DNA from: Bacilli bacterium
Lineage (GTDB): Bacteria; Bacillota_I; Bacilli_A; RFN20; CAG-826
Assembly: GCA_024408085.1 (NCBI GenBank)
Contig: JAKSVH010000004.1
Location: 27,676-91,675, forward strand
DNA length: 64,000 nt
Direction of reading: 5' to 3'
Shown: piece after piece, positions 1-64,000 of the stretch
How the letters are laid out: each line of letters starts with the position of its first letter
How positions within the stretch are numbered: the first letter of the stretch is position 1
The notes under the pieces: generated by a model
Database searches by the model: none
What the model saw: only the letters and a program-made list of their open reading frames with translations
Told to the model about the DNA's origin: nothing
Program-made: the position numbers and the translations under genes

Positions 1-2324
1 GTGGTTATGAATGGAGAATTTATCAAAGTGAATCTCCAGTTTTGAATATTTCTGTTGATGAAGGTTATAAACTTAACGAAGTAATCATTGGCTTTACAAC
101 CGCTAATAACGGAGCATTGTTATTTAAAAATTCTCCTGTTAATTCTGGTGATTCAATTACAACTAGTTGTGGTTCTGTTTTCTTCTACGTAGGAAATAGT
201 TCTAGCGGAACAAGTGGACAAGTAAAAATTACGTCTATTGAAGTAACTTATAGTGGTGGTACTCCAAGTTCTAGAGTACTAGAAGATATTAGTATTAGCG
301 GTTCTTATCAAACTTCATATTTTGTCGGTGATCAACTTAATACAAGTGGTTTAATAACCACAGCCCAATTTAGTAATGGTTTATACGCTAAAGTAGAACC
401 TGTATTTTCAGGTTTTGACTCATCAGTTGCTGGCAATAAAACAATTACTGTTTCTTATAGTGAGAACAATGTCACTAAGTTTGATTCTTATTTAATCACT
501 GTAAGTAATGTTGTTCCGGTTGAAATTGTTTTATCAGGTAATTACAAGAAAACATTTATCGAAAATGAAGATTTTACCTACGATGGTTTAGTTGTTGTTT
601 GTAATTATAATAATGGCGATAGTAACCAAGTAACCAATTATGACGTAAGTGGTTATGATAAGACTAAATTAGGCAGTCAAACAATTACTGTTTCTTATGT
701 TGAAAAAGGAACAACTTTAACTAATACCTACACAGTTACAGTTGTTGCTGCCACTCCAGTCTCGTTAGAAATTGAAAGTAAACCATCAAAGACTTCCTAC
801 TTTGTAGGTGATGAATTTTCTGGTGCTGGAATCGTTGCAAAATGCACATTAGACAACGGAAGTGTTATCGATGTTTCAGATGACGTCACATTTAGTGATT
901 ATGATATGGACGAAATTGGTGAACAAACTGTAACAGTCAGTTATGCTGATGGAAACAAAACAGTAACCGACACTTATTTGATTACTGTGAATGCTGTTTT
1001 ACTTGATCACATAGTGATTACTTCCAAACCATCAAAGATTTCTTACTATGTAGGAGAAGAATTAAATACTGTCGGTTTAACGATCGAGGCATACTACAAC
1101 AACGGCAGCCATAAACAGGCAATTCCAACTAGTATTAGTGGTTATAACAAGAATCAAACTGGTAAACAAACTGTTATCGTTCATTTAAATGAATTAGGTA
1201 TAGAAAAAACGGCAACATTCGATGTTACTGTTAATGCGGTTGTTGCAGAATCAATCGTCTTATCAGGAGAATATAAGACTTCCTACATTGTAGGAGACAC
1301 CTTCTCAAGTGAAGGATTAATTGTTACAGCTAAGTATAACAACAAAACAGAAGCACAAGTTACACCAACAAGCATCGTTGGTTATGATATGCAAAAAGCC
1401 GGTGTTCAAACTGTAATAGTTTATTATGGCGATCTTTCTGCAACTTACAATATAACCGTTGAGGAAGTTCCTGTTGTTTTGTCGAGTATCTCTCTTTCTG
1501 GGGACTACCAAGAAGAGTTTATGTTGGGCGATGATTTTAATTCTGACGGATTAATCGTTACAGCTCATTACGACAACGGTACAAGCAAGGTAGTTGAACC
1601 TACTTCAATCAGCGGTTATGACATGTTTGAGGAAGGCGTTCAAGAAGTCCTTGTTGAATACGAAGAAAACGGGAAAACAATGGAAAATACCTATGAAATC
1701 TCGGTTATTTCACCTATAACTCTCTCTTCAATTAAGCTTTCTGGAACATACCAAAAAGAGTTCTACACAGGTGATGATTTTAGCTATGAAGGATTAAAGG
1801 TTACTGCAGTTTATTCTGATGGCACAACCAAGGATGTTAACTCATTTGAAGTAAGCGGATTTGACTCAACAAAAGTTGGTTATCAAACAATTAAAGTTTC
1901 TTATGAAGAAGATGGAACTACGGTTTCTACAACTTACACCGTAAAATTAATTCAGCTACAAGTTTCATATATTGAGTTAAGCGGAAACTACAAGACTGAA
2001 TATGAAGTCGGTGAAGCTTACTCAATGGAAGGCTTAGTTGTTACAGCTTACTATAACAACTCAACAAGTAAGGTTGTTTCACCAAGCTCAATTAGTGGTT
2101 ATAAAGGCACAAAAGCTGGAAATGAAATCATTACGGTTTCCTATAAGGAAAATGGTATTGAAGTATCAACGCGATATGTTGTTAAAATTACCGACAAAGA
2201 AACACCAGTTCCACCAAAAGAAGAAACAAATCTTCCAGTTATTGTCGGAGCTGCCGGTGGTGGAGTAGTTGGACTTGGTGCTATAATTACAATTATCTGT
2301 GTTGTTTTAAAGAAGAAACACTGA
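1..2324 (+). CDS. Surface protein with 8 tandem bacterial Ig-like (Big_3-type) repeats and a C-terminal membrane anchor; 5' end lies outside the window
   Basis: The frame is open from position 3 (GYEWRIYQSESP...). Eight ~80-aa repeats follow the pattern S-G-x-Y-K-T-x-Y-x-V-G-D/E-x-F-x-x-x-G-L-x-V-x-A-x-Y-x-N-G...G-Y-D...G-x-Q-T-x-x-V-x-Y. The protein ends in a hydrophobic helix plus KKKH. Confidence 0.85.
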   Translation, partial: GYEWRIYQSESPVLNISVDEGYKLNEVIIGFTTANNGALLFKNSPVNSGDSITTSCGSVFFYVGNSSSGTSGQVKITSIEVTYSGGTPSSRVLEDISISGSYQTSYFVGDQLNTSGLITTAQFSNGLYAKVEPVFSGFDSSVAGNKTITVSYSENNVTKFDSYLITVSNVVPVEIVLSGNYKKTFIENEDFTYDGLVVVCNYNNGDSNQVTNYDVSGYDKTKLGSQTITVSYVEKGTTLTNTYTVTVVAATPVSLEIESKPSKTSYFVGDEFSGAGIVAKCTLDNGSVIDVSDDVTFSDYDMDEIGEQTVTVSYADGNKTVTDTYLITVNAVLLDHIVITSKPSKISYYVGEELNTVGLTIEAYYNNGSHKQAIPTSISGYNKNQTGKQTVIVHLNELGIEKTATFDVTVNAVVAESIVLSGEYKTSYIVGDTFSSEGLIVTAKYNNKTEAQVTPTSIVGYDMQKAGVQTVIVYYGDLSATYNITVEEVPVVLSSISLSGDYQEEFMLGDDFNSDGLIVTAHYDNGTSKVVEPTSISGYDMFEEGVQEVLVEYEENGKTMENTYEISVISPITLSSIKLSGTYQKEFYTGDDFSYEGLKVTAVYSDGTTKDVNSFEVSGFDSTKVGYQTIKVSYEEDGTTVSTTYTVKLIQLQVSYIELSGNYKTEYEVGEAYSMEGLVVTAYYNNSTSKVVSPSSISGYKGTKAGNEIITVSYKENGIEVSTRYVVKITDKETPVPPKEETNLPVIVGAAGGGVVGLGAIITIICVVLKKKH

Positions 2325-2334
2325 GGTGAATAAG

Positions 2335-2796
2335 ATGGATGGAATTAAGATTCTAGTTAACAACTCTAAAGCCAAGTATCTCTATTTCTTAGAGGATTTT
2401 TTGGAGTGCGGAATTGAACTGAAAGGATCCGAAATTAAATCTATTCGTAAAAATGGAGCTTCCTTGACAGATTCTTACATAGTAATTAAGAATGATGAAG
2501 CATTTATTCTTAACATGCATATTGCTCCTTATGAACACGGAAATTCATTTAATCATGAACCAAATAGAACACGTAAACTTTTATTGCATAAAAACGAAAT
2601 TCTTAAGATGGGTAAAAAGGCAAAAGAAAAAGTTATGACAATTGTCCCAACAAAAGTTTATCTTAAGAAGGGTAAAGTAAAAGTTGAGATTGCTTTAGCA
2701 AAAGGTAAGAAATTATACGATAAAAGAGAAACCATCAAAAAGCGTGATGATGAACGCATGATGGCGAAGATGAAAAAAGGATTTGAAAAGCAGTGA
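2335..2796 (+). CDS. smpB: SsrA-binding protein SmpB
   Basis: Motifs ECGIELKGSEIKSIR, HIAPYEHG, RTRKLLLHKNEI and GKKLYDKRE. ATG 2335 follows SD GAGGTG; the ORF track starts at GTG 2326. Confidence 0.97.
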   Translation: MDGIKILVNNSKAKYLYFLEDFLECGIELKGSEIKSIRKNGASLTDSYIVIKNDEAFILNMHIAPYEHGNSFNHEPNRTRKLLLHKNEILKMGKKAKEKVMTIVPTKVYLKKGKVKVEIALAKGKKLYDKRETIKKRDDERMMAKMKKGFEKQ

Positions 2797-3348
2797 TTAT
2801 TCACTGCTTTTTCTTTCGAGTTTTCCTGCTTTCATAATCGGCTTGATAAGCAGTGGAATTAATATGATATAAACAATTGATGTTGCAATACTTGCAGCAG
2901 CTCTTGTTAACATTGTTATTGCAGTTAACACTGATGGGTAATTCATAATCACTCCATCAACGTAGATTACGATTGAATTTGAAACGGTAACAGCAATACC
3001 AGAAAGTATTACCGTTAAGACCCACCATTTTTTGTTTTCAAACACATCTTTTTTGCGCATCATAAAGCCTACAATTAATGCTCTGAAAACGTGTGGTAAA
3101 ATCCATAAAGCAGTGGTTGGTGTTAATCCATAAGCAGAAGTGAGTTGTGCGATAAATTCGCCGAAAATCGCCACAAAAACCCCATCCAATGGTCCAGAAA
3201 CACATGAAACAAAGACGAGTGGTAAACCCTTAAAAGTGATCTCTTGTCCAGGCAAACGAATCGAGATAAAAGATAACCCAATATAGAGTGCTAAATTGAG
3301 AGCAAGAAATGTGATTCTAAATACTGGTCTTTTATTTGCGAGTCTCAT
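2797..3348 (-). CDS. ECF transporter S component, folate (FolT)-like family
   Basis: 183 aa with ~6 TM helices; GPLDG..VAIFGEFIAQL and YGLTPTTALWILP resemble S components. The substrate is inferred. Confidence 0.7.
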   Translation of the reverse strand: MRLANKRPVFRITFLALNLALYIGLSFISIRLPGQEITFKGLPLVFVSCVSGPLDGVFVAIFGEFIAQLTSAYGLTPTTALWILPHVFRALIVGFMMRKKDVFENKKWWVLTVILSGIAVTVSNSIVIYVDGVIMNYPSVLTAITMLTRAAASIATSIVYIILIPLLIKPIMKAGKLERKSSE

Positions 3349-3391
3349 AAAAATTTATACCAACTTTTTACTTCTAAAATCGACGAGACAA

Positions 3392-3400
3392 ATTATAGCA
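3392..3400 (-). promoter_or_regulatory. Extended -10 promoter (TG-C-TATAAT) for the ECF S gene
   Basis: The reverse complement of attatagca is TGCTATAAT, ~44 nt upstream of the start codon. Confidence 0.6.
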
Positions 3401-3533
3401 CTATCTTATTAAATTAAAAATATTTTTTATGCGCCCGCAGTTTCAAGGTTAAACTGAGCGCGCGCGAGGCAAAAATTTTTACTTTTTGAAGCAAAAATAT
3501 TTTGTTAAACTCAATATTAGCGAGGTGAAATTT

Positions 3534-4217
3534 ATGAAAAAATCAAAACTCATCATTACAGTCTTAATGCTCGGTGGCCTTTGGGGCTTACTTGAAGCAA
3601 CTTTAGGAACTCTTTTACACTTAGATGCATTTGATTCAATTATTTTTGCATCAACAGCAGTTATGTTCCCAATTGCTTATATGATTTGTGGTAGAGCATA
3701 TAAAGTAACTGGCAAAGCCAGAACAGCCTTATATGTTGGTATTATTGCCGCAGCAATTAAAGCTATTTGTTTCTTCTTTGTTCCAATGGTTAATAAAGTT
3801 ATTAACCCAATGGTCGCAATTATTATGGAATCTGGAATTATGGCTGCAGCATTCGCGGTTACAAAACCAGAAAAGATTTGTTCATTAAAATCATTTGTTA
3901 CTTTCATGGTTGCATCGACACTTATTAGAACAGTTTATGTTGGCTACTCAATGGCAACAGCAGTCCCATTCCAAAGTGCATACATTGCTGATGGAATTGT
4001 TAACTGGAGCAAGATCATTGAATACGTTGTTACAATGAATGCAATCTCATTTGCTTATTGCGCTCTATACATGGGAATTGGTGTTGGAATTAAAGCACTT
4101 GAAAAGCGTCCAAATTTCGCAAAATTCACTGCAAAAGTCCAACATTTTGCCTATTCACCAGTCTTTGCAGCAGTCATGATTTGTGCAGCAGTTGTCTCCA
4201 CAATCTTCTTAAAATAA
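3534..4217 (+). CDS. Uncharacterised integral membrane protein, possibly ECF S-component-like
   Basis: ATG 3534 after SD GAGGTG; ~6-7 hydrophobic helices; motifs GLWGLLEATLG..LH and INPMVAIIME; has its own terminator. Confidence 0.6.
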   Translation: MKKSKLIITVLMLGGLWGLLEATLGTLLHLDAFDSIIFASTAVMFPIAYMICGRAYKVTGKARTALYVGIIAAAIKAICFFFVPMVNKVINPMVAIIMESGIMAAAFAVTKPEKICSLKSFVTFMVASTLIRTVYVGYSMATAVPFQSAYIADGIVNWSKIIEYVVTMNAISFAYCALYMGIGVGIKALEKRPNFAKFTAKVQHFAYSPVFAAVMICAAVVSTIFLK

Positions 4218-4239
4218 TTGTTTAAAAATTAATTAAAAT

Positions 4240-4268
4240 AAGGATTGCCACAGAGGCAGTCCTTTTTT
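4240..4268 (+). terminator. Rho-independent terminator
   Basis: aaggattgcc-acaga-ggcagtcctt followed by a T run. Confidence 0.85.
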
Positions 4269-4284
4269 GTTGTATAACAAATTA

Positions 4285-4313
4285 TTGAAACCTCTAACAT
4301 ATGCGTGTAAAAT
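4285..4313 (+). promoter_or_regulatory. sigma-A promoter of the molybdo-hydroxylase/purine catabolism operon
   Basis: TTGAAA-17 nt-TAAAAT, 26 nt upstream of ATG 4340. Confidence 0.65.
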
Positions 4314-4339
4314 ATAAGCACACACATGGGAGAAACTTA

Positions 4340-4909
4340 ATGGTAGGAATCATCCTCGCGGGCGGATGTTCAACCCGCGCCAAAGTTAATAAGCTCCTCC
4401 TGGAGGTAGATCGTAAACCTCTTATTCGTCATACAATTGACTCAATAAGAAACTACGTTGATGAAATCCTTGTTGTAACTGGAAGATATAATGATGAACT
4501 CGTTCCTCATTTATCTGATGTTAAGGTTATTTACAACAAGGATTTTTCTTTAGGCATGTTCACATCAGTGCTTGCTGGCGCACGCGCAAGCAAGGGCGAT
4601 GTGCTCATACTCCCAGGCGACATAACAAATGTGAATAATTTAACAATTGAAGCTTTGCTTCACGGAAACAAGGATATCCGCATTCCTTCTTATGAAGGAA
4701 AGACAGGACACCCTGTTTATATTTCTAAGAAATATGTTGAATTATTGTGTGAAGAATCAATTGATTCTAAACTCTGTGATTTTATTTCTAAACACAATGA
4801 TGTAGTGGAAATAATTCCAGTAGATGATCCATTTATCAATTTTGATATTGATACAATTGAAGATTACAACAAATTCATTGAATTACAAAGAAAGGAACTT
4901 ACTTTATGA
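4340..4909 (+). CDS. mocA: MocA/YgfJ-like molybdenum cofactor cytidylyltransferase (NTP_transf_3)
   Basis: Motifs GIILAGG-x-S-x-R...NKLLL, GMFTSV, LPGD, GHPV and DIDT-x-EDY; sits next to Xdh-family genes. Start at ATG 4340 after GGGAG. Confidence 0.8.
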   Translation: MVGIILAGGCSTRAKVNKLLLEVDRKPLIRHTIDSIRNYVDEILVVTGRYNDELVPHLSDVKVIYNKDFSLGMFTSVLAGARASKGDVLILPGDITNVNNLTIEALLHGNKDIRIPSYEGKTGHPVYISKKYVELLCEESIDSKLCDFISKHNDVVEIIPVDDPFINFDIDTIEDYNKFIELQRKELTL

Positions 4910-5673
4910 AAGCAAAATCTTTCCTAAGAGCATCTTCTTTAGAAGAGGCTTACAAGTTAGTCAAAGAGTCTCCTCGTAACAAAATTGTTGCAGGTGGCCT
5001 TTGGTTAAAGAAAGGAAACGCAGATGTCGACACACTAATCGATCTCTCACTTCTTGGTTTAGAGAAGATTGAAGACAAGAAAGATTATGTTGAAGTCGGC
5101 GCAATGGTTTCCCAAAGAGAACTTGAAAAATCTCCACTCGTACCAGAAGTTATTAGAGAAGCAACTAAAGCTATTATGGGCCCAGCATTTAGAGAAATCG
5201 CAACTGTTGGTGGTTCAGTTTATGGCAAGTATGGATTCTCTGATATCATTACAGTTTTACTTGCTCATCATGTGGAACTTGTCTTTTATCCTGAAGCAGT
5301 CATTACGCTTGATGAATATGTCAAAAAACCTGGGTTTTACGATGGAATTTTGACAAATATCCGTATTTTCAAGGATAAAAACAAAGCCTACTTTAAGAAG
5401 GTAGAAATTACAGCTTTAGATTATCCAATCCTTAATGTTGCAGTCGTGAAAGGCAAAGAATACAAGGTCGTTGTTGGTTCACGTCCTTTAGTTGCAGCAC
5501 TTTGTGAAAATTCAACGAAATACTTAAATGAGGGTGGCAAAGATTTTGCTAAAGCTGCTGAACTTGCAGTTGAAGAACTTAAGTTCGGAGATAGCATTGC
5601 TACTAAAAGTGCTTATCGTAAACAACTCGCACTCACATACGTAAGACGTGCTCTTGAGGAGGTATCTAAATAA
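4906..5673 (+). CDS. Xanthine dehydrogenase family FAD-binding subunit (YgfM-like)
   Basis: Motifs SLEEAY, VAGGLWL, LIDLS, REIATVGGSV and SAYRKQLA. Confidence 0.85.
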   Translation: MKAKSFLRASSLEEAYKLVKESPRNKIVAGGLWLKKGNADVDTLIDLSLLGLEKIEDKKDYVEVGAMVSQRELEKSPLVPEVIREATKAIMGPAFREIATVGGSVYGKYGFSDIITVLLAHHVELVFYPEAVITLDEYVKKPGFYDGILTNIRIFKDKNKAYFKKVEITALDYPILNVAVVKGKEYKVVVGSRPLVAALCENSTKYLNEGGKDFAKAAELAVEELKFGDSIATKSAYRKQLALTYVRRALEEVSK

Positions 5674-6125
5674 TGTTAGTCAAATTCAACCTTAATGGTT
5701 TAGACGTTGAAATCAACGTCAAACCTGGAGAGTATCTCTTAGATACACTTCGTAACTACGGAGTTAAATCCGTTAAAAAAGGCTGTGATGGTTCCTCATG
5801 CGGAGCATGTACAGTTTTAGTAGACGATAAACCAGTTTTATCTTGTTCACTTTTAACTGCAAAAGTTGAAGGTCACAAAGTGATGACTGTTGAATCAATC
5901 CAAGATGAAGCAGCAGCACTTTCTGAATGCTTCTCAAGAGAAGGTGCAGACCAATGCGGATTCTGTAACGCAGCATTCGCACTCATGGTGCACGCACTAA
6001 AGAAAGAAAATCCTCATCCAACCGATGAAGAAATCAAAGATTACATGGTTGGAAACCTTTGTAGATGCACAGGTTATCAATCTCAACAAAAAGCAATTAA
6101 AGCTTTCTTAGGAGGTAAGAAATAA
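5673..6125 (+). CDS. Xanthine dehydrogenase family [2Fe-2S] subunit
   Basis: Motifs KKGCDGSSCGACTV...SC, QCGFC and GNLCRCTGY. Confidence 0.93.
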   Translation: MLVKFNLNGLDVEINVKPGEYLLDTLRNYGVKSVKKGCDGSSCGACTVLVDDKPVLSCSLLTAKVEGHKVMTVESIQDEAAALSECFSREGADQCGFCNAAFALMVHALKKENPHPTDEEIKDYMVGNLCRCTGYQSQQKAIKAFLGGKK

Positions 6126-8440
6126 TGAAAAAGAATTTCAAAGTTGTTAATAACTTAACTCCTTCCGTTGACGGAAAAGGCTTAATGCAAGGTCGCGGTG
6201 TTTACACCGATGACTTAGCTCCACAAGGCGCTTTAATTGTTAAGATCTTAAGATCTCCACATGCATTCGCTAGAATTAAATCTATCGATGTCAGTGAAGC
6301 TGAAAAGTATCCAGGCGTTGCCTGTATTCTTACAAAAGATAACGTTCCTCACGTTTCATTTACACGTGCAGGCCAAGGTTATCCAGAACCATCACCATAC
6401 GACAAGTTCATCTTAGATGAATATGTTCGCTATGTCGGTGATGAAGTTGCCGCTGTTGCAGCAGTTGATGAAGAAACTGCTTTAGCAGCTATGAAATTAA
6501 TCAAAGTCGATTACGAGGTTTTAGAACCAGTTTTAGACTTTGAAAAAGCATTCGAAAACAAATCAGTTATCCACCCAGAAGATGGCATTCACGATATGTT
6601 CCCAATTGGTTTTGAACCAAAGAAGAACGTCGCAGCAGCCTACGAGATGGAAGTTGGTAACGTTGAAGAAGAATTAAAGAAATCTGAAGTTGTTGTCGAA
6701 GACACATTCTATTCACAAGCACAAGCTCACGCTATGATCGAGCCTCACACTTGTAACGCACGTTTAGACGAGCATAATAGACTTGTTGTTTACTCAACAA
6801 CTCAAACTCCATATCACATGCGTAGAATCATCTGCAAGACTTTGGGTCTTCCAGTTGATAGAGTTAGAGTCATTAAACCAAGAGTTGGTGGTGGCTTTGG
6901 TGGAAAGCAAGCTTTCCATGGGGAAATGTTTGTCTCCCTTGTTACTTTAAGAACCAATAGACCTGCAAAATGTGTTTACACTCGTGAAGAAGTCTTTGGT
7001 TGTTCATACACAAGACACCCAATGAGAATTTCTCTTAGAGTTGGCGCAAACAAAGATGGCGTTATTAACGCAATCGATTGTAGGACACTTTCTGATACAG
7101 GTGCTTATGGTGAACACGCATTGACAGTCTTTATGATTGTTGGCTCCAAGGTTTTACCACTTTATAACAAAGTTAAAGCTGTTAAATTCGGTGGTAAAGT
7201 TGTTTACACCAACCACGTATCTGCAGGCGCATATCGTGGATACGGCGCAATTCAAGGTAACTACGCTGTTGAGTCCATCATAGATGAACTCGCAGAAGCT
7301 CTTCACATGGATCCAATCAAACTTCGTGAGATTAACTCCATGAAAGAGCAAGAAACTTCACCAATCTTTAAGATTATGGGTGAAGGTACCGAAGGTACAG
7401 AAATGATTATGGAATCCTGCAAGCTTCCATATTGTATTAAACGTGGTAGAGAACTTATGGATTGGGACAAGAAATACCCAGTTAAGAAAGTTGGAGACCA
7501 CAAGATTAGATCAGTTGGCTGTGCCATTGCTATGCAAGGTTCAGGAATCCCATTCTTAGACATGGGTTCTTGTACAATCAAACTTAACGATGGTGGCTCT
7601 TACATGGTTACTGTCGGTGCAACTGATATTGGACAAGGTTCTGATACCGTTATTTCTCAAATTGTTGCAGAAGCACTTCAAACAACCATGGACAAAGTCA
7701 TTATCTATTCATCTGATACAGACTTAACTCCATACGATTGTGGTGCTTATGCTTCATCCACAACTTATGTTTCTGGCAATGCTGCATATAATGCAGCTTG
7801 CAAGATGAGAGAAAGACTCATTAAAGAAGCAGCAGTTGAACTTAAAGCAAAACCAGATGATGTTGAATTTGATGGTAAAGTCTTCAAAGCTGGAGATAAA
7901 GAAATCTCCTTAGTTGATTTATCAACTGGAAGACTTTACAACAACGATACACATCAAATTGCAGTTACAGAATCATACCACGGACACGTTTCTCCACCTC
8001 CATTTATGGCAGCATTCGGAGAATTCGAATTTGATACCGAAACTTATGAATACAAGATGATTAAGTACGTTACAGTTACGGATTGTGGCACAACAATCAA
8101 CCCAGCATTGGCCAAGGGCCAAGTTGAAGGCGGTATTATCCAAGGTTATGGTATGGCTTCTTCAGAAGCAGTTATCTATAACGAAAAAGGAAAACTCCTT
8201 TCAAATACATTTGATACTTATCACATTCCAACAGTTAAAGAAGTTGGAGAACTTGTTACCGAATTTGCTGATTCTTATGAACCAACAGGTCCATTCGGTG
8301 CTAAGTCAGTTGGTGAAATTGGTATTGATACTCCACCAGCAGTTTTATGCAACGCTGTTTATAACGCCTTTGGCGTAAGAATTCATCACTTACCAATTAC
8401 TCCAGAAAAGATTTTCGAGGCAATGAAGGAAAAGAAATAA
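6125..8440 (+). CDS. Xanthine dehydrogenase family molybdopterin-binding subunit (XdhD/YgfN-like)
   Basis: Motifs RSPHAFARI, VGGGFGGKQ, AYRGYG, DIGQG, GQVEGG and GAKSVGE. Confidence 0.92.
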   Translation: MKKNFKVVNNLTPSVDGKGLMQGRGVYTDDLAPQGALIVKILRSPHAFARIKSIDVSEAEKYPGVACILTKDNVPHVSFTRAGQGYPEPSPYDKFILDEYVRYVGDEVAAVAAVDEETALAAMKLIKVDYEVLEPVLDFEKAFENKSVIHPEDGIHDMFPIGFEPKKNVAAAYEMEVGNVEEELKKSEVVVEDTFYSQAQAHAMIEPHTCNARLDEHNRLVVYSTTQTPYHMRRIICKTLGLPVDRVRVIKPRVGGGFGGKQAFHGEMFVSLVTLRTNRPAKCVYTREEVFGCSYTRHPMRISLRVGANKDGVINAIDCRTLSDTGAYGEHALTVFMIVGSKVLPLYNKVKAVKFGGKVVYTNHVSAGAYRGYGAIQGNYAVESIIDELAEALHMDPIKLREINSMKEQETSPIFKIMGEGTEGTEMIMESCKLPYCIKRGRELMDWDKKYPVKKVGDHKIRSVGCAIAMQGSGIPFLDMGSCTIKLNDGGSYMVTVGATDIGQGSDTVISQIVAEALQTTMDKVIIYSSDTDLTPYDCGAYASSTTYVSGNAAYNAACKMRERLIKEAAVELKAKPDDVEFDGKVFKAGDKEISLVDLSTGRLYNNDTHQIAVTESYHGHVSPPPFMAAFGEFEFDTETYEYKMIKYVTVTDCGTTINPALAKGQVEGGIIQGYGMASSEAVIYNEKGKLLSNTFDTYHIPTVKEVGELVTEFADSYEPTGPFGAKSVGEIGIDTPPAVLCNAVYNAFGVRIHHLPITPEKIFEAMKEKK

Positions 8441-9744
8441 TGAACGATTTAACGATTAAAAACGGATTAGTCTACCTAGAAGGTAAATGGGTTAAAACCA
8501 ATTTATCTGTTTTAGGCGAGAAAATCGTTTATATCGGAGATGAAATCAAAGAAGCTAAAGAAGTACTCGACGCCGAAGGGCTTAATGTCCTACCAGGCTT
8601 AATTGACCCACACGTTCACTTTGAACTTAACTGTGGTAGAGTCACTTCATGCGATGATTTCTATACCGGTAGTGTTGCTGCCGCCTATGGCGGAGTAACT
8701 ACTATCGTTGATTTCTTAGACCCTACAAGTAATGCCAAGGATTTAGAAAAGTCTTACTACGATAGAATTGCTTTAGCAAAGAAATCAGTAGTTGACTATC
8801 ATATGCATGCATGTATTAAGAATCCAAACGGCGATCTTGAAGAATACGTTAAAACCGTTAAAAAGCTCGGTATGAAGACAATTAAGTTGTTTACAACTTA
8901 TTCTGATACCGGACGTAGAACATACGATAAAGACATCAAGACATTACTCGAACTTTCAAAGAAATATGACGTAATGATTGAAGCTCATATCGAAAATGAC
9001 AACATGATTGATCTTGGAGAAAGTTATACTTTCAAAGATCTTCCTGTATCACGTCCATCACTTTCTGAAACAAGCGAAGCTCTTAAGTTAGCAAAGCTTG
9101 TTAGAGAAGTAGGTGGAAACTTCTATATGGTTCACTGTTCAAGCGGCGAAACACTTAAAGCTTTAAAAGAACAATTTAGCGACATTCTTAATAAGAATTT
9201 TATTGTCGAGTCTTGTCCTCAATACTTTGTATTTAACAATTCAGTTCTTGAAGAGGAAAATGGCAAACTCTTCACATTTGCTCCTCCTCTAAGAAGCGAA
9301 AGAGAAAGACAACTTTTAACAGCTTACTACACAGACGTTATGTGCATTGGAACAGACCATTGTGCATTTATGTCAAAAGAGAAAGATTATCCGCGTCTCA
9401 TGGGCTTCCCACTTGGCGTTGGAGGAATTGAACATAGCTTCTCAACTATGTATAAAAGATTTGGTGATCCGATCATTGAAAAAATGTCAAAAAACACTGC
9501 AATTCTCCAGGATTTCTCTACAAAAGGCGAACTTTCTGTGGGTAAAGATGCTGACATTTCAATCTTCAAAGAGATACCAGATTACTTCGAAAAAGAGAAC
9601 CACGGAACATGTGATTATTCAATCTATGATGGCATCCTTGGAGCAGGTGAGTTCCAACACGTTATCATCCGTGGCAAGTTCGTTTTGAAAGATAGAAAAC
9701 TTGTTCCACACATTGGAAAAGAAATTATATGCGGGGTGAAATAA
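8440..9744 (+). CDS. Dihydropyrimidinase/hydantoinase (HyuA/HydA-like amidohydrolase)
   Basis: Motifs PGLIDPHVH, AAYGGVTTIVDF, IKLFTTY (carbamylated Lys position), AHIE, VHCS, ESCPQY and GTDH. Confidence 0.85.
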   Translation: MNDLTIKNGLVYLEGKWVKTNLSVLGEKIVYIGDEIKEAKEVLDAEGLNVLPGLIDPHVHFELNCGRVTSCDDFYTGSVAAAYGGVTTIVDFLDPTSNAKDLEKSYYDRIALAKKSVVDYHMHACIKNPNGDLEEYVKTVKKLGMKTIKLFTTYSDTGRRTYDKDIKTLLELSKKYDVMIEAHIENDNMIDLGESYTFKDLPVSRPSLSETSEALKLAKLVREVGGNFYMVHCSSGETLKALKEQFSDILNKNFIVESCPQYFVFNNSVLEEENGKLFTFAPPLRSERERQLLTAYYTDVMCIGTDHCAFMSKEKDYPRLMGFPLGVGGIEHSFSTMYKRFGDPIIEKMSKNTAILQDFSTKGELSVGKDADISIFKEIPDYFEKENHGTCDYSIYDGILGAGEFQHVIIRGKFVLKDRKLVPHIGKEIICGVK

Positions 9745-9745
9745 T

Positions 9746-11038
9746 ATGAACGCTATTATTAACGCAAGAATTTATGACTATGTAACCTACATTGAAAACG
9801 GCTACCTTGTTTATGATGACAAGATTGTCGAAGTAGGTGACATGAAAAACTTCAAAAACAAAGGTTACGACAGAGTCGAAGATTTTGGTGGCGACTTACT
9901 TATGCCAACATTTGTATGCGCACACTCACATATTTACTCAATCTTTGCTCGTGGTTTAATTCTTCCATTCAACCCAAAGAATTTCCAAGATATCCTAGAT
10001 CAAATGTGGTGGAAGTTAGATGCTGAGTTAGTTAACAAAGAAACTTATTACTCTGCAATTTGTGCAGGTGAAGAGTTCTTACTTAATGGCGTTACTTTAG
10101 TAATTGACCATCACGCATCAGGAGAAATCCTCGGTTCACTTAAAGAACTTCGCAAAGCATTTGTTGGACCACTTAAAATGCGTGGAATCTTCTGCTTTGA
10201 AACCTCTGACCGTTACGATGTAAAAGCTTGCCTAAAAGAGAACTCTAGCTTTGCTAGAAAGTATCCAGGTGAAGGATTATTTGGAATGCACGCTTCAATG
10301 TCAATTTCAGATAAGACCCTTAAGAGTATCGCAAAAGTTCAAAATGGTGTTCCAGTTCACGTCCACGTTTCAGAATCTGAAATGGATGAAGAAGATAGCT
10401 ATGCTAAATATGGAAAATCAATTATTGAAAGATTTGATGAAGCAGGAATTTTGATTCCAAACTCACTTATCGTCCACGGTGTTCATCTAAGTGATGAAGA
10501 ACTTGATATCATTGCAAAAAATAAATGTTATATGGTTGTAAATACAACCTCAAATATGAACAATGCAGTTGGTTTACCATATGTAAAGAACTACATTGAT
10601 CACAATATTCCAGTCATGGTTGGAAATGATGGTTTAAATTCCAACATGGCAAGTGAATACATGAACGTTTTGTTCTCTGGACATGTAAGAGCAGGTTCTC
10701 CAACCGCACTTGGCGTTGGTGATGTTCAAAAAATGATTAGAAACTCTTACAAATATGTTGGAGATAGATTAGGTGTAAAACTTGGTGAATTTAAGTCTGG
10801 TTATGAAGCCGACTTCATGAGAGTTCAATACACTCCATTTACCAAGATGGACGAGACTAACGCACTCGGCCACATCGTGTTTGGATTGTTCCCAAATTTC
10901 AAACCAAGCGATGTCTACACTTATGGTAAAAAACGCGTGAAAAACTACAAAATCACCAGCAAATCCCTAGTAAATCAAGTTATTGAGGCTAGAAAATATG
11001 CTGATAATTTATGGACCAAAGTTAAAGGAGGAAAATAA
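9746..11038 (+). CDS. ssnA: SsnA-like amidohydrolase
   Basis: Motifs CAHSHIYSIFARG, WWKLD, NGVTLVIDHHAS, FETSDR, HASMS, SNMNNAVG and GNDG. Confidence 0.8.
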   Translation: MNAIINARIYDYVTYIENGYLVYDDKIVEVGDMKNFKNKGYDRVEDFGGDLLMPTFVCAHSHIYSIFARGLILPFNPKNFQDILDQMWWKLDAELVNKETYYSAICAGEEFLLNGVTLVIDHHASGEILGSLKELRKAFVGPLKMRGIFCFETSDRYDVKACLKENSSFARKYPGEGLFGMHASMSISDKTLKSIAKVQNGVPVHVHVSESEMDEEDSYAKYGKSIIERFDEAGILIPNSLIVHGVHLSDEELDIIAKNKCYMVVNTTSNMNNAVGLPYVKNYIDHNIPVMVGNDGLNSNMASEYMNVLFSGHVRAGSPTALGVGDVQKMIRNSYKYVGDRLGVKLGEFKSGYEADFMRVQYTPFTKMDETNALGHIVFGLFPNFKPSDVYTYGKKRVKNYKITSKSLVNQVIEARKYADNLWTKVKGGK

Positions 11039-11040
11039 CA

Positions 11041-12138
11041 ATGGACATATCTACAAAGTTTGACGGATTAGTACTTGAAAATCCACTTATGCCAGCTGCA
11101 GGACCAGTTGTTGGCGATGCAGAAAAAATGCTCTGGTTAGAGAAGGTTGCAGGTTGTGGCGCAATTGTTGCAAAAACTATTTCAACAAAAGATGCTCACA
11201 TTCCACACCCATGTATTTACGGTGATCGTGATTACATCATGAACTGTGAACTCTGGACAGAATACAGCAAAGAAAAATGGATTAATGAATTTTTGCCTTT
11301 CTATAAGAAAAACTCAATTGGTAAACCACTTATTATTTCGGTTGGTTATACCAAAGAAGATATGGAAGTGTTAATTCCTTTACTCGATGAATTCGCAGAT
11401 GCATTCGAAGTTTCAACTCACTACGTTGGAAATGACTTAAATCAATTAGGCGAAACAGTCGCAACAATTAGAAGACTTACCAAAAAGCCATTCTATATGA
11501 AGATATCTGCTCATATGCCAGATCCAGAAGGATTTGCCCACACAATTAAAGTTAATGGTGCAAATGGTGTTGTCGCAGTTAACTCTCTTGGTCCATCAAT
11601 GAAAATTGATATTGCTAATAGAGAGATTATTTATGGAAATGCTAAAGGATTTGCATGGACCTCTGGACCATACATTAAGAATATTGCTTTAGCAACAGTC
11701 TATACAATTAAGAAAGCAGAACCATCCTTAACCGTTATTGGTGTTGGTGGTATTGCTTCAGCAAGTGATGTCATCGAATTCTTACTCGCAGGTGCAAGTG
11801 CAGTTCAAATGTTATCTGCAGCAATGCTCCGTGGAAAAGAACTCTATGCCAAGATTATTGCTGACCTCCCAGCAACACTTGAAAAGTATGGATTCAAATC
11901 AGTCGAAGATGTTATAAAGACAGGTTTACATCAAGAACTTCGCTATGAAATAGGCGAAGCCCCAACAGTTGATGCTACAAAATGTAGCAAGTGTGGCACA
12001 TGTGCCAGAATCTGTCCTTATTTCGCAATAGAAATGGACGGAACTCCAAAGTTCAATTCTGAAAAATGTTTCAGATGCGGTCTTTGTGTTAGTAAATGTC
12101 CAGTCAAAGCACTTACTTATCACAAGGGGGCTAAATAA
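11041..12138 (+). CDS. Dihydroorotate/dihydropyrimidine dehydrogenase-like FMN barrel fused to a 2x[4Fe-4S] ferredoxin domain (PreA-like)
   Basis: Barrel motifs LENPLMPAAGP, VAKTIS, GVVAVNS, SGP and IGVGGI..ASDVIEFLLAGASAVQ; C-terminal CxxCxxCxxxCP twice. Confidence 0.8.
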   Translation: MDISTKFDGLVLENPLMPAAGPVVGDAEKMLWLEKVAGCGAIVAKTISTKDAHIPHPCIYGDRDYIMNCELWTEYSKEKWINEFLPFYKKNSIGKPLIISVGYTKEDMEVLIPLLDEFADAFEVSTHYVGNDLNQLGETVATIRRLTKKPFYMKISAHMPDPEGFAHTIKVNGANGVVAVNSLGPSMKIDIANREIIYGNAKGFAWTSGPYIKNIALATVYTIKKAEPSLTVIGVGGIASASDVIEFLLAGASAVQMLSAAMLRGKELYAKIIADLPATLEKYGFKSVEDVIKTGLHQELRYEIGEAPTVDATKCSKCGTCARICPYFAIEMDGTPKFNSEKCFRCGLCVSKCPVKALTYHKGAK

Positions 12139-14234
12139 TGGACAAATTTAAAACTTCCACAGCGAAGGTAGACTTTCCTGAAAAGGTTCGTGGTGAAGCA
12201 AAGTTCACTGATGATATTAGCTTCCCAGACATGCTTTTCGCGAAGACTGTTAGATCTACAGTAGCTCGTGGAAAAATTAAGAAGATAACACTTCCTAAAA
12301 TGCCAGAAGGATATCACTGGTTCTGTGCAGATGACATTAAGGGCGAAAACGTCGTTAATATTATCTTCTCAGACTGGCCAGTCTTTGCAGCAGGAAGAGT
12401 TAAATTTATTGGGGAATCCATAGGTATTTTTGTTGGAAAAGACAAGGAAATCCTGGATAAATTGGCTTCTGAGATCAAAATTGATTATGAAGAAGAAACC
12501 CCTGTTTATGAGTTAACTGAAAGCTATATTCACAAGGCATTTAAGAAGGGTGATTACGAGGCTGCAAAAGCTAAAGCAGTTAAGGTAATCAAACATACTT
12601 ACGAAACAGGTTATCAAGAGCAAGCTTACTTAGAGAATCAAGGCATCATTTGTTACTTTGATGAGAACGATAAACTTACACTCACAGGTTCAATGCAATG
12701 TCCGTTCTATATTAAGCGTGCAGTTATGAGATCCTGCGGACTTAAAGACGACGAAGTTAGAGTAATTCAACCAGCAGTCGGTGGAGCCTTCGGTGGTAAA
12801 GAACACTATCCATCAATGATTGGCTCACAAGTAGCAGTTGCAGCTATCGCCCTTCATAAACCAGTTAAGATGTGTTTTGAACGTGCTGAAGACATTACTT
12901 TCACAACAAAACGACATCCTTCACATAGTGAATACGAAGCATTAATTGATCAAGACAACAACATTTTAGGATTAAAGATTAGAGTTGGATTAAATGGCGG
13001 AGCATACAAAGGATGCTCTGGCGTTGTCCTTTCTCGTGCTTTAATTGCTTCATCAAATGCTTATGTATTTGAAAACTTAGATGTTGTTGGAGATGTCTAT
13101 ATGACAAACACAACTCCAACAGCAGCATTTAGAGGTTTCGGTTCTCCTCAAACAATCTTTGCAATGGAAATGTTTATTCATCACGTTGCAAAAGAACTTG
13201 GAGTTGATCCTCTAGAGCTTAGATTTAAATATCTTGCAAAGCAAGGTGATGTAACTGCAAATAATGGTCATTTCCATGATCCAATTGTTCTAAAAGAACT
13301 TATGGAAAAGGCTATGAAGATGTCAGATTATAAACGTAAGCTAAAAGCTTACTCAAAACCAGGCTGCAATAAAGGCATTGGTATGTCCATTTTCCTTCAT
13401 GGCTGTGGATTTACTGGTTCAGGCGAGTCAGATATCATCCACGGCAAAGTAAAACTTGTTAAAGATGAACACGACCACGTTTATTGCTATGCAGCACCAG
13501 TTGACTTTGGTCAAGGCAACCGCACAACACTTAAGAAGATTGTTTCAAATACCTTAGGTCTCCCAGAAGATCAAGTCTCATTTGAAGCACCTGATACAGA
13601 CCATACTCCAGACTCTGGACCAACAGCTGCATCACGTACAATCATTATTGTCGGCTTCTTATTTGAGAAGTGTGCAAAACACTTAAAAGAAATTTGGAAG
13701 AGCGGAGAAAGACAAGAATATGTCGAACCTTATGTTGGACCAAGCTACATCCATTGGGACGAAGATACAATGCAAGGTGATGCTTATCCAGGTTATTCTT
13801 GGGGTGTCAACATAGTTGAAGTTGAATTCAATCCAGTTACATATCAAGTTTCAGTCTTAAATACTTGGTCAACATATGATGTTGGTAGAGTTGTAGATGA
13901 AAGAATTGCTGTAGGTCAAGCTGATGGAGGATTACTCCAAGGTCTTGGCTATGGCTACTTAGAGGAAATGAAATGTGTTGATGGAAGAATGAGAAATAGA
14001 AACTTATCTGATTACATTATTCCAACATTTGAAGATGCTCCTCATATGGAAACAGCATTCATCGATAATCCATTTATTTATGGTGCTAACGGAGCAAAGG
14101 GTATGGGTGAGCTCACATTGGTTGGTGGAGCACCTGCTGTTGCACTCGCAATTGAGAACGCAATTGGCCGAAAAATCTCAAAAATCCCTGCAAATCCTGA
14201 ATATCTTATGGAGGTTATGAAACATGAAAATTAA
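12138..14234 (+). CDS. Second xanthine dehydrogenase family molybdopterin-binding subunit (PucD-like)
   Basis: Motifs QEQAYLE, QCPF, VGGAFGGKE, AFRGFGSPQ, DFGQG, DSGPTAASR and GAKGMGE. Confidence 0.9.
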   Translation: MDKFKTSTAKVDFPEKVRGEAKFTDDISFPDMLFAKTVRSTVARGKIKKITLPKMPEGYHWFCADDIKGENVVNIIFSDWPVFAAGRVKFIGESIGIFVGKDKEILDKLASEIKIDYEEETPVYELTESYIHKAFKKGDYEAAKAKAVKVIKHTYETGYQEQAYLENQGIICYFDENDKLTLTGSMQCPFYIKRAVMRSCGLKDDEVRVIQPAVGGAFGGKEHYPSMIGSQVAVAAIALHKPVKMCFERAEDITFTTKRHPSHSEYEALIDQDNNILGLKIRVGLNGGAYKGCSGVVLSRALIASSNAYVFENLDVVGDVYMTNTTPTAAFRGFGSPQTIFAMEMFIHHVAKELGVDPLELRFKYLAKQGDVTANNGHFHDPIVLKELMEKAMKMSDYKRKLKAYSKPGCNKGIGMSIFLHGCGFTGSGESDIIHGKVKLVKDEHDHVYCYAAPVDFGQGNRTTLKKIVSNTLGLPEDQVSFEAPDTDHTPDSGPTAASRTIIIVGFLFEKCAKHLKEIWKSGERQEYVEPYVGPSYIHWDEDTMQGDAYPGYSWGVNIVEVEFNPVTYQVSVLNTWSTYDVGRVVDERIAVGQADGGLLQGLGYGYLEEMKCVDGRMRNRNLSDYIIPTFEDAPHMETAFIDNPFIYGANGAKGMGELTLVGGAPAVALAIENAIGRKISKIPANPEYLMEVMKHEN

Positions 14235-14694
14235 TTTTAATATGAATGGAAAACCTGTTGAAATTGATGTCGATCCATCCATGAGATTCCTTGATGTTGT
14301 TAGAGACGTTTTACATCTCAACGGCACTAAAGAAGGTTGTGGTGAAGGCTCATGTGGAGCGTGTGTCGTTTTGATGGATGGTAAATCTGTTAACTCATGC
14401 TTACTTCCTGTTGCAAACGCAATTGGTCATGACTTCGTCACAATTGAAGGTTTAAAAGAAACAAAAGAATTTGATATTTTACAACAAGCATTTGCTGAAA
14501 TGGGTGGTTCACAATGTGGTTTCTGTACTCCAGGAATGATCATTGCAGCCTACTCACTTCTCAAACACAACCCTTATCCAACCGAGGCACAAGTTAGAGA
14601 GGAAATGTCAGGTAACCTTTGCAGATGTACAGGTTATCAAGCAATTGTTGAAGCAGTTTTAAAAGCTGCTAAGAAAGGAGCAGGATTATGGTAG
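14224..14694 (+). CDS. Second xanthine dehydrogenase family [2Fe-2S] subunit (PucE-like)
   Basis: Motifs GTKEGCGEGSCGAC, QCGFCTPG and GNLCRCTGY. Confidence 0.93.
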   Translation: MKINFNMNGKPVEIDVDPSMRFLDVVRDVLHLNGTKEGCGEGSCGACVVLMDGKSVNSCLLPVANAIGHDFVTIEGLKETKEFDILQQAFAEMGGSQCGFCTPGMIIAAYSLLKHNPYPTEAQVREEMSGNLCRCTGYQAIVEAVLKAAKKGAGLW

Positions 14695-15539
14695 AAAAAT
14701 ACATTCCAGCTTCCAAAAAAGAAGCATTAGAAGTCCTTTCTAAGCATGATTGCTACATTGTAGCAGGTGGTTCTGACCTTATGGTCATGAAGAAAAACAC
14801 TGCAGGTTTAGCACCTAAGTTTGATAAAGACATTTTATACACATCACACATTGATGAATTAAAAGGTATTTATGAAGATGAAGCAGGAGTTCATGTCAAA
14901 GCTGGCACAACTCTTGATGAAGTCTTAAATTCAAAACTTGCACCTGCATTATTAAAGAAAGCAGTTAGCCAAGTTGCTTCAGCAAACATTAGACACTTTG
15001 CAACACTCGTTGGAAACCTTGCAAACGCATCTCCAGCAGGTGACACAATTGTTGTTGATTTCTTACTTGATGCAAAAGTTAAACTTGAGTCAGTTGGTGG
15101 TGAAAGAATTGTTGACGTCGAAAACTTTGTTCTTGGCGTTAGAAAAATTGATCGTCACCCAGATGAATTAATCACTGAACTTATCTTCCCAAAACTTGAT
15201 TATTCAGGTGATATGTGGTGGAAAGTTGGCTCAAGAAAAGCCGACTCAATTTCAAAGGTCATGGTAGCAGGATATTGGGGAATTCGCGGAAAAATCGTCG
15301 AGAAATTCGCATTATCTTTCGGTTCTGTCTCAATCAAAGCAGTCCGCTCACATGACATCGAAAAAGAGATTATTGGCTTATCAGTTTCCGAATTAAAAGC
15401 TCGTAAAAATGAGTTCATTGAGAAGTATGGAAAGATTGTTACTCCAATTGATGACCAACGTTCAAATGCTGAATATCGTCATAAAGTTGCAATGAACATC
15501 GTTTCAGAATTTATCGACAAAGTCGTAGGAGGTAAATAA
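14688..15539 (+). CDS. Second xanthine dehydrogenase family FAD-binding subunit (PucC-like)
   Basis: Motifs AGGSDLMV, IRHFATLVGNLANASPAGD, KVGSRKA and PIDDQRSNAEYR. Confidence 0.9.
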   Translation: MVEKYIPASKKEALEVLSKHDCYIVAGGSDLMVMKKNTAGLAPKFDKDILYTSHIDELKGIYEDEAGVHVKAGTTLDEVLNSKLAPALLKKAVSQVASANIRHFATLVGNLANASPAGDTIVVDFLLDAKVKLESVGGERIVDVENFVLGVRKIDRHPDELITELIFPKLDYSGDMWWKVGSRKADSISKVMVAGYWGIRGKIVEKFALSFGSVSIKAVRSHDIEKEIIGLSVSELKARKNEFIEKYGKIVTPIDDQRSNAEYRHKVAMNIVSEFIDKVVGGK

Positions 15540-16783
15540 TGAGTTATATTAAAGGTTATCGTTGTACGATTTGTGGTGCCGAATTTAAAGAAGGCGAAGT
15601 AGGTTTAACCTGTCCTCACTGTGGTGAAAAAGGCATCCTTGACGTAATCTATGATTACGATGAGCTTAAAAAAGTACTTACCAAAGAATACTTTTCTAAC
15701 AACCGTAATTACTCAATGTGGCGTTATGCGCCTATCATGGGAATTAAAGAAGATCACATTGATGAAATGTTAAGAGTTGGATGGACTCCACTCTATCACG
15801 CAAGAAATTTAGAGAAAGAATTAGGTGTAGCAAAGCTATACGTTAAAGATGATGGCTTAAATCCAAGTGGTTCAAGTAAAGACAGAGCATCTGGCGTCGC
15901 AGTCTTAAAGGCTGTTGAAGCTGGAGCAAAAGTTATTGCTTGTTCTTCTACAGGTAACGCCGCATCAAGCTGTGCTTGTCAAGCAGCTCATATGGGACTC
16001 AAAGCAGTTATTTTCGTCCCAAAAAGAGCACCTATTGGCAAAGCCACACAAATTTGTTTATACGGTGCTACTTTAGTGAAAGTTGATGGCGACTATAAAG
16101 CCGCATTCCAACTTTCTAAAGCTGCTATCGATAAATACGGTTGGTACAACCGTAATGCTGCCATAAACCCATTCATGGTCGAAGGTAAGAAGACAGTTTC
16201 TATGGAAATTGCCGAACAACTTAACTGGGAACCTACTGATTGGGTAGCTGTATCTGTTGGTGACGGGTGCACAGTTGGTGGCGTATACAAAGGATTTATG
16301 GAATTCCATAAGTTAGGTTTAATTAAACGAATTCCAAAGATTCTTGGTGTTCAATCTACTGGATGTTGTCCATTTGTTATTTCAAGTGAAACAGGTGAAC
16401 CACTTAAAGAAGCAGACGAAAACACTCTTGCTGACTCTATTGCAGTTGGCATCCCAAGAAACCCTATTAAAGCACTTAATGCAATTAAATTTAGTAATGG
16501 TGCTTGGGTTTCAGTGCCTGATAGTGATATCATTAAAGCAATGGGTTTACTCGGAAGAACCGAAGGTATCTTCGGTGAACCTGCCGGTGTTGCCGCAATT
16601 GCAGGCATCAAAAAGGCTGTTGAATTAGGTATCATCAAACCTAATGAAACAGTTACTACAATCGTGACTGGCAATGGTCTAAAAGACCCAGTCAACGGAC
16701 AAAAGGCGGTATCCATGCCTGATCCACTTGAACCTAACATGGACAAATTGGATGAGTATTTAAGACAAAAAGGAGCAATTTAA
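15539..16783 (+). CDS. Threonine-synthase-like fold-type II PLP enzyme with an N-terminal Zn ribbon
   Basis: CxxC...CxxC, then GWTPL, NPSGSSKDR (PLP Lys), SSTGNAASS, EGKKT and TGNGLKD. The operon context suggests a catabolic role. Confidence 0.8.
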   Translation: MSYIKGYRCTICGAEFKEGEVGLTCPHCGEKGILDVIYDYDELKKVLTKEYFSNNRNYSMWRYAPIMGIKEDHIDEMLRVGWTPLYHARNLEKELGVAKLYVKDDGLNPSGSSKDRASGVAVLKAVEAGAKVIACSSTGNAASSCACQAAHMGLKAVIFVPKRAPIGKATQICLYGATLVKVDGDYKAAFQLSKAAIDKYGWYNRNAAINPFMVEGKKTVSMEIAEQLNWEPTDWVAVSVGDGCTVGGVYKGFMEFHKLGLIKRIPKILGVQSTGCCPFVISSETGEPLKEADENTLADSIAVGIPRNPIKALNAIKFSNGAWVSVPDSDIIKAMGLLGRTEGIFGEPAGVAAIAGIKKAVELGIIKPNETVTTIVTGNGLKDPVNGQKAVSMPDPLEPNMDKLDEYLRQKGAI

Positions 16784-16784
16784 T

Positions 16785-18155
16785 ATGTCAAAAATTCCAT
16801 TTGGACCTACGTATGATGAAATGTTAAATCCATCACACCAAGATCCTAAAGTCAGAGCAGAAGCTCTCAAAGCAATCAAGACAAACGAACTTGACCCGAT
16901 TAACCTCTTTAACATCACATGGAAGAATGATAAGGATGAGGTTAATAAAATTGTTCTTCCAAAGGAACTTACAGGTGTAGACGCAAATATCGTTGTCTTA
17001 CTTGGTAAGTATTTCCCATCTGGATCACACAAAGTTGGTCCAGCTTATTCAACACTCATGGAAGGATGTGTTGATGGCGAAATTATCCCAGGAAAACACA
17101 CAATTCTTGGCCCTTCAACAGGCAACTTTGGTATTGGCGTTTCTTACATCACAAACTTGATGAAATATGATGCAATCGTCATTATGCCAGACAACATGTC
17201 AAAAGAAAGATATGAACGTATTTCAAAATACGGTGCAAAACTTGATTTGACACCAGGTTCAGAATCAGACGTTATTCTTACACTTGAAAGAACATACGAA
17301 CTCAAGAAGAACCCAATGAATAGAACTTTAGCTCAATTTGAGCTCTTACCAAACTATCGTTTCCACAGACACGTTACTGGTAATTCCTGTATCGAAGCTG
17401 TCAAAGGTATTGGTAATGGTCGTATCGCATGTTTCTGTTCAGCACCAGGCTCAGCCGGTACTTTAGCAGCAGGCGACCAAATTAAAGTTGCATTCCCAGA
17501 ATGTAAAATTGCAGCTCTTGAACCACATGAATGTTCAACACTCACCAATGGTGGTTTAGGACAACACAGAATTGAAGGTATTGGCGATAAGATGATTACT
17601 CTTATTCACAACGCCTTAACAACTGACTTCATCACCCAAATCATCGATGATGATTGTGTCCGTGGTTTAGCAGTTATCCATGAAGGTAAAGAAATCCTTA
17701 AAGCTCATGGTGTTCCAGCAAAAGTTGCAGATTCAATGGTAGACCTCTTTGGTGTCTCCGGTATTTGTAATATTCTTGGAGCTATCAAGATGGCAAAATA
17801 TCTCAAACTCGGTCCAAACGACAACGTCGTTACAATCGCAACCGACTCATTTGATAGATATCCATCAGTCATTAAGAACCTCCATGATAGAGAACTCGAA
17901 GTTACTGATCACGTTTTAGAGAGATGGTTCAACGACGTCTTTATGGGCGCTGATGGTTCCTATATCCTAGATACACGTGGAGCAGAAGCTAAAGAAAAAC
18001 TCTTCAAACAAAAAGAATCAGACTGGTTAAAATTCGGCTACAAACAAGAATATCTTGATGCCATGAGAAAACCAGAATTCTGGGAAGCAGAATACAACAA
18101 AGTCTTCGAATACGATAAGAAGATTAAAGAAATGCGTGGAAAGGAAATCAAATAA
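16785..18155 (+). CDS. Uncharacterised cysteine-synthase-like fold-type II PLP enzyme
   Basis: Motifs SGSHKVG (PLP Lys), [25 protein letters not shown] and TDS..RY. Confidence 0.8.
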
Positions 18156-19375
18156 TGAAAGTTTCATTTGAAGAAATCCTCAAGAAAGCCGAATCATATA
18201 AGGCTGATATGACAAAATTCCTTCGTGACATGGTTAAGATTCCATCAGAATCATGTGAAGAAAAAGATGTCGTTCTCCGCATTAAAGAAGAAATGCTCAA
18301 AGTTGGTTTCGACAAAGTCGAAATCGACCCAATGGGCAACGTAATGGGCTATATCGGCCATGGTAAACACCTCATCGCAATGGACGCACATATCGATACA
18401 GTCGGTATTGGCGAAATTAAGAACTGGAAGTTCGATCCATATGAAGGTTTTGAAGATGATGTCTACATTGGTGGACGTGGAACTTCAGACCAAGAAGGTG
18501 GTATGGCTTCAATGGTCTATGCAGGTAAAATCATTAAAGATTTAGGCCTCGAAGATGATTACACACTTCTTGTAACAGGTACTGTTCAAGAAGAAGACTG
18601 TGATGGTCTTTGCTGGAAATACATTATTGAACAAGATAAGATTAAACCAGAATTCGTTGTTTCAACTGAACCAACAAGCTGCCAAATCTATCGTGGTCAC
18701 CGTGGACGTATGGAAATCAAAGTCAACGTTCGTGGTATTTCCTGCCATGGTTCTGCACCAGAACGTGGCGACAATGCTATTTACAAAATGGCAGACATTA
18801 TTAATCAAATTAAGGAACTTAACGAAACAGGACTTGCCTATGATCCATTCTTAGGAAAAGGTACTGTTACAATTTCCCAAATCTTCCATAAATCACCAAG
18901 CCGCTGTGCAGTCGCTGATGGTTGCTGGATTTCACTTGATAGACGTTTAACAGTTGGTGAAAACGATAAAACATCAATTGCAGAAATCGAAAACTTACCA
19001 GCAGTTAAAGCTGCTAAAGCAGAAGTCACAATGTACGATTATGAACGTCCAGCCTATACTGGATTAGTTTATAAACAAGAATGTTACTTCCCAACATGGG
19101 TTATTCCAGAGGAATCAATCTACGTTCAATCCTTAAAACAAGGTTACGAAGGATTATTTGGAAAAGCTCCAGTTATTGATAAGTGGACATTCTCAACCAA
19201 TGGCGTCTCAATTTGTGGACGTTTTGGAATTCCTTGCTTAGGCTTCGGCCCAGGTGATGAAAAAGAAGCTCACGCACCAAATGAAAAGACACGTAAACAA
19301 GATCTTGTCATCTGTGCAGCTTTATATGCAACAATTCCAGGTCTTTACCTCGAGAATTTAGCAAAACAAAAATAG
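18155..19375 (+). CDS. ygeY: YgeY-family M20 hydrolase
   Basis: Motifs [58 protein letters not shown] and AHAPNE. Confidence 0.9.
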
Positions 19376-19386
19376 GAGTATAGAAA

Positions 19387-20397
19387 ATGGAAAAAATCGA
19401 ACCAAGATTCGCTGGTCGTCATCTTATTACCTTAGAAGATTTTACTAAGGAAGAAATCGACTACATGCTCAAAGTATCCCATGAAATGAAGGATGCTTTC
19501 TATGCTAACGAACCAATGCCTTTCTTAGAAGGCAAAACAGGTTTCTTGATGTTCTTTGAACAGTCAACACGTACAAGAAACTCATTTGAATCAGGTATGG
19601 CACAATTAGGTGGCCACGCCACATTCCTTGATACATCAATGATGCAAATTGCTCATGGTGAATCAGCAAAAGATACTGCAGTTATTCTTTCTTCATTCGG
19701 TCACATGATTGCTTGTAGATATTGTAACTGGGGACTCGGAAACAAATACATCCGTGAAATGGCCAAATGGTCAACAGTTCCTATCATTAACTTACAATGT
19801 GATTTATATCACCCAATGCAAGCATTAGCAGACTTAATGACAATCGAAGATGAATTTGGAAAAACAAAGAACTTAAAGGTCTCTGTTATTTGGGCAATGG
19901 CCACAACACACAAGAAACCAATTTCAGTTCCAGTTTCACAAGTTTTACTCTTCCCAAGATACGGAATTGATGTCACATTAGCATACCCAGAAGGATATGA
20001 TTTACCAGACTGGGTTATTGAAAAAGCCCGCAAAAACGCCGCTGAAAATGGTGGATCTCTCACTATTACTCACGACATGGATGCAGCTTATAAAGATGCT
20101 GATGTTGTCTTCCCAAAGAACTGGGGTTCATGGGTCACCAACCAATCAACCACAGTTGTCGATGATGCACTCCTTGCCTTAAAAGCATGGAAATGTACAC
20201 CAGACAAAATGGCTCTTGCCAAACCAACCTGCCGTTACATGCATGCACTTCCAGCAGACCGTGTAAACGAAGTTGTTGATGAAGTTATTGATGGACCACA
20301 ATCAGTTGTCTATCAAGAAGCTGAGAACAGAATCCACACAGCTAAAGCTGTTATGGCATTATTTGTTCACGACAAGATCCCATCAGATAGACGTTAA
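19387..20397 (+). CDS. YgeW-like transcarbamylase (OTCase superfamily)
   Basis: Motifs FEQSTRTRNSF, QIAHGE, NLQCD..HPMQ, WA....KPISVP, PEGY.L, PKNW, YMHALPAD and EAENR. Confidence 0.8.
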   Translation: MEKIEPRFAGRHLITLEDFTKEEIDYMLKVSHEMKDAFYANEPMPFLEGKTGFLMFFEQSTRTRNSFESGMAQLGGHATFLDTSMMQIAHGESAKDTAVILSSFGHMIACRYCNWGLGNKYIREMAKWSTVPIINLQCDLYHPMQALADLMTIEDEFGKTKNLKVSVIWAMATTHKKPISVPVSQVLLFPRYGIDVTLAYPEGYDLPDWVIEKARKNAAENGGSLTITHDMDAAYKDADVVFPKNWGSWVTNQSTTVVDDALLALKAWKCTPDKMALAKPTCRYMHALPADRVNEVVDEVIDGPQSVVYQEAENRIHTAKAVMALFVHDKIPSDRR

Positions 20398-20415
20398 TTG
20401 CTCTAAATATAAATT

Positions 20416-20445
20416 AGCGGGGTTACTTCGTAGCTCCGCTTTTTT
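20416..20445 (+). terminator. Rho-independent terminator ending the catabolic operon
   Basis: agcggggttac-ttc-gtagctccgct followed by a T run. Confidence 0.85.
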
Positions 20446-20484
20446 ATTTGCGTTTATGCCTATATGTGTTAGAATAACAGCACT

Positions 20485-21747
20485 ATGAAATCAATCCGTT
20501 ATTTATACCGTATAGGAAATGGTCCATCCTCTTCGCATACAATTGGACCTTCAAGAATTTCAAAATATGCTGTAAAAAACTTCCCAAATGCAGATCATTT
20601 TGATGTTACATTATTTGGATCTTTTGCTTTAACTGGCAGAGGTCACATGACTGACAAAGCTATTGTCACTTCGTGTGCTCCAATCCCAACAAACATTTAT
20701 TTTGATTACAAAACTAAAACACAACATCCAAATACTGTAAAGTTTGATGTTTATAATAAAGACGGAACTCATGAGATTTTATGGGCAACTTCACCTGGTG
20801 GTGGTTCCATTCGTATCGGTGACGAAAAGAGTGCACCAGAACCAGAAATTTATAAAGAAAAGAACTTTGCTGAAATTCGTAAAGTTTGTGAAAAGAATAA
20901 CTGGACTTTAGTTGATTACGTAGTAAATCGTGAAGGCGAAGAAATCTTTGATTACCTTGGAGAAGTTTATGATGCAATGATGGCCGCTATCGATAGAGGT
21001 CTTAAGGCAACCGGAGAACTTCCAGGTAAACTTCATGTTCAACGTAGAGCCAGAGATTTCCTTAAATCACTTTATGTTGATGAATCCGAAGTCGGAAACT
21101 CATTTAGAATGATGTATGCTTATGCATTTGCTGTCAGTGAAGAAAATGCATCAGGTGGAGTCGTTGTTACTGCTCCAACATGTGGTTCTTGTGGTGTTTT
21201 ACCTTCGGTAATGAAATACTATGGTGAGAAGTATAAAAAACCAAGACAAACAATTCTTGAGGCTTTAGCGGTCGCTGGAATTATTGGTAACGTTATTAAG
21301 TATAATGCTTCTCTTGCAGGTGCTGAAGCAGGCTGCCAGGCTGAAATTGGTTCAGCTTGTTCAATGGCTGCTGCAGCTTATGCTTATCTCAAAAAAGAAG
21401 ACATTGATGGAATTGAGTGTGCTGCTGAAGTCGCTATGGAACACTCACTTGGTTTAACTTGTGACCCAGTCGGCGGTTACGTTATCATTCCATGTATTGA
21501 AAGAAACGCTATTGCTGCAATCCGTGCAGTTGCAGCTGGAAGACTTGCAGAATACGCTCACGCATCAAATGCTGTCTCGTTTGATACAGTTGTCGAAACA
21601 ATGTATAAGACCGGAAAAGATTTGAACAAAAGATATCGTGAAACAGCTAAAGGTGGACTTGCTGAATCGTTCATGAAAGCTATGAAAAATGCTCCTAAAA
21701 CACCAACACGTCCAAAACATAAAAAGCGTATTATTGACGCAAAATAA
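20485..21747 (+). CDS. sdaA: L-serine ammonia-lyase, Fe-S dependent, single-chain form
   Basis: Motifs GPSSSHTIGP, TGRGHMTD, EENASGG.VVTAPTCG, AGCQAEIG, GLTCDPV and PCIERN. Confidence 0.92.
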   Translation: MKSIRYLYRIGNGPSSSHTIGPSRISKYAVKNFPNADHFDVTLFGSFALTGRGHMTDKAIVTSCAPIPTNIYFDYKTKTQHPNTVKFDVYNKDGTHEILWATSPGGGSIRIGDEKSAPEPEIYKEKNFAEIRKVCEKNNWTLVDYVVNREGEEIFDYLGEVYDAMMAAIDRGLKATGELPGKLHVQRRARDFLKSLYVDESEVGNSFRMMYAYAFAVSEENASGGVVVTAPTCGSCGVLPSVMKYYGEKYKKPRQTILEALAVAGIIGNVIKYNASLAGAEAGCQAEIGSACSMAAAAYAYLKKEDIDGIECAAEVAMEHSLGLTCDPVGGYVIIPCIERNAIAAIRAVAAGRLAEYAHASNAVSFDTVVETMYKTGKDLNKRYRETAKGGLAESFMKAMKNAPKTPTRPKHKKRIIDAK

Positions 21748-21759
21748 TGGAGAATTGCT

Positions 21760-23091
21760 ATGGAAATTAAAGTTTTTAACTCATTATCAAATAGTGTTGA
21801 AGTATTAAAACCAATCAGAGAAAATGAAGTCTCCATTTATTGCTGTGGACCAACAGTTTATGGTGATGCACACGTTGGAAATATTCGTCCTGTTATTGTG
21901 TTTGATACACTCAGACGTTTTTTAGAATACGTTGGTTACAATGTTAAACTTGTCTCTAACTTCACTGATGTTGATGACAAGATTATTAAAAAAGCAGTGG
22001 AAGAAGAAGTTTCTGAATCTGTTATTACTGATCGTTACATTAAAGCCTACAAAGAAGTTCTTAGTAAGCTCAATGTTAAACAACATTATAAAAATCCAAG
22101 AGTCACCGAATATATGGGTTTCATCATTTCCTACATTGATGACCTTGTAAAAGCTGGTGCTGCATATGAAATTGATGGAGATGTATTCTTTAGAATAAGC
22201 TCAATCCAAGACTATGGTGAATTATCAAATATCAAAATTGATGATTTAGTTGTTGGCGCTCGTATTGAAGAAAACTCTAAGAAAGAATCACCATTAGATT
22301 TCTGCTTATGGAAGAAAACAGATGTTGGCATTCAATGGGATTCCCCTTGGGGAAAAGGCCGTCCAGGATGGCACACAGAATGCTGCGTTATGATTGACTC
22401 CATCTTTGATGGAAAGATAGATATTCATGGTGGTGGATTTGACTTAAAGTTCCCACACCACGAAAACGAAATTGCACAAGCAAAAGCACATGATCACAAT
22501 AAGATTGCTAATGTTTGGATGCACAATGGTTTCGTTAATTTTGGAAATGAGAAAATGTCAAAGTCTTTAGGCAATGTCGTTTTAGCTAAAGACGCAATTG
22601 CAAAATATGGCGGAAACGTTATGAGACTTCTTATTTTAGAAACTCATTATCGTGCTCCAGTTTCATTTACTGAAGAAACAGTTCAATCAACTGTTAATGA
22701 ATTAGAGAAAATTAAGAAAGTTTATAACCAATTAGCAGTGGGAATTCAAGTCAATCATGGAGACCTAAAATCAGGTACTCCAGAAGTGGCTGATTTCTTA
22801 GCTGCAATGGCTGATGATTTAAACACCTCAAATGCCCTTGCTGCACTCTTTGAAAAGGTTAAACTCGCAAACGTAGAATTGCGCAAAAATCCGCAAAATC
22901 TCCAGGAAATCTCCAATATTTTCGCATCAATTAATGCAATGCTTTCTATTTTAGGAATCGTTTTAGATGCTCCAATTTTAACTCCAGAATTAGAGAAGAT
23001 TTATGCTGAATATTTGAGACTAAAATCCGAGAAGAAATTTGAAGAATCTGATAAGCTCAGAAACGTGTTAATGGAGAACAAAATTATCTAG
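21760..23091 (+). CDS. cysS: Cysteine--tRNA ligase
   Basis: Motifs CGPTVY..HVGN, NFTDVDDKII, GRPGWHTEC, FPHHENE and KMSKS. Confidence 0.97.
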   Translation: MEIKVFNSLSNSVEVLKPIRENEVSIYCCGPTVYGDAHVGNIRPVIVFDTLRRFLEYVGYNVKLVSNFTDVDDKIIKKAVEEEVSESVITDRYIKAYKEVLSKLNVKQHYKNPRVTEYMGFIISYIDDLVKAGAAYEIDGDVFFRISSIQDYGELSNIKIDDLVVGARIEENSKKESPLDFCLWKKTDVGIQWDSPWGKGRPGWHTECCVMIDSIFDGKIDIHGGGFDLKFPHHENEIAQAKAHDHNKIANVWMHNGFVNFGNEKMSKSLGNVVLAKDAIAKYGGNVMRLLILETHYRAPVSFTEETVQSTVNELEKIKKVYNQLAVGIQVNHGDLKSGTPEVADFLAAMADDLNTSNALAALFEKVKLANVELRKNPQNLQEISNIFASINAMLSILGIVLDAPILTPELEKIYAEYLRLKSEKKFEESDKLRNVLMENKII

Positions 23092-23093
23092 TT

Positions 23094-23834
23094 ATGAAAA
23101 GTGGGAATAGAAATTCAAAAAGTAGTGTAGAATTAGTGTATGGAAGATTGCCTTCACTTAATACTTTATCGCAAAGTAAAGTAAAAGCAATTTATCTTCA
23201 AAAAGGTTTTAAAGACGAAAAAATCCTTGCAGAAATTCAAAAGACTAAACTTTCCCCTAAGTATTTAGATTTGAATGCTCTTAACGATTTAGCAAGAGGC
23301 GGAAACCATCAAGGTATTGTTGTCGAAGTTGCTCCTCATGAGTATTCATCTTTAGATGAAATAATCAATTGTTCCAAGAAGAGCGAACATCCTTTAGTTC
23401 TCATTTTAGATGAGATTGAAGATCCACATAACTTTGGAGCAATTTTGCGTTCAGCAGACGCATTCGGTGTTGATGGCGTTATTATCAAGTCACGCAATCA
23501 AGTACCACTTAATATGACGGTCGCCAAAGTTTCAACTGGCGCAATTGAGTATGTAAAAGTCGCAGTTGTCAATAATTTAGTTTCAGCAATCAATAAATTA
23601 AAAGAAAATGGTTTCTGGATCTACACTGCTGATGGAAGCGGTAAAGACAATTATGAAGCCCTTGATTACTCAGGACCAACTGCTTTAGTAGTTGGTAGTG
23701 AGGGTCATGGAGCATCTAGACTTGTAATGGAAAACTCTGATTTTATTATAAAAATTCCTATGAAAGGACACGTAAATTCACTTAACGTTTCAGTGTCTGT
23801 TGGAATTTTATTATCCAGAATTGTAAACAAGTAA
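23094..23834 (+). CDS. rlmB: 23S rRNA (Gm2251) 2'-O-methyltransferase RlmB
   Basis: Motifs NHQG, DPHNFGAILRS, GSEGHG and IPMKGHVNSLNVS; follows cysS. Confidence 0.93.
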   Translation: MKSGNRNSKSSVELVYGRLPSLNTLSQSKVKAIYLQKGFKDEKILAEIQKTKLSPKYLDLNALNDLARGGNHQGIVVEVAPHEYSSLDEIINCSKKSEHPLVLILDEIEDPHNFGAILRSADAFGVDGVIIKSRNQVPLNMTVAKVSTGAIEYVKVAVVNNLVSAINKLKENGFWIYTADGSGKDNYEALDYSGPTALVVGSEGHGASRLVMENSDFIIKIPMKGHVNSLNVSVSVGILLSRIVNK

Positions 23835-23868
23835 AGATAAAATCTTCCTCTGGAAGGAGGAAAGAAAT

Positions 23869-24471
23869 ATGCAGAAAAATATTAGTGCTCTTTTTATTGC
23901 TGCCAAAAGCAATGAAGGAGCCTTAGAAGTTTTGACAAATGAACTTTTAAGCTATGGCAAATCAGTTGCAAAAAGCATCATGCATAGGTACAACGTTTTC
24001 AACCTAGTTGTTGAAGATATTGAAGATTACATCTTGTTCGTTATTAAGCGTATTTATGATAATTTCGAACCAAACATTAAAAATTTTAATGATTATGTAA
24101 CTTTTGTAATGTACAGACGTTTAACAAGTAAAATACTTGAAATGTGTTCTGTAAGCACATCACAAGCGACATCTTTAGATGAAGAATTAGATGAATCCTA
24201 TTCATTTTATGACATTATTGAAGACAGAAATTGCCCATCAATTCCTGACACAATTTCATATAATGAATTTCAATTAAGAATGTCTTCGCCAAATGCAGAT
24301 GATGACCAAACAGAAACTAAGAAAAAGAAAGTTTTTGCATTGGAACAACTCGGTTATTCTGGAAGAGAAATCATGAAGATGATGAGATTATCTGAAGGTA
24401 CTTATCGTTATATTAAAACACTTATTAAGAACGATATTGAAATCGAGAAATTCAAAATGGATATTAAATAA
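23869..24471 (+). CDS. Divergent SigH/ComX-like sigma-70 family factor
   Basis: Occupies the sigH slot (cysS-rlmB-sigH...rpmG-secE-nusG). Region-2-like EDIED...NF...F..YV, SLDEEL, and region-4 HTH GYSGREIMKMMRLSEGT. Confidence 0.6.
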   Translation: MQKNISALFIAAKSNEGALEVLTNELLSYGKSVAKSIMHRYNVFNLVVEDIEDYILFVIKRIYDNFEPNIKNFNDYVTFVMYRRLTSKILEMCSVSTSQATSLDEELDESYSFYDIIEDRNCPSIPDTISYNEFQLRMSSPNADDDQTETKKKKVFALEQLGYSGREIMKMMRLSEGTYRYIKTLIKNDIEIEKFKMDIK

Positions 24472-24505
24472 CTTCTGTGCTAATATATTAGCAAGGAGTT
24501 TTATT

Positions 24506-25330
24506 ATGTCAGAATGTACTCATGATTGTGCCAATTGCTCTCAAGGTGATTGTGCATCAAGAAAAATTGAAAAATTAAAACCAAATGAAAGCACAACAAT
24601 TAAACATTGTTATGCAGTAATTTCGGGTAAGGGTGGTGTAGGTAAAAGTTTAGTCACTTCTTTGCTTGCATCAGCCATGAATAAGAAAGGCTACAATGTC
24701 GCAGTTGTAGACGCAGATATTACTGGTCCATCAATTCCTCAAGCATTCGGTCTAAAAGGAAAGATGGCAGAGTCTGATGAAACAACAATTTATCCAGCTT
24801 TATCAAAGCACGGAATTAAGATTATGTCAGCTAACTTACTTATGCCTGATGATGAGTCTCCAATTATCTGGAGAGGCCCAATGATTGCTGGCTTTGTCCA
24901 ACAATTATATACAGATGTCACCTATGGTGATGTTGACTATATGTTCATTGATATGCCTCCAGGAACTGGTGACGTTCCACTCACAATTTTTCAAATGTAT
25001 CCAATTGATGGAATCATCATTGTCACAACTCCACAAGACTTAGTTTCTATGGTTGTTAAGAAATCCATTAACATGGCAAAAATGATGTACATTAACACAT
25101 TAGGAATTGTCGAAAACATGGCATACATAAAATGCCCTAAGTGCGATGAAAAGATTAGAATTTTTGGTTCAGAAGAATCTAAGAATGAAATCGAAAAATC
25201 TGGCATAAAAGTATTGGCAGAATTGCCAATTGATCCATTATTGTCTCAATTAGTGGATAAGGGCGAGATCGAGGAATACGAGACCGACGCCCTTAATCCA
25301 CTTCTTGAAATTTTTGAGAGTGAAAAATAA
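24506..25330 (+). CDS. Mrp/NBP35 (ApbC) Fe-S carrier ATPase
   Basis: N-terminal CTHDCANC...C, then SGKGGVGKS, DADITGPS, IIWRGP, DMPPGTGD and ENM...CPKC. Start at ATG 24506 after AAGGAG. Confidence 0.92.
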   Translation: MSECTHDCANCSQGDCASRKIEKLKPNESTTIKHCYAVISGKGGVGKSLVTSLLASAMNKKGYNVAVVDADITGPSIPQAFGLKGKMAESDETTIYPALSKHGIKIMSANLLMPDDESPIIWRGPMIAGFVQQLYTDVTYGDVDYMFIDMPPGTGDVPLTIFQMYPIDGIIIVTTPQDLVSMVVKKSINMAKMMYINTLGIVENMAYIKCPKCDEKIRIFGSEESKNEIEKSGIKVLAELPIDPLLSQLVDKGEIEEYETDALNPLLEIFESEK

Positions 25331-25340
25331 GTCAATTTAT

Positions 25341-25369
25341 TTGACTTTGTATTTTTAGTAATGTATGAT
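25341..25369 (+). promoter_or_regulatory. sigma-A promoter for rpmG-secE-nusG
   Basis: TTGACT-17 nt-TATGAT. Confidence 0.65.
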
Positions 25370-25402
25370 TACAGCACAAGATGTTAAATAGGATAACGTT
25401 TT

Positions 25403-25549
25403 ATGAGAAAGAAAGTTATTTTAATTTGCCCTGAATGCCTTAGTAGAAATTACACAACTACTAAAAAAGAAGGCACGACTGAACGTCTTGAATTAATGAA
25501 GTTCTGTCCACATTGCAACAAGCAAACATTGCATAAGGAAAGTAAGTAG
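25403..25549 (+). CDS. rpmG: 50S ribosomal protein L33 (Zn-binding C+ form); absent from the ORF track
   Basis: Manual translation [48 protein letters not shown]; directly upstream of secE. Confidence 0.95.
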
Positions 25550-25560
25550 GAGGAATAACT

Positions 25561-25761
25561 ATGGGTGTAAGAAAATATACCAAGGAAGTTATTAAAGAAG
25601 GCAAACGCGTTCGTTGGCCTAAGAGAGAAGCATTTTTAGCAGCTCTTATTACTACAATCGTAATTTGTGTATTCTGCGCATTAATCCTTTCTTTAGAAGA
25701 CTTAGCTGCCGGTAAGGTAATTGAAGCTTTAAAGAATGTTTTCGCAGGACTCAAAGCATAA
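25561..25761 (+). CDS. secE: Preprotein translocase subunit SecE
   Basis: EGKRVRWP followed by one TM helix; lies between rpmG and nusG. Confidence 0.9.
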   Translation: MGVRKYTKEVIKEGKRVRWPKREAFLAALITTIVICVFCALILSLEDLAAGKVIEALKNVFAGLKA

Positions 25762-25776
25762 TAAGGAGATAAAACA

Positions 25777-26337
25777 ATGGAAGAAAAAGAAGAATTAGGC
25801 GAAAAGCATTGGTACATTGTTACCACTTATTCTCAACACGAGAGAAAAGCTGCTGAAAACCTTAGAAAAAGATTTGATCAACTCGGAATGGGTGATTTTA
25901 TCACCAACATTTTAGTTGCTGAACAAGAAGTTCCAGTTTTAAAAGATGGATTGCCAACTGGCAAGACAAAAATGAAAAACTTATTCCCAGGAAACATTTT
26001 TGTTGAAATGTTCATGACAAATGAAAGCTGGTATCACGTCCGTAATACTCCAGGTGTCGTTGGTATCGTTGGTTCATCCGGTGGTGGACAAAAGCCAACT
26101 CCAGTTTCAAAAGAAGAAATTGAACCAGTCCTTAAACGTATGGGCATCATTGATTCAACAATGTACGACCATTACAACATTGGCGACTTGGTCAGAGTCA
26201 TTAGAGGACCACTTGAAGGCACTGAAGGCAAGATCTTATCCATCAATAAGGAGACAGGTGCTTGTAGAGTTGAAACAATCTTCTTCGGTCGTTCAACTCC
26301 AGTCGATGTAGATTTCTCAGAAATTGAACGTCTATAA
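25777..26337 (+). CDS. nusG: Transcription factor NusG
   Basis: Motifs WYIVTTYS..E, FPG.IFVEM, VRNTPGV and the KOW domain GPLEG...FGRSTPV. Confidence 0.96.
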   Translation: MEEKEELGEKHWYIVTTYSQHERKAAENLRKRFDQLGMGDFITNILVAEQEVPVLKDGLPTGKTKMKNLFPGNIFVEMFMTNESWYHVRNTPGVVGIVGSSGGGQKPTPVSKEEIEPVLKRMGIIDSTMYDHYNIGDLVRVIRGPLEGTEGKILSINKETGACRVETIFFGRSTPVDVDFSEIERL

Positions 26338-26357
26338 TTGATACAAAATTGATAATT

Positions 26358-26384
26358 AACACACTACATAGTAGTGTGTTTTTT
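26358..26384 (+). terminator. Rho-independent terminator
   Basis: aacacactac-ata-gtagtgtgtt followed by a T run. Confidence 0.85.
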
Positions 26385-26400
26385 ATTTACAAAAAATCTA

Positions 26401-26429
26401 TTGACTATATGAACAACTATTCATATAAT
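26401..26429 (+). promoter_or_regulatory. sigma-A promoter overlapped by an SmtB/CzrA-type operator
   Basis: TTGACT-17-TATAAT, with the inverted repeat TATATGAA-caacta-TTCATATA at 26406-26427. Confidence 0.85.
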
Positions 26430-26436
26430 AATAATG

Positions 26437-26805
26437 ATGAACTTTGAAAGAATTAATATTCAAACTATCAGAAAAATGGAGCAATTATTGAAGGTTGTTT
26501 CTGATCAAACACGCCTAAAAATAATGGTTTCACTTGTAAACGAGAGGGAATGCTCTTGTTGTTGCAGCGAACTTAACTGTTGCAGCAAATGTAGAGTCCT
26601 TTCTTGTATGATTGAGAAGTCTGTTTCCGAAATTGTCGAGGCTACAGGTTGTTCTCAATCACTTGTATCGCATCAATTAAAGATTTTAAGAGATGCTGAC
26701 ATCGTCAAAACAAGAAGAGATGGCTTAAAAATCTATTATTCTTTAAAAGACGGGCACGTAAAAGAGCTTCTAAACGTAGTAAAAGAACATGTGGAGGAAA
26801 GATAA
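26437..26805 (+). CDS. ArsR/SmtB family metalloregulator (alpha5 site) with a Cys-rich insertion
   Basis: Motifs DQTRLKI, SQSLVSHQLKILR and YYSL-DGH-x10-H-x2-E. Start is ATG 26434 or 26437. Confidence 0.9.
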   Translation: MNFERINIQTIRKMEQLLKVVSDQTRLKIMVSLVNERECSCCCSELNCCSKCRVLSCMIEKSVSEIVEATGCSQSLVSHQLKILRDADIVKTRRDGLKIYYSLKDGHVKELLNVVKEHVEER

Positions 26806-26806
26806 T

Positions 26807-28966
26807 ATGTCAAAAAAGGTTGTTTATCACATTTCTGGATTCGATTGCGCCAACTGTGCAGCTAAAGTTGAGCGCTATTTGAACAAACAAGAAATTATTC
26901 ACTCAGCAACAATCGATTTTTCGAATGAAAGGTTGTATATCAACTATAAGGATGAACCGCTTCAAACAGATGACTTAATTAAACTCATTAAAGAGGTTGA
27001 AGACGATCCATTAAGAATTGAAAAATTACAAGCCGGAAGAAACGTCAAAAATTCATTCCTTAATAAACACTTCTATTTCATGCTTGGAAGAATCGCTTTT
27101 TCCGCAATTTTAATGCTCGTCACAAGATTGGCAATTCCTGAAAATATGTACGTTTTGCAGGCGATTTTGTATGGAATTGCCGCATTTGTTTGCTTATATG
27201 ATATTGTTTGGAGAGTAATAAAAAACATCATAAAATTGCGCAATCCAATCGACATGAATTTGCTTTTAACATTGTCAACAGTTGGCGTTTTTACTCTTTC
27301 AATTTTAGTCACAAAAGGAGTAATGGAACCAGGTAATTTTGAAGTCGATTTGATGGACGGAGTAATGGTTATTGTTTTATTCCAAATCGGTGAATTATTT
27401 GAGCACATTGCAACCGGCAAATCAAAAGATGCAATTTCAAATGCAATTGACCTTCGTGCTGATACAGCAAACTTAATTACTGACAACAAAGTTGTAGAAG
27501 TAAAACCTGAAACACTTAAGGTTGGAGACAAAATCATTGTTAGAATTGGTGAAATTGTTCCAGCAGATGGAGAAATTATTGATGGACAAGGCACACTTGA
27601 TGTTTCTTCATTAACCGGCGAGCCAATGCCTGTTGATGCGCTTGTAGGTCACAATGCTTTAAGTGGATCAATTTTAAGAAGTGGTTCTATAACAATTAAG
27701 GTCAATAAAGTCTTTGCAGATTCAACCATTTCTAAGATTCTTGAACTTGTTCAATCAAGTGGTGAAAGAAAGGCAAAAGCTGAGAAATTCATTACAAAAT
27801 TCGCACGAATTTACACTCCAGTTGTATTTTTGACTGGTATTTTATTTGCCGTAATTAGTGGATTGGTTAGCCACATTTGGACCCAATCAATCTTTGGCGG
27901 TTTAGCCATTCTTGTTGTCTCTTGTCCATGTGCAATTGTTATTTCTGTTCCTCTTGCTTATTTCGCTGGAATTGGACTTGCATCACGTCGTGGTATTGTT
28001 ATCAAAGGTGCCAACTACTTAGATTCTCTTTGTAAAGTTGGAACTTTGTTTATAGATAAGACTGGAACTCTCACTTATGGAAATTTTGAAGTAAGCGAGT
28101 TAGTTCCAGTCGAAGTAAGTGAAAAAGAATTAGAGACTGCTCTATTAGCTGCAGAATCACGTTCTAATCACCCAATTGCTAAAGCAATATGTTTGCACAA
28201 AAACGTTTCTTCATTAGCTCTTTTACAAAAGAATTATGAGGAAGTTCCAGGTCTTGGGGTTAAGACTGAGTTTGAAGGGAATGTCATTTTAGCAGGCAAT
28301 GTTGATCTTCTTAAAAATGAAGGAATTGTTGTGAAAGAAGCTGATGTTGGTGGTACAGCAATTTATGTTGCAAAAAACGGAAAGTACATTGGTCATGTTG
28401 TGCTCAAAGATGTTGTTAGAGATAAAGCAAAATTATTGGTCAAAAAGTTAAACGAAATGGGCATTAAAATTGTCTTACTTTCTGGTGATAAAGAAACCAC
28501 AGTTAAAGAGGTTGCAGATGCCGTTGGAATCAAGGAATATCATGCCAAACTTTTACCTCAAGATAAGACAAAATATGTGGAAAAAGCTATAGATTTTGCT
28601 GAAAAAGGCCACTTAATTGCGTTTGCAGGCGACGGTATAAATGATACCCCATCAATCATCAGAGCAGACGTAGGTTTTGCTATGGGCGGAATCGGTTCTG
28701 ATGTTGCTGTAGAGAACTCTGATGTTGTCATTATGCAAGACCATCCATTAAAGATTTATGACTCAATCAAAATTGCAAAGAAAACAAAGTTCGTCGCAAT
28801 CTTTAATATTGTGTTCGCATTGCTTATTAAAGTAGTGGTCATCTCGTTAATTTTGGCTGACGTTTTAGGCAAGGCATCCATGCTCGTAGCCGTACTCGCA
28901 GACACAGGCTTAACCGTGCTCCTTACACTACATTCTTTATCATTAATTTATAGAAAAATTAAGTAA
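26807..28966 (+). CDS. cadA: P1B-type heavy-metal (Zn/Cd) translocating ATPase
   Basis: HMA motif GFDCANC, then TGE, SCPCA, DKTGT, HP and GDGIND. Start at ATG 26807 after GGAGG. Confidence 0.9.
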   Translation: MSKKVVYHISGFDCANCAAKVERYLNKQEIIHSATIDFSNERLYINYKDEPLQTDDLIKLIKEVEDDPLRIEKLQAGRNVKNSFLNKHFYFMLGRIAFSAILMLVTRLAIPENMYVLQAILYGIAAFVCLYDIVWRVIKNIIKLRNPIDMNLLLTLSTVGVFTLSILVTKGVMEPGNFEVDLMDGVMVIVLFQIGELFEHIATGKSKDAISNAIDLRADTANLITDNKVVEVKPETLKVGDKIIVRIGEIVPADGEIIDGQGTLDVSSLTGEPMPVDALVGHNALSGSILRSGSITIKVNKVFADSTISKILELVQSSGERKAKAEKFITKFARIYTPVVFLTGILFAVISGLVSHIWTQSIFGGLAILVVSCPCAIVISVPLAYFAGIGLASRRGIVIKGANYLDSLCKVGTLFIDKTGTLTYGNFEVSELVPVEVSEKELETALLAAESRSNHPIAKAICLHKNVSSLALLQKNYEEVPGLGVKTEFEGNVILAGNVDLLKNEGIVVKEADVGGTAIYVAKNGKYIGHVVLKDVVRDKAKLLVKKLNEMGIKIVLLSGDKETTVKEVADAVGIKEYHAKLLPQDKTKYVEKAIDFAEKGHLIAFAGDGINDTPSIIRADVGFAMGGIGSDVAVENSDVVIMQDHPLKIYDSIKIAKKTKFVAIFNIVFALLIKVVVISLILADVLGKASMLVAVLADTGLTVLLTLHSLSLIYRKIK

Positions 28967-28989
28967 AGTTAAATACAATGTATTTATAG

Positions 28990-29023
28990 AAAGTTTTGTT
29001 GGGTAATCTAGCAAAACTTTTTT
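28990..29023 (+). terminator. Rho-independent terminator
   Basis: Stem aaagttttgttgg/ctagcaaaacttt followed by a T run. Confidence 0.75.
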
Positions 29024-29032
29024 AAAATTTTC

Positions 29033-29061
29033 TTTACACGCACATACCTATCATATATAAT
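29033..29061 (+). promoter_or_regulatory. sigma-A promoter of rplK-rplA
   Basis: TTTACA-17 nt-TATAAT. Confidence 0.7.
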
Positions 29062-29109
29062 ACACACGCACTTTGTTCGCTGAATGAGAGAGCGCGCAAG
29101 TGTTATATA

Positions 29110-29157
29110 CGTATCGTGGAAGGACCAAACGATCGGTCCAAAATAGACCACGACACG
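29110..29157 (+). promoter_or_regulatory. L1-binding rplK leader RNA
   Basis: cGTGGAAGG-acc...ggtcc...GACCACg nested stem resembles the Firmicutes GTGGGAGG...ACCAC L1 site upstream of rplK. Confidence 0.7.
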
Positions 29158-29192
29158 GACAAATCTAAAGGAAGAAAAGGAGGAAATGTCAC

Positions 29193-29603
29193 GTGAGTAA
29201 AAGAATCGTCAAAGTTGTTAAGATGGAACTCCCAGGCGGCGAAGCTAAACCAGGACCAAAACTTGCTTCAGCAGGTGTCGTCATGCCAAAGTTCTGTACA
29301 GACTTTAATGCAAAGACTGCAGACAGAAAAGGCGAAATCGTTCCAGTCATTATTACAGCTTATGAAGACAAATCTCATGACTTTGTAATCAAGACTTCTC
29401 CAGTTGCAGGATTAATCCTTAAAGCAGCAGGTGTCAAAAAAGGTTCAGCAAACCCAAAAGTTATCGTTGGATCAATCACCAAAGCACAACTTAGAGAAAT
29501 CGCAGAATACAAGTTACCAGACCTTAACTGTGACGACGTTGAATCAGCAATGAAGATTGTTGAAGGTTCATGCCGTAACATGGGTATCTCAGTGAAAGAC
29601 TAA
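29193..29603 (+). CDS. rplK: 50S ribosomal protein L11
   Basis: Motifs FCTDFNAKT, PVIITAYEDKS, KAAGVKKGS and EIAEYK.PDLN; GTG start after AGGAGG. Confidence 0.97.
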   Translation: MSKRIVKVVKMELPGGEAKPGPKLASAGVVMPKFCTDFNAKTADRKGEIVPVIITAYEDKSHDFVIKTSPVAGLILKAAGVKKGSANPKVIVGSITKAQLREIAEYKLPDLNCDDVESAMKIVEGSCRNMGISVKD

Positions 29604-29605
29604 TT

Positions 29606-30286
29606 ATGAAATTCGGTAAGAACTACAAAAAGGTCGCAGAACTCGTAGATTCCACAAAGGTTTATTCCATTAAGGAAGCATGTGATCTTGTCAAGAAAAC
29701 ATCAACCGTCAAATTTGACGCAACAGTCGATGTCTCATTCCATTTTAATGTTGATACCACACAAGCAGATCAACAAATCAGAGGTACTCTCATACTCCCA
29801 AACGGAAACGGAAAGAGCAAAAAGATTTGCGCAATCACATCCAAGGTTGAGGATGCAAAAGCAGCCGGTGCGGATTTTGCCGGAGGCAAGGAATTAATTG
29901 AAAAAATCCAAAAAGAGAATTGGTTCGAATTCGATGTAATCGTCGCTACACCAGAAATGATGGGCGAACTTGGTAAAATTGCTCGTATTTTAGGTCCAAA
30001 AGGCTTAATGCCAAACCCAAAAGCAGGAACAGTTGCACCAGATATTGCTAAAGCAATCAAAGAATTCAAACTTGGAAAAGTTGAATACCGTCTCGATAAA
30101 GATGCAAATATGCATTTATCAATCGGTCGTGTTAGCTTCGACAGTGCCAAACTCGTAGAGAACCTTGAAGCATTAGTCTCAACACTCTTAAGAGTGAGAC
30201 CAGCTGCTGTAAAAGGTATCTACATCAAAAATGCCGTTGTACATACTACAATGGGCCCATCAATTCACTTCGCAATCGGCGAATAA
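29606..30286 (+). CDS. rplA: 50S ribosomal protein L1
   Basis: Motifs KFDATV, QIRGT..LPNG.GK, LGPKGLMPNPKAGTV and TTMGP. Confidence 0.97.
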   Translation: MKFGKNYKKVAELVDSTKVYSIKEACDLVKKTSTVKFDATVDVSFHFNVDTTQADQQIRGTLILPNGNGKSKKICAITSKVEDAKAAGADFAGGKELIEKIQKENWFEFDVIVATPEMMGELGKIARILGPKGLMPNPKAGTVAPDIAKAIKEFKLGKVEYRLDKDANMHLSIGRVSFDSAKLVENLEALVSTLLRVRPAAVKGIYIKNAVVHTTMGPSIHFAIGE

Positions 30287-30301
30287 TTGATTAACGAGCA
30301 C

Positions 30302-30378
30302 AATATATCTAAGACAGTAACGGCCACGGGGCTTAATAATGTTACCGAGGTGTATTAAAACCAATATATTGGAGCCTC
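30302..30378 (+). promoter_or_regulatory. L10 leader RNA
   Basis: ctaAGACAGTAac...TTAATaat-gtTACCGAGG motif upstream of rplJ, with a downstream gcctc complementary segment. Confidence 0.75.
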
Positions 30379-30409
30379 AAATTGACTATTAAAAAAAGGA
30401 GGTAGAACA

Positions 30410-30898
30410 ATGAATCAAGAAACTCTCAAGTCCAAGAAAGAGATCGTTGCTAAGATTTCCGATTCCTTCAAAGAATCAGCATCTATGACAATTGTCGAAT
30501 ACCGTGGATTAACAGTCGCTGAATTAAGCGAACTCAGAAAGCAACTTAAAGCCGTTGGTGCATCATTCAATGTTTACAAGAACACACTTGTTACAAAAGC
30601 AAGCGCAGATCTTGGTTACAGTGAACTTGACCAATACTTAACTGGTTCAAATGCCTACGTCTTCTCCAAAGAAATCAATGCTGGACCAAAAGTACTTGCA
30701 AAATTTGCTAAGAAAAATGAACTCTTAGTAATCAAAGCAGGTTTAGCTGAAGGTAAAGTCATGGATGCAGCAGGAATGAAGACAATTGCATCATTACCAG
30801 ACAAGAACGGTTTATTATCCATGTTCTTATCGTGCTTAAATGCACCTATCCAAAAATTCGCTGCTACAGTCAAAGCAGTTGCGGATAGCAAAAATTAA
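30410..30898 (+). CDS. rplJ: 50S ribosomal protein L10
   Basis: Motifs EYRGLTVAEL..LR, VYKNTL and ASLP. Confidence 0.96.
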   Translation: MNQETLKSKKEIVAKISDSFKESASMTIVEYRGLTVAELSELRKQLKAVGASFNVYKNTLVTKASADLGYSELDQYLTGSNAYVFSKEINAGPKVLAKFAKKNELLVIKAGLAEGKVMDAAGMKTIASLPDKNGLLSMFLSCLNAPIQKFAATVKAVADSKN

Positions 30899-30919
30899 TG
30901 CCTATAGGAGGAACTTATT

Positions 30920-31297
30920 ATGGCAAAGTTAACAAACGAAGAAATCATTGCTTCATTAAAGGAAATGTCAATCGTTGAATTAAACGATCTTGTCAAAGCC
31001 GTTGAAGCAGAATTTGGCGTCACTGCAGCAGTCGCAGCAGCAGGCCCAGCAGCAGCTCCAGCAGAAGAAGAAGCTGCAAAAGGACCAACAGACGTTACAT
31101 TAGTTCTTAAAGCATGCGGTATGCAAAAAGTCGCAGTCATCAAAGCAGTTCAAGCAATCACAGGTCTCGGACTTATGGATGCAAAGAAACTTGTTGATGG
31201 TGCACCATGCAACATTAAAGAACACATTTCACCAGTCGAAGCAGAAGAACACAAGAAAGCTCTTGTTGCTGCTGGTGCAGAAGTTGAAATTAAATAA
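30920..31297 (+). CDS. rplL: 50S ribosomal protein L7/L12
   Basis: Motifs [17 protein letters not shown], an Ala-rich hinge, KVAVIK and TGLGLMDAK. Confidence 0.97.
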
Positions 31298-31330
31298 TTT
31301 ATTTAATTCAATTCTTATCCGTATCTAAAG

Positions 31331-31930
31331 ATGTCTCATTATTTTGAAAATGATGAAACCTTGGAATCAAGTCCAAGAAATGTTTACTACGTCTTTAATG
31401 ACGTAAATTTCTCTTTAGAATCGGATACCGGTGTTTTTTCCAAGAATAAATTAGATAAGGGAAGTGAGCTTCTCATTGAGACGCTCCTTCCCCTTGATCT
31501 TGGATCAAACTTACTAGATCTTGGATGTGGAATAGGCCCGATAGGCTTAACATTGGCATATTTCCACCCAGGGTTAAACGTCACTTGTTCAGACGTTAAT
31601 ATGCGCGCGCTAGGCTTGTGTAAGCGCAACGCAGCCACGCTCAAGTTAGGCCAACGAGTCACTGTCCTTCAAAGTGACATCTATACAGAGATTGAAGGAA
31701 AATTCGATTCAATTGTGAGTAATCCACCTATTCGTGCTGGTAAAAGAGTTACCTACGAAATCTATAGAGGTGCATTATCTCATCTAGTTGATGGCGGTTC
31801 ACTTTATGTAGTTATAAGAAAGCAGCAGGGTGCGATGTCCGTAAAGACCTACCTAGAAGAGCTGTTTGGAAACGTAGCTGTTCTAGCTAGGGAAAAAGGT
31901 TATTACATCCTTAAAGCTTCAAAGAAGTGA
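31331..31930 (+). CDS. Class I SAM methyltransferase (RsmC/YbxB-like)
   Basis: Motifs MSHYF, GVFSK..LD.GS, LDLGCG.G, NPPIRAGK and KQQGA; conserved rplL-ybxB-rpoB position. Confidence 0.9.
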   Translation: MSHYFENDETLESSPRNVYYVFNDVNFSLESDTGVFSKNKLDKGSELLIETLLPLDLGSNLLDLGCGIGPIGLTLAYFHPGLNVTCSDVNMRALGLCKRNAATLKLGQRVTVLQSDIYTEIEGKFDSIVSNPPIRAGKRVTYEIYRGALSHLVDGGSLYVVIRKQQGAMSVKTYLEELFGNVAVLAREKGYYILKASKK

Positions 31931-31950
31931 ATTGAAAGGAGCCAATTTAT

Positions 31951-34900
31951 ATGAGCAAATCATACAAGGATTACCCAGTACTTCCAACCGGTAGAATTAA
32001 CTTCTCCAAAATTTCAGGAAGTCTTGAGTTACCAAATCTTGTAGAAATTCAAACAGATTCCTACAAATGGTTCTTAGAAAAAGGCATTCAAGAAGTCATG
32101 AACGAAGTCTTCCCAATTGCCTCTTACACAGAAACATCATTTATTGATTTCATTTCTTGTGAGTTAAGAGAACCAAAGTATTCATACTTAAAATGTAAGG
32201 AACACGATTACACTTACTCATCAAAACTTTACGTTAAATTACGTTTACGTAACGTTGGTGATGGTGAAATGAAGGAAGAAGAAGTCTTCATGGGTGATAT
32301 CCCACTTATGACTGAATCTGGAACATTCATCGTCAATGGTGCAGAAAGAGTTATTGTTTCCCAAATCGTTCGTTCACCAGGTGCATACATTTCAACTGAA
32401 ATGGATAAATCCGGCAAGATGATTTACAATGCCGACTTAATCCCATCACGTGGCACATGGTTAGAATTCGAAACTGATCAAAAAGGATTAATTAATGTCC
32501 GCATCGACCGTCAAAAGAAGATGCCAGCAACCATTATTCTTAAAGCTTTAGGTCTTGATGATCCAAAGATGTTAAGAAAACTTTTTGGTAGAAATGAAAT
32601 GCTTGAAGCAACAGTTGAAAAGGACAAAGACATTGTCACTCCATTTGATGCTTTAGTTTACATTTTCAAGAAGTTAAAACCAGGCGAGCCAATTACTCCA
32701 GAAGGTGTTGCAAACTTCTTAATCCAAAAATTCTTTGATCACAAACGTTATGACTTAGGTAGAGCCGGACGTTATAAATATCGTAGCAAACTCGGTATCT
32801 ATAACCGTTTAGCAGGTCGTTACCTTGCAGAGAATTTAGTCTCCGCAGATGGCGAAATTGTTAAGATGAAAGGCGAATACATTTCCAAGTCAGACGTCTT
32901 ACACCTCATGGATGAAGAATTCTTTGAAAAAGGAGCCCATGAGACAACAATTAAAGCAAATAAAGCCCTTATTGAAGCACTTGATAGAGCTGCTCCAAAA
33001 GGTAAAGCTGATCCAGAAATCGCTCAAGGATTCTCTGGTAAAGTCAATATGGTTAAAGTCTACGTCGATGAAAAGATGGATGAAGTCCAAAACGTCGTCG
33101 GTACAGATCTTAACCTCACAGTTGAATGTCTCACATTCTCCGATATCATTGCTATTTTCTCTTATTTAATGAATATTATGGCAGGATTCGGTGATGTCGA
33201 TGATATTGATAACCTTGGCAACAGACGTATTCGTTGTGTTGGTGAATTAATTCAAACACAATTTAGAATTGGTCTTACCAAGATGGTCAAAACCGTTCAA
33301 CAAAAGATGTCCATTTCTGATATGAAGACTTCTTCAATTAAATCATTAATGAACATCAAACCATTAACATCCACAATCCGTGAATTCTTTGCAAGTTCAC
33401 AACTTTCACAATTCATGGATCAAACAAACCCACTTTCAGAGTTAGCAAATAAACGTCGTATTTCCGCTTTAGGTCAAGGCGGTATTACCCGTGATAGAGC
33501 ATCTATGGCTGTCCGTGACGTTCACCCAACACACTACGGTCGTATTTGTCCAATTGAAACTCCAGAAGGTCAAAACATTGGTCTTATTAATAACTTAGCT
33601 ACATACGCAAAAGTTAACCAATACGGATTTATTGAAACTCCATACCGTGTTGTTGAAAAAGGCGGTAAAGTCACAGACAAGTCTGTCTATTTATCAGCAG
33701 ATATGGAACGCGATCACTATATCGCACAAGCTAACGTTAAGATTGACGAAAACGGATTCATCAAAGATGAAGAAGTTGTCGCACGTCACAATGGCGAAAA
33801 CGTTTTAGTTTCACCAGAATTAATTGACTACATCGACGTTAGTCCAAAACAAATCGTTTCTATTGCTGCTGCATGTATTCCATTCCTTGAGAACGACGAC
33901 GCAAAGCGTGCTCTTATGGGTGCTAACATGCAACGTCAAGCCTTACCACTTCTCCGTCCAGAAGTTCCATATGTTGGAACAGGCGTTGAACACAGAGTCG
34001 CAAAAGATGCAGGTTTAGCAGTTATTTCTGCATCAGAAGGTACTGTTGAATACGTCGATTCAAGACAAATTGTTGTCAAAGAAGCAAAAGGCAAACGTGT
34101 CTATGATTTACAAAAATTCCAACGTTCAAATCAAGGCACATGTATTAACCAACACGCTATCGTCAAAGTTGGCGATAAAGTTAAACCAGGCGATGTAATC
34201 GCAGATGGTCCATCCATGAAGAATGGTGACCTTGCATTAGGTCAAAACGTTACCATCGCATTTATGACCTGGGATGGTTATAACTACGAAGACGCTGTCA
34301 TTATGTCTGAGCGTCTTGTCAAAGATGATGTCTATACAACAATCCACATCGAAGAATACACAATTGATTGCCGTGACACAAAACTTGGTCCAGAGGAAAT
34401 TACTCGTGATATTCCAAACGTTTCCGAAGAAGCACGTGCTTACTTAGATGAAAACGGCATTATTCTTAAAGGTGTTGAAGTTAAAGAAGGCGACATTCTT
34501 GTTGGTAAAACAACTCCAAAAGGACAAAGTGAACCAACTCCAGAAGAAAAACTTCTCATGGCCATCTTTGCTGAAAAGACAAAAGATACAAAGGATTCCT
34601 CATTACGTGTCCCACACGGTGGTGCAGGTATCGTTGTAGATGTTAAGATCGCTACAAGAGAAAATGGCGATGAACTCCCTCCAGGAGTTAAGAAATCCGT
34701 TAGAGTTTATATCGCTCAAAAGAGAAAAATCTCTGAAGGTGATAAGATGTCAGGACGTCACGGTAACAAAGGTGTTATTTCACGTATTCTTCCAGTCGAA
34801 GATATGCCATACCTTGCCGATGGTACTCCAGTTGACATTATGTTAAACCCACTCGGTGTTCCATCTCGTATGAACATCGGTCAGATTCTCGAAATTCACT

Positions 34901-35571
34901 TAGGTCTTGCTTGCCAAAAACTTGGTATTAAGATTGCTACACCAGTTTTCGACGGTATTAGCAACGAAGAAATCTATGATTTAATGGATAAAGCTGGACT
35001 TGATAAAGATGGTAAGACCGTCTTATACGATGGCCGTACTGGTGAAAGATTCGATGAAAGAATCTCCGTTGGCGTTATGTATATGATTAAGCTCGTCCAC
35101 ATGGTTGATGATAAGATTCACGCCCGTGCAACAGGACCATACAGCTTAGTTACACAACAACCACTCGGTGGTAAAGCTCAAAACGGTGGTCAAAGATTCG
35201 GTGAAATGGAAGTCTGGGCTCTTGAAGCTTATGGTGCTTCCCACACATTACAAGAAATCTTAACCATTAAATCCGATGATAGAGTCGGTCGTAGAAAAAC
35301 CTACGAAGCAATTATTAAAGGACAAGACATTCCTGAACCAGGCATTCCTGAGGCATTCAATGTTCTTGTTAAGGAATTAAGCGCACTTTGTATGGATGTT
35401 AGACTTGTCGACAAAGACGGTCATAAGATCGATACTGAAGCCCTCGCAAGAGAAGCTCAAAAAGAAGAGCGTAAGATTAATTCATCTATTCGTAACCTCA
35501 CTGGTGAAAACCACAGTGATGAACTCGGTATTGTTAGCGATGAAGATGCTAACGAATACCTCGAGAAATAA
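31951..35571 (+). CDS. rpoB: RNA polymerase beta subunit
   Basis: Motifs [34 protein letters not shown] and GGQRFGEME. Confidence 0.99.
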
Positions 35572-35589
35572 GGAAAGGAGATTTAGATT

Positions 35590-38500
35590 ATGTTTGACGT
35601 TTCAAAATTAGCTGGAATTCAAGTTGGTCTTGCTTCTCCTGACCGTATTCGTGAGTGGTCACATGGTGAAGTTACCAAACCAGAAACAATTAACTACCGT
35701 TCACAAAAACCAGAAATGCAAGGCTTATTCTGTGAAAAAATCTTTGGACCTTCCAAGGACTATGAATGTCACTGTGGTAAGTATAAAAAGATCAGATACG
35801 CAGGCATGGTTTGTGAAAAGTGTGGTGTCGAAGTTATTTCTAAAGATGTTCGTAGAGAAAGAATGGGTCACATTGAACTTGTTTCTCCATGTACCCACAT
35901 CTGGTACCTCAAAGGTATTCCTTCAAGAATTTCTTTAATTCTCGACATTCCTCCAAAACAACTCGAAGAAGTTGTCTACTTCGTATCACATATCTGCTTA
36001 AATCCAGGTAACTCAAAAGTATTAAAATACCGCGAATTCCTTGATGAAAAGACCGCAAGAGATGTATTTATTGCAGTCATCCAAGAAATTACTCCATTAA
36101 TTGAACCAGGTTCACTTGATGCAGAAAAAGCAGAAGATATGGTTAAGAAACTTGCTCTTCCACAAGAACCATTTGATTTCTTAACAACAGCAAGATTCAT
36201 TAGCAAATACACCGGCGCTGAATTCGGCGAAGGTGCAGAAGCAGTGAAGAGACTCTTAAAAGAAGTCAATCTTGAAGAAGATTTCTTAAAAGTTTCTGAA
36301 GAAGTTAAAACCTCAACTGGACAAAAACGCACCAAAGCCATCAAGAGACTTGAAGCAATTCAAGCCTTCAGACAATCTGACAACAAGCCAGAATGGATGG
36401 TTCTTGATGTTATTCCAGTTATTCCACCAGATCTACGTCCAATGCTTCAACTCGACGGTGGACGTTTCGCAGCATCTGACTTAAACGATCTCTATCGTAG
36501 AGTCATCATGCGTAACACACGTCTTAAAAAGTTCATTGATATTAACGCACCAAACGTTATCTTAATGAACGCACGCCGTATGCTTCAAGAAGCAGTTGAT
36601 GCCTTAATTGATAACGGTCGTAGAAATAAACCAGTTCAAGGTCCATCTGGAAGACCACTCAAATCCTTAAGCTCAAGCTTAAAGGGTAAACAAGGTCGTT
36701 TCAGACAGAACTTACTCGGTAAACGTGTCGACTATTCAGGTCGTTCCGTTATTGCCGTTGGACCAGATCTTAAGATGTATCAATGTGGACTTCCACGTGA
36801 AATGGCTATTTCACTCTTACGCCCATACATTGCAAACCTTTTAATTAAACGCGGATACGTGAGCGCACATAAAGCAGCCGATAGAATTATTGATGCTCGT
36901 GAACCAATCGTATTCGACATTGTCGAAGAGATTATTAGCGATCACCCAGTTCTTCTTAACCGTGCTCCTACACTTCACCGTCTTGGTATTCAAGCATTCC
37001 AACCAAAACTTGTTGATGGACGTGCAATTCGTCTTCACCCACTTGTTTGTACAGGATTCAACGCTGACTTCGATGGTGACCAAATGGCCGTTCACCTTCC
37101 ACTTTCAAAAGCAGCACAACAAGAAGCTCTTAATTTGATGCTTGCATCAAACAACATTCTTGGTCCTAAAGATGGAAAACCAATCGTTACACCATCTCAA
37201 GACATGGTTTTAGGTAACTATTACTTAACACTTGAAGAAACAAAAGAGGACTTACTTGCCCGTGCAGGTCGTAGAAAAGACCGTGGCGATATGGAAGAAT
37301 ATGAGCTCTTTACCATTTATGGTAATTGTGAAGCTAAAGTCTTCAAATCTGTTGATGAAGTTATCGCAGCTTACCAAACAAAGCAAGCTCACCTTCATAC
37401 CAGAATCGCTATTAAGGGTGCTGCATTAAAGAAGACAGGCTTCACCGAAGAAATGAATAAGTCCTACTTACTCACAACTGTCGGTAAAGTTATCTTCAAC
37501 CTTATCTTCCCAGCAGAATTCCCATTCTTAAATGACTCAAATAAGAAAGAAAACCTCAAAGGCGATCTTCCAGAGTACTTTGTTCCAATGGGAACAAACT
37601 TAAGGGAAGCAATTCACAACGCTCCAATCCGTGCTCCATATAAGAAGAAACACCTTGGACAAATCATTGATGAAATTTACCATAGATATGGTACTTCAAA
37701 GACATCAGCTGTCCTTGATAAGATGAAAGACCAAGGCTTTAAGTATTCTACATGCGCAGGATTTACAATTTCTCTTAGCGATATTCCAATGCTTAAAGGC
37801 AAAGACGAAATCGTTAAGAAAGGCGATGTTGAAGTCGATAAGATCAATAGACTTTATTCTAAAGGTCTTCTTACTAAAGAAGAACACCATAAGGAAATCG
37901 TTGATATTTGGACAAAAGTTCGTGATGAAGCTAAGGATAAACTTACAGTTCAATTCGAAGCTGATAGACGTAACCCAATCTTCATGATGTCCGATTCCGG
38001 TGCTCGTGGTAACATTGGCAATATTCTTCAACTTTCCGGTGTTCGTGGCCTTATGGCTAACCCAAAGGGTGAAGAAATTGAAACCCCAGTTAAATCATGT
38101 TTCCGTGAAGGTGCTTCTGTTTCCGAGTTCTTTATTGCTACTCACGGTGCCCGTAAGGGTGGTGCTGATACAGCCTTAAAGACAGCTGACTCAGGTTATC
38201 TTACACGTAGACTTGTTGACGTCTCACAAGACGTTATCGTTAGAGAAGATGATTGTGGTACTGACCATGGCTTCGTTGTCTTCGAAATTAGAGATAGTTC
38301 ACGCGACAGCGTAATTGTCCCACTTGAAGATAGACTTGCTGGTAGATTCTCACTTAGAGCAATCTGCGATCCAAAATCAGGCGAAGTTATTGTTCCAGCT
38401 AACACAATGATCAGCGAAAACGATGCTAAAGCAATCGTTAAAGCAGGCATTAAAGAAGTTGAAATCCGTTCATTATTCGGATGTGAAACCAAAAATGGTG

Positions 38501-39450
38501 TCTGTGTCCATTGTTATGGTAAAAACCTTGCTACTGGCGAACTCGTCAAGAAAGGCGAAGCAGTTGGTATTATGGCTGCTCAATCCATTGGTGAACCAGG
38601 TACTCAGTTAACAATGAGAACATTCAATACCGGTGGTGTTGCAGGAAGCGATATTACTCAAGGTCTTCCAAGAGTTCAAGAACTTGTTGAAGCACGTAAT
38701 CCAAAAGGTGAAGCTCTCATTTCTGAAATCGATGGTAAGATTGCTAAGATCGAAGAACAAGGCGGACGTTATCACGTCACAGTCAAAAATGATCTTGAAG
38801 AAAGAACTTATATCTCCAGCTATGGCGCTCACTTAAGAGTCAAAGTTGGCGATCATGTCTATAACGGCGGTAAGATCACCGAAGGTGCTATTGCTCCAAA
38901 ACAATTACTTGAAGTTAGTGACAACGTCAGAGTTGAAAACTACATCCTCAAGGAAATTCAAAAGGTCTACCGTGCTCAAGGTATCGGAATTTCCGATAAA
39001 CACATCGAAGTTATCATTAGACAAATGCTTAAGAAAGTTGTTGTCGTTGATAGCGGTGATACCGACATGGTTCCAGGTACAAGACTTGATATTGAAGAAT
39101 TTACAGCTAGAAACGAAGATGCCTTATTTACAGGCAAACGCCCAGCAGTTGCAAGACAACTTATCCTTGGTATTACCAAGGCAGCTCTTGAAACTAAGTC
39201 CTTCTTATCAGCTGCATCCTTCCAAGAAACAACACGTGTTCTTACCGATGCATCTATTAAAGAAAAACATGATGCTCTCCATGGACTTAAGGAAAACGTC
39301 ATTACTGGTAAACTCATTCCAGCAGGCACAGGTTTATTAACCGAAGAAGAAGCTGAAGAGTCCTTAGCTAAATTCACTGTTAAGAACAGAATGAAAGAAG
39401 TTAAGAAACAGTACATTGAAGTTCACGATCGTCCAGAAGATCTAGACTAA
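35590..39450 (+). CDS. rpoC: RNA polymerase beta' subunit
   Basis: Motifs [12 protein letters not shown], a Zn ribbon, [18 protein letters not shown] and SAASFQET. Confidence 0.99.
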
Positions 39451-39459
39451 AAATTTCTT

Positions 39460-39491
39460 AAAGGTTACTGATTAAATTCGGTAACCTTTTT
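39460..39491 (+). terminator. Rho-independent terminator after rpoC
   Basis: aaaggttactga-ttaaat-tcggtaaccttt followed by T's. Confidence 0.85.
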
Positions 39492-39607
39492 CTTATAAAA
39501 GAAATAGGGTAAAAATTGGCCCATACGAAGTCTAGCTTCTATGGGGAAAATTAGAGCGAGCGTTCACTCGCTCTTTTATTTTGGTTTATTTTGGTTATAA
39601 TAGTTGC

Positions 39608-41152
39608 ATGAATTTCAAAAGAAATTTGTTTGTTATTACGACCGCACTCGTGGGTGCTTTAGCCCTAGCTGGGTGTGATTTTGGCGAGAACAAATTTAAA
39701 CATTTTGAATTTATTGAAGAAAAACAAGATACAAAAGAAGATTATCTTAATTTCATGGTGAAAGATAATGCTACAGGGGAAGATAAAGATTTAGGCAATG
39801 CTTATTCTCTTATGAGAGATTATGCTGGTCAAAGTCATATGAAATCAATCGGTGAACAAAAGATGATTGTTGTGCCAGTAGAATTCCCAGATTATAAAGT
39901 TGAAAAATTATCACTTACCAATGAACAATATATTGAAGGAATTAACAAAGCATTCTTTGGAAATGCCAAGAATAATGCTTATGTTTCGGTGGGCGAGTAC
40001 TTTAATAAATCAAGTTATGGAAAACTAAAACTTGATGGAAAAGTATGTGATCAAGTTTTCACTTTTCCATATTCAATTGAGAAAATTAAAGAAAGTAAAC
40101 TTGAACGTGATGTTTTAGCAAATGATATTTACAAAAAGGTAATTGATTGGTACAAAGAAAATTATGATGACATTGCTGACTACGAAGTAGAAGGCTTAAA
40201 AACAGGCAAAAACGTGCCTATTTATATGATTTATACTCATCCAAGTATTTCTGACTCAAAAGAAGATGAAACAGGCTTCTTCTGGGCTTATACATTTAGT
40301 GATGTTCCTCTTTCTTGGTCCAGTGCTTCATTCATGTATCTTCAATATGGAGAACCAGATGCTCATACTTACATTCATGAGACTGGTCATTTACTTGGAT
40401 TAAGCGATTATTATCCAACAATCATTCCTGAAGAAAGCAAAACAAAGACCAAAGCTGGCGAAAAAGAAGTTGAAGAGGAAGAAGAAAAAGAACCATATGT
40501 TGCTTATGAACCAACCGCTAGAATTGATATGATGGATTGCTCAATTGGTGATGAAACATCTTTTTCAAAGATGCTTCTTAATTGGGCAAAACCAACTTAT
40601 GTAAATTCAAGCCAAGATGTAACAATTAGATCATTTACAGAAACAGGTGATGTAGTCTTACTTTCTAACAACTGGAATCACACACCGTTTGATGAATATT
40701 ATTTATTTGAATATTACTCTCCAACTGGATTAAATTCATACGATATTTCAGTCGGTAATAGCGAAGCTAAACTTCCAAAACTTCCAGGTATCAAAATTTA
40801 TCATGTTGATGCTAGACTTGCTTATTTTGAAAGCAAAACAATTAAGAGTTATTGCGTCTTTGGAGAAAAGGCTCCAGGTTCAACATTTACTCTTGGATTT
40901 GCTCATGATAACAACACTTACATCAACCCAGATGATTATCAAAAAAATTATCTTTATACATTAATTTTGAATCATGAAGAAGGCATGAAAACAGGTGCAG
41001 CGGTGGATTCAAACCTCTTCAGATACGGTGATGAAATTCCTGATTTGAAAATAAATTCAGGAGAGAAATTAAATTACAAAATTTCAGTCAGTTGGTCAGG
41101 ATTTGAAGAAGTTGGTATAAAGTTTGAAAAAGTCGAGAAAACAACAAAATAG
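39608..41152 (+). CDS. Lipoprotein, M6 (immune inhibitor A-like) Zn metallopeptidase family
   Basis: Lipobox LAGC; motifs IVVPVEFPD, SV.EYF.KSSYGKL, HETGHLLGLSDYY, DMMD, EYYLFEYYSPTGLN and GIKIYHVDARL. Confidence 0.8.
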   Translation: MNFKRNLFVITTALVGALALAGCDFGENKFKHFEFIEEKQDTKEDYLNFMVKDNATGEDKDLGNAYSLMRDYAGQSHMKSIGEQKMIVVPVEFPDYKVEKLSLTNEQYIEGINKAFFGNAKNNAYVSVGEYFNKSSYGKLKLDGKVCDQVFTFPYSIEKIKESKLERDVLANDIYKKVIDWYKENYDDIADYEVEGLKTGKNVPIYMIYTHPSISDSKEDETGFFWAYTFSDVPLSWSSASFMYLQYGEPDAHTYIHETGHLLGLSDYYPTIIPEESKTKTKAGEKEVEEEEEKEPYVAYEPTARIDMMDCSIGDETSFSKMLLNWAKPTYVNSSQDVTIRSFTETGDVVLLSNNWNHTPFDEYYLFEYYSPTGLNSYDISVGNSEAKLPKLPGIKIYHVDARLAYFESKTIKSYCVFGEKAPGSTFTLGFAHDNNTYINPDDYQKNYLYTLILNHEEGMKTGAAVDSNLFRYGDEIPDLKINSGEKLNYKISVSWSGFEEVGIKFEKVEKTTK

Positions 41153-41200
41153 CTGGGAAAACATAGGGATTTTTAAAACCTAAAACCCAGCTTTTTCTTT
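41151..41200 (+). terminator. Probable terminator (long interrupted hairpin)
   Basis: agctggg...cccagct followed by tttt. Confidence 0.55.
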
Positions 41201-41228
41201 ATTTAAAAAATAATATTTAAAATATTTG

Positions 41229-41256
41229 TTGACAATCTATATATAGATAGTAAAAT
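41229..41256 (+). promoter_or_regulatory. sigma-A promoter of the str operon
   Basis: TTGACA-16 nt-TAAAAT. Confidence 0.7.
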
Positions 41257-41363
41257 CTATGTCGACACACGAAGGACCCGATATGGGTCTATATATTTAC
41301 CGGAAATATGGTACACCGGAGAATGTGTGCAATAAGATAGAATCATTGAAAGGAGGACAATCA

Positions 41364-41783
41364 ATGCCAACTATTAATCAATTAGTTAAACAAGGTCGTT
41401 CAAAATTAGTGAAGAAGTCCAAATCACCAGCTCTTGGTAAAAGATGGAATTCATTAAAATCTACAACAAGCGATCAACCATCCGCTCAAAAGAGAGGCGT
41501 TTGTACCCGTGTCGGAACAATGACACCAAAGAAACCAAACTCAGCTCTTAGAAAATACGCTCGTGTACGCTTATCCAACGGATATGAAGTCACAGCATAC
41601 ATCGGTGGTGAAGGACACAACTTACAAGAGCACTCCACAGTCATCATTCGTGGTGGCCGTGTTAAAGACTTACCAGGTGTTCGTTACCACATCGTTCGCG
41701 GTACTCTTGACTGTGCTGGTATCGAAGCTCGTCGTCAAGGCAGAAGCTTATACGGAACCAAACGTCCAAGAAAAGCCGAATAG
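41364..41783 (+). CDS. rpsL: 30S ribosomal protein S12
   Basis: Motifs [19 protein letters not shown] and [11 protein letters not shown]. The true start is ATG 41364 after AAGGAGG. Confidence 0.98.
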
Positions 41784-41806
41784 TTATTTAGAAAGGAGAA
41801 AACAAT

Positions 41807-42277
41807 ATGCCACGTAAAGGTAAAGTAGCAAAACGCACAGTTTTGCCAGATCCAATTTATAATTCAAAATTGGTTACTGCATTAATCAATCGTATTATGA
41901 TTGACGGAAAAAGAGGCACTGCTCAAACCATTCTTTATAACGCCTTCAAGAGAATTGAAGAAAAGTCTGGAAAACCAGCAATGGATGTCTTTGCAACCGC
42001 AATCAACAACATTATGCCAGAAGTCGAACTTAAAGTTCGTCGTATTGGCGCAGCCAACTATCAAGTCCCTGTTGAAGTTTCAGCAGAACGTAAAGTTACA
42101 TTAGGACTTCGTTGGTTAGTCACCTATGCCCGTTTAAGAAACGAAAAATCAATGGAAGAAAAATTAGCCGGAGAAATTATCGATGCTGCAAATGGAACAG
42201 GTGCATCAGTTAAGAAAAAAGAAGATACACACAAAATGGCAGAAGCCAACAAGGCTTATGCTCATTACCGTTGGTAA
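41807..42277 (+). CDS. rpsG: 30S ribosomal protein S7
   Basis: Motifs [23 protein letters not shown] and [10 protein letters not shown]. Confidence 0.98.
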
Positions 42278-42292
42278 TAGGAGTGAAAACTT

Positions 42293-44371
42293 ATGTCACG
42301 TCAATATGATTTAGCACATACTCGTAACATCGGTATCATGGCTCACATCGATGCCGGTAAAACTACTACCACAGAACGTATCCTTTATTTCACAGGTAAA
42401 ATCCACAAAATTGGTGAGACACACGAAGGTGCCGCAACAATGGACTGGATGGAACAAGAACAAGAAAGAGGTATTACTATTACCTCAGCTGCTACCACAG
42501 CTTTCTGGAAGAACAACCGTATTAACATTATCGATACCCCGGGGCACGTCGACTTCACAGTAGAAGTTGAACGTTCACTTCGTGTTCTTGATGGTGCTGT
42601 TACAGTTCTTGATGGAAAAAATGGTGTTGAACCACAAACTGAAACAGTTTGGAGACAAGGTTCAAAATATGGCGTTCCACGTATCGTCTTTGTTAACAAA
42701 CTCGATGCTATCGGCGCTGACTTTGAAATGAGTGTTAACTCATTACACGAAAGACTTGCCGCTAACGCAGCAGCAGTCCAATACCCAATCGGTATTGAAT
42801 CAACCTTAAAAGGTTGTATTGATATTATTGAACGCAAAGCATGGGTCTACACTGACGATGTCAATGAACCACCTCATGAAGAACCAATCCCAGAAGAATA
42901 CAAAGACAAAGTTGAAGAACTTCGTCAAAAACTTCTCGAAGCTCTTGCAGCATTCGATGACGATTTAATGATGATGGTCCTTGAAGGACAAGACGTTCCT
43001 GTCGACATGATTAAGAAAACAATTCGTAAAGCAGTTCTTACTGGTGAATTCTTCCCAGTTTTCTGTGGATCTGCTTACAAAAACAAAGGTGTTCAATTAC
43101 TCCTTGATGGCGTAGTTGATTACTTACCATCACCACTTGATATTGCACCAGCAAAAGGTGAATTACTCGACGGAAGCGAATTTCACGCTAAACCAGATGA
43201 TAATGAACCACTCGTTGCTCTTGCATTCAAGATTGCTACTGACCCATTCATTGGCCGTTTAGCATATGTCCGTGTTTATAGCGGAACTCTCACATCAGGT
43301 TCTTATGTCCTCAACTCAACAAAAGATGGCAAAGAACGTATCGCTCGTGTCGTCTTAATGCACTCGAACCACCGTGAAGAAGTTGACGCTTTACACGCTG
43401 GCGACATTGGCGCAGTTGTTGGTCTCAAAAACACAACTACAGGTGATACTCTCTGTGATGAAAAACATCCTGTCATTCTTGAAAGAATGGAATTCCCAGA
43501 ACCAGTTATCGAAGAAGCTGTTGAACCAAAGACCAAAGCTGACCAAGAAAAGATGGGCATTGCCCTCGCAAAACTTGCTGAAGAAGACCCAACATTCAAG
43601 GTTCACACAAACCAAGAAACAGGTCAAACCATTATTGCAGGTGTTGGCGAATTACACCTTGACGTCTTAGTTGATAGACTTCGCCGTGAATTTAACGTTG
43701 AAGTTAACGTAGGCGCACCACAAGTTGGTTATAAGGAAACAATTCGTGCAACTGCAGAATGTGAAGGTAAGTACATTAAGCAATCTGGTGGTCACGGTCA
43801 ATATGGTCACGTTTGGATCAGATTTGAACCTAACCCAGGAAAAGGCTTTGAATTCGTTGACGCCGTTGTTGGTGGTGCAGTTCCAAAAGAATTCATTAAA
43901 CCAACTATGGAAGGTACAGTCGATGCAATGCGCAGAGGTTTAGTTGCTGGATTCCAAGCAATTGATATCAAAGCTACATTATTCGATGGTTCTTCACACG
44001 ATGTTGACTCATCCGAAGCTGCTTACAAGGTCGCTGCATCTATGGCTCTCAAAGAAGCTGCTAGAAAATGTGACCCAGTTATTCTCGAACCAATCATGAA
44101 GATTGAAGTTACAGTTCCTGAACAATATTATGGTGATGTCATTGGTGATATTTCCCGTAGACGTGGAAATATGACTGGTGAAACACAACGTGGAAATGCT
44201 AAGATTGTTGAAGCAGAAGTACCACTTTCAGAAATGTTCGGTTACGTTACAGACCTTCGTTCATTCACCCAAGGTAGAGGTAACTACACAATGCAATTCT
44301 CTCACTACGGAGAATGTCCAAGATATGTCCAAGACGAGATTATTAAAAAGTCTGGCATGTCAAATCGTTAA
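42293..44371 (+). CDS. fusA: Elongation factor G
   Basis: Motifs [25 protein letters not shown] and GELHL. Confidence 0.99.
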
Positions 44372-44467
44372 TCAAATTAATACAAAATGTATTGATTTAG
44401 GTTATAAATTACATTATTATAATTTCGTTGAATTTTACGAAATCTAACCTTAAGGAGGAAAATTCAA

Positions 44468-45646
44468 ATGGCAAAAGAAAAATTTGATAGAAGCAAAACT
44501 CACTTAAACATTGGTACCATTGGCCACGTTGACCATGGTAAAACCACTTTAACAGCTGCTATCACAACAGTCCTTGCTAAAAAGGGCGGAGCAGTAGCCA
44601 AAGCATACGATCAAATCGATGCTGCTCCAGAAGAAAAAGCTCGTGGTATTACAATTAATACCGCACACATTGAGTACGAAACAGCAACAAGACACTATGC
44701 TCACGTTGACTGCCCGGGCCACGCTGACTATGTTAAAAACATGATCACCGGTGCCGCACAAATGGATGGAGCAATCCTTGTCGTCGCAGCAACTGATGGC
44801 GTTATGCCACAAACACGTGAACACATTCTTCTCGCAAGACAAGTCGGTGTTCCATACATTGTTGTTTTCTTAAACAAATGTGATTTAGTTGATGATCCAG
44901 AACTCATTGACATCGTTGAAATGGAAGTCCGTGATTTACTTACATCCTATGGATTCCCAGGAGACACAACACCAATTATCCGTGGTTCTGCTAAAGTCGC
45001 ACTTGATGGTGGCGATACAAAACCAATCGAAGATTTAATGGATGCTGTTGATTCTTATATCCCAGTTCCAGAACTCGATAAAGATAAACCATTCCTTCTC
45101 CCAATCGAAGACGTCGTCACAATTACAGGTCGTGGCACAGTCGTTACTGGTAGAGTTGAACGTGGTGTTGCACACATGAACGATGAAGTTGAAATTGTCG
45201 GTATTAAAGATACACAAAAATCAGTTATTACCGGTATGGAAATGTTCCGTAAACAATTAGACTTCGTTCAACCAGGTGATAACGTCGGTATCTTACTCCG
45301 TGGTATTAACCGTGATCAAGTCGTCCGTGGTCAAGTTCTTGCAAAACCAGGATCAATTGTTCCACATACCAAATTCACAGCTTCAGTCTACGTTTTAAAG
45401 AAAGAAGAAGGCGGACGTCACACAGCTTTCTTAAGCAACTACCGTCCACAATTCTATTTCCGTACTACAGACATTACAGGTGTTATTACACTTCCAGCTG
45501 GTACAGATATGGTTATGCCAGGTGATAACGTTGAATTAACAGTCGAATTAATCCACCCAGTCGCAATCGAAAAGGGAACCAAGTTCTCAATTCGTGAAGG
45601 TGGCCGTACAGTTGGTTCAGGTTCAGTCATTGAAATTATTAAATAA
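44468..45646 (+). CDS. tuf: Elongation factor Tu
   Basis: Motifs [23 protein letters not shown] and REGGRTVG. Confidence 0.99.
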
Positions 45647-45666
45647 TTATATTATTTAACAAATTT

Positions 45667-45690
45667 AAGACCTCTTCGGAGGTCTTTTTT
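45667..45690 (+). terminator. Rho-independent terminator after tuf
   Basis: aagacctc-ttcg-gaggtctt followed by a T run. Confidence 0.9.
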
Positions 45691-45728
45691 GTTTGTTTAT
45701 TCTTTACATTTAGTCCATAATTTAGATT

Positions 45729-46844
45729 ATGAAGCAGCGTAAATACACATTACCTAGACACACGAACCTCGCGAAGCAATCGAGTAGAACAGGTGCCTTT
45801 TTAATTGATGTCGCTGTATTTGGTTTACTCACTATTGCATTTTTATTTGGTTGTTTTAGATTGATTTTAAATCCAATCGCCGAGCCATATAAAAATGAAC
45901 TTCAAACAGAGCAAGTAAATTCACACTTAAGATATAGAGATGAAAATGGTGACCCTCAAGTTATTAAGACTGATTCTTCTTTTGAAGAATATCGCGATGT
46001 AATTTCGTATTATTACATGAATTACTTAACTGGAAATGTTGCTGAACCAGGCACAGGTTCTAGACTCGCAGATGAACCTATTAAAAATGATGATGGAATA
46101 GAGGTTAAGAAATCTGAGTATTATACAGTTGAGTGGTTTAATAAAAATATACTTCAAATTAAGTCTCAAAATCCTGATGAAGACGAAAATTGTTTATTTA
46201 CTTATCAAAAAGTTGATGGAGTTTACGATAAAACAAAACTTGGAATTCCAAAGGATTATTCAAAAGTTACAGAAACAGATATCAATAAGTACATGCAAAA
46301 TGCCTATTTATCAACTTATTTAGAGAATTTTAATAAATTAAGCTATGTTATTGATTTAACCAATAAAGAAACGTTTATTTATTCACTTGAAATAGTTTTA
46401 TCAATGTTTATTGCCGCTATTGGAACTTATATTATTATTCCTATTATTATTAAAAGAGGAAGAACAGTTGGGAAATTATGTTTTAAGCTTGCACTTGCAA
46501 ACTCTGATGGTTATAAAGCTGAAAACAAACAATTAATTATGAGATTAGTTCCATTAGTGGTCGTTATTGCATCATTTTTAATACCGTTCTGGAACGATAT
46601 TTTCTTGGTTATCTTAATTCCACTTATTATTTTCCTTGTTTCATTTGCTTTAGCAATGGCATCTCCAAAGAAAGCATCTTTACATGACTTTGTTGCAAGA
46701 ACCATTGTTATTGATGATAAAACATCCATTATCTTTGATAATGAAATAGAAGAAGAAAATTACATTATCAAAGAAGATAATCTTGAAGTTGAGATTAAAG
46801 AAAATGGAGATGGAGAAGAACCTGAAATAAGTTATGAAAAATAG
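45729..46844 (+). CDS. RDD family membrane protein with a large extracytoplasmic loop
   Basis: R..AFLID at the N-terminus, GRTVGK, and SLHDFVARTIV. Confidence 0.8.
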   Translation: MKQRKYTLPRHTNLAKQSSRTGAFLIDVAVFGLLTIAFLFGCFRLILNPIAEPYKNELQTEQVNSHLRYRDENGDPQVIKTDSSFEEYRDVISYYYMNYLTGNVAEPGTGSRLADEPIKNDDGIEVKKSEYYTVEWFNKNILQIKSQNPDEDENCLFTYQKVDGVYDKTKLGIPKDYSKVTETDINKYMQNAYLSTYLENFNKLSYVIDLTNKETFIYSLEIVLSMFIAAIGTYIIIPIIIKRGRTVGKLCFKLALANSDGYKAENKQLIMRLVPLVVVIASFLIPFWNDIFLVILIPLIIFLVSFALAMASPKKASLHDFVARTIVIDDKTSIIFDNEIEEENYIIKEDNLEVEIKENGDGEEPEISYEK

Positions 46845-47976
46845 CATCCGTTCTTTAAAAGAAGCCAATTTAGGCAGAAGAATGATCGCCATGATTATGG
46901 ATGGCGTTATTTTTGCGTTTGTTTGGGTTGCTCTCGCTCTTTGGGTTTTTACTCCAATTGTAAATGCTACAATGCATTACTCTGATTTAGGAGTTACAGG
47001 GCTTAAATACGAAGTATTTTCTAAGCTTTATGTTTGTGAGGAAGTAGATTTGGAAACTCAAGAACATAAAGTGGTGGACGTTAATAAATTTGAAGAAATA
47101 AGCGGAAATACTCTTACTTACACTCCACTTTATAATTATCAAACTGAAGATATTAACTTTTATAAAGACAGAATTCATTACTATTATTGCTCATATAAAA
47201 CTGGCGAGAATATCGAATACCCAGAAGGCAAAGATCCTGAAGAATATAAGTCACCAATTTACCAACAATTTATCAAAGATAATGATGGCAAAGATGTTCT
47301 TCCAAAAGACTTCTATACTGAAGCTTGGTTTAATGAGTTGATTAGCGGAAAATCAACCATTAGAGATTATCAAAATTTAGCTTATAGTGCAGTCGCTGAC
47401 TTAAGAGAGGCGCCGTTCTTTGAAGAGCTTAACGGAAAGATAAGTGCTTGCCAACTTGTTATTGCTTTACCAGCATTTGCAATTTCATATTTTGGTTTCT
47501 ATTTGCTTGTTCCACTTTTATACAAAAATGGTGAAACCTTTGGTAAAAAGGTTATGCAAATTGGCCTTGTTACAAAGGATGGTTACCAAGTTAAAAAGAG
47601 ACAAATTGTCTTTAGACAACTTCTCCTTTTTGCGTGGGTAAGTCTTTCTTTGTTTGTTGTTGGAATTGGATTAACTTCTATTGCAACTTTAGGTGTGGGT
47701 GTATTTATCTATTTAATTGCAACAGTCATATCAAGAACAAGACGTTCTCCAATGGATTATGCTGCTTATACTTACATGATTCACACGGGGAAATCTGTAT
47801 GGTTTAAAGATAGTGCTGAAGAGGAACAAAAAGAGATTGAACTTGATGAAAAAATGTCCAAATATCAACGTTATAATCCTAATGAAAAGAACCTCATTCA
47901 AGTGGGCACAGAAATCGTTAACGAAGACGTAAAAAGAGAACTCGAAGAAGAAAAATTAAAAAAAGATAAAAAGTAA
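46834..47976 (+). CDS. RDD family membrane protein, paralog of the upstream gene
   Basis: Motifs RRMIAMIMD, GETFGKK and SPMDYAA; shares loop motifs with 45729-46844. Confidence 0.8.
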   Translation: MKNSIRSLKEANLGRRMIAMIMDGVIFAFVWVALALWVFTPIVNATMHYSDLGVTGLKYEVFSKLYVCEEVDLETQEHKVVDVNKFEEISGNTLTYTPLYNYQTEDINFYKDRIHYYYCSYKTGENIEYPEGKDPEEYKSPIYQQFIKDNDGKDVLPKDFYTEAWFNELISGKSTIRDYQNLAYSAVADLREAPFFEELNGKISACQLVIALPAFAISYFGFYLLVPLLYKNGETFGKKVMQIGLVTKDGYQVKKRQIVFRQLLLFAWVSLSLFVVGIGLTSIATLGVGVFIYLIATVISRTRRSPMDYAAYTYMIHTGKSVWFKDSAEEEQKEIELDEKMSKYQRYNPNEKNLIQVGTEIVNEDVKRELEEEKLKKDKK

Positions 47977-48024
47977 AAATCTTTAGGTTTTTAGGTGGTT
48001 TTTTCTGCAAAACCCCAATATTTT

Positions 48025-48052
48025 GCCTCTCAATAAATTGAGTGGCTTTTTT
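48025..48052 (+). terminator. Probable Rho-independent terminator
   Basis: gcc-t-ctcaat/attgag-t-ggc followed by a T run. Confidence 0.65.
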
Positions 48053-48133
48053 ATTTATAGAAAAAGAATTATAACTGTGTTATTATTCTACTGTAGTATA
48101 CAGCTACGTTATACACCATAGGAGGTAAAACTA

Positions 48134-49579
48134 ATGGACGTAAGAATCGAGAATCTTACTAAAACCTTCGTCGGTAAAAAAGGTGTCGAAACTACCGCTG
48201 TCAATAAGATGAATTTTACTATACCTGACGGTAAACTCGTCGGTCTTTTAGGTCCATCTGGATGCGGAAAGTCTACAACACTTTATATGATTGCTGGTTT
48301 ACACAAACCAACCGACGGTCACATTTGGTTTGGTGATGAAGATGTTACAAACGTTCCACCAGAGAACCGTGGCATTGGCTTAGTCTTCCAAAACTACGCT
48401 CTTTATCCACATCTCTCAGTTCGTCAAAACATTGAATTCCCACTCGACAATGTGCGCCTCACCGGTCCATTCGGTGAAGAGGAAAACCGTCTTTTTGACG
48501 CAGTTCATGACAAAAAGACAACCGAGAAAGACTTAGCTCGTACAAAGAAAGCTTTAGCAAAAGCTGAAAAGTCAAAAGCTTCTTTAGAAGCAAAAATTGC
48601 AGCTCATGAGGGCGAAGAAGATGAAATTTTCTTAGCTCAAAAGGACAAACTTGCTGTTGCAGTTCAAACAATTGAATCTTCTACAAAGAGAATCGCATCT
48701 CTTGAAGAACACCTTGTTTATTGTGATGGCGAAATTGCAAAAGCCCAAGAAAACCTCGATAAGGCAAAAGCCGCATTCGAAGAACTCAAGGTATCTGATC
48801 CAGAAGCTGCAGCCAAAAAAGCTCTTAGAAAATTATCAAAAGCTGACAAAGATGCAATCGCTCTTGAAATGGCAAAAGTCGTTGATATTGATCAATACTT
48901 AGACAGAAAACCAAAAGAGTTATCTGGCGGTCAACAACAACGTGTTGCTATCGCGCGTGCATTATCTAAAAAGCCAAGAGTCCTTCTTCTTGACGAACCA
49001 CTTTCAAACCTTGATGCTCGTTTAAGACTTCAAACACGTGAAGAAATTAAACGTATTCAACGTGAAACTGGTATTACAACAGTCTTCGTTACACACGACC
49101 AAGAAGAAGCTATGTCAATTTCAGACTTCATTGTTGTTATGAAACTCGGTGTTGTTCAACAAATTGATGAACCTCAAAAGGTTTATGATGAACCAGCTAA
49201 CTTATTCGTCGCTAAATTCTTAGGTTCTCCAGCTATCAACGTATTTGATGGAGAAATCAAAGGCGGAAAACTTTTACTTAATGGCAAAGTCATTGATGAA
49301 GACAAAGTCTTTGGTAAAGAAGATAGAAAAGTTAAACTTGCTGTTCGTCCAGAAAGCTTTGATTACGATAAAAAAGGCGGAGATGTCCCAGTTACAGTAA
49401 CATCAGTCGAACACATCGGCCGTGATATTACAGTTAATGGTCACATTACCGACCAAGAAAATCACGTTAAGGTTATTATTCCAAGTGCATTACGCAACGA
49501 AATCCTTGGAAAACCAGAAATTTCATTTAAAGCCAGACGTTTCTACGTTTTCGAAGAAACAGGCGAAAGGATTAAATAA
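48134..49579 (+). CDS. ABC transporter ATPase (MalK/UgpC family) with a coiled-coil insertion
   Basis: Motifs GPSGCGKST, VFQNYALYPH, LSGGQQQR, LLLDEPLSNLD and VTHDQEEA. Confidence 0.92.
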   Translation: MDVRIENLTKTFVGKKGVETTAVNKMNFTIPDGKLVGLLGPSGCGKSTTLYMIAGLHKPTDGHIWFGDEDVTNVPPENRGIGLVFQNYALYPHLSVRQNIEFPLDNVRLTGPFGEEENRLFDAVHDKKTTEKDLARTKKALAKAEKSKASLEAKIAAHEGEEDEIFLAQKDKLAVAVQTIESSTKRIASLEEHLVYCDGEIAKAQENLDKAKAAFEELKVSDPEAAAKKALRKLSKADKDAIALEMAKVVDIDQYLDRKPKELSGGQQQRVAIARALSKKPRVLLLDEPLSNLDARLRLQTREEIKRIQRETGITTVFVTHDQEEAMSISDFIVVMKLGVVQQIDEPQKVYDEPANLFVAKFLGSPAINVFDGEIKGGKLLLNGKVIDEDKVFGKEDRKVKLAVRPESFDYDKKGGDVPVTVTSVEHIGRDITVNGHITDQENHVKVIIPSALRNEILGKPEISFKARRFYVFEETGERIK

Positions 49580-49600
49580 CTTCGGTTATAAAAATAATCT

Positions 49601-50692
49601 ATGGTCGCAAATGAAATTAATATGAAAGGAGCAGAAGTGAAATCCACTATTGATCCTAAAACAGTGAAGTTAGTCTCAAAACGTAGACGTGTTACTCTTC
49701 CACAATGGGGAACCGCCTGGATTGTTTTGATTCCTGCTTTAATCTTTATCTGCTTGTTTATGCTTTATCCAATCATAAACACATTCCTTTATGCATTTAT
49801 TCAGGATTTCCAATATGCAAAAGGTGCAGGAAGCTTTGCTTTGGGTCAATTTATATCGACTATTACAAATGGTCCAGCTAGAAATGCTGCATTCGGTTTT
49901 AATAACTTTGTTTTAGCACTTGAAAACAGTGTCTTTAGACAATCAATTCTTAATACCGCAATCTTGACTATTGTTGAAGTACCATTAACAATCATTGTTT
50001 CACTTCTCATTGCTACATTCCTTAATTCTATTAAGGTATTAAAAGGTTTCTATCAAACCATTTTCTTCCTTCCATATGTAACTAACACGATCGCTTTAGG
50101 TTTAATCTTTAACATTGCATTCTCCAAAACACCAGGTGGATTTGTAAACATCCTTCTGCACGATGTCTTTGGAGTACAGGACCCGATAAACTGGTTGTCC
50201 TCAGCCCCATATAAGATTGGTGGCCCAACAGCAACCAAGTTTACACAAGGTGTAGTTCTTGTTATTTACTCATTATGGAACGGTATCGCGTTCAAGATTC
50301 TTGTCTTTATGTCAGGTCTTGCAACGATCGATAAACAATATTCTGATGCCGCAAAAATTGATGGTGCATCAGGATTCACAATATGGAGACGTATTACGTT
50401 GCCTTTGTTGTCTCCACAAATTCTTTACATTACCATCACATCCTTCATTGGATCGTTTAAGATGTACACAGGTGTTATGTCAGTTTACCAAGGTATCAAC
50501 GCAGACGCCTATTACTTCGGTGGTGATAAAGGTAATGACTGGATTCCAGTCGTCGGTTGGATTTATAAACAACTCGATGCTGACCAATTAAGACCAGGCA
50601 TTGCTTCAGCAGCATCTCTCATTCTTTTAGCCATCATTATGGTTATTACAGCAGCTCAATTTGCTGTAAGCAAGAAGAGAGTGCATTATTAG
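49601..50692 (+). CDS. ABC transporter permease (UgpA/MalF-like)
   Basis: FFLPYVT and the EAA loop DAAKIDGAS..WRRITLPLLSP. An alternative start is GTG 49637. Confidence 0.9.
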   Translation: MVANEINMKGAEVKSTIDPKTVKLVSKRRRVTLPQWGTAWIVLIPALIFICLFMLYPIINTFLYAFIQDFQYAKGAGSFALGQFISTITNGPARNAAFGFNNFVLALENSVFRQSILNTAILTIVEVPLTIIVSLLIATFLNSIKVLKGFYQTIFFLPYVTNTIALGLIFNIAFSKTPGGFVNILLHDVFGVQDPINWLSSAPYKIGGPTATKFTQGVVLVIYSLWNGIAFKILVFMSGLATIDKQYSDAAKIDGASGFTIWRRITLPLLSPQILYITITSFIGSFKMYTGVMSVYQGINADAYYFGGDKGNDWIPVVGWIYKQLDADQLRPGIASAASLILLAIIMVITAAQFAVSKKRVHY

Positions 50693-50705
50693 AAAGGAGT
50701 AGAAC

Positions 50706-51665
50706 ATGGCAGAAAAAGCATTATACTTCGCTGATGATAAGTCACGTAGGCTATATCTTGCTAAGACAATTATTGTCAAAGTGTTAGTCTATTTGTTCTT
50801 AACAATTTTTGCATTATTCTTACTTGCTCCTTTCGTTCTTATGATCGTTGGATCATTTGTTAATGCAAAAGCATTCGATGTCTTTAAAAACACAGCAGAT
50901 TTCTCTCAACTTGGCTTTGCCAACTGGGGTTTCTCGAACTATGCTGAAGTCTTCAAGGACACTTATGTTAATAACTTGGGGCAGACAGTACCAAAATCAG
51001 GAAATAACTTCCCGGTCTTCTTCCTCAACACATTTATTGTTGCTGTCGGTTCAACAACAGTTACTGTTGTTACAGCTGTATTAGCAGCATTTGCCTTCGC
51101 TCGTCTTGAATTCAAAGGAAAAGAAGCTTTGTTCGCATTACTTCTTGCTACAATGATGATTCCAGGCGAAATGATGGTTATTACAAACTTTACTACAGTA
51201 AGTAAGTTAGGTTGGACAAATACATTCTCGGCCTTGATATTCGTTCATGGCGTATCTGTATTCTATGTTTTCTACTTAAGACAAACATTCCAACAAATTC
51301 CAAACGAACTTTATCTTGCTGCTAAAGTCGATGGCGTTAGCGACATTGGATATTTATGGAAAGTCATGATTCCAATTGCAATGCCAACAATTACCACAAT
51401 TATTATTTTGTCGATGATGGGTTCGTGGAACTCCTTCGTCTGGCCAAACTTAGTTGCAAACGGCACATGGATGAACAAAAAAGGTGGTCACTCCATGTTG
51501 CTCGTCTCCAATGGTTTACGTTTGCTCTTCTCACAGGGTAGTGAGAACTTAGAAGCAATTAAGATTGCCGGATCCATGGTTATCTCAATTCCATTATTCA
51601 TAATCTTTATTTGTTTCAGAAAGTACATCATGAGAGGTGTCTCACGTTCTGGAATTAAAGGATAA
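50706..51665 (+). CDS. ABC transporter permease (UgpE/MalG-like)
   Basis: Motifs AAFAFARLEFKG, TMMIPGE, IPNELYLAAKVDG and WN.FVWP. Confidence 0.9.
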   Translation: MAEKALYFADDKSRRLYLAKTIIVKVLVYLFLTIFALFLLAPFVLMIVGSFVNAKAFDVFKNTADFSQLGFANWGFSNYAEVFKDTYVNNLGQTVPKSGNNFPVFFLNTFIVAVGSTTVTVVTAVLAAFAFARLEFKGKEALFALLLATMMIPGEMMVITNFTTVSKLGWTNTFSALIFVHGVSVFYVFYLRQTFQQIPNELYLAAKVDGVSDIGYLWKVMIPIAMPTITTIIILSMMGSWNSFVWPNLVANGTWMNKKGGHSMLLVSNGLRLLFSQGSENLEAIKIAGSMVISIPLFIIFICFRKYIMRGVSRSGIKG

Positions 51666-51688
51666 AATAATAAAGAAAGGAAAAAAAT

Positions 51689-53443
51689 ATGAAAAAACTT
51701 AACAAAACATTAGGTCTAAGTTTACTTGCAGTTGCTGCAGGAGCACTAAGCTCATGTGGTGGCTCAAGAGCACATGGCGAAATTGAATATTGGTCATGTT
51801 TTGGTGGTGCTTACACAAGTGTTCTTGAAGGCATTGCACTCAAAGTTGGTGAAAAAGTTGGTACAACTGTGAACCATGTATCACATAACTCATATGATAA
51901 AATCAAAACTGATGTTATGTATCAAATTACTGGTGCTGGTGAATATCCAAACATTGTTACTGGTTACCCAGATCACTTTGCTGAATATATCGGAAGTAAC
52001 GCTTTAGTTTCTCTTGATAAATATTTAGCAGATTATAACAAGACAAACGGAACTGATTTATTAAACGATTACCTTCCAGCATATATGGAAGAAAACTACG
52101 CATTAGCAGCAGATTCCAAAGGAAATCCACTTCTTTATGGTCTTCCATTTAACAAATCAACTGAATTAATGGGCTATAATGGTTCATTTGTTGATTATGC
52201 AAAATACCTTTGCGATAACTCGTTAGAGGGATTAACTCCTGCTGATGATTTAGGTAAAGTTCCAGCAACATGGGGCGAATGGGAAGTAAAAGGTCCAAAA
52301 TATCGTGGAATCCTTGATAAACTCTGCGCACCAGATGCAAAATCAAAAGGCAAAGTCATTTATGGTAGACAAACTTATGATGGAAGTGCTTATGATTTCC
52401 TCGTTCAAGATAGAAATGATAGCCTTAAGAGATTAGACGAAGAAGGAAATCCTATTTATTATCTTGAAGATGGCCGTGTTGCACTTGTTGACTTCACAAA
52501 CGTTGATATCAACATGTCAAGAGTTATCTCTTGGGACTCACTTGATAACATGTTTATTACACTTGTTAGACAATGGGGCTCACAATACACAAATCTTACC
52601 GATGATCAAAAGAAAGAAGAACCACTTTATAGAAAAGGTGACATTATGTTCGTGTCTCCTGAAAACAAACAAAAGACAATTGATTGTTTAAGATACTTCA
52701 CAAAACTTCACGATCTAAAGATTTTTGGTGAACCAAGTGAATTCGATTCAACTTATAACTCAGAAGCATTCGAACAAGGTAAAGTTATGTTCATGCTTTG
52801 TTCTTCAGGCGGTTTAAGCTACAACACTGCAAACTGGCAACACCGTTTCAGAGTTGCACCTCTTCCATATAGAGATGCAGATCACAAATACGTTATTTCT
52901 CAAGGTGCTGACATTGCATTAACAGATAGAAGCAATAACTATGAGGAATGTTTCGATGCAATGGTTGCCTTAACAACTGGCGATATTCAAGCAGAATGGT
53001 GCTTACAAACTGGTTATTATCCATGTTCAAAGAGCGCTATCAATGCTCCAGCATATCAATCATTCTTACACGAAGCTGATGATGAGGTTGTTCAAGCAAA
53101 TGCTGATGCAATTAAGGTTGAACATCCAGAATATACAGCAGAACAAGCACTCGAAAAAGCACGTGAAGAAGTTTATTCAACTCCAACTCGTGTTGCTTAC
53201 CGTGAAGGTTCAAATGTCAATGAAGAAAACTACATGAAGGAAGGCTCAAATTGGCACAAATTCATCGATCCAGCATTCATTGGCTCTTCAACAATTAGAA
53301 AATTAGTCAAAGCTGTCTTCAAAGAAGCATTCCACAAAACAGGTTCTGCTCCAGATTCAGACTTTGAAAAAATTCTTAGAGATGTTGTCAACTCCGATGA
53401 TATCAGAGTTACATATAAGACAAACATTCGTGTTGTTGAATAA
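51689..53443 (+). CDS. ABC transporter substrate-binding lipoprotein (family 1, similar to Mollicutes P68/P80-type)
   Basis: Lipobox LSSC; motifs YPNIVTGYPDH, GLPFNKSTE, ISQGADI and TGYYP. Confidence 0.8.
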   Translation: MKKLNKTLGLSLLAVAAGALSSCGGSRAHGEIEYWSCFGGAYTSVLEGIALKVGEKVGTTVNHVSHNSYDKIKTDVMYQITGAGEYPNIVTGYPDHFAEYIGSNALVSLDKYLADYNKTNGTDLLNDYLPAYMEENYALAADSKGNPLLYGLPFNKSTELMGYNGSFVDYAKYLCDNSLEGLTPADDLGKVPATWGEWEVKGPKYRGILDKLCAPDAKSKGKVIYGRQTYDGSAYDFLVQDRNDSLKRLDEEGNPIYYLEDGRVALVDFTNVDINMSRVISWDSLDNMFITLVRQWGSQYTNLTDDQKKEEPLYRKGDIMFVSPENKQKTIDCLRYFTKLHDLKIFGEPSEFDSTYNSEAFEQGKVMFMLCSSGGLSYNTANWQHRFRVAPLPYRDADHKYVISQGADIALTDRSNNYEECFDAMVALTTGDIQAEWCLQTGYYPCSKSAINAPAYQSFLHEADDEVVQANADAIKVEHPEYTAEQALEKAREEVYSTPTRVAYREGSNVNEENYMKEGSNWHKFIDPAFIGSSTIRKLVKAVFKEAFHKTGSAPDSDFEKILRDVVNSDDIRVTYKTNIRVVE

Positions 53444-53465
53444 TTTAATTAAGGAGAAAAATTAA

Positions 53466-54815
53466 ATGAAAAAATTAGGCGTACTTTTAGCCGCTTCTCT
53501 CATCTCTATTGGTGCTTTAGCATCATGTGGAGATAACAAAAAGATTGAAGCAAAAAATGTTAAGGGTGGTTCCGCTGAAGATAGAGAAGCCATTCAAAAT
53601 GCCGTTAATGGCGCAATTATTACCACTGGTGGTGGTACAACAATTCTTCCAACTTCAACAATGGAAATTAGCGATAATGATATCGGAACTTCCTACGTTT
53701 TACTTTCTACCTCACAAAGAAAAGTTAAAATGGAATGGAATGTTGAAGCAACAGGCTGCACTTATCAATTAATTGATATTGATGAATACCACAAATTCGT
53801 TGATATTGCTTTCCCAAAGAAGGGTGAAGCAGATGGATCACTCACTTTCTCATTAGCAAAGATTAGCTGCAATGACGCAGTTTCAACTGATCCACAAATT
53901 AAATATACTTGTCCAGTCAAAGCACAAACCTATAGACGTAGTGATTACAAAATCGCTGACTTAAATAAGGTTGTTGCAAAAGATATTGAAGTTAAGAATA
54001 AAAAAGGAGAAGTTATTGCTACAGCAGACGCTGGTTATGACATTGTCGACTATACCTTATTAAATCCATACTTCATCACAAATAACGCTGATGCAGCAGA
54101 AAAACAATATCTCTATGTTAATACACCGGGTAAAATCATTTACAACACACCTGATGGAAACTGGGGACTTATTGCTGATGGCGATCAAGTTATGGAATAC
54201 TATGCTGGTGGTGCTTATAACTTAAATGAAAAGACATTCCCAGCAATGATGGATGGAAACAAATATGTTTCTATTTCCGGAAACATGGGTATGTACTTAG
54301 GAAACATTCAACTCGGCTTCATTACTGATATGAAGAAGATTGATGCTTCATTAGTTACTGAACCAACAATGAACTTCCAAGAAATCGACGAAACAGCTCT
54401 TAATGCAATTAAAAACGAATTCGGTGGACACAAACAATGTGTTGTTGGTGCAAACTTATCAAATGCTTTATATGAAGTTAAAGGAACATATGTTCCAGGC
54501 TCATGTAAAGTCAATGATAAAGCTTCAACAAGTGTTGCAGTTGGTACACGTTTCACAATCCAAGTCAAATTAGCTGGTTCAGAAGAAGTTGTTACAGTTG
54601 CTTACGACTACCACGTTTGTAAAGAAGCAACAGACAAGACAATGTTTAATACATTAAAAGCTCTTGTCCAAGCAAATGAAGCTTCTGTAGTTGATATCAA
54701 GGGTACATTACGTTACGTTGCAACAGAATCTCAACCATTCTACCAAACAGCAGCTGTTCCAGGACAATGGACATTAGTTCCATTTGATGCAACACACGTT
54801 GTCGTTGGTGATTAA
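53466..54815 (+). CDS. Uncharacterised lipoprotein with putative OB-fold-like domains
   Basis: Lipobox LASC; beta-rich segments GKII...GLIADG...VSISGNMGMYLGNIQL and VDIKGTLRY. Last gene before the terminator of the ABC operon. Confidence 0.55.
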   Translation: MKKLGVLLAASLISIGALASCGDNKKIEAKNVKGGSAEDREAIQNAVNGAIITTGGGTTILPTSTMEISDNDIGTSYVLLSTSQRKVKMEWNVEATGCTYQLIDIDEYHKFVDIAFPKKGEADGSLTFSLAKISCNDAVSTDPQIKYTCPVKAQTYRRSDYKIADLNKVVAKDIEVKNKKGEVIATADAGYDIVDYTLLNPYFITNNADAAEKQYLYVNTPGKIIYNTPDGNWGLIADGDQVMEYYAGGAYNLNEKTFPAMMDGNKYVSISGNMGMYLGNIQLGFITDMKKIDASLVTEPTMNFQEIDETALNAIKNEFGGHKQCVVGANLSNALYEVKGTYVPGSCKVNDKASTSVAVGTRFTIQVKLAGSEEVVTVAYDYHVCKEATDKTMFNTLKALVQANEASVVDIKGTLRYVATESQPFYQTAAVPGQWTLVPFDATHVVVGD

Positions 54816-54835
54816 TTCTAAAAGTTAACAAAATT

Positions 54836-54863
54836 AGAGCTCTTGCAAAAGGGCTCTTTTTTT
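54836..54863 (+). terminator. Rho-independent terminator
   Basis: agagctctt-gcaa-aagggctct followed by a T run. Confidence 0.85.
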
Positions 54864-54904
54864 GTTGCTATTTATCTTTATTTATATAATAATATATGAG
54901 CGCT

Positions 54905-54980
54905 GCACCATTAGCTCAGCTGGTAGAGCAACTGACTCTTAATCAGTGGGTCACAGGTTCGATCCCTGCATGGTGTACCA
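54905..54980 (+). tRNA. tRNA-Lys (anticodon CTT)
   Basis: 76-nt cloverleaf: acceptor GCACCAT/ATGGTGT, D-arm GCTC/GAGC, anticodon arm ACTGA-CTCTTAA-TCAGT, T-loop TTCGATC, encoded CCA. Confidence 0.96.
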
Positions 54981-54990
54981 TTAAAAATTA

Positions 54991-55020
54991 AATCACATCG
55001 TAAGGTGTGATTTTCTTTTT
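54991..55020 (+). terminator. Terminator after the tRNA
   Basis: aaatcacatc-gtaa-ggtgtgattt followed by a T-rich tail. Confidence 0.8.
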
Positions 55021-55058
55021 ATAGAAAATATCACTGATTAAGAGTATACTAATGCGTT

Positions 55059-55550
55059 ATGAAAATTCTAATTGCAATGTCAGCTATCGCCGGTGCAGGT
55101 AAATCTACATACGCGAAACACTACAAAATGAATCACACAGACGAACACGTTGAGATTGTTTCAAGTGATGGCATTCGCAAGGAGTTAACAGGGGTCTATA
55201 ACAACCTAAATTTTGAGAAGGAAGTTTGGGATCTTTATTTTAAAAGAATTAATACTTTAAGAGATGCAAATGATGACATAGTCATCATAGCAGACTCTAC
55301 AAACATTTATAACAAGTTCAGAAAAGAGCTCGGAATTATCCCAGGATTTGATAAGAAAATTCTTGTAGTAATAACCAAAGATTTAGAGCTTTGTTTGAAG
55401 AAAAACAGAGAGCGTGATCACGCAAAATACGTCCCAGAAGACGCAATCAAAAGAATGTATGAAAAATGGGAAAAAGTCGATGAAGAAACAGCAGCTTTAT
55501 TTGATGAAGTTCGCTACATCGATGGTTGGTTTGACAAGTTTGCAATTTAA
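55059..55550 (+). CDS. AAA_33/polynucleotide-kinase-like P-loop kinase
   Basis: Walker A AIAGAGKST, then SSDGIR, IIADSTN, and the lid C..KN.ER...VPE..I.RM. Confidence 0.75.
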   Translation: MKILIAMSAIAGAGKSTYAKHYKMNHTDEHVEIVSSDGIRKELTGVYNNLNFEKEVWDLYFKRINTLRDANDDIVIIADSTNIYNKFRKELGIIPGFDKKILVVITKDLELCLKKNRERDHAKYVPEDAIKRMYEKWEKVDEETAALFDEVRYIDGWFDKFAI

Positions 55551-55588
55551 TATTTCATTTTGAATATTAAAAGTAGTATAATTGAGAC

Positions 55589-56008
55589 ATGACTAAAACA
55601 AGTGCAAAGAAATACTTAAGTGCAATCAAGGGAAGCAAGATTAGACATCTTACTTGTGAAGCATTATCAAGAAGCATGGGGATTTATCCAGATGTTATTG
55701 CATCTGATCTTTCTTTTTTCGAACCAATGCTTGCTATGGATTTGACCTTTGATTTACGCGATATTATTCCGTCACTTGAAAGCTATATCGAAGAACAAGA
55801 ACAAGCAAAACCAAAAGAGCATCAACTTCATTCTAACTCGTTAGAGTTAAGAGGTTATGAATCTGTTGGTGATTTTGTTTACAAAAAGATGACAATTAAT
55901 GGTATTGTTTCTAAAAACGTTAAACTTAGTGAAGATGACTTAAAAATCTTAGCAAAACTTGTTGATATGGAACTTAAGCCAGCTAAAAAATCGAAAAAGA
56001 GAAAATAA
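55589..56008 (+). CDS. Putative DNA-binding protein: Rex-like N-terminal winged helix without the NAD(H)-binding domain
   Basis: YLSAIKGSKIRHLTCEALSRSMGIYPDVIASDLSFF resembles the Rex pattern Y...L......ISS.ELA...G.....IRKDLSYF; there is no GxGxxG. Confidence 0.5.
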   Translation: MTKTSAKKYLSAIKGSKIRHLTCEALSRSMGIYPDVIASDLSFFEPMLAMDLTFDLRDIIPSLESYIEEQEQAKPKEHQLHSNSLELRGYESVGDFVYKKMTINGIVSKNVKLSEDDLKILAKLVDMELKPAKKSKKRK

Positions 56009-56028
56009 ATTACATAAAAAGTATGATG

Positions 56029-56054
56029 AAATCGGTTTCAAAACCGATTTTTTT
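56029..56054 (+). terminator. Rho-independent terminator
   Basis: aaatcggtt-tcaa-aaccgattt followed by a T run. Confidence 0.8.
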
Positions 56055-56108
56055 ATTTATTTATTTCCCTTGCGCGTTATAATATATGCGCAAAAGGAGT
56101 TTTTGAAA

Positions 56109-59100
56109 ATGGAAATTAAAAAATCATTTCTCTCAGTTGATGGTAATACAGCCGCTGCTATTGGTTCATATTATTTCACCGAAGTAGCAGGTATTTATCC
56201 TATTACTCCATCATCCCCAATGGCCGAACTTGTTGATGTCTATGCCTCACAAGGTAAGAAAAACTTTTTCGGTACTCCTGTAAAAGTTGTTGAAATGCAA
56301 TCAGAAGCCGGCGCATCTGGAACAGTTCATGGTGCTCTTCAAGCTGGTGCTCTTGCTACAACTTATACAGCTTCACAAGGTTTATTGCTTATGATTCCAA
56401 ACATTTACAAATGGGTTGGCGAACTTTTACCAGCTGTTTTACATGTTTCTGCACGTTCACTTGCAACAAGATCCTTATCAATTTTTGGTGATCACCAAGA
56501 TATCTATGCAATTAGACAAACTGGTATCGCAATGCTTTGTGCTCACTCAGTCCAAGAAGTTGCTGATTTAGCTCCAATGGCTCACTTAATTGCTATTGAA
56601 TCAAGCACACCAATCTGTCATTTCTTTGATGGATTTAGAACTTCACACGAAATTCAAAATGTCGAATTTGTTGATGGCGAAGAATATCGTAAACTTCTCG
56701 ACATGAATAAAGTCGAAGAATTTAGAGCTCGTGCTTTAAACCCACACACTCACCCAGTTACACGTGGTGGTGCTGAAAACGATGACGTTTACTTCCAAGG
56801 TAGAGAAGCACAAAATGCTCATTTTAATAAAGTAGTTGATGTTGCTGAAAAATATTTAGCAAAAGCAACTGAATTAACAGGTAGAACCTATGCACCATTC
56901 GTCTACGTTGGTGATCCAAATGCTGAAAGAGTTATTGTAGCAATGGGTTCTGTTACTGAAACTGCTTGCGAAGTTATTGAAGAACTCGCAAAGAAAGGCG
57001 AAAAAGTTGGTTTAGTTAAAGTCCATCTTTACCGCCCATTCTCAGCTAAACATTTATCTGCTGCTATTCCAGCAAGTGTTAAGAAAATTGCTGTTCTTGA
57101 TAGAACAAAAGAAACCGGCGCAACTGGTGAACCACTCTATCTTGATGTTGTTGCAGCATTAAATCAAGTTGGTCGTACAGATATTGTTGTTTATGGTGGC
57201 CGTTATGGTTTATCTTCAAAAGATACACAACCAAAACATGTTAAAGCTGTTTATGACTTCCTTGCAGCAAATCCACATCACGATTTCACTGTTGGAATCG
57301 AAGATGATGTCACTCATTTATCAATCCCAGTTGATGATACATTCCATGTAAAAGCCGATTACACATCTTGCTTATTCTATGGTTTAGGTTCAGACGGAAC
57401 AGTTTCCGCAAACAAATCATCAATTAAAATAATCGGTGATGCAACCCACCAATACGCACAAGCATATTTCGCATATGACTCACGTAAAGCAGGTGGTGTT
57501 ACACGTTCACACTTAAGATTCGGAAAGACTCCTATTCGTTCAACATATTATGTTGAGAACGCAGACTTCATTTCCTGCTCACTTGATACTTATGTCTTCA
57601 AATTTGACATGATCAAGAACTTAAAAGATGGCGGAACATTCCTCCTCAATACCGACATGAGTGATGAACAACTCGTTAAATCACTTCCAAATCGTATGAA
57701 ACATCAATTAGCAGAAAAACATGCAAAATTCTATGTTATTGATGCTAATAAGATTGCAGCAGAAATTGGTATGGGTAGACATACTAATACCATTCTTCAA
57801 GCCTCATTCTTCTATCTTAACCAAGGCATTATGCCTTATGATGAAGCAAATAAATGGATGAAGAAATTTGCTGAAAAATCATACGCAAAGAAAGGTCAAG
57901 AAGTTGTTGAACTCAACTGGAAAGCAATTGATGCTGGTACAGAAGGCCTTCGCGAAGTTAAAGTTGATCCAAAGTGGATTGAACTTGAAACTAAGAGAGT
58001 TCGTGAAACTACAGGTGATGAATATTTCGATACATATGTTAACGTTATGGGTTCACTTGATGGTGATACGCTTCCAACAAGCAAATTCACAGAATTCGAA
58101 CTTCTTGATGGAACAATGAAGAATGATATTACATTCTCAGAAAAACGTTCAATTGCTGACAGAGTTCCAGTTTGGAATAAGGCTGATTGTATTCAATGTA
58201 ATCAATGTGCATTCGTATGTCCACATGCTACATTAAGACCATTCCTTCTTTCAGAAGAAGAACTCGCAAAAGCTCCAGCAATCGTCAAGGACGATGTTGC
58301 AAATGTTATGGGTCCAAATCCAAACAATTACAAATATCGTTTACAAGTCTCACCAAAGAACTGTGTCGGTTGTGGTCTTTGTGTCTCCGAATGTACTGCT
58401 AATAAGATGGGCAAGAAAGCTCTTGTTATGGCAGAAGCTAAAGAACAATTTGCACAAGAAGAAGGTGCAGATTACTTATACAAACATGTTGAATACAAGT
58501 CCAATATGCCAACCACAACAGTAAAAGGCGCTGCATTCTTAATGCCATATATGGAAATTTCTGGTGCATGTGCTGGCTGTGGTGAAACTCCATATTACAA
58601 ACTTGCAACTCAATTATTTGGTAAAGATATGCTCGTTGCAAACGCAACAGGCTGTTCATCAATTTACTCAGGTTCAACCCCATTAACACCATTCTGCACA
58701 GATAAGAATGGACAAGGTGTTGCTTGGGCAAACTCACTCTTCGAAGATAACGCTGAATTTGGTTTCGGTATGAGAGCAGCAACCAACTACAAACTTGTTC
58801 AAATTTGCTCAATCCTCGAACCAGCATTAGAACGCGATTCTGTTGAAGAATCCCTCAAAAACTCCATTAAATCCTACTTAGAGAATATCAAAAACAAAGA
58901 TGAAGCTCGTAAGATTATTCCAGAACTCGTCAAGCTTGTTAAGGCAAGTAAAGATGAAGAAGTTAAGGGTGTCTTAGCATTCGAAAGAGACCTCCTTGAT
59001 AAGTCAGTTTGGATCGTCGGTGGTGACGGTTGGGGCTATGATATCGGTTATGGTGGATTAGACCACGTTATCGCAAATGATGAAGATGTTAACGTCTTAC

Positions 59101-59648
59101 TTCTCGATACAGAAGTTTATTCCAACACTGGTGGACAATCATCCAAATCATCACAAACAGGTTCTATCGCTAAATTTACCGCTTCAGGTAAGACAGGCGA
59201 AAAGAAGAATCTTGCTCTTATCGCAATGAGCTATGGACACTGCTATGTTGCTCAAATCTCATTAGGCGCAAACCCAATGGCAGCAATCAAAGCAATGAAA
59301 GAAGCTGAAAGCTACAATGGTCCATCACTTATTATCTGTTATGCACCTTGTGCAAACCATGGTATTAAGGGCGGATTATCCAACTCAATGAAGGTTGAAA
59401 AAGCTGCAGTTGAATCAGGATACTTCACATGCTTCCGTTACGATCCAAGACTTGTCGCAGAAGGCAAACCAGGACTTACACTCGATTGTAAAGAACCAGA
59501 CTTCTCCAAGTTCCGTGACTTCGTCATGGGCGAGACAAGATTCTCACAACTTCCAAAAGTCAATCCAGAACACGCAGAAGAACTTCTTGCTAAGTCTGAA
59601 AGATGCGCTAAGGAACGTTGGGAACGTATCAAAAAATTCGGTTTATAA
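56109..59648 (+). CDS. nifJ: Pyruvate:ferredoxin (flavodoxin) oxidoreductase
   Basis: Motifs YPITPSS, EMQSEAGA, GLGSDGTV, two CxxCxxCxxxC, SGACAGCGETPY and GGDGW.YDIG. Start at ATG 56109 after AAGGAG. Confidence 0.96.
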   Translation: MEIKKSFLSVDGNTAAAIGSYYFTEVAGIYPITPSSPMAELVDVYASQGKKNFFGTPVKVVEMQSEAGASGTVHGALQAGALATTYTASQGLLLMIPNIYKWVGELLPAVLHVSARSLATRSLSIFGDHQDIYAIRQTGIAMLCAHSVQEVADLAPMAHLIAIESSTPICHFFDGFRTSHEIQNVEFVDGEEYRKLLDMNKVEEFRARALNPHTHPVTRGGAENDDVYFQGREAQNAHFNKVVDVAEKYLAKATELTGRTYAPFVYVGDPNAERVIVAMGSVTETACEVIEELAKKGEKVGLVKVHLYRPFSAKHLSAAIPASVKKIAVLDRTKETGATGEPLYLDVVAALNQVGRTDIVVYGGRYGLSSKDTQPKHVKAVYDFLAANPHHDFTVGIEDDVTHLSIPVDDTFHVKADYTSCLFYGLGSDGTVSANKSSIKIIGDATHQYAQAYFAYDSRKAGGVTRSHLRFGKTPIRSTYYVENADFISCSLDTYVFKFDMIKNLKDGGTFLLNTDMSDEQLVKSLPNRMKHQLAEKHAKFYVIDANKIAAEIGMGRHTNTILQASFFYLNQGIMPYDEANKWMKKFAEKSYAKKGQEVVELNWKAIDAGTEGLREVKVDPKWIELETKRVRETTGDEYFDTYVNVMGSLDGDTLPTSKFTEFELLDGTMKNDITFSEKRSIADRVPVWNKADCIQCNQCAFVCPHATLRPFLLSEEELAKAPAIVKDDVANVMGPNPNNYKYRLQVSPKNCVGCGLCVSECTANKMGKKALVMAEAKEQFAQEEGADYLYKHVEYKSNMPTTTVKGAAFLMPYMEISGACAGCGETPYYKLATQLFGKDMLVANATGCSSIYSGSTPLTPFCTDKNGQGVAWANSLFEDNAEFGFGMRAATNYKLVQICSILEPALERDSVEESLKNSIKSYLENIKNKDEARKIIPELVKLVKASKDEEVKGVLAFERDLLDKSVWIVGGDGWGYDIGYGGLDHVIANDEDVNVLLLDTEVYSNTGGQSSKSSQTGSIAKFTASGKTGEKKNLALIAMSYGHCYVAQISLGANPMAAIKAMKEAESYNGPSLIICYAPCANHGIKGGLSNSMKVEKAAVESGYFTCFRYDPRLVAEGKPGLTLDCKEPDFSKFRDFVMGETRFSQLPKVNPEHAEELLAKSERCAKERWERIKKFGL

Positions 59649-59668
59649 TTTGGTAAACTGATATAAAC

Positions 59669-59695
59669 TAGAGAGTACTTTGTACTCTCTTTTTT
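59669..59695 (+). terminator. Rho-independent terminator after PFOR
   Basis: agagagtac-ttt-gtactctct followed by a T run. Confidence 0.85.
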
Positions 59696-59743
59696 ATTTT
59701 GTCGTAATGATTAAAAATAGTGCGACAATTTGTCATATTGTTG

Positions 59744-59772
59744 TTGAAATGATGCGACATATTTAGTATAAT
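59744..59772 (+). promoter_or_regulatory. sigma-A promoter of the toxin-antitoxin operon
   Basis: TTGAAA-17 nt-TATAAT, 6 nt before ATG 59779. Confidence 0.75.
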
Positions 59773-59778
59773 ATAGAC

Positions 59779-60273
59779 ATGAATCAATTAAGTTTACTAC
59801 GTAACGAGTTAGGAATTTCTCAAACCCAAGCTGCTGAAACTCTTGGTGTTTCTTTGAGAACCTACCAACGTTATGAAAAGAAGGATGAGATTTCTGAAGT
59901 AAAACTAAATACTTATAAGGTTGTTTTGACGGACAAGTTTGGTATTACAGAGGAAAAAGGATTGCTTACTATTTCCGGGATTCGTAGTGTGGTGGTGCCT
60001 ATTCTCATTAAACATAAAATTGATTTGTGCATATTGTTTGGAAGTTATGCAAAAGGGAAAGCAACCGAAAAAAGTGATGTCGATATATTAGTAAAAACTA
60101 ATATCACTGGTTTGAAGTTCTTTGGAGTCGTGGAAGAACTTAGAGTTGCACTTCATAAAAAAGTTGACCTTATAACAACCGAACAATTAGTAACATCTCA
60201 AGACCTTCTCGAAGAAATATTAAAGGACGGTATTAAGATTTATGATCAATCCCAAAGACAGGAGGCACATTGA
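59779..60273 (+). CDS. XRE-HTH fused MntA-type minimal nucleotidyltransferase antitoxin
   Basis: HTH LRNELGISQTQAAETLGVSLRTYQRYE; FGS-x10-DVD; KKVDL. Confidence 0.88.
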   Translation: MNQLSLLRNELGISQTQAAETLGVSLRTYQRYEKKDEISEVKLNTYKVVLTDKFGITEEKGLLTISGIRSVVVPILIKHKIDLCILFGSYAKGKATEKSDVDILVKTNITGLKFFGVVEELRVALHKKVDLITTEQLVTSQDLLEEILKDGIKIYDQSQRQEAH

Positions 60274-60583
60274 GTACATGTTAATATCAATCAATCGTTT
60301 ACTTGAGTGTAAACAAAAGTATTCGGTTGAAGAGGCAGCAAATGATTACATGGTGTTTGATGTCATATTAATGGAATTTGAGAATTTAGCTAATTATTCA
60401 TTAAGACTTTCTGAAGAAACAATTAGGCTTTATCCTGAAATTGCAATCAATGAGCTTCGAGCAATTCGTAACAGAATTGCACACGATTACTTGTCAGTTC
60501 AGATCAAAACTCTATATGATACGATGGAAGAAGATTTTCCAGAGTTGAAAAGAAAGTTAGAAGAATTGATTAAGTTGAATTAG
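60242..60583 (+). CDS. HepT-like HEPN (DUF86) RNase toxin
   Basis: RNRIAHDY matches R-x4-H-x-Y; 113 aa; overlaps the MNT gene. Confidence 0.88.
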   Translation: MINPKDRRHIEYMLISINRLLECKQKYSVEEAANDYMVFDVILMEFENLANYSLRLSEETIRLYPEIAINELRAIRNRIAHDYLSVQIKTLYDTMEEDFPELKRKLEELIKLN

Positions 60584-60607
60584 AGAGTGATATTCACTCT
60601 CTTTTTT
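60581..60607 (+). terminator. Rho-independent terminator after the HEPN gene
   Basis: agagagtga-tat-tcactctct followed by a T run. Confidence 0.85.
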
Positions 60608-60694
60608 CATCTATGATGAAAAGCATTTACCTATATATCATATAGTAATGAAATTATTAATAATTTAGTTTCAATATGCTAAAATCTATGCACT

Positions 60695-63526
60695 ATGGAA
60701 AACAAAAAGATTGTTATTAAGGGTGCTAGAGAGAATAACTTAAAGAATATCGATTTAGAAATTCCTAAGTATTCTTTAACCGTTTTTACTGGACTTTCTG
60801 GTTCAGGTAAAACTACTTTAGCATTCGATACAATTTTTAATGAAGGTCAAAGAAGATTCGTTGAGTCACTTTCAAGCTATGCTAGACAGTTCCTTGGCGG
60901 AATGGAAAAACCAGATGTCGATAATATCGAAGGTCTTTCTCCAGCAATCTCTATTGACCAAAAAACTACATCACATAACCCAAGATCTACCGTAGGTACA
61001 GTTACTGAGATTTATGATTATCTCAGACTTTTATTCGCGCGTGTAGGTGTACCTTATTGCCCTGAACACAATCAACCAATTGTGGCATTTTCAGTTTCAA
61101 AAATGGCAGACATTGCTGTGCAATATGAAGAAGGAACCAAACTTCAAATTCTTTCTCCAGTTGCTCATAATGAAAAGGGAACACATAAAGATTTACTCGC
61201 AAAGATTCTTTCCAATGGTTTTGAAAGAGTTAGAGTTGATGGAGTTTTAACTAGAGTTCCTGAAGTGGAAAACTTAGATAAAAACAAACGCCACAACATC
61301 GAAATTGTTGTCGATAGAATCGTTGTTAAGCCAGACCAAAGAAGTAGAATAGCTGAGGCTATTGAACTTGCATGTGACTGGTCTAAAGGATACTGCGTTT
61401 TCTTAACCGAAAAAGAAGAGAGACTATTCTCTCAACATCATAGCTGTCCAATCTGCGGTTTCTCTGTTCCAAAACTAGAGCCAAGACTTTTCTCATTTAA
61501 TGCTCCTTTAGGATGCTGTCCAGATTGTAAAGGTGTTGGAGTTAAACGTGAAGTTGATATGGACATTATGGTTCCAGATCCAACTAAGTCAATTAACCAA
61601 GGCGCTATTAGATGGTATAAGAACATTATTGGTTCTAAAAACATCGAGTGGCAAGAGTTCGCTTACTTATGTAAGCAATACAAAGTCGACATGGACAAAC
61701 CATGGAACGAGTTATCACAAAAAGAACGCGACATTTGTACTTATGGTTCTGACAAGCCATTCAAATATGAGATCACTTCCGTAAACGGAAACGTAATGCA
61801 TAGAGAAGGGTTCATTGAAGGTATTAAGACAAGAGTCGAAAGACTTTACAATGAAACTGGCTCAGAAATGATGAGAGAATTTTATGAATTCTATATGAGA
61901 GACCACGAGTGTTCAACTTGTCATGGCGCTAGACTTTCTCCTCAAGCATTATCAGTTAAAGTCGCAGGCTTAAATATTTACGAAGTTACATGTCTCTCAA
62001 TTGAGGAATTACTTAAATATATCGATGAATTACCAGGCAAATTAAATAAAACTGAGTATGAAATTGCCAAAATGATTATTAACGAAATTCATAATAGAGT
62101 TTCATTCTTAAACAATGTTGGACTTGGTTATTTGACTTTGTCAAGAACTGCCATGACTCTTTCTGGTGGTGAAGCTCAACGTATTAGACTTGCAACTCAA
62201 ATTGGTTCAAGGCTTTCTGGCATTTTATATGTCTTAGATGAGCCATCAATTGGGTTACATCAAAGAGACAATGCTAAACTTATTGCAACAATGAAAGATA
62301 TGGTTTCCTTAGGAAATACTTTAATTGTTGTTGAACACGACGAAGAAACAATGAGATCAGCAGATTACATTGTTGATATTGGTCCAGGACCAGGCGTTCA
62401 TGGTGGTGAAGTTGTTATCGCAGGCACTCCTGAAGAAGTCGCTAAATGCGATAAGTCTATAACTGGACGTTATTTGTCAGGTAAAGAAAAGATTGAAGTT
62501 CCAGTTTCTCGTAGAGAAGGTAACGGAAAAACTTTAGTAGTCAAAGGTGCTGAACAAAATAACTTAAAGAAAATTAATGTTACTTTCCCATTAGGGAAGT
62601 TTATTGCGGTAACAGGTGTTTCAGGTTCAGGAAAGTCTTCCTTAATCAATCAAACACTTTATCCAGCACTTAAGAAACATATTGATGGTACAGATGATCT
62701 TACCATAGGCAAACATAAAGAAATCATTGGCTTAGAGAATATTGATAAGGTAGTTAATATTACTCAAGAACCAATTGGACGCACTCCAAGAAGTAATCCA
62801 GCAACATATGTTGGTGTTTTTGATGACATTCGTGCACTCTTTGCTGAAACAGTTGATGCAAGAGCCAAGGGATTTGATAAAGGTAGATTCTCTTTTAACG
62901 TTCCTGGTGGTCGTTGCGAAAACTGCCAAGGTGCTGGTGTTACACGTATTCCAATGAACTTCCTTCCAGACGTTTATGTTAAGTGCGATGAATGTGGTGG
63001 ACGCCGTTATAATGAAGAAACTCTTGAAGTAACTTATAAAGGCAAAAACATTTATGAAGTTCTTGAGATGACAATCGAAGATGCATGTAAATTCTTTGAA
63101 AATCGCCCGAAAATCCTTCATAAACTCGAAGTTTTGCGCGATGTAGGCTTGGGCTACATTAAGCTCGGCCAACAAGCCACAACCCTTTCTGGTGGTGAAG
63201 CTCAACGTGTTAAACTTGCCGATGAATTACAACGTAGGGCAACCGGAAAATCCGTGTTTATTTTGGATGAACCTACAACTGGTTTGCATAGCGATGATGT
63301 TAAACGACTCATTGCAGTTTTAAATAGAATTGTTGACCATGGAGATACAGTCATTGTTATTGAACATAACCTTGATGTTATCAAAGTGGCTGATCATATT
63401 ATCGATTTAGGACCAGAAGGTGGTAATAGTGGTGGAACCATTATTGCAACCGGAACTCCTGAAGAAGTTGCTAAAGTTGAAAAGTCCTACACAGGACAAT
63501 ACCTAAAAGGTATGTTGAGGAAATAA
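60695..63526 (+). CDS. uvrA: Excinuclease ABC subunit A
   Basis: Motifs GARENNLKN, GLSGSGKT, LSGGEAQR twice, Zn fingers and GVSGSGKS. Confidence 0.98.
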   Translation: MENKKIVIKGARENNLKNIDLEIPKYSLTVFTGLSGSGKTTLAFDTIFNEGQRRFVESLSSYARQFLGGMEKPDVDNIEGLSPAISIDQKTTSHNPRSTVGTVTEIYDYLRLLFARVGVPYCPEHNQPIVAFSVSKMADIAVQYEEGTKLQILSPVAHNEKGTHKDLLAKILSNGFERVRVDGVLTRVPEVENLDKNKRHNIEIVVDRIVVKPDQRSRIAEAIELACDWSKGYCVFLTEKEERLFSQHHSCPICGFSVPKLEPRLFSFNAPLGCCPDCKGVGVKREVDMDIMVPDPTKSINQGAIRWYKNIIGSKNIEWQEFAYLCKQYKVDMDKPWNELSQKERDICTYGSDKPFKYEITSVNGNVMHREGFIEGIKTRVERLYNETGSEMMREFYEFYMRDHECSTCHGARLSPQALSVKVAGLNIYEVTCLSIEELLKYIDELPGKLNKTEYEIAKMIINEIHNRVSFLNNVGLGYLTLSRTAMTLSGGEAQRIRLATQIGSRLSGILYVLDEPSIGLHQRDNAKLIATMKDMVSLGNTLIVVEHDEETMRSADYIVDIGPGPGVHGGEVVIAGTPEEVAKCDKSITGRYLSGKEKIEVPVSRREGNGKTLVVKGAEQNNLKKINVTFPLGKFIAVTGVSGSGKSSLINQTLYPALKKHIDGTDDLTIGKHKEIIGLENIDKVVNITQEPIGRTPRSNPATYVGVFDDIRALFAETVDARAKGFDKGRFSFNVPGGRCENCQGAGVTRIPMNFLPDVYVKCDECGGRRYNEETLEVTYKGKNIYEVLEMTIEDACKFFENRPKILHKLEVLRDVGLGYIKLGQQATTLSGGEAQRVKLADELQRRATGKSVFILDEPTTGLHSDDVKRLIAVLNRIVDHGDTVIVIEHNLDVIKVADHIIDLGPEGGNSGGTIIATGTPEEVAKVEKSYTGQYLKGMLRK

Positions 63527-63528
63527 TT

Positions 63529-64000
63529 ATGGGAATTGCATTACTTATTATCGGCTTAATTCTTGGTGTAGCTTGTTGTGGCTACCTTGTTTTTAGAGTT
63601 CAAAAATTCTGTAAAAGTCATGTTCCAGGTGTTGAACACCCAAAAGTAGAAGGAAACGAAAAGATTTGGCTTATAGGTTTAGTACTTGCTCAAGGTCTTT
63701 TCACAATTATTTCAAGCTATGGAATTATGGGTGTAAAGGGATGGACTTTAAGTGCTGGCGAAAATGTCATGTTAATTTTTGGTTCATACATCTTTGGTAG
63801 TGCATTTGCTTTAGGACTTTCTTCATTCATTTTGTACTACTGGAGACCGGATTTTGATGAAAAACAACGCAAAATCTCAAGGATTTTAACTTTTGTAGCT
63901 ATTCCATTACTTGTTGGTGGACTCATTCTTTTCACTGAAGGATTTGCTCATCATATTCCACTTGGAGAGGCTCTTCCAAACGGCATTTCATTTACTGAAG
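63529..64000 (+). CDS. Multi-pass membrane protein truncated by the window end (possibly an N-terminally extended Lgt)
   Basis: Open frame MGIALLIIGLILGVACC...LPNGISFTE with ~4 TM helices, starting 2 nt after the uvrA stop. Lgt is guessed only from the common uvrA-(hprK)-lgt order. Confidence 0.55.
   Translation, partial: MGIALLIIGLILGVACCGYLVFRVQKFCKSHVPGVEHPKVEGNEKIWLIGLVLAQGLFTIISSYGIMGVKGWTLSAGENVMLIFGSYIFGSAFALGLSSFILYYWRPDFDEKQRKISRILTFVAIPLLVGGLILFTEGFAHHIPLGEALPNGISFTE

Follow-up and report, generated by a model that had tools for sequence, protein, structure and literature searches.

A likely selenium-independent variant of the reductive purine degradation operon in a gut bacterium that appears unable to make molybdopterin

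The reductive degradation of urate through 2,8-dioxopurine has been described by Liu et al. 2025 (bioRxiv 10.1101/2025.04.24.650524) and Li et al. 2025 (PMC12507026). In the account of Liu et al., all of the cluster-bearing strains had SelD and YqeBC, and the authors cite a requirement for SelD and YqeB in the growth of C. difficile on purines. In C. sporogenes, the same study describes a separate xanthine dehydrogenase (XDH) and 2,8-dioxopurine-forming enzyme (DOPDH), both dependent on SelD, that funnel hypoxanthine, xanthine and urate into the pathway; the carbamate kinase is unlinked to the cluster there and in Collinsella. In the uricolytic cluster of C. difficile (UacX, UacY), as Li et al. 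describe it, a PydA-like FMN/Fe-S reductase without FAD domain replaces YgfK, YgeX is kept, the hydrolase UacY is found instead of a carbamoyltransferase, and the Mo enzyme has no FAD subunit.

We analyze a 64,000-nucleotide window of contig JAKSVH010000004.1 (assembly GCA_024408085.1) from a Bacilli bacterium. The host is a gut bacterium with a small genome. Its genome, G000, is a metagenome bin of 38 contigs that is 93.1% complete; all genomes compared here are metagenome bins, for which the absence of a gene is never proof. We consider it likely, judging from sequence comparison, that one operon in this window specifies a complete variant of the reductive (2,8-dioxopurine) pathway of purine and urate degradation, one independent of selenium, in which the molybdenum cofactor would come from outside and a pair of PLP enzymes would replace YgeX. 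In common with the published descriptions, the locus combines an XdhD-type Mo enzyme and its YgfM-like FAD subunit with SsnA, a hydantoinase, a carbamoyltransferase that would work with carbamate kinase, YgeY (72% identical to that of E. coli), a MocA-like gene within the cluster and, close by, a xanthine dehydrogenase of the XdhABC type. It departs from them in that the Fe-S and Mo parts of XdhD are encoded by separate genes, a UacX-type reductase takes the place of YgfK, the carbamoyltransferase falls outside the YgeW family, YgeX gives way to a ThrC-like/CysK-like pair, and YqeB, YqeC, SelD, XdhC, cofactor biosynthesis and a UacT/XanQ-type permease were not found. The reductase is thus shared with C. 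difficile, whereas the other three features of that cluster are not; the unlinked kinase and the two separate molybdoenzymes are shared with C. sporogenes, whereas SelD is absent from all 37 genomes of this genus. The initial annotation had proposed a variant pathway with non-orthologous replacements, and the replacements of YgfK and YgeX bear this out.

Fourteen co-oriented ORFs occupy the plus strand from 4301/4340 to 20397, and by their coordinates neighboring ORFs either overlap by 1-11 nt or are separated by gaps of 1, 1, 2 and 11 nt; their order and assignments, by Pfam and NCBIfam, are given in Table 1. A promoter-like site and a strong terminator frame this stretch, and the 14-gene operon proposed initially is confirmed. 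The proposed start of the first gene at 4340 is also preferable to the first ATG at 4301, because the alignment with orthologues in relatives begins at residue 13-14 of the long ORF and the promoter-like site overlaps the earlier ATG. The order of the 14 genes is the same in the relatives that were fetched, across 20 loci of which several are truncated at the end of a contig. Beyond the terminator, the L-serine ammonia-lyase gene is syntenic in the genus, lying downstream in the 14 relatives whose fetched stretch extended that far, and may be part of the pathway.

Table 1. Features of the operon and its flanks, in window coordinates
Feature	Position	Strand	Basis or remark
Terminator-like hairpin of upstream gene	4240-4264		5' of promoter-like site
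Promoter-like site TTGAAA-17-TAAAAT (putative)	4285-4313	+	10/12 consensus matches; consensus match alone
MocA-like (MobA-type) NTP transferase	4340-4909	+	PF12804 98.6 bits; TIGR03310 MocA 122 bits, below cut-off 186
FAD subunit of set 1, YgfM-like	4906-5673	+	PF00941
2Fe-2S subunit of set 1	5673-6125	+	PF01799 + PF00111
Mo subunit of set 1, XdhD-type	6125-8440	+	XdhD-only insertion, residue pattern
Hydantoinase/dihydropyrimidinase-like amidohydrolase, HyuA counterpart	8440-9744	+	TIGR02033 215.5 bits, below cut-off 393
SsnA-like amidohydrolase	9746-11038	+	NF005540 331.7 bits, below cut-off 444
UacX-type reductase: DHOD-like FMN barrel, two 4Fe-4S motifs, no FAD/NAD(P)H domain	11041-12138	+	PF01180 + Fer4 families
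Mo subunit of set 2, canonical xanthine-dehydrogenase type	12138-14234	+	
2Fe-2S subunit of set 2	14224-14694	+	PF01799 111.7 bits
FAD subunit of set 2, XdhB-like	14688-15539	+	PF00941 + PF03450
ThrC-like PLP enzyme, N-terminal four-cysteine zinc-ribbon-like motif	15539-16783	+	PF00291
CysK-like PLP enzyme, 456 aa, extensions of ~55 aa (N-terminal) and ~90 aa (C-terminal)	16785-18155	+	PF00291
YgeY, M20 ureido-group hydrolase	18155-19375	+	TIGR03526 686.3 bits, cut-off 321.5
Carbamoyltransferase, subfamily neither OTC nor YgeW	19387-20397	+	below both cut-offs
Intrinsic-terminator-like hairpin, 11 pairs (6 G-C), then T-run	20416-20440	+	
L-serine ammonia-lyase	20485-21747	+	TIGR00720 369.3 bits, cut-off 345.1; beyond operon terminator

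Two molybdoenzymes are encoded. By its sequence, set 2 is a xanthine dehydrogenase, since all of the xanthine-oxidase active-site residues are kept: Gln187, Glu222, Arg300, Arg332, Phe334 and Glu658 of the Mo subunit correspond to bovine Gln767, Glu802, Arg880, Arg912, Phe914 and Glu1261 and are invariant in 19/19 genus sequences. We take the equivalents of Glu802, Arg880 and Glu1261 to be typical of xanthine oxidoreductases. The closest solved structure is bovine xanthine oxidase (215 bits), and among E. coli proteins the FAD subunit matches XdhB best (79 bits, versus 50 bits for YgfM). Set 1 is a probable urate reductase yielding 2,8-dioxopurine. This reading draws on an insertion otherwise specific to XdhD that its Mo subunit shares, together with the glutamate within it (Glu420 here, Glu606 in E. 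coli XdhD, the residue singled out by Li et al. 2025, PMC12507026). The Mo subunit is 37.7% identical to the Mo domain of E. coli XdhD versus 34.5% to XdhA, carries Gln where xanthine oxidase has Glu802, and is closest among solved structures to 4-hydroxybenzoyl-CoA reductase, a reductive dehydroxylase; the six residues checked are invariant in 21/21 genus sequences. Its FAD subunit matches E. coli YgfM best (29% identity, 56 bits; XdhB 50 bits).

For the reductase, the initial annotation had pointed to a DHOD-ferredoxin protein as a candidate replacement of YgfK. The architecture stands and fits the published description of UacX of C. difficile, where that replacement is already known (PMC12507026). 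Electron input is probably of the ferredoxin type. The protein is just 27% identical to PreA of its own genome, where a canonical PreT/PreA pair for pyrimidines is present elsewhere. Identity of the two ring-opening candidates to their E. coli counterparts is 27% for the hydantoinase (whose gene is missing from one relative, G019) and 30% for the SsnA-like protein. The last gene had been labeled YgeW-like, a label that we do not retain: the protein is 35% identical to YgeW, and its score lies closer to ornithine carbamoyltransferase (256.7 bits, cut-off 280.85) than to YgeW (192.5 bits, cut-off 453), with neither cut-off passed. It has STRTR and HPxQ motifs, HALP instead of HCLP, and no SMG loop. 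Carbamate kinase, previously noted as missing, is indeed absent from the window, but is encoded elsewhere in the genome, on a separate contig (389.9 bits, cut-off 358).

None of the SsnA-, HyuA-, MocA- and carbamoyltransferase-like proteins reaches its NCBIfam cut-off, so their orthology is assigned by context, namely one operon that unites SsnA-, HyuA-, YgeW- and MocA-like genes with a YgeY above its family cut-off. These low scores, the different PLP enzymes at the final steps and the failure of E. coli queries to find an NCS2-type purine/urate permease (UacT/XanQ type) in the genome would also fit a role of the operon in the breakdown of some heterocycle other than urate and xanthine (a methylxanthine, a pyrimidine or nicotinate, for example). 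We regard this as very improbable given the xanthine-oxidase residues of set 2, the XdhD-specific glutamate insertion of set 1 and the separate PreT/PreA pair for pyrimidines; the earlier suggestion of a methylated purine or pyrimidine likewise finds no support. With the E. coli group and this lineage set aside, the YgeY proteins of canonical loci are 63-76% identical to those of variant loci, which argues for a common lower-pathway intermediate.

If the operon does serve purine degradation, the enzyme expected at its end is missing: DpaL is not found in G000 by whole-genome HMM search, with a best match of 48.5 bits (cut-off 276). The ThrC-like/CysK-like pair standing in for YgeX appears to be new. 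Across 80 metagenome loci centered on YgeY, both PLP genes occur in 27, the CysK-like gene only in 6 and the ThrC-like gene only in 1, so that the pair or one member is present without YgeX in 34; YgeX only occurs in 26, many of which are near-identical E. coli contigs and thus not independent, and 19 have none of these genes. A single locus, L186, has ygeX and the CysK-like gene together. The pair and ygeX are therefore almost mutually exclusive next to ygeY (both in 1 of 61 informative loci), a question that the initial annotation had raised for a DHOD-ferredoxin/ThrC-like/CysK-like trio and ygfK/dpaL. Among 80 loci centered on the CysK-like gene, none has a ygeX match, 48 have the ThrC-like gene and 56 another pathway gene; at the genome level, DpaL exceeds its cut-off in 2 of 23 pair-carrying genomes.

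The two genes could instead be ordinary threonine and cysteine synthases riding in the operon, with the C3 product leaving by another way. The ThrC-like protein does pass the thrC cut-off (TIGR00260, 213.4 versus 167.1 bits) and matches the profiles of solved threonine synthases (302 bits), and the closest solved relatives of the CysK-like protein are cysteine synthases. We nevertheless find this highly unlikely. The Arg of the NPYR motif of threonine synthases is replaced in 20/20 members of the ThrC-like family, which has gained the zinc-ribbon-like domain, and homoserine dehydrogenase and kinase (ThrA, ThrB) have no match in G000. The CysK-like protein reaches 130 bits against a TIGR01139 cut-off of 351 and belongs to a family of just 116 clusters (E<=1e-30) among 1.84 billion representatives. 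In addition to its near-exclusivity with ygeX, the pair stays beside SsnA, YgeY and the carbamoyltransferase in several phyla and in genomes that range from 1 to 9 Mb in size.

A large molybdoenzyme pathway had been called unexpected in this lineage, a judgment that is justified even more than was stated, since recognizable molybdenum-cofactor biosynthesis is absent. The MocA-like protein (26% identical to E. coli MocA), a probable molybdenum-cofactor cytidylyltransferase by sequence, is encoded by the sole cofactor-maturation gene found in G000. YgfK, DpaL, SelD, YqeB, YqeC and XdhC, reported initially as absent from the window, are absent from G000 in whole-genome HMM searches as well; canonical ygfK and dpaL elsewhere in the genome would have spoken against a variant pathway. 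The absence of SelD from the genus, without YqeB or YqeC in G000, appears to be new.

Could the cofactor genes exist and have been missed, in unbinned contigs, on a mobile element or through divergence, so that the cell makes its own cofactor and scavenges none? The incompleteness of metagenome bins allows for this, and in four genus genomes moaA and moaC are present, together with a moeA-like gene, a MOSC-moaB fusion and modABC, which argues for circulation of the operon within the lineage. MoaE is found in 0/37 genus genomes, including these four; either the models miss some genes or these four genomes, too, are incomplete. Against this, G000 lacks XdhC and five independent families (MoaA, MoaC, MoaE, MoCF_biosynth, MoeA_N), and tblastn with the proteins of a genome of the same genus (G028) yields generic ABC ATPases only. 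Of the 24 genomes that carry the operon, the same 20 lack MoaA, MoaC and MoCF_biosynth; 12 of these 20 are 91-97% complete and one (G029) is in ~10 contigs. MoaC is also absent from 4 of 6 less closely related genomes that have the operon in full, and control genomes gave the expected matches in every search. We therefore hold missed genes to be unlikely, though worth keeping in mind, and the cell appears unable to make molybdopterin.

Without cofactor synthesis, the operon might be a relic without activity, or might work only in its lower half, which needs no molybdenum. No route for supplying molybdopterin to a bacterium from outside is known to us, our literature search having returned nematode cases only; the MocA-like gene evolves fastest in the operon (dN/dS 0.10-0.34), and among the relatives the set-2 Mo subunit is split into two ORFs in G005 and the MocA-like ORF is short in G008. 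However, both Mo subunits are under purifying selection, with dN/dS of 0.03-0.10 in pairs without moa genes, similar to the 0.03-0.06 of moa-bearing pairs. The invariance of the checked catalytic residues, the preservation of reading frames and gene order among species with protein differences of 20-50%, and the coverage of the operon, including the Mo genes, by contigs from four RNA libraries of four studies (for which contaminating DNA is a possible source) likewise make a relic a very remote prospect. The absence of MoaA, MoaC and MoCF in 20 of 24 genomes while both molybdoenzymes stay under selection also appears to be new.

In the degradation pathway that we favor, the set-2 enzyme (Mo2, FeS2, FAD2) would oxidize hypoxanthine and xanthine to urate, and the set-1 enzyme (FAD1, FeS1, Mo1), corresponding to E. 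coli XdhD-YgfM split into three genes, would convert urate to 2,8-dioxopurine. The UacX-type FMN/Fe-S reductase would dearomatize this product, after which SsnA and the hydantoinase would open the two rings to give 2,3-diureidopropionate. One ureido group would be taken off by the carbamoyltransferase as carbamoyl phosphate, from which the unlinked carbamate kinase would yield ATP, and the other would be hydrolyzed by YgeY. The ThrC-like and CysK-like enzymes would then turn the remaining beta-substituted C3 amino acid, either 2,3-diaminopropionate or a mono-ureido precursor, into pyruvate, directly or via serine.

A parallel for the cofactor is offered by nematodes, as C. elegans (PMC7849362, PMC9793310) and Haemonchus contortus (PMC7619442) are described as acquiring Moco from the diet. 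There too, Moco-dependent enzymes rely on cofactor made by other organisms; unlike the bacterium studied here, for which we infer uptake from gene absence alone, these are animals that take protein-bound cofactor from food. A cell without molybdopterin synthesis must get the cofactor for its molybdoenzymes from outside, and the pattern of gene absence suggests that this bacterium scavenges it: both molybdoenzymes would be loaded with outside cofactor, whose cytidylyl group would be attached by the MocA-like enzyme.

The operon is a real, conserved variant of a known pathway, the reductive degradation of urate through 2,8-dioxopurine. The core idea of the initial annotation, a variant pathway with replaced parts, was right, and all functional statements made here about it are sequence-based. 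The 14 co-oriented ORFs are borne out (4301/4340 to 20397, with junctions that are either overlaps of 1-11 nt or gaps of no more than 11 nt), and Pfam and NCBIfam scans reproduce the domain order read initially. The start of the first gene at 4340, as first proposed, is the most likely one, and is favored over the ATG at 4301 because the promoter-like site overlaps that ATG and because in relatives the orthologous proteins begin to align at residue 13-14 of the longer ORF. No frame is interrupted when read with translation table 11. The window comes from contig C33 of its genome (G000), an assembly of 1.15 Mb in 38 contigs with an estimated completeness of 93.1%.

Coordinates of the features discussed, in the window unless another contig or locus is named
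Feature	Position	Strand	Remark
760-aa protein	42-2324	+	Contains eight bacterial Ig-like (Big_3) repeats; NCBIfam gives no match; smpB follows shortly downstream
ECF S-component	2797-3348	-	Best families riboflavin- or folate-type, below NCBIfam cut-off
243-aa protein	3486-4217
Terminator-like hairpin of preceding gene	4240-4264
Promoter-like site	4285-4313		TTGAAA-17-TAAAAT
Mo1 (set 1)	6125-8440
UacX-type protein	11041-12138		PF01180 plus two Fer4 domains
Mo2 (set 2)	12138-14234
ThrC-like gene	15539-16783
CysK-like gene	16785-18155
11-pair hairpin and T-run	20416-20440		Other operon end
Guanine-deaminase/SsnA-like amidohydrolase	G000:C35:47610-48830		27% identical to E. coli GuaD
Dihydropyrimidine dehydrogenase pair	L011 (G000:C36, 58000-76000), ORFs 11238-12485 and 12487-13716	- (both)	Canonical, NAD-dependent
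Moco operon of G028	L093 (G028:C21), 10183-16319		moaA, short moeA-like gene, moaC, MOSC-moaB fusion, modABC

With the molybdenum subunit Mo1 as query, the operon was found in 24 of the 37 genomes of the genus, G000 included, and in none of 24 genomes from other genera of the order. The loci of 20 relatives, several of them cut by contig ends, have the same gene order as far as each stretch reaches, with nearly all genes present intact. Natural variants include a locus without a hydantoinase gene between Mo1 and SsnA (G019, L104, contig C1), one with Mo2 in two ORFs (G005, L110, contig C30), one with a short MocA-like ORF (G008, L115, contig C29) and one with a split serine dehydratase (G014, L102, contig C50). 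Mo1 orthologues with 61-69% identity also occur in 6 of 16 more distant genomes, labeled Izemoplasmatales, Acholeplasmataceae, Clostridia and Bacilli; in one of these (G061), Mo1 and Mo2 lie about 5 kb apart on one contig, which fits the layout of the window. Because of these distant orthologues, we read the operon type as older than the genus and as having probably moved horizontally within Bacillota.

The accessible text of two 2025 papers (Li et al., PMC12507026; Liu et al., bioRxiv 10.1101/2025.04.24.650524) and of a commentary on the pathway (PMC12990295) describes the conversion of urate to 2,8-dioxopurine by XdhD-YgfM in E. coli or XdhAC in C. sporogenes, dearomatization by YgfK, ring opening by SsnA and HyuA, removal of the two ureido groups by YgeW (with carbamate kinase) and YgeY, and conversion of 2,3-diaminopropionate to pyruvate by YgeX (also called DpaL). 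Both papers start from the premise that urate-consuming gut bacteria influence host urate levels. Known variants, in the same accessible portions, are C. difficile, where UacX, a PydA-like FMN/Fe-S protein without the FAD domain (PF01180), takes the place of YgfK (Li et al., PMC12507026), and C. sporogenes and Collinsella, where the carbamate kinase gene lies away from the cluster (Liu et al., bioRxiv 10.1101/2025.04.24.650524).

For the upper pathway, we compared the molybdenum subunits of the two Xdh sets (FAD1/FeS1/Mo1 in set 1 and Mo2/FeS2/FAD2 in set 2) with XdhA and XdhD from the E. coli K-12 record and with solved structures. Mo2 scores under every NCBIfam equivalog cut-off, and its closest solved structure is bovine xanthine oxidase. 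In the HMMER alignment, its Gln187, Glu222, Arg300, Phe334 and Glu658 fall on bovine Gln767, Glu802, Arg880, Phe914 and Glu1261, and the residue aligned with Arg912 is likewise kept; we take these six bovine positions to be active-site residues of xanthine oxidase. The five named Mo2 residues are invariant in 19/19 Mo2 sequences of the genus. Mo1 is 37.7% identical to XdhD versus 34.5% to XdhA and, like XdhD, has Gln at the Glu802 position and no Arg880; its closest solved structure is 4-hydroxybenzoyl-CoA reductase, a reductive dehydroxylase, and the catalytic residues checked are invariant in all 21 Mo1 sequences of the genus. An insertion with Glu606 is common to Mo1 and XdhD and missing in XdhA and Mo2; the accessible text of Li et al. 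(PMC12507026) singles out Glu606 of XdhD as orienting urate. The FAD subunits sort in the same manner, FAD1 being nearest YgfM and FAD2 nearest XdhB. Given these residue patterns and the sorting of the FAD subunits, set 2, which carries the XOR-type active-site signature, is read as a putative xanthine dehydrogenase and set 1 as a putative XdhD-type urate reductase that would make 2,8-dioxopurine.

YgfK was not found in G000, where the top hit (167.6 bits against a cut-off of 835) is a PreT-like gene. The operon has instead a protein with UacX-type architecture, likened to UacX by description, as a candidate dearomatizing reductase. The replacement of YgfK by a DHOD-ferredoxin protein, seen initially as part of a re-tooling, is therefore present, but it is the known UacX variant and not a new one. 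The SsnA-like protein has SsnA as its best-matching family (NF005540, 331.7 bits, cut-off 444; TIGR03314, 308.1 bits, cut-off 455.5) and is 30% identical to E. coli SsnA, and the hydantoinase, the gene missing in G019, reaches 215.5 bits against a TIGR02033 cut-off of 393 and is 27% identical to HyuA. The alternative raised initially, that the operon acts on another heterocycle such as a methylated purine or a pyrimidine, found no support. Elsewhere in the genome, the GuaD-like amidohydrolase on contig C35 could supply the pathway with xanthine made from guanine. Contig C36 carries, at L011, PreA (629 bits versus a cut-off of 335) beside a PreT-like GltD-type subunit; their neighbors are glutamate dehydrogenase, SerC, a SerA-like dehydrogenase and a lone carbamate kinase, and no linked dihydropyrimidinase was found at this locus.

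In the lower pathway, YgeY is clear, with 686.3 bits against a TIGR03526 cut-off of 321.5 and 72% identity to the E. coli protein. The carbamoyltransferase, 35% identical to YgeW, falls below both YgeW cut-offs (192.5 versus 453 bits for NF005538; 182.4 versus 500 for TIGR03316) and also below that for ornithine carbamoyltransferase (TIGR00658, 256.7 versus 280.85 bits). It has HALP instead of HCLP and no SMG loop, the HCLP and the ornithine-binding SMG loop being what we take to be the motifs of ornithine carbamoyltransferase. The carbamate kinase of G000 is the lone gene on contig C36 mentioned above (389.9 bits, cut-off 358).

For the last step, no YgeX was found in G000: it is the ThrC-like gene that gives the best NF006058 match, 48.5 bits where the cut-off is 276, and tblastn with E. 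coli YgeX gave no hit in this genome. In its position stand two PLP enzymes, ThrC-like and CysK-like, for both of which the protein atlas returns generic names only. The ThrC-like protein exceeds the TIGR00260 cut-off (213.4 versus 167.1 bits), stays under that of NF006050 (272.8 versus 303), and its family gives a strong match (302 bits) to threonine synthases of solved structure. The family has gained an N-terminal four-cysteine motif, and in 20/20 members M, L, T or S replaces the NPYR-motif Arg that both solved ThrC sequences compared have and that presumably binds the substrate phosphate in threonine synthase. Queries with E. coli ThrA, ThrB and ThrC gave no hits in G000. The CysK-like protein scores below the cysteine-synthase cut-offs (TIGR01139, 130 versus 351 bits; TIGR01136, 129 versus 344 bits) and has extra N- and C-terminal segments that are conserved across its family. 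This family is small: of 1.84 billion representatives searched, 116 clusters reach E<=1e-30; among the matches listed in a first homologue search there were only close relatives, with at least 75% identity.

A scan of species-representative genomes yielded 80 CysK-like loci, whose neighbors we mapped by tblastn with the 15 proteins of the window and 21 E. coli proteins. These loci span Bacilli, Izemoplasmatales, Acholeplasmataceae, Clostridia, Acidobacteriota, Chloroflexota and others. The ThrC-like gene is also present in 48 of the 80, and 56 contain one or more further genes of the pathway (SsnA, UacX, Mo subunit, YgeY, carbamoyltransferase, carbamate kinase, hydantoinase or YgfK); a ygeX hit occurs in none. 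Among 23 genomes from this set, only 2 have DpaL above its cut-off. For the converse, we took 80 metagenome loci centered on YgeY, which is common to both forms of the pathway: 26 have YgeX only, 27 both PLP genes, 6 the CysK-like gene only, 1 the ThrC-like gene only, 1 YgeX together with a CysK-like gene, and 19, many of them short, none of the three. In this sample, the variant (34 loci) and the canonical form (26 loci) occur about equally often. The counts are not independent events, since some nine YgeX loci are E. coli contigs that hardly differ from one another. In the one YgeY locus where ygeX and a CysK-like gene occur together (L186), the CysK-like gene (47% identity) lies on the other strand; the locus also contains UacX-like, SsnA-like, hydantoinase and FAD1/FeS1-like genes. 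Three metagenome contigs (L150, L155 and L160) carry the pair in another, more distant form (CysK-like 34-35% and ThrC-like 39-43% identity), in reversed order and adjoining a YgeW-type rather than an OTC-like carbamoyltransferase.

We conclude on sequence grounds that the PLP pair functionally replaces YgeX, with 2,3-diaminopropionate or a mono-ureido precursor as candidate substrate; a route via serine is left open by an L-serine dehydratase that lies 3' of the operon terminator and is syntenic in the genus. A predicted complex of the two proteins scored 0.01 against a mark of 0.32, which speaks neither for nor against binding. Three longer proteins contain the CysK-like domain at E<=1e-30. 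One of 914 aa (P0273) joins ThrC-like and CysK-like parts and another of 947 aa (P0274) consists of jumbled fragments of CysK-like, ThrC-like and SsnA, three neighboring genes; we rejected both as Rosetta-stone evidence, as each is a singleton and could be a read-through or a recoded gene call. The literature covered, for Liu et al. and Li et al. the accessible main text, offered nothing relevant on the pair, and its widespread presence in place of YgeX appears to be new. Li et al. (PMC12507026), in the accessible text, color any PF00291 neighbor as "YgeX", which would hide the difference between YgeX and the pair.

The variant also appears to be new in lacking the selenium trait. According to the accessible part of Liu et al. 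(bioRxiv 10.1101/2025.04.24.650524), every strain there with the cluster had SelD and YqeBC, and SelD is required by the enzymes of C. sporogenes. SelD was found in none of the 37 genomes of the genus, nor in 5 of the 6 distant genomes with the full operon, and YqeB, YqeC and XdhC were not found in G000.

Still more striking is how scarce genes for biosynthesis of the molybdenum cofactor (Moco) are. In G000 the best MoaA score is 43.7 bits (cut-off 284), and searches for MoeA_N, MoCF_biosynth, MoaC and MoaE found none. MoaA, MoaC and MoCF_biosynth are confined to the same 4 of the 37 genomes of the genus (G018, G025, G028 and G034), all of which have the operon, and are missing from the other 20 of 24 operon-bearing genomes; 12 of those 20 are an estimated 91-97% complete, two of the 12 with 6-7% contamination. 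MoaC was not found in 4 of the 6 distant genomes with the full operon. The operon tabulated for G028 represents the Moco operon of the four moa-bearing relatives; even these four seem to be without molybdopterin synthase, as MoaE was found in none of the 37 genomes. The Moco operon of G028 adjoins rplM, and the rplM contig of G000 carries no moa genes, but the flanks are not syntenic, so the comparison gives no ground for claiming a precise moa deletion in G000.

The molybdoenzymes are nonetheless under strong constraint, and the absence of cofactor biosynthesis despite it appears to be new. Between species without moa genes, Nei-Gojobori dN/dS is 0.03-0.08 for Mo1 and 0.03-0.10 for Mo2, against 0.03-0.06 for the Mo subunits in moa-bearing pairs; the MocA-like gene is the least constrained (0.10-0.34). 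In a tree built from a concatenation of four operon proteins, the moa-bearing genomes come out in two separate positions, and at least two changes of state are therefore required, the direction of which cannot be read from the tree, as it is the operon's own and is midpoint-rooted. Six RNA-labeled runs contain part of the stretch, and four of these, belonging to four studies, yield contigs over most of the operon; these contigs give neither strand nor transcript ends and may stem from DNA carry-over. The operon is probably expressed.

The main rival to a true absence is that Moco biosynthesis genes were missed in the genome bins. We consider this unlikely because several independent cofactor families are missing, because the pattern repeats in many genomes, one of them in about 10 contigs, and because a same-genus probe came back empty: tblastn of the G028 Moco-locus proteins against G000 hit generic ABC ATPases only. 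On the simplest account, that of cofactor salvage, the bacteria would use the operon, take molybdopterin cofactor from outside and keep the MocA-like tailoring step alone. We put forward tentatively, as a possibility somewhat short of an even chance, that these gut Bacilli with small genomes, and probably also some of the Izemoplasmatales and Acholeplasmataceae, are Moco auxotrophs scavenging the cofactor for two strongly conserved molybdenum hydroxylases, with neighboring microbes or the host diet as its source and the MocA-like protein as the last tailoring enzyme. The ECF S-component was considered as a pterin or cofactor transporter and dropped, as it is present in only 5 of the 37 genomes and not conserved with the operon; the 243-aa protein, considered along with it, is on other contigs in relatives. 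In the accessible portions of the literature there is no bacterial precedent for Moco salvage, only nematode cases of dietary cofactor. If the salvage reading is true, a bacterium would here be seen to salvage the cofactor for the first time.

No genome with the variant would be picked up by a survey that relies on ygeX, ygfK, selD or yqeBC as markers. The ThrC-like/CysK-like pair is uncharacterized at the level of the family, and its candidate substrate is defined well enough for direct assay. The lack of SelD, YqeB and YqeC runs counter to the published link of the pathway with the selenium trait, and the variant is therefore a natural setting in which to test the contribution of selenium. 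Finally, with strongly constrained molybdoenzymes in bacteria without molybdopterin synthesis, the question of Moco exchange between microbes becomes testable.
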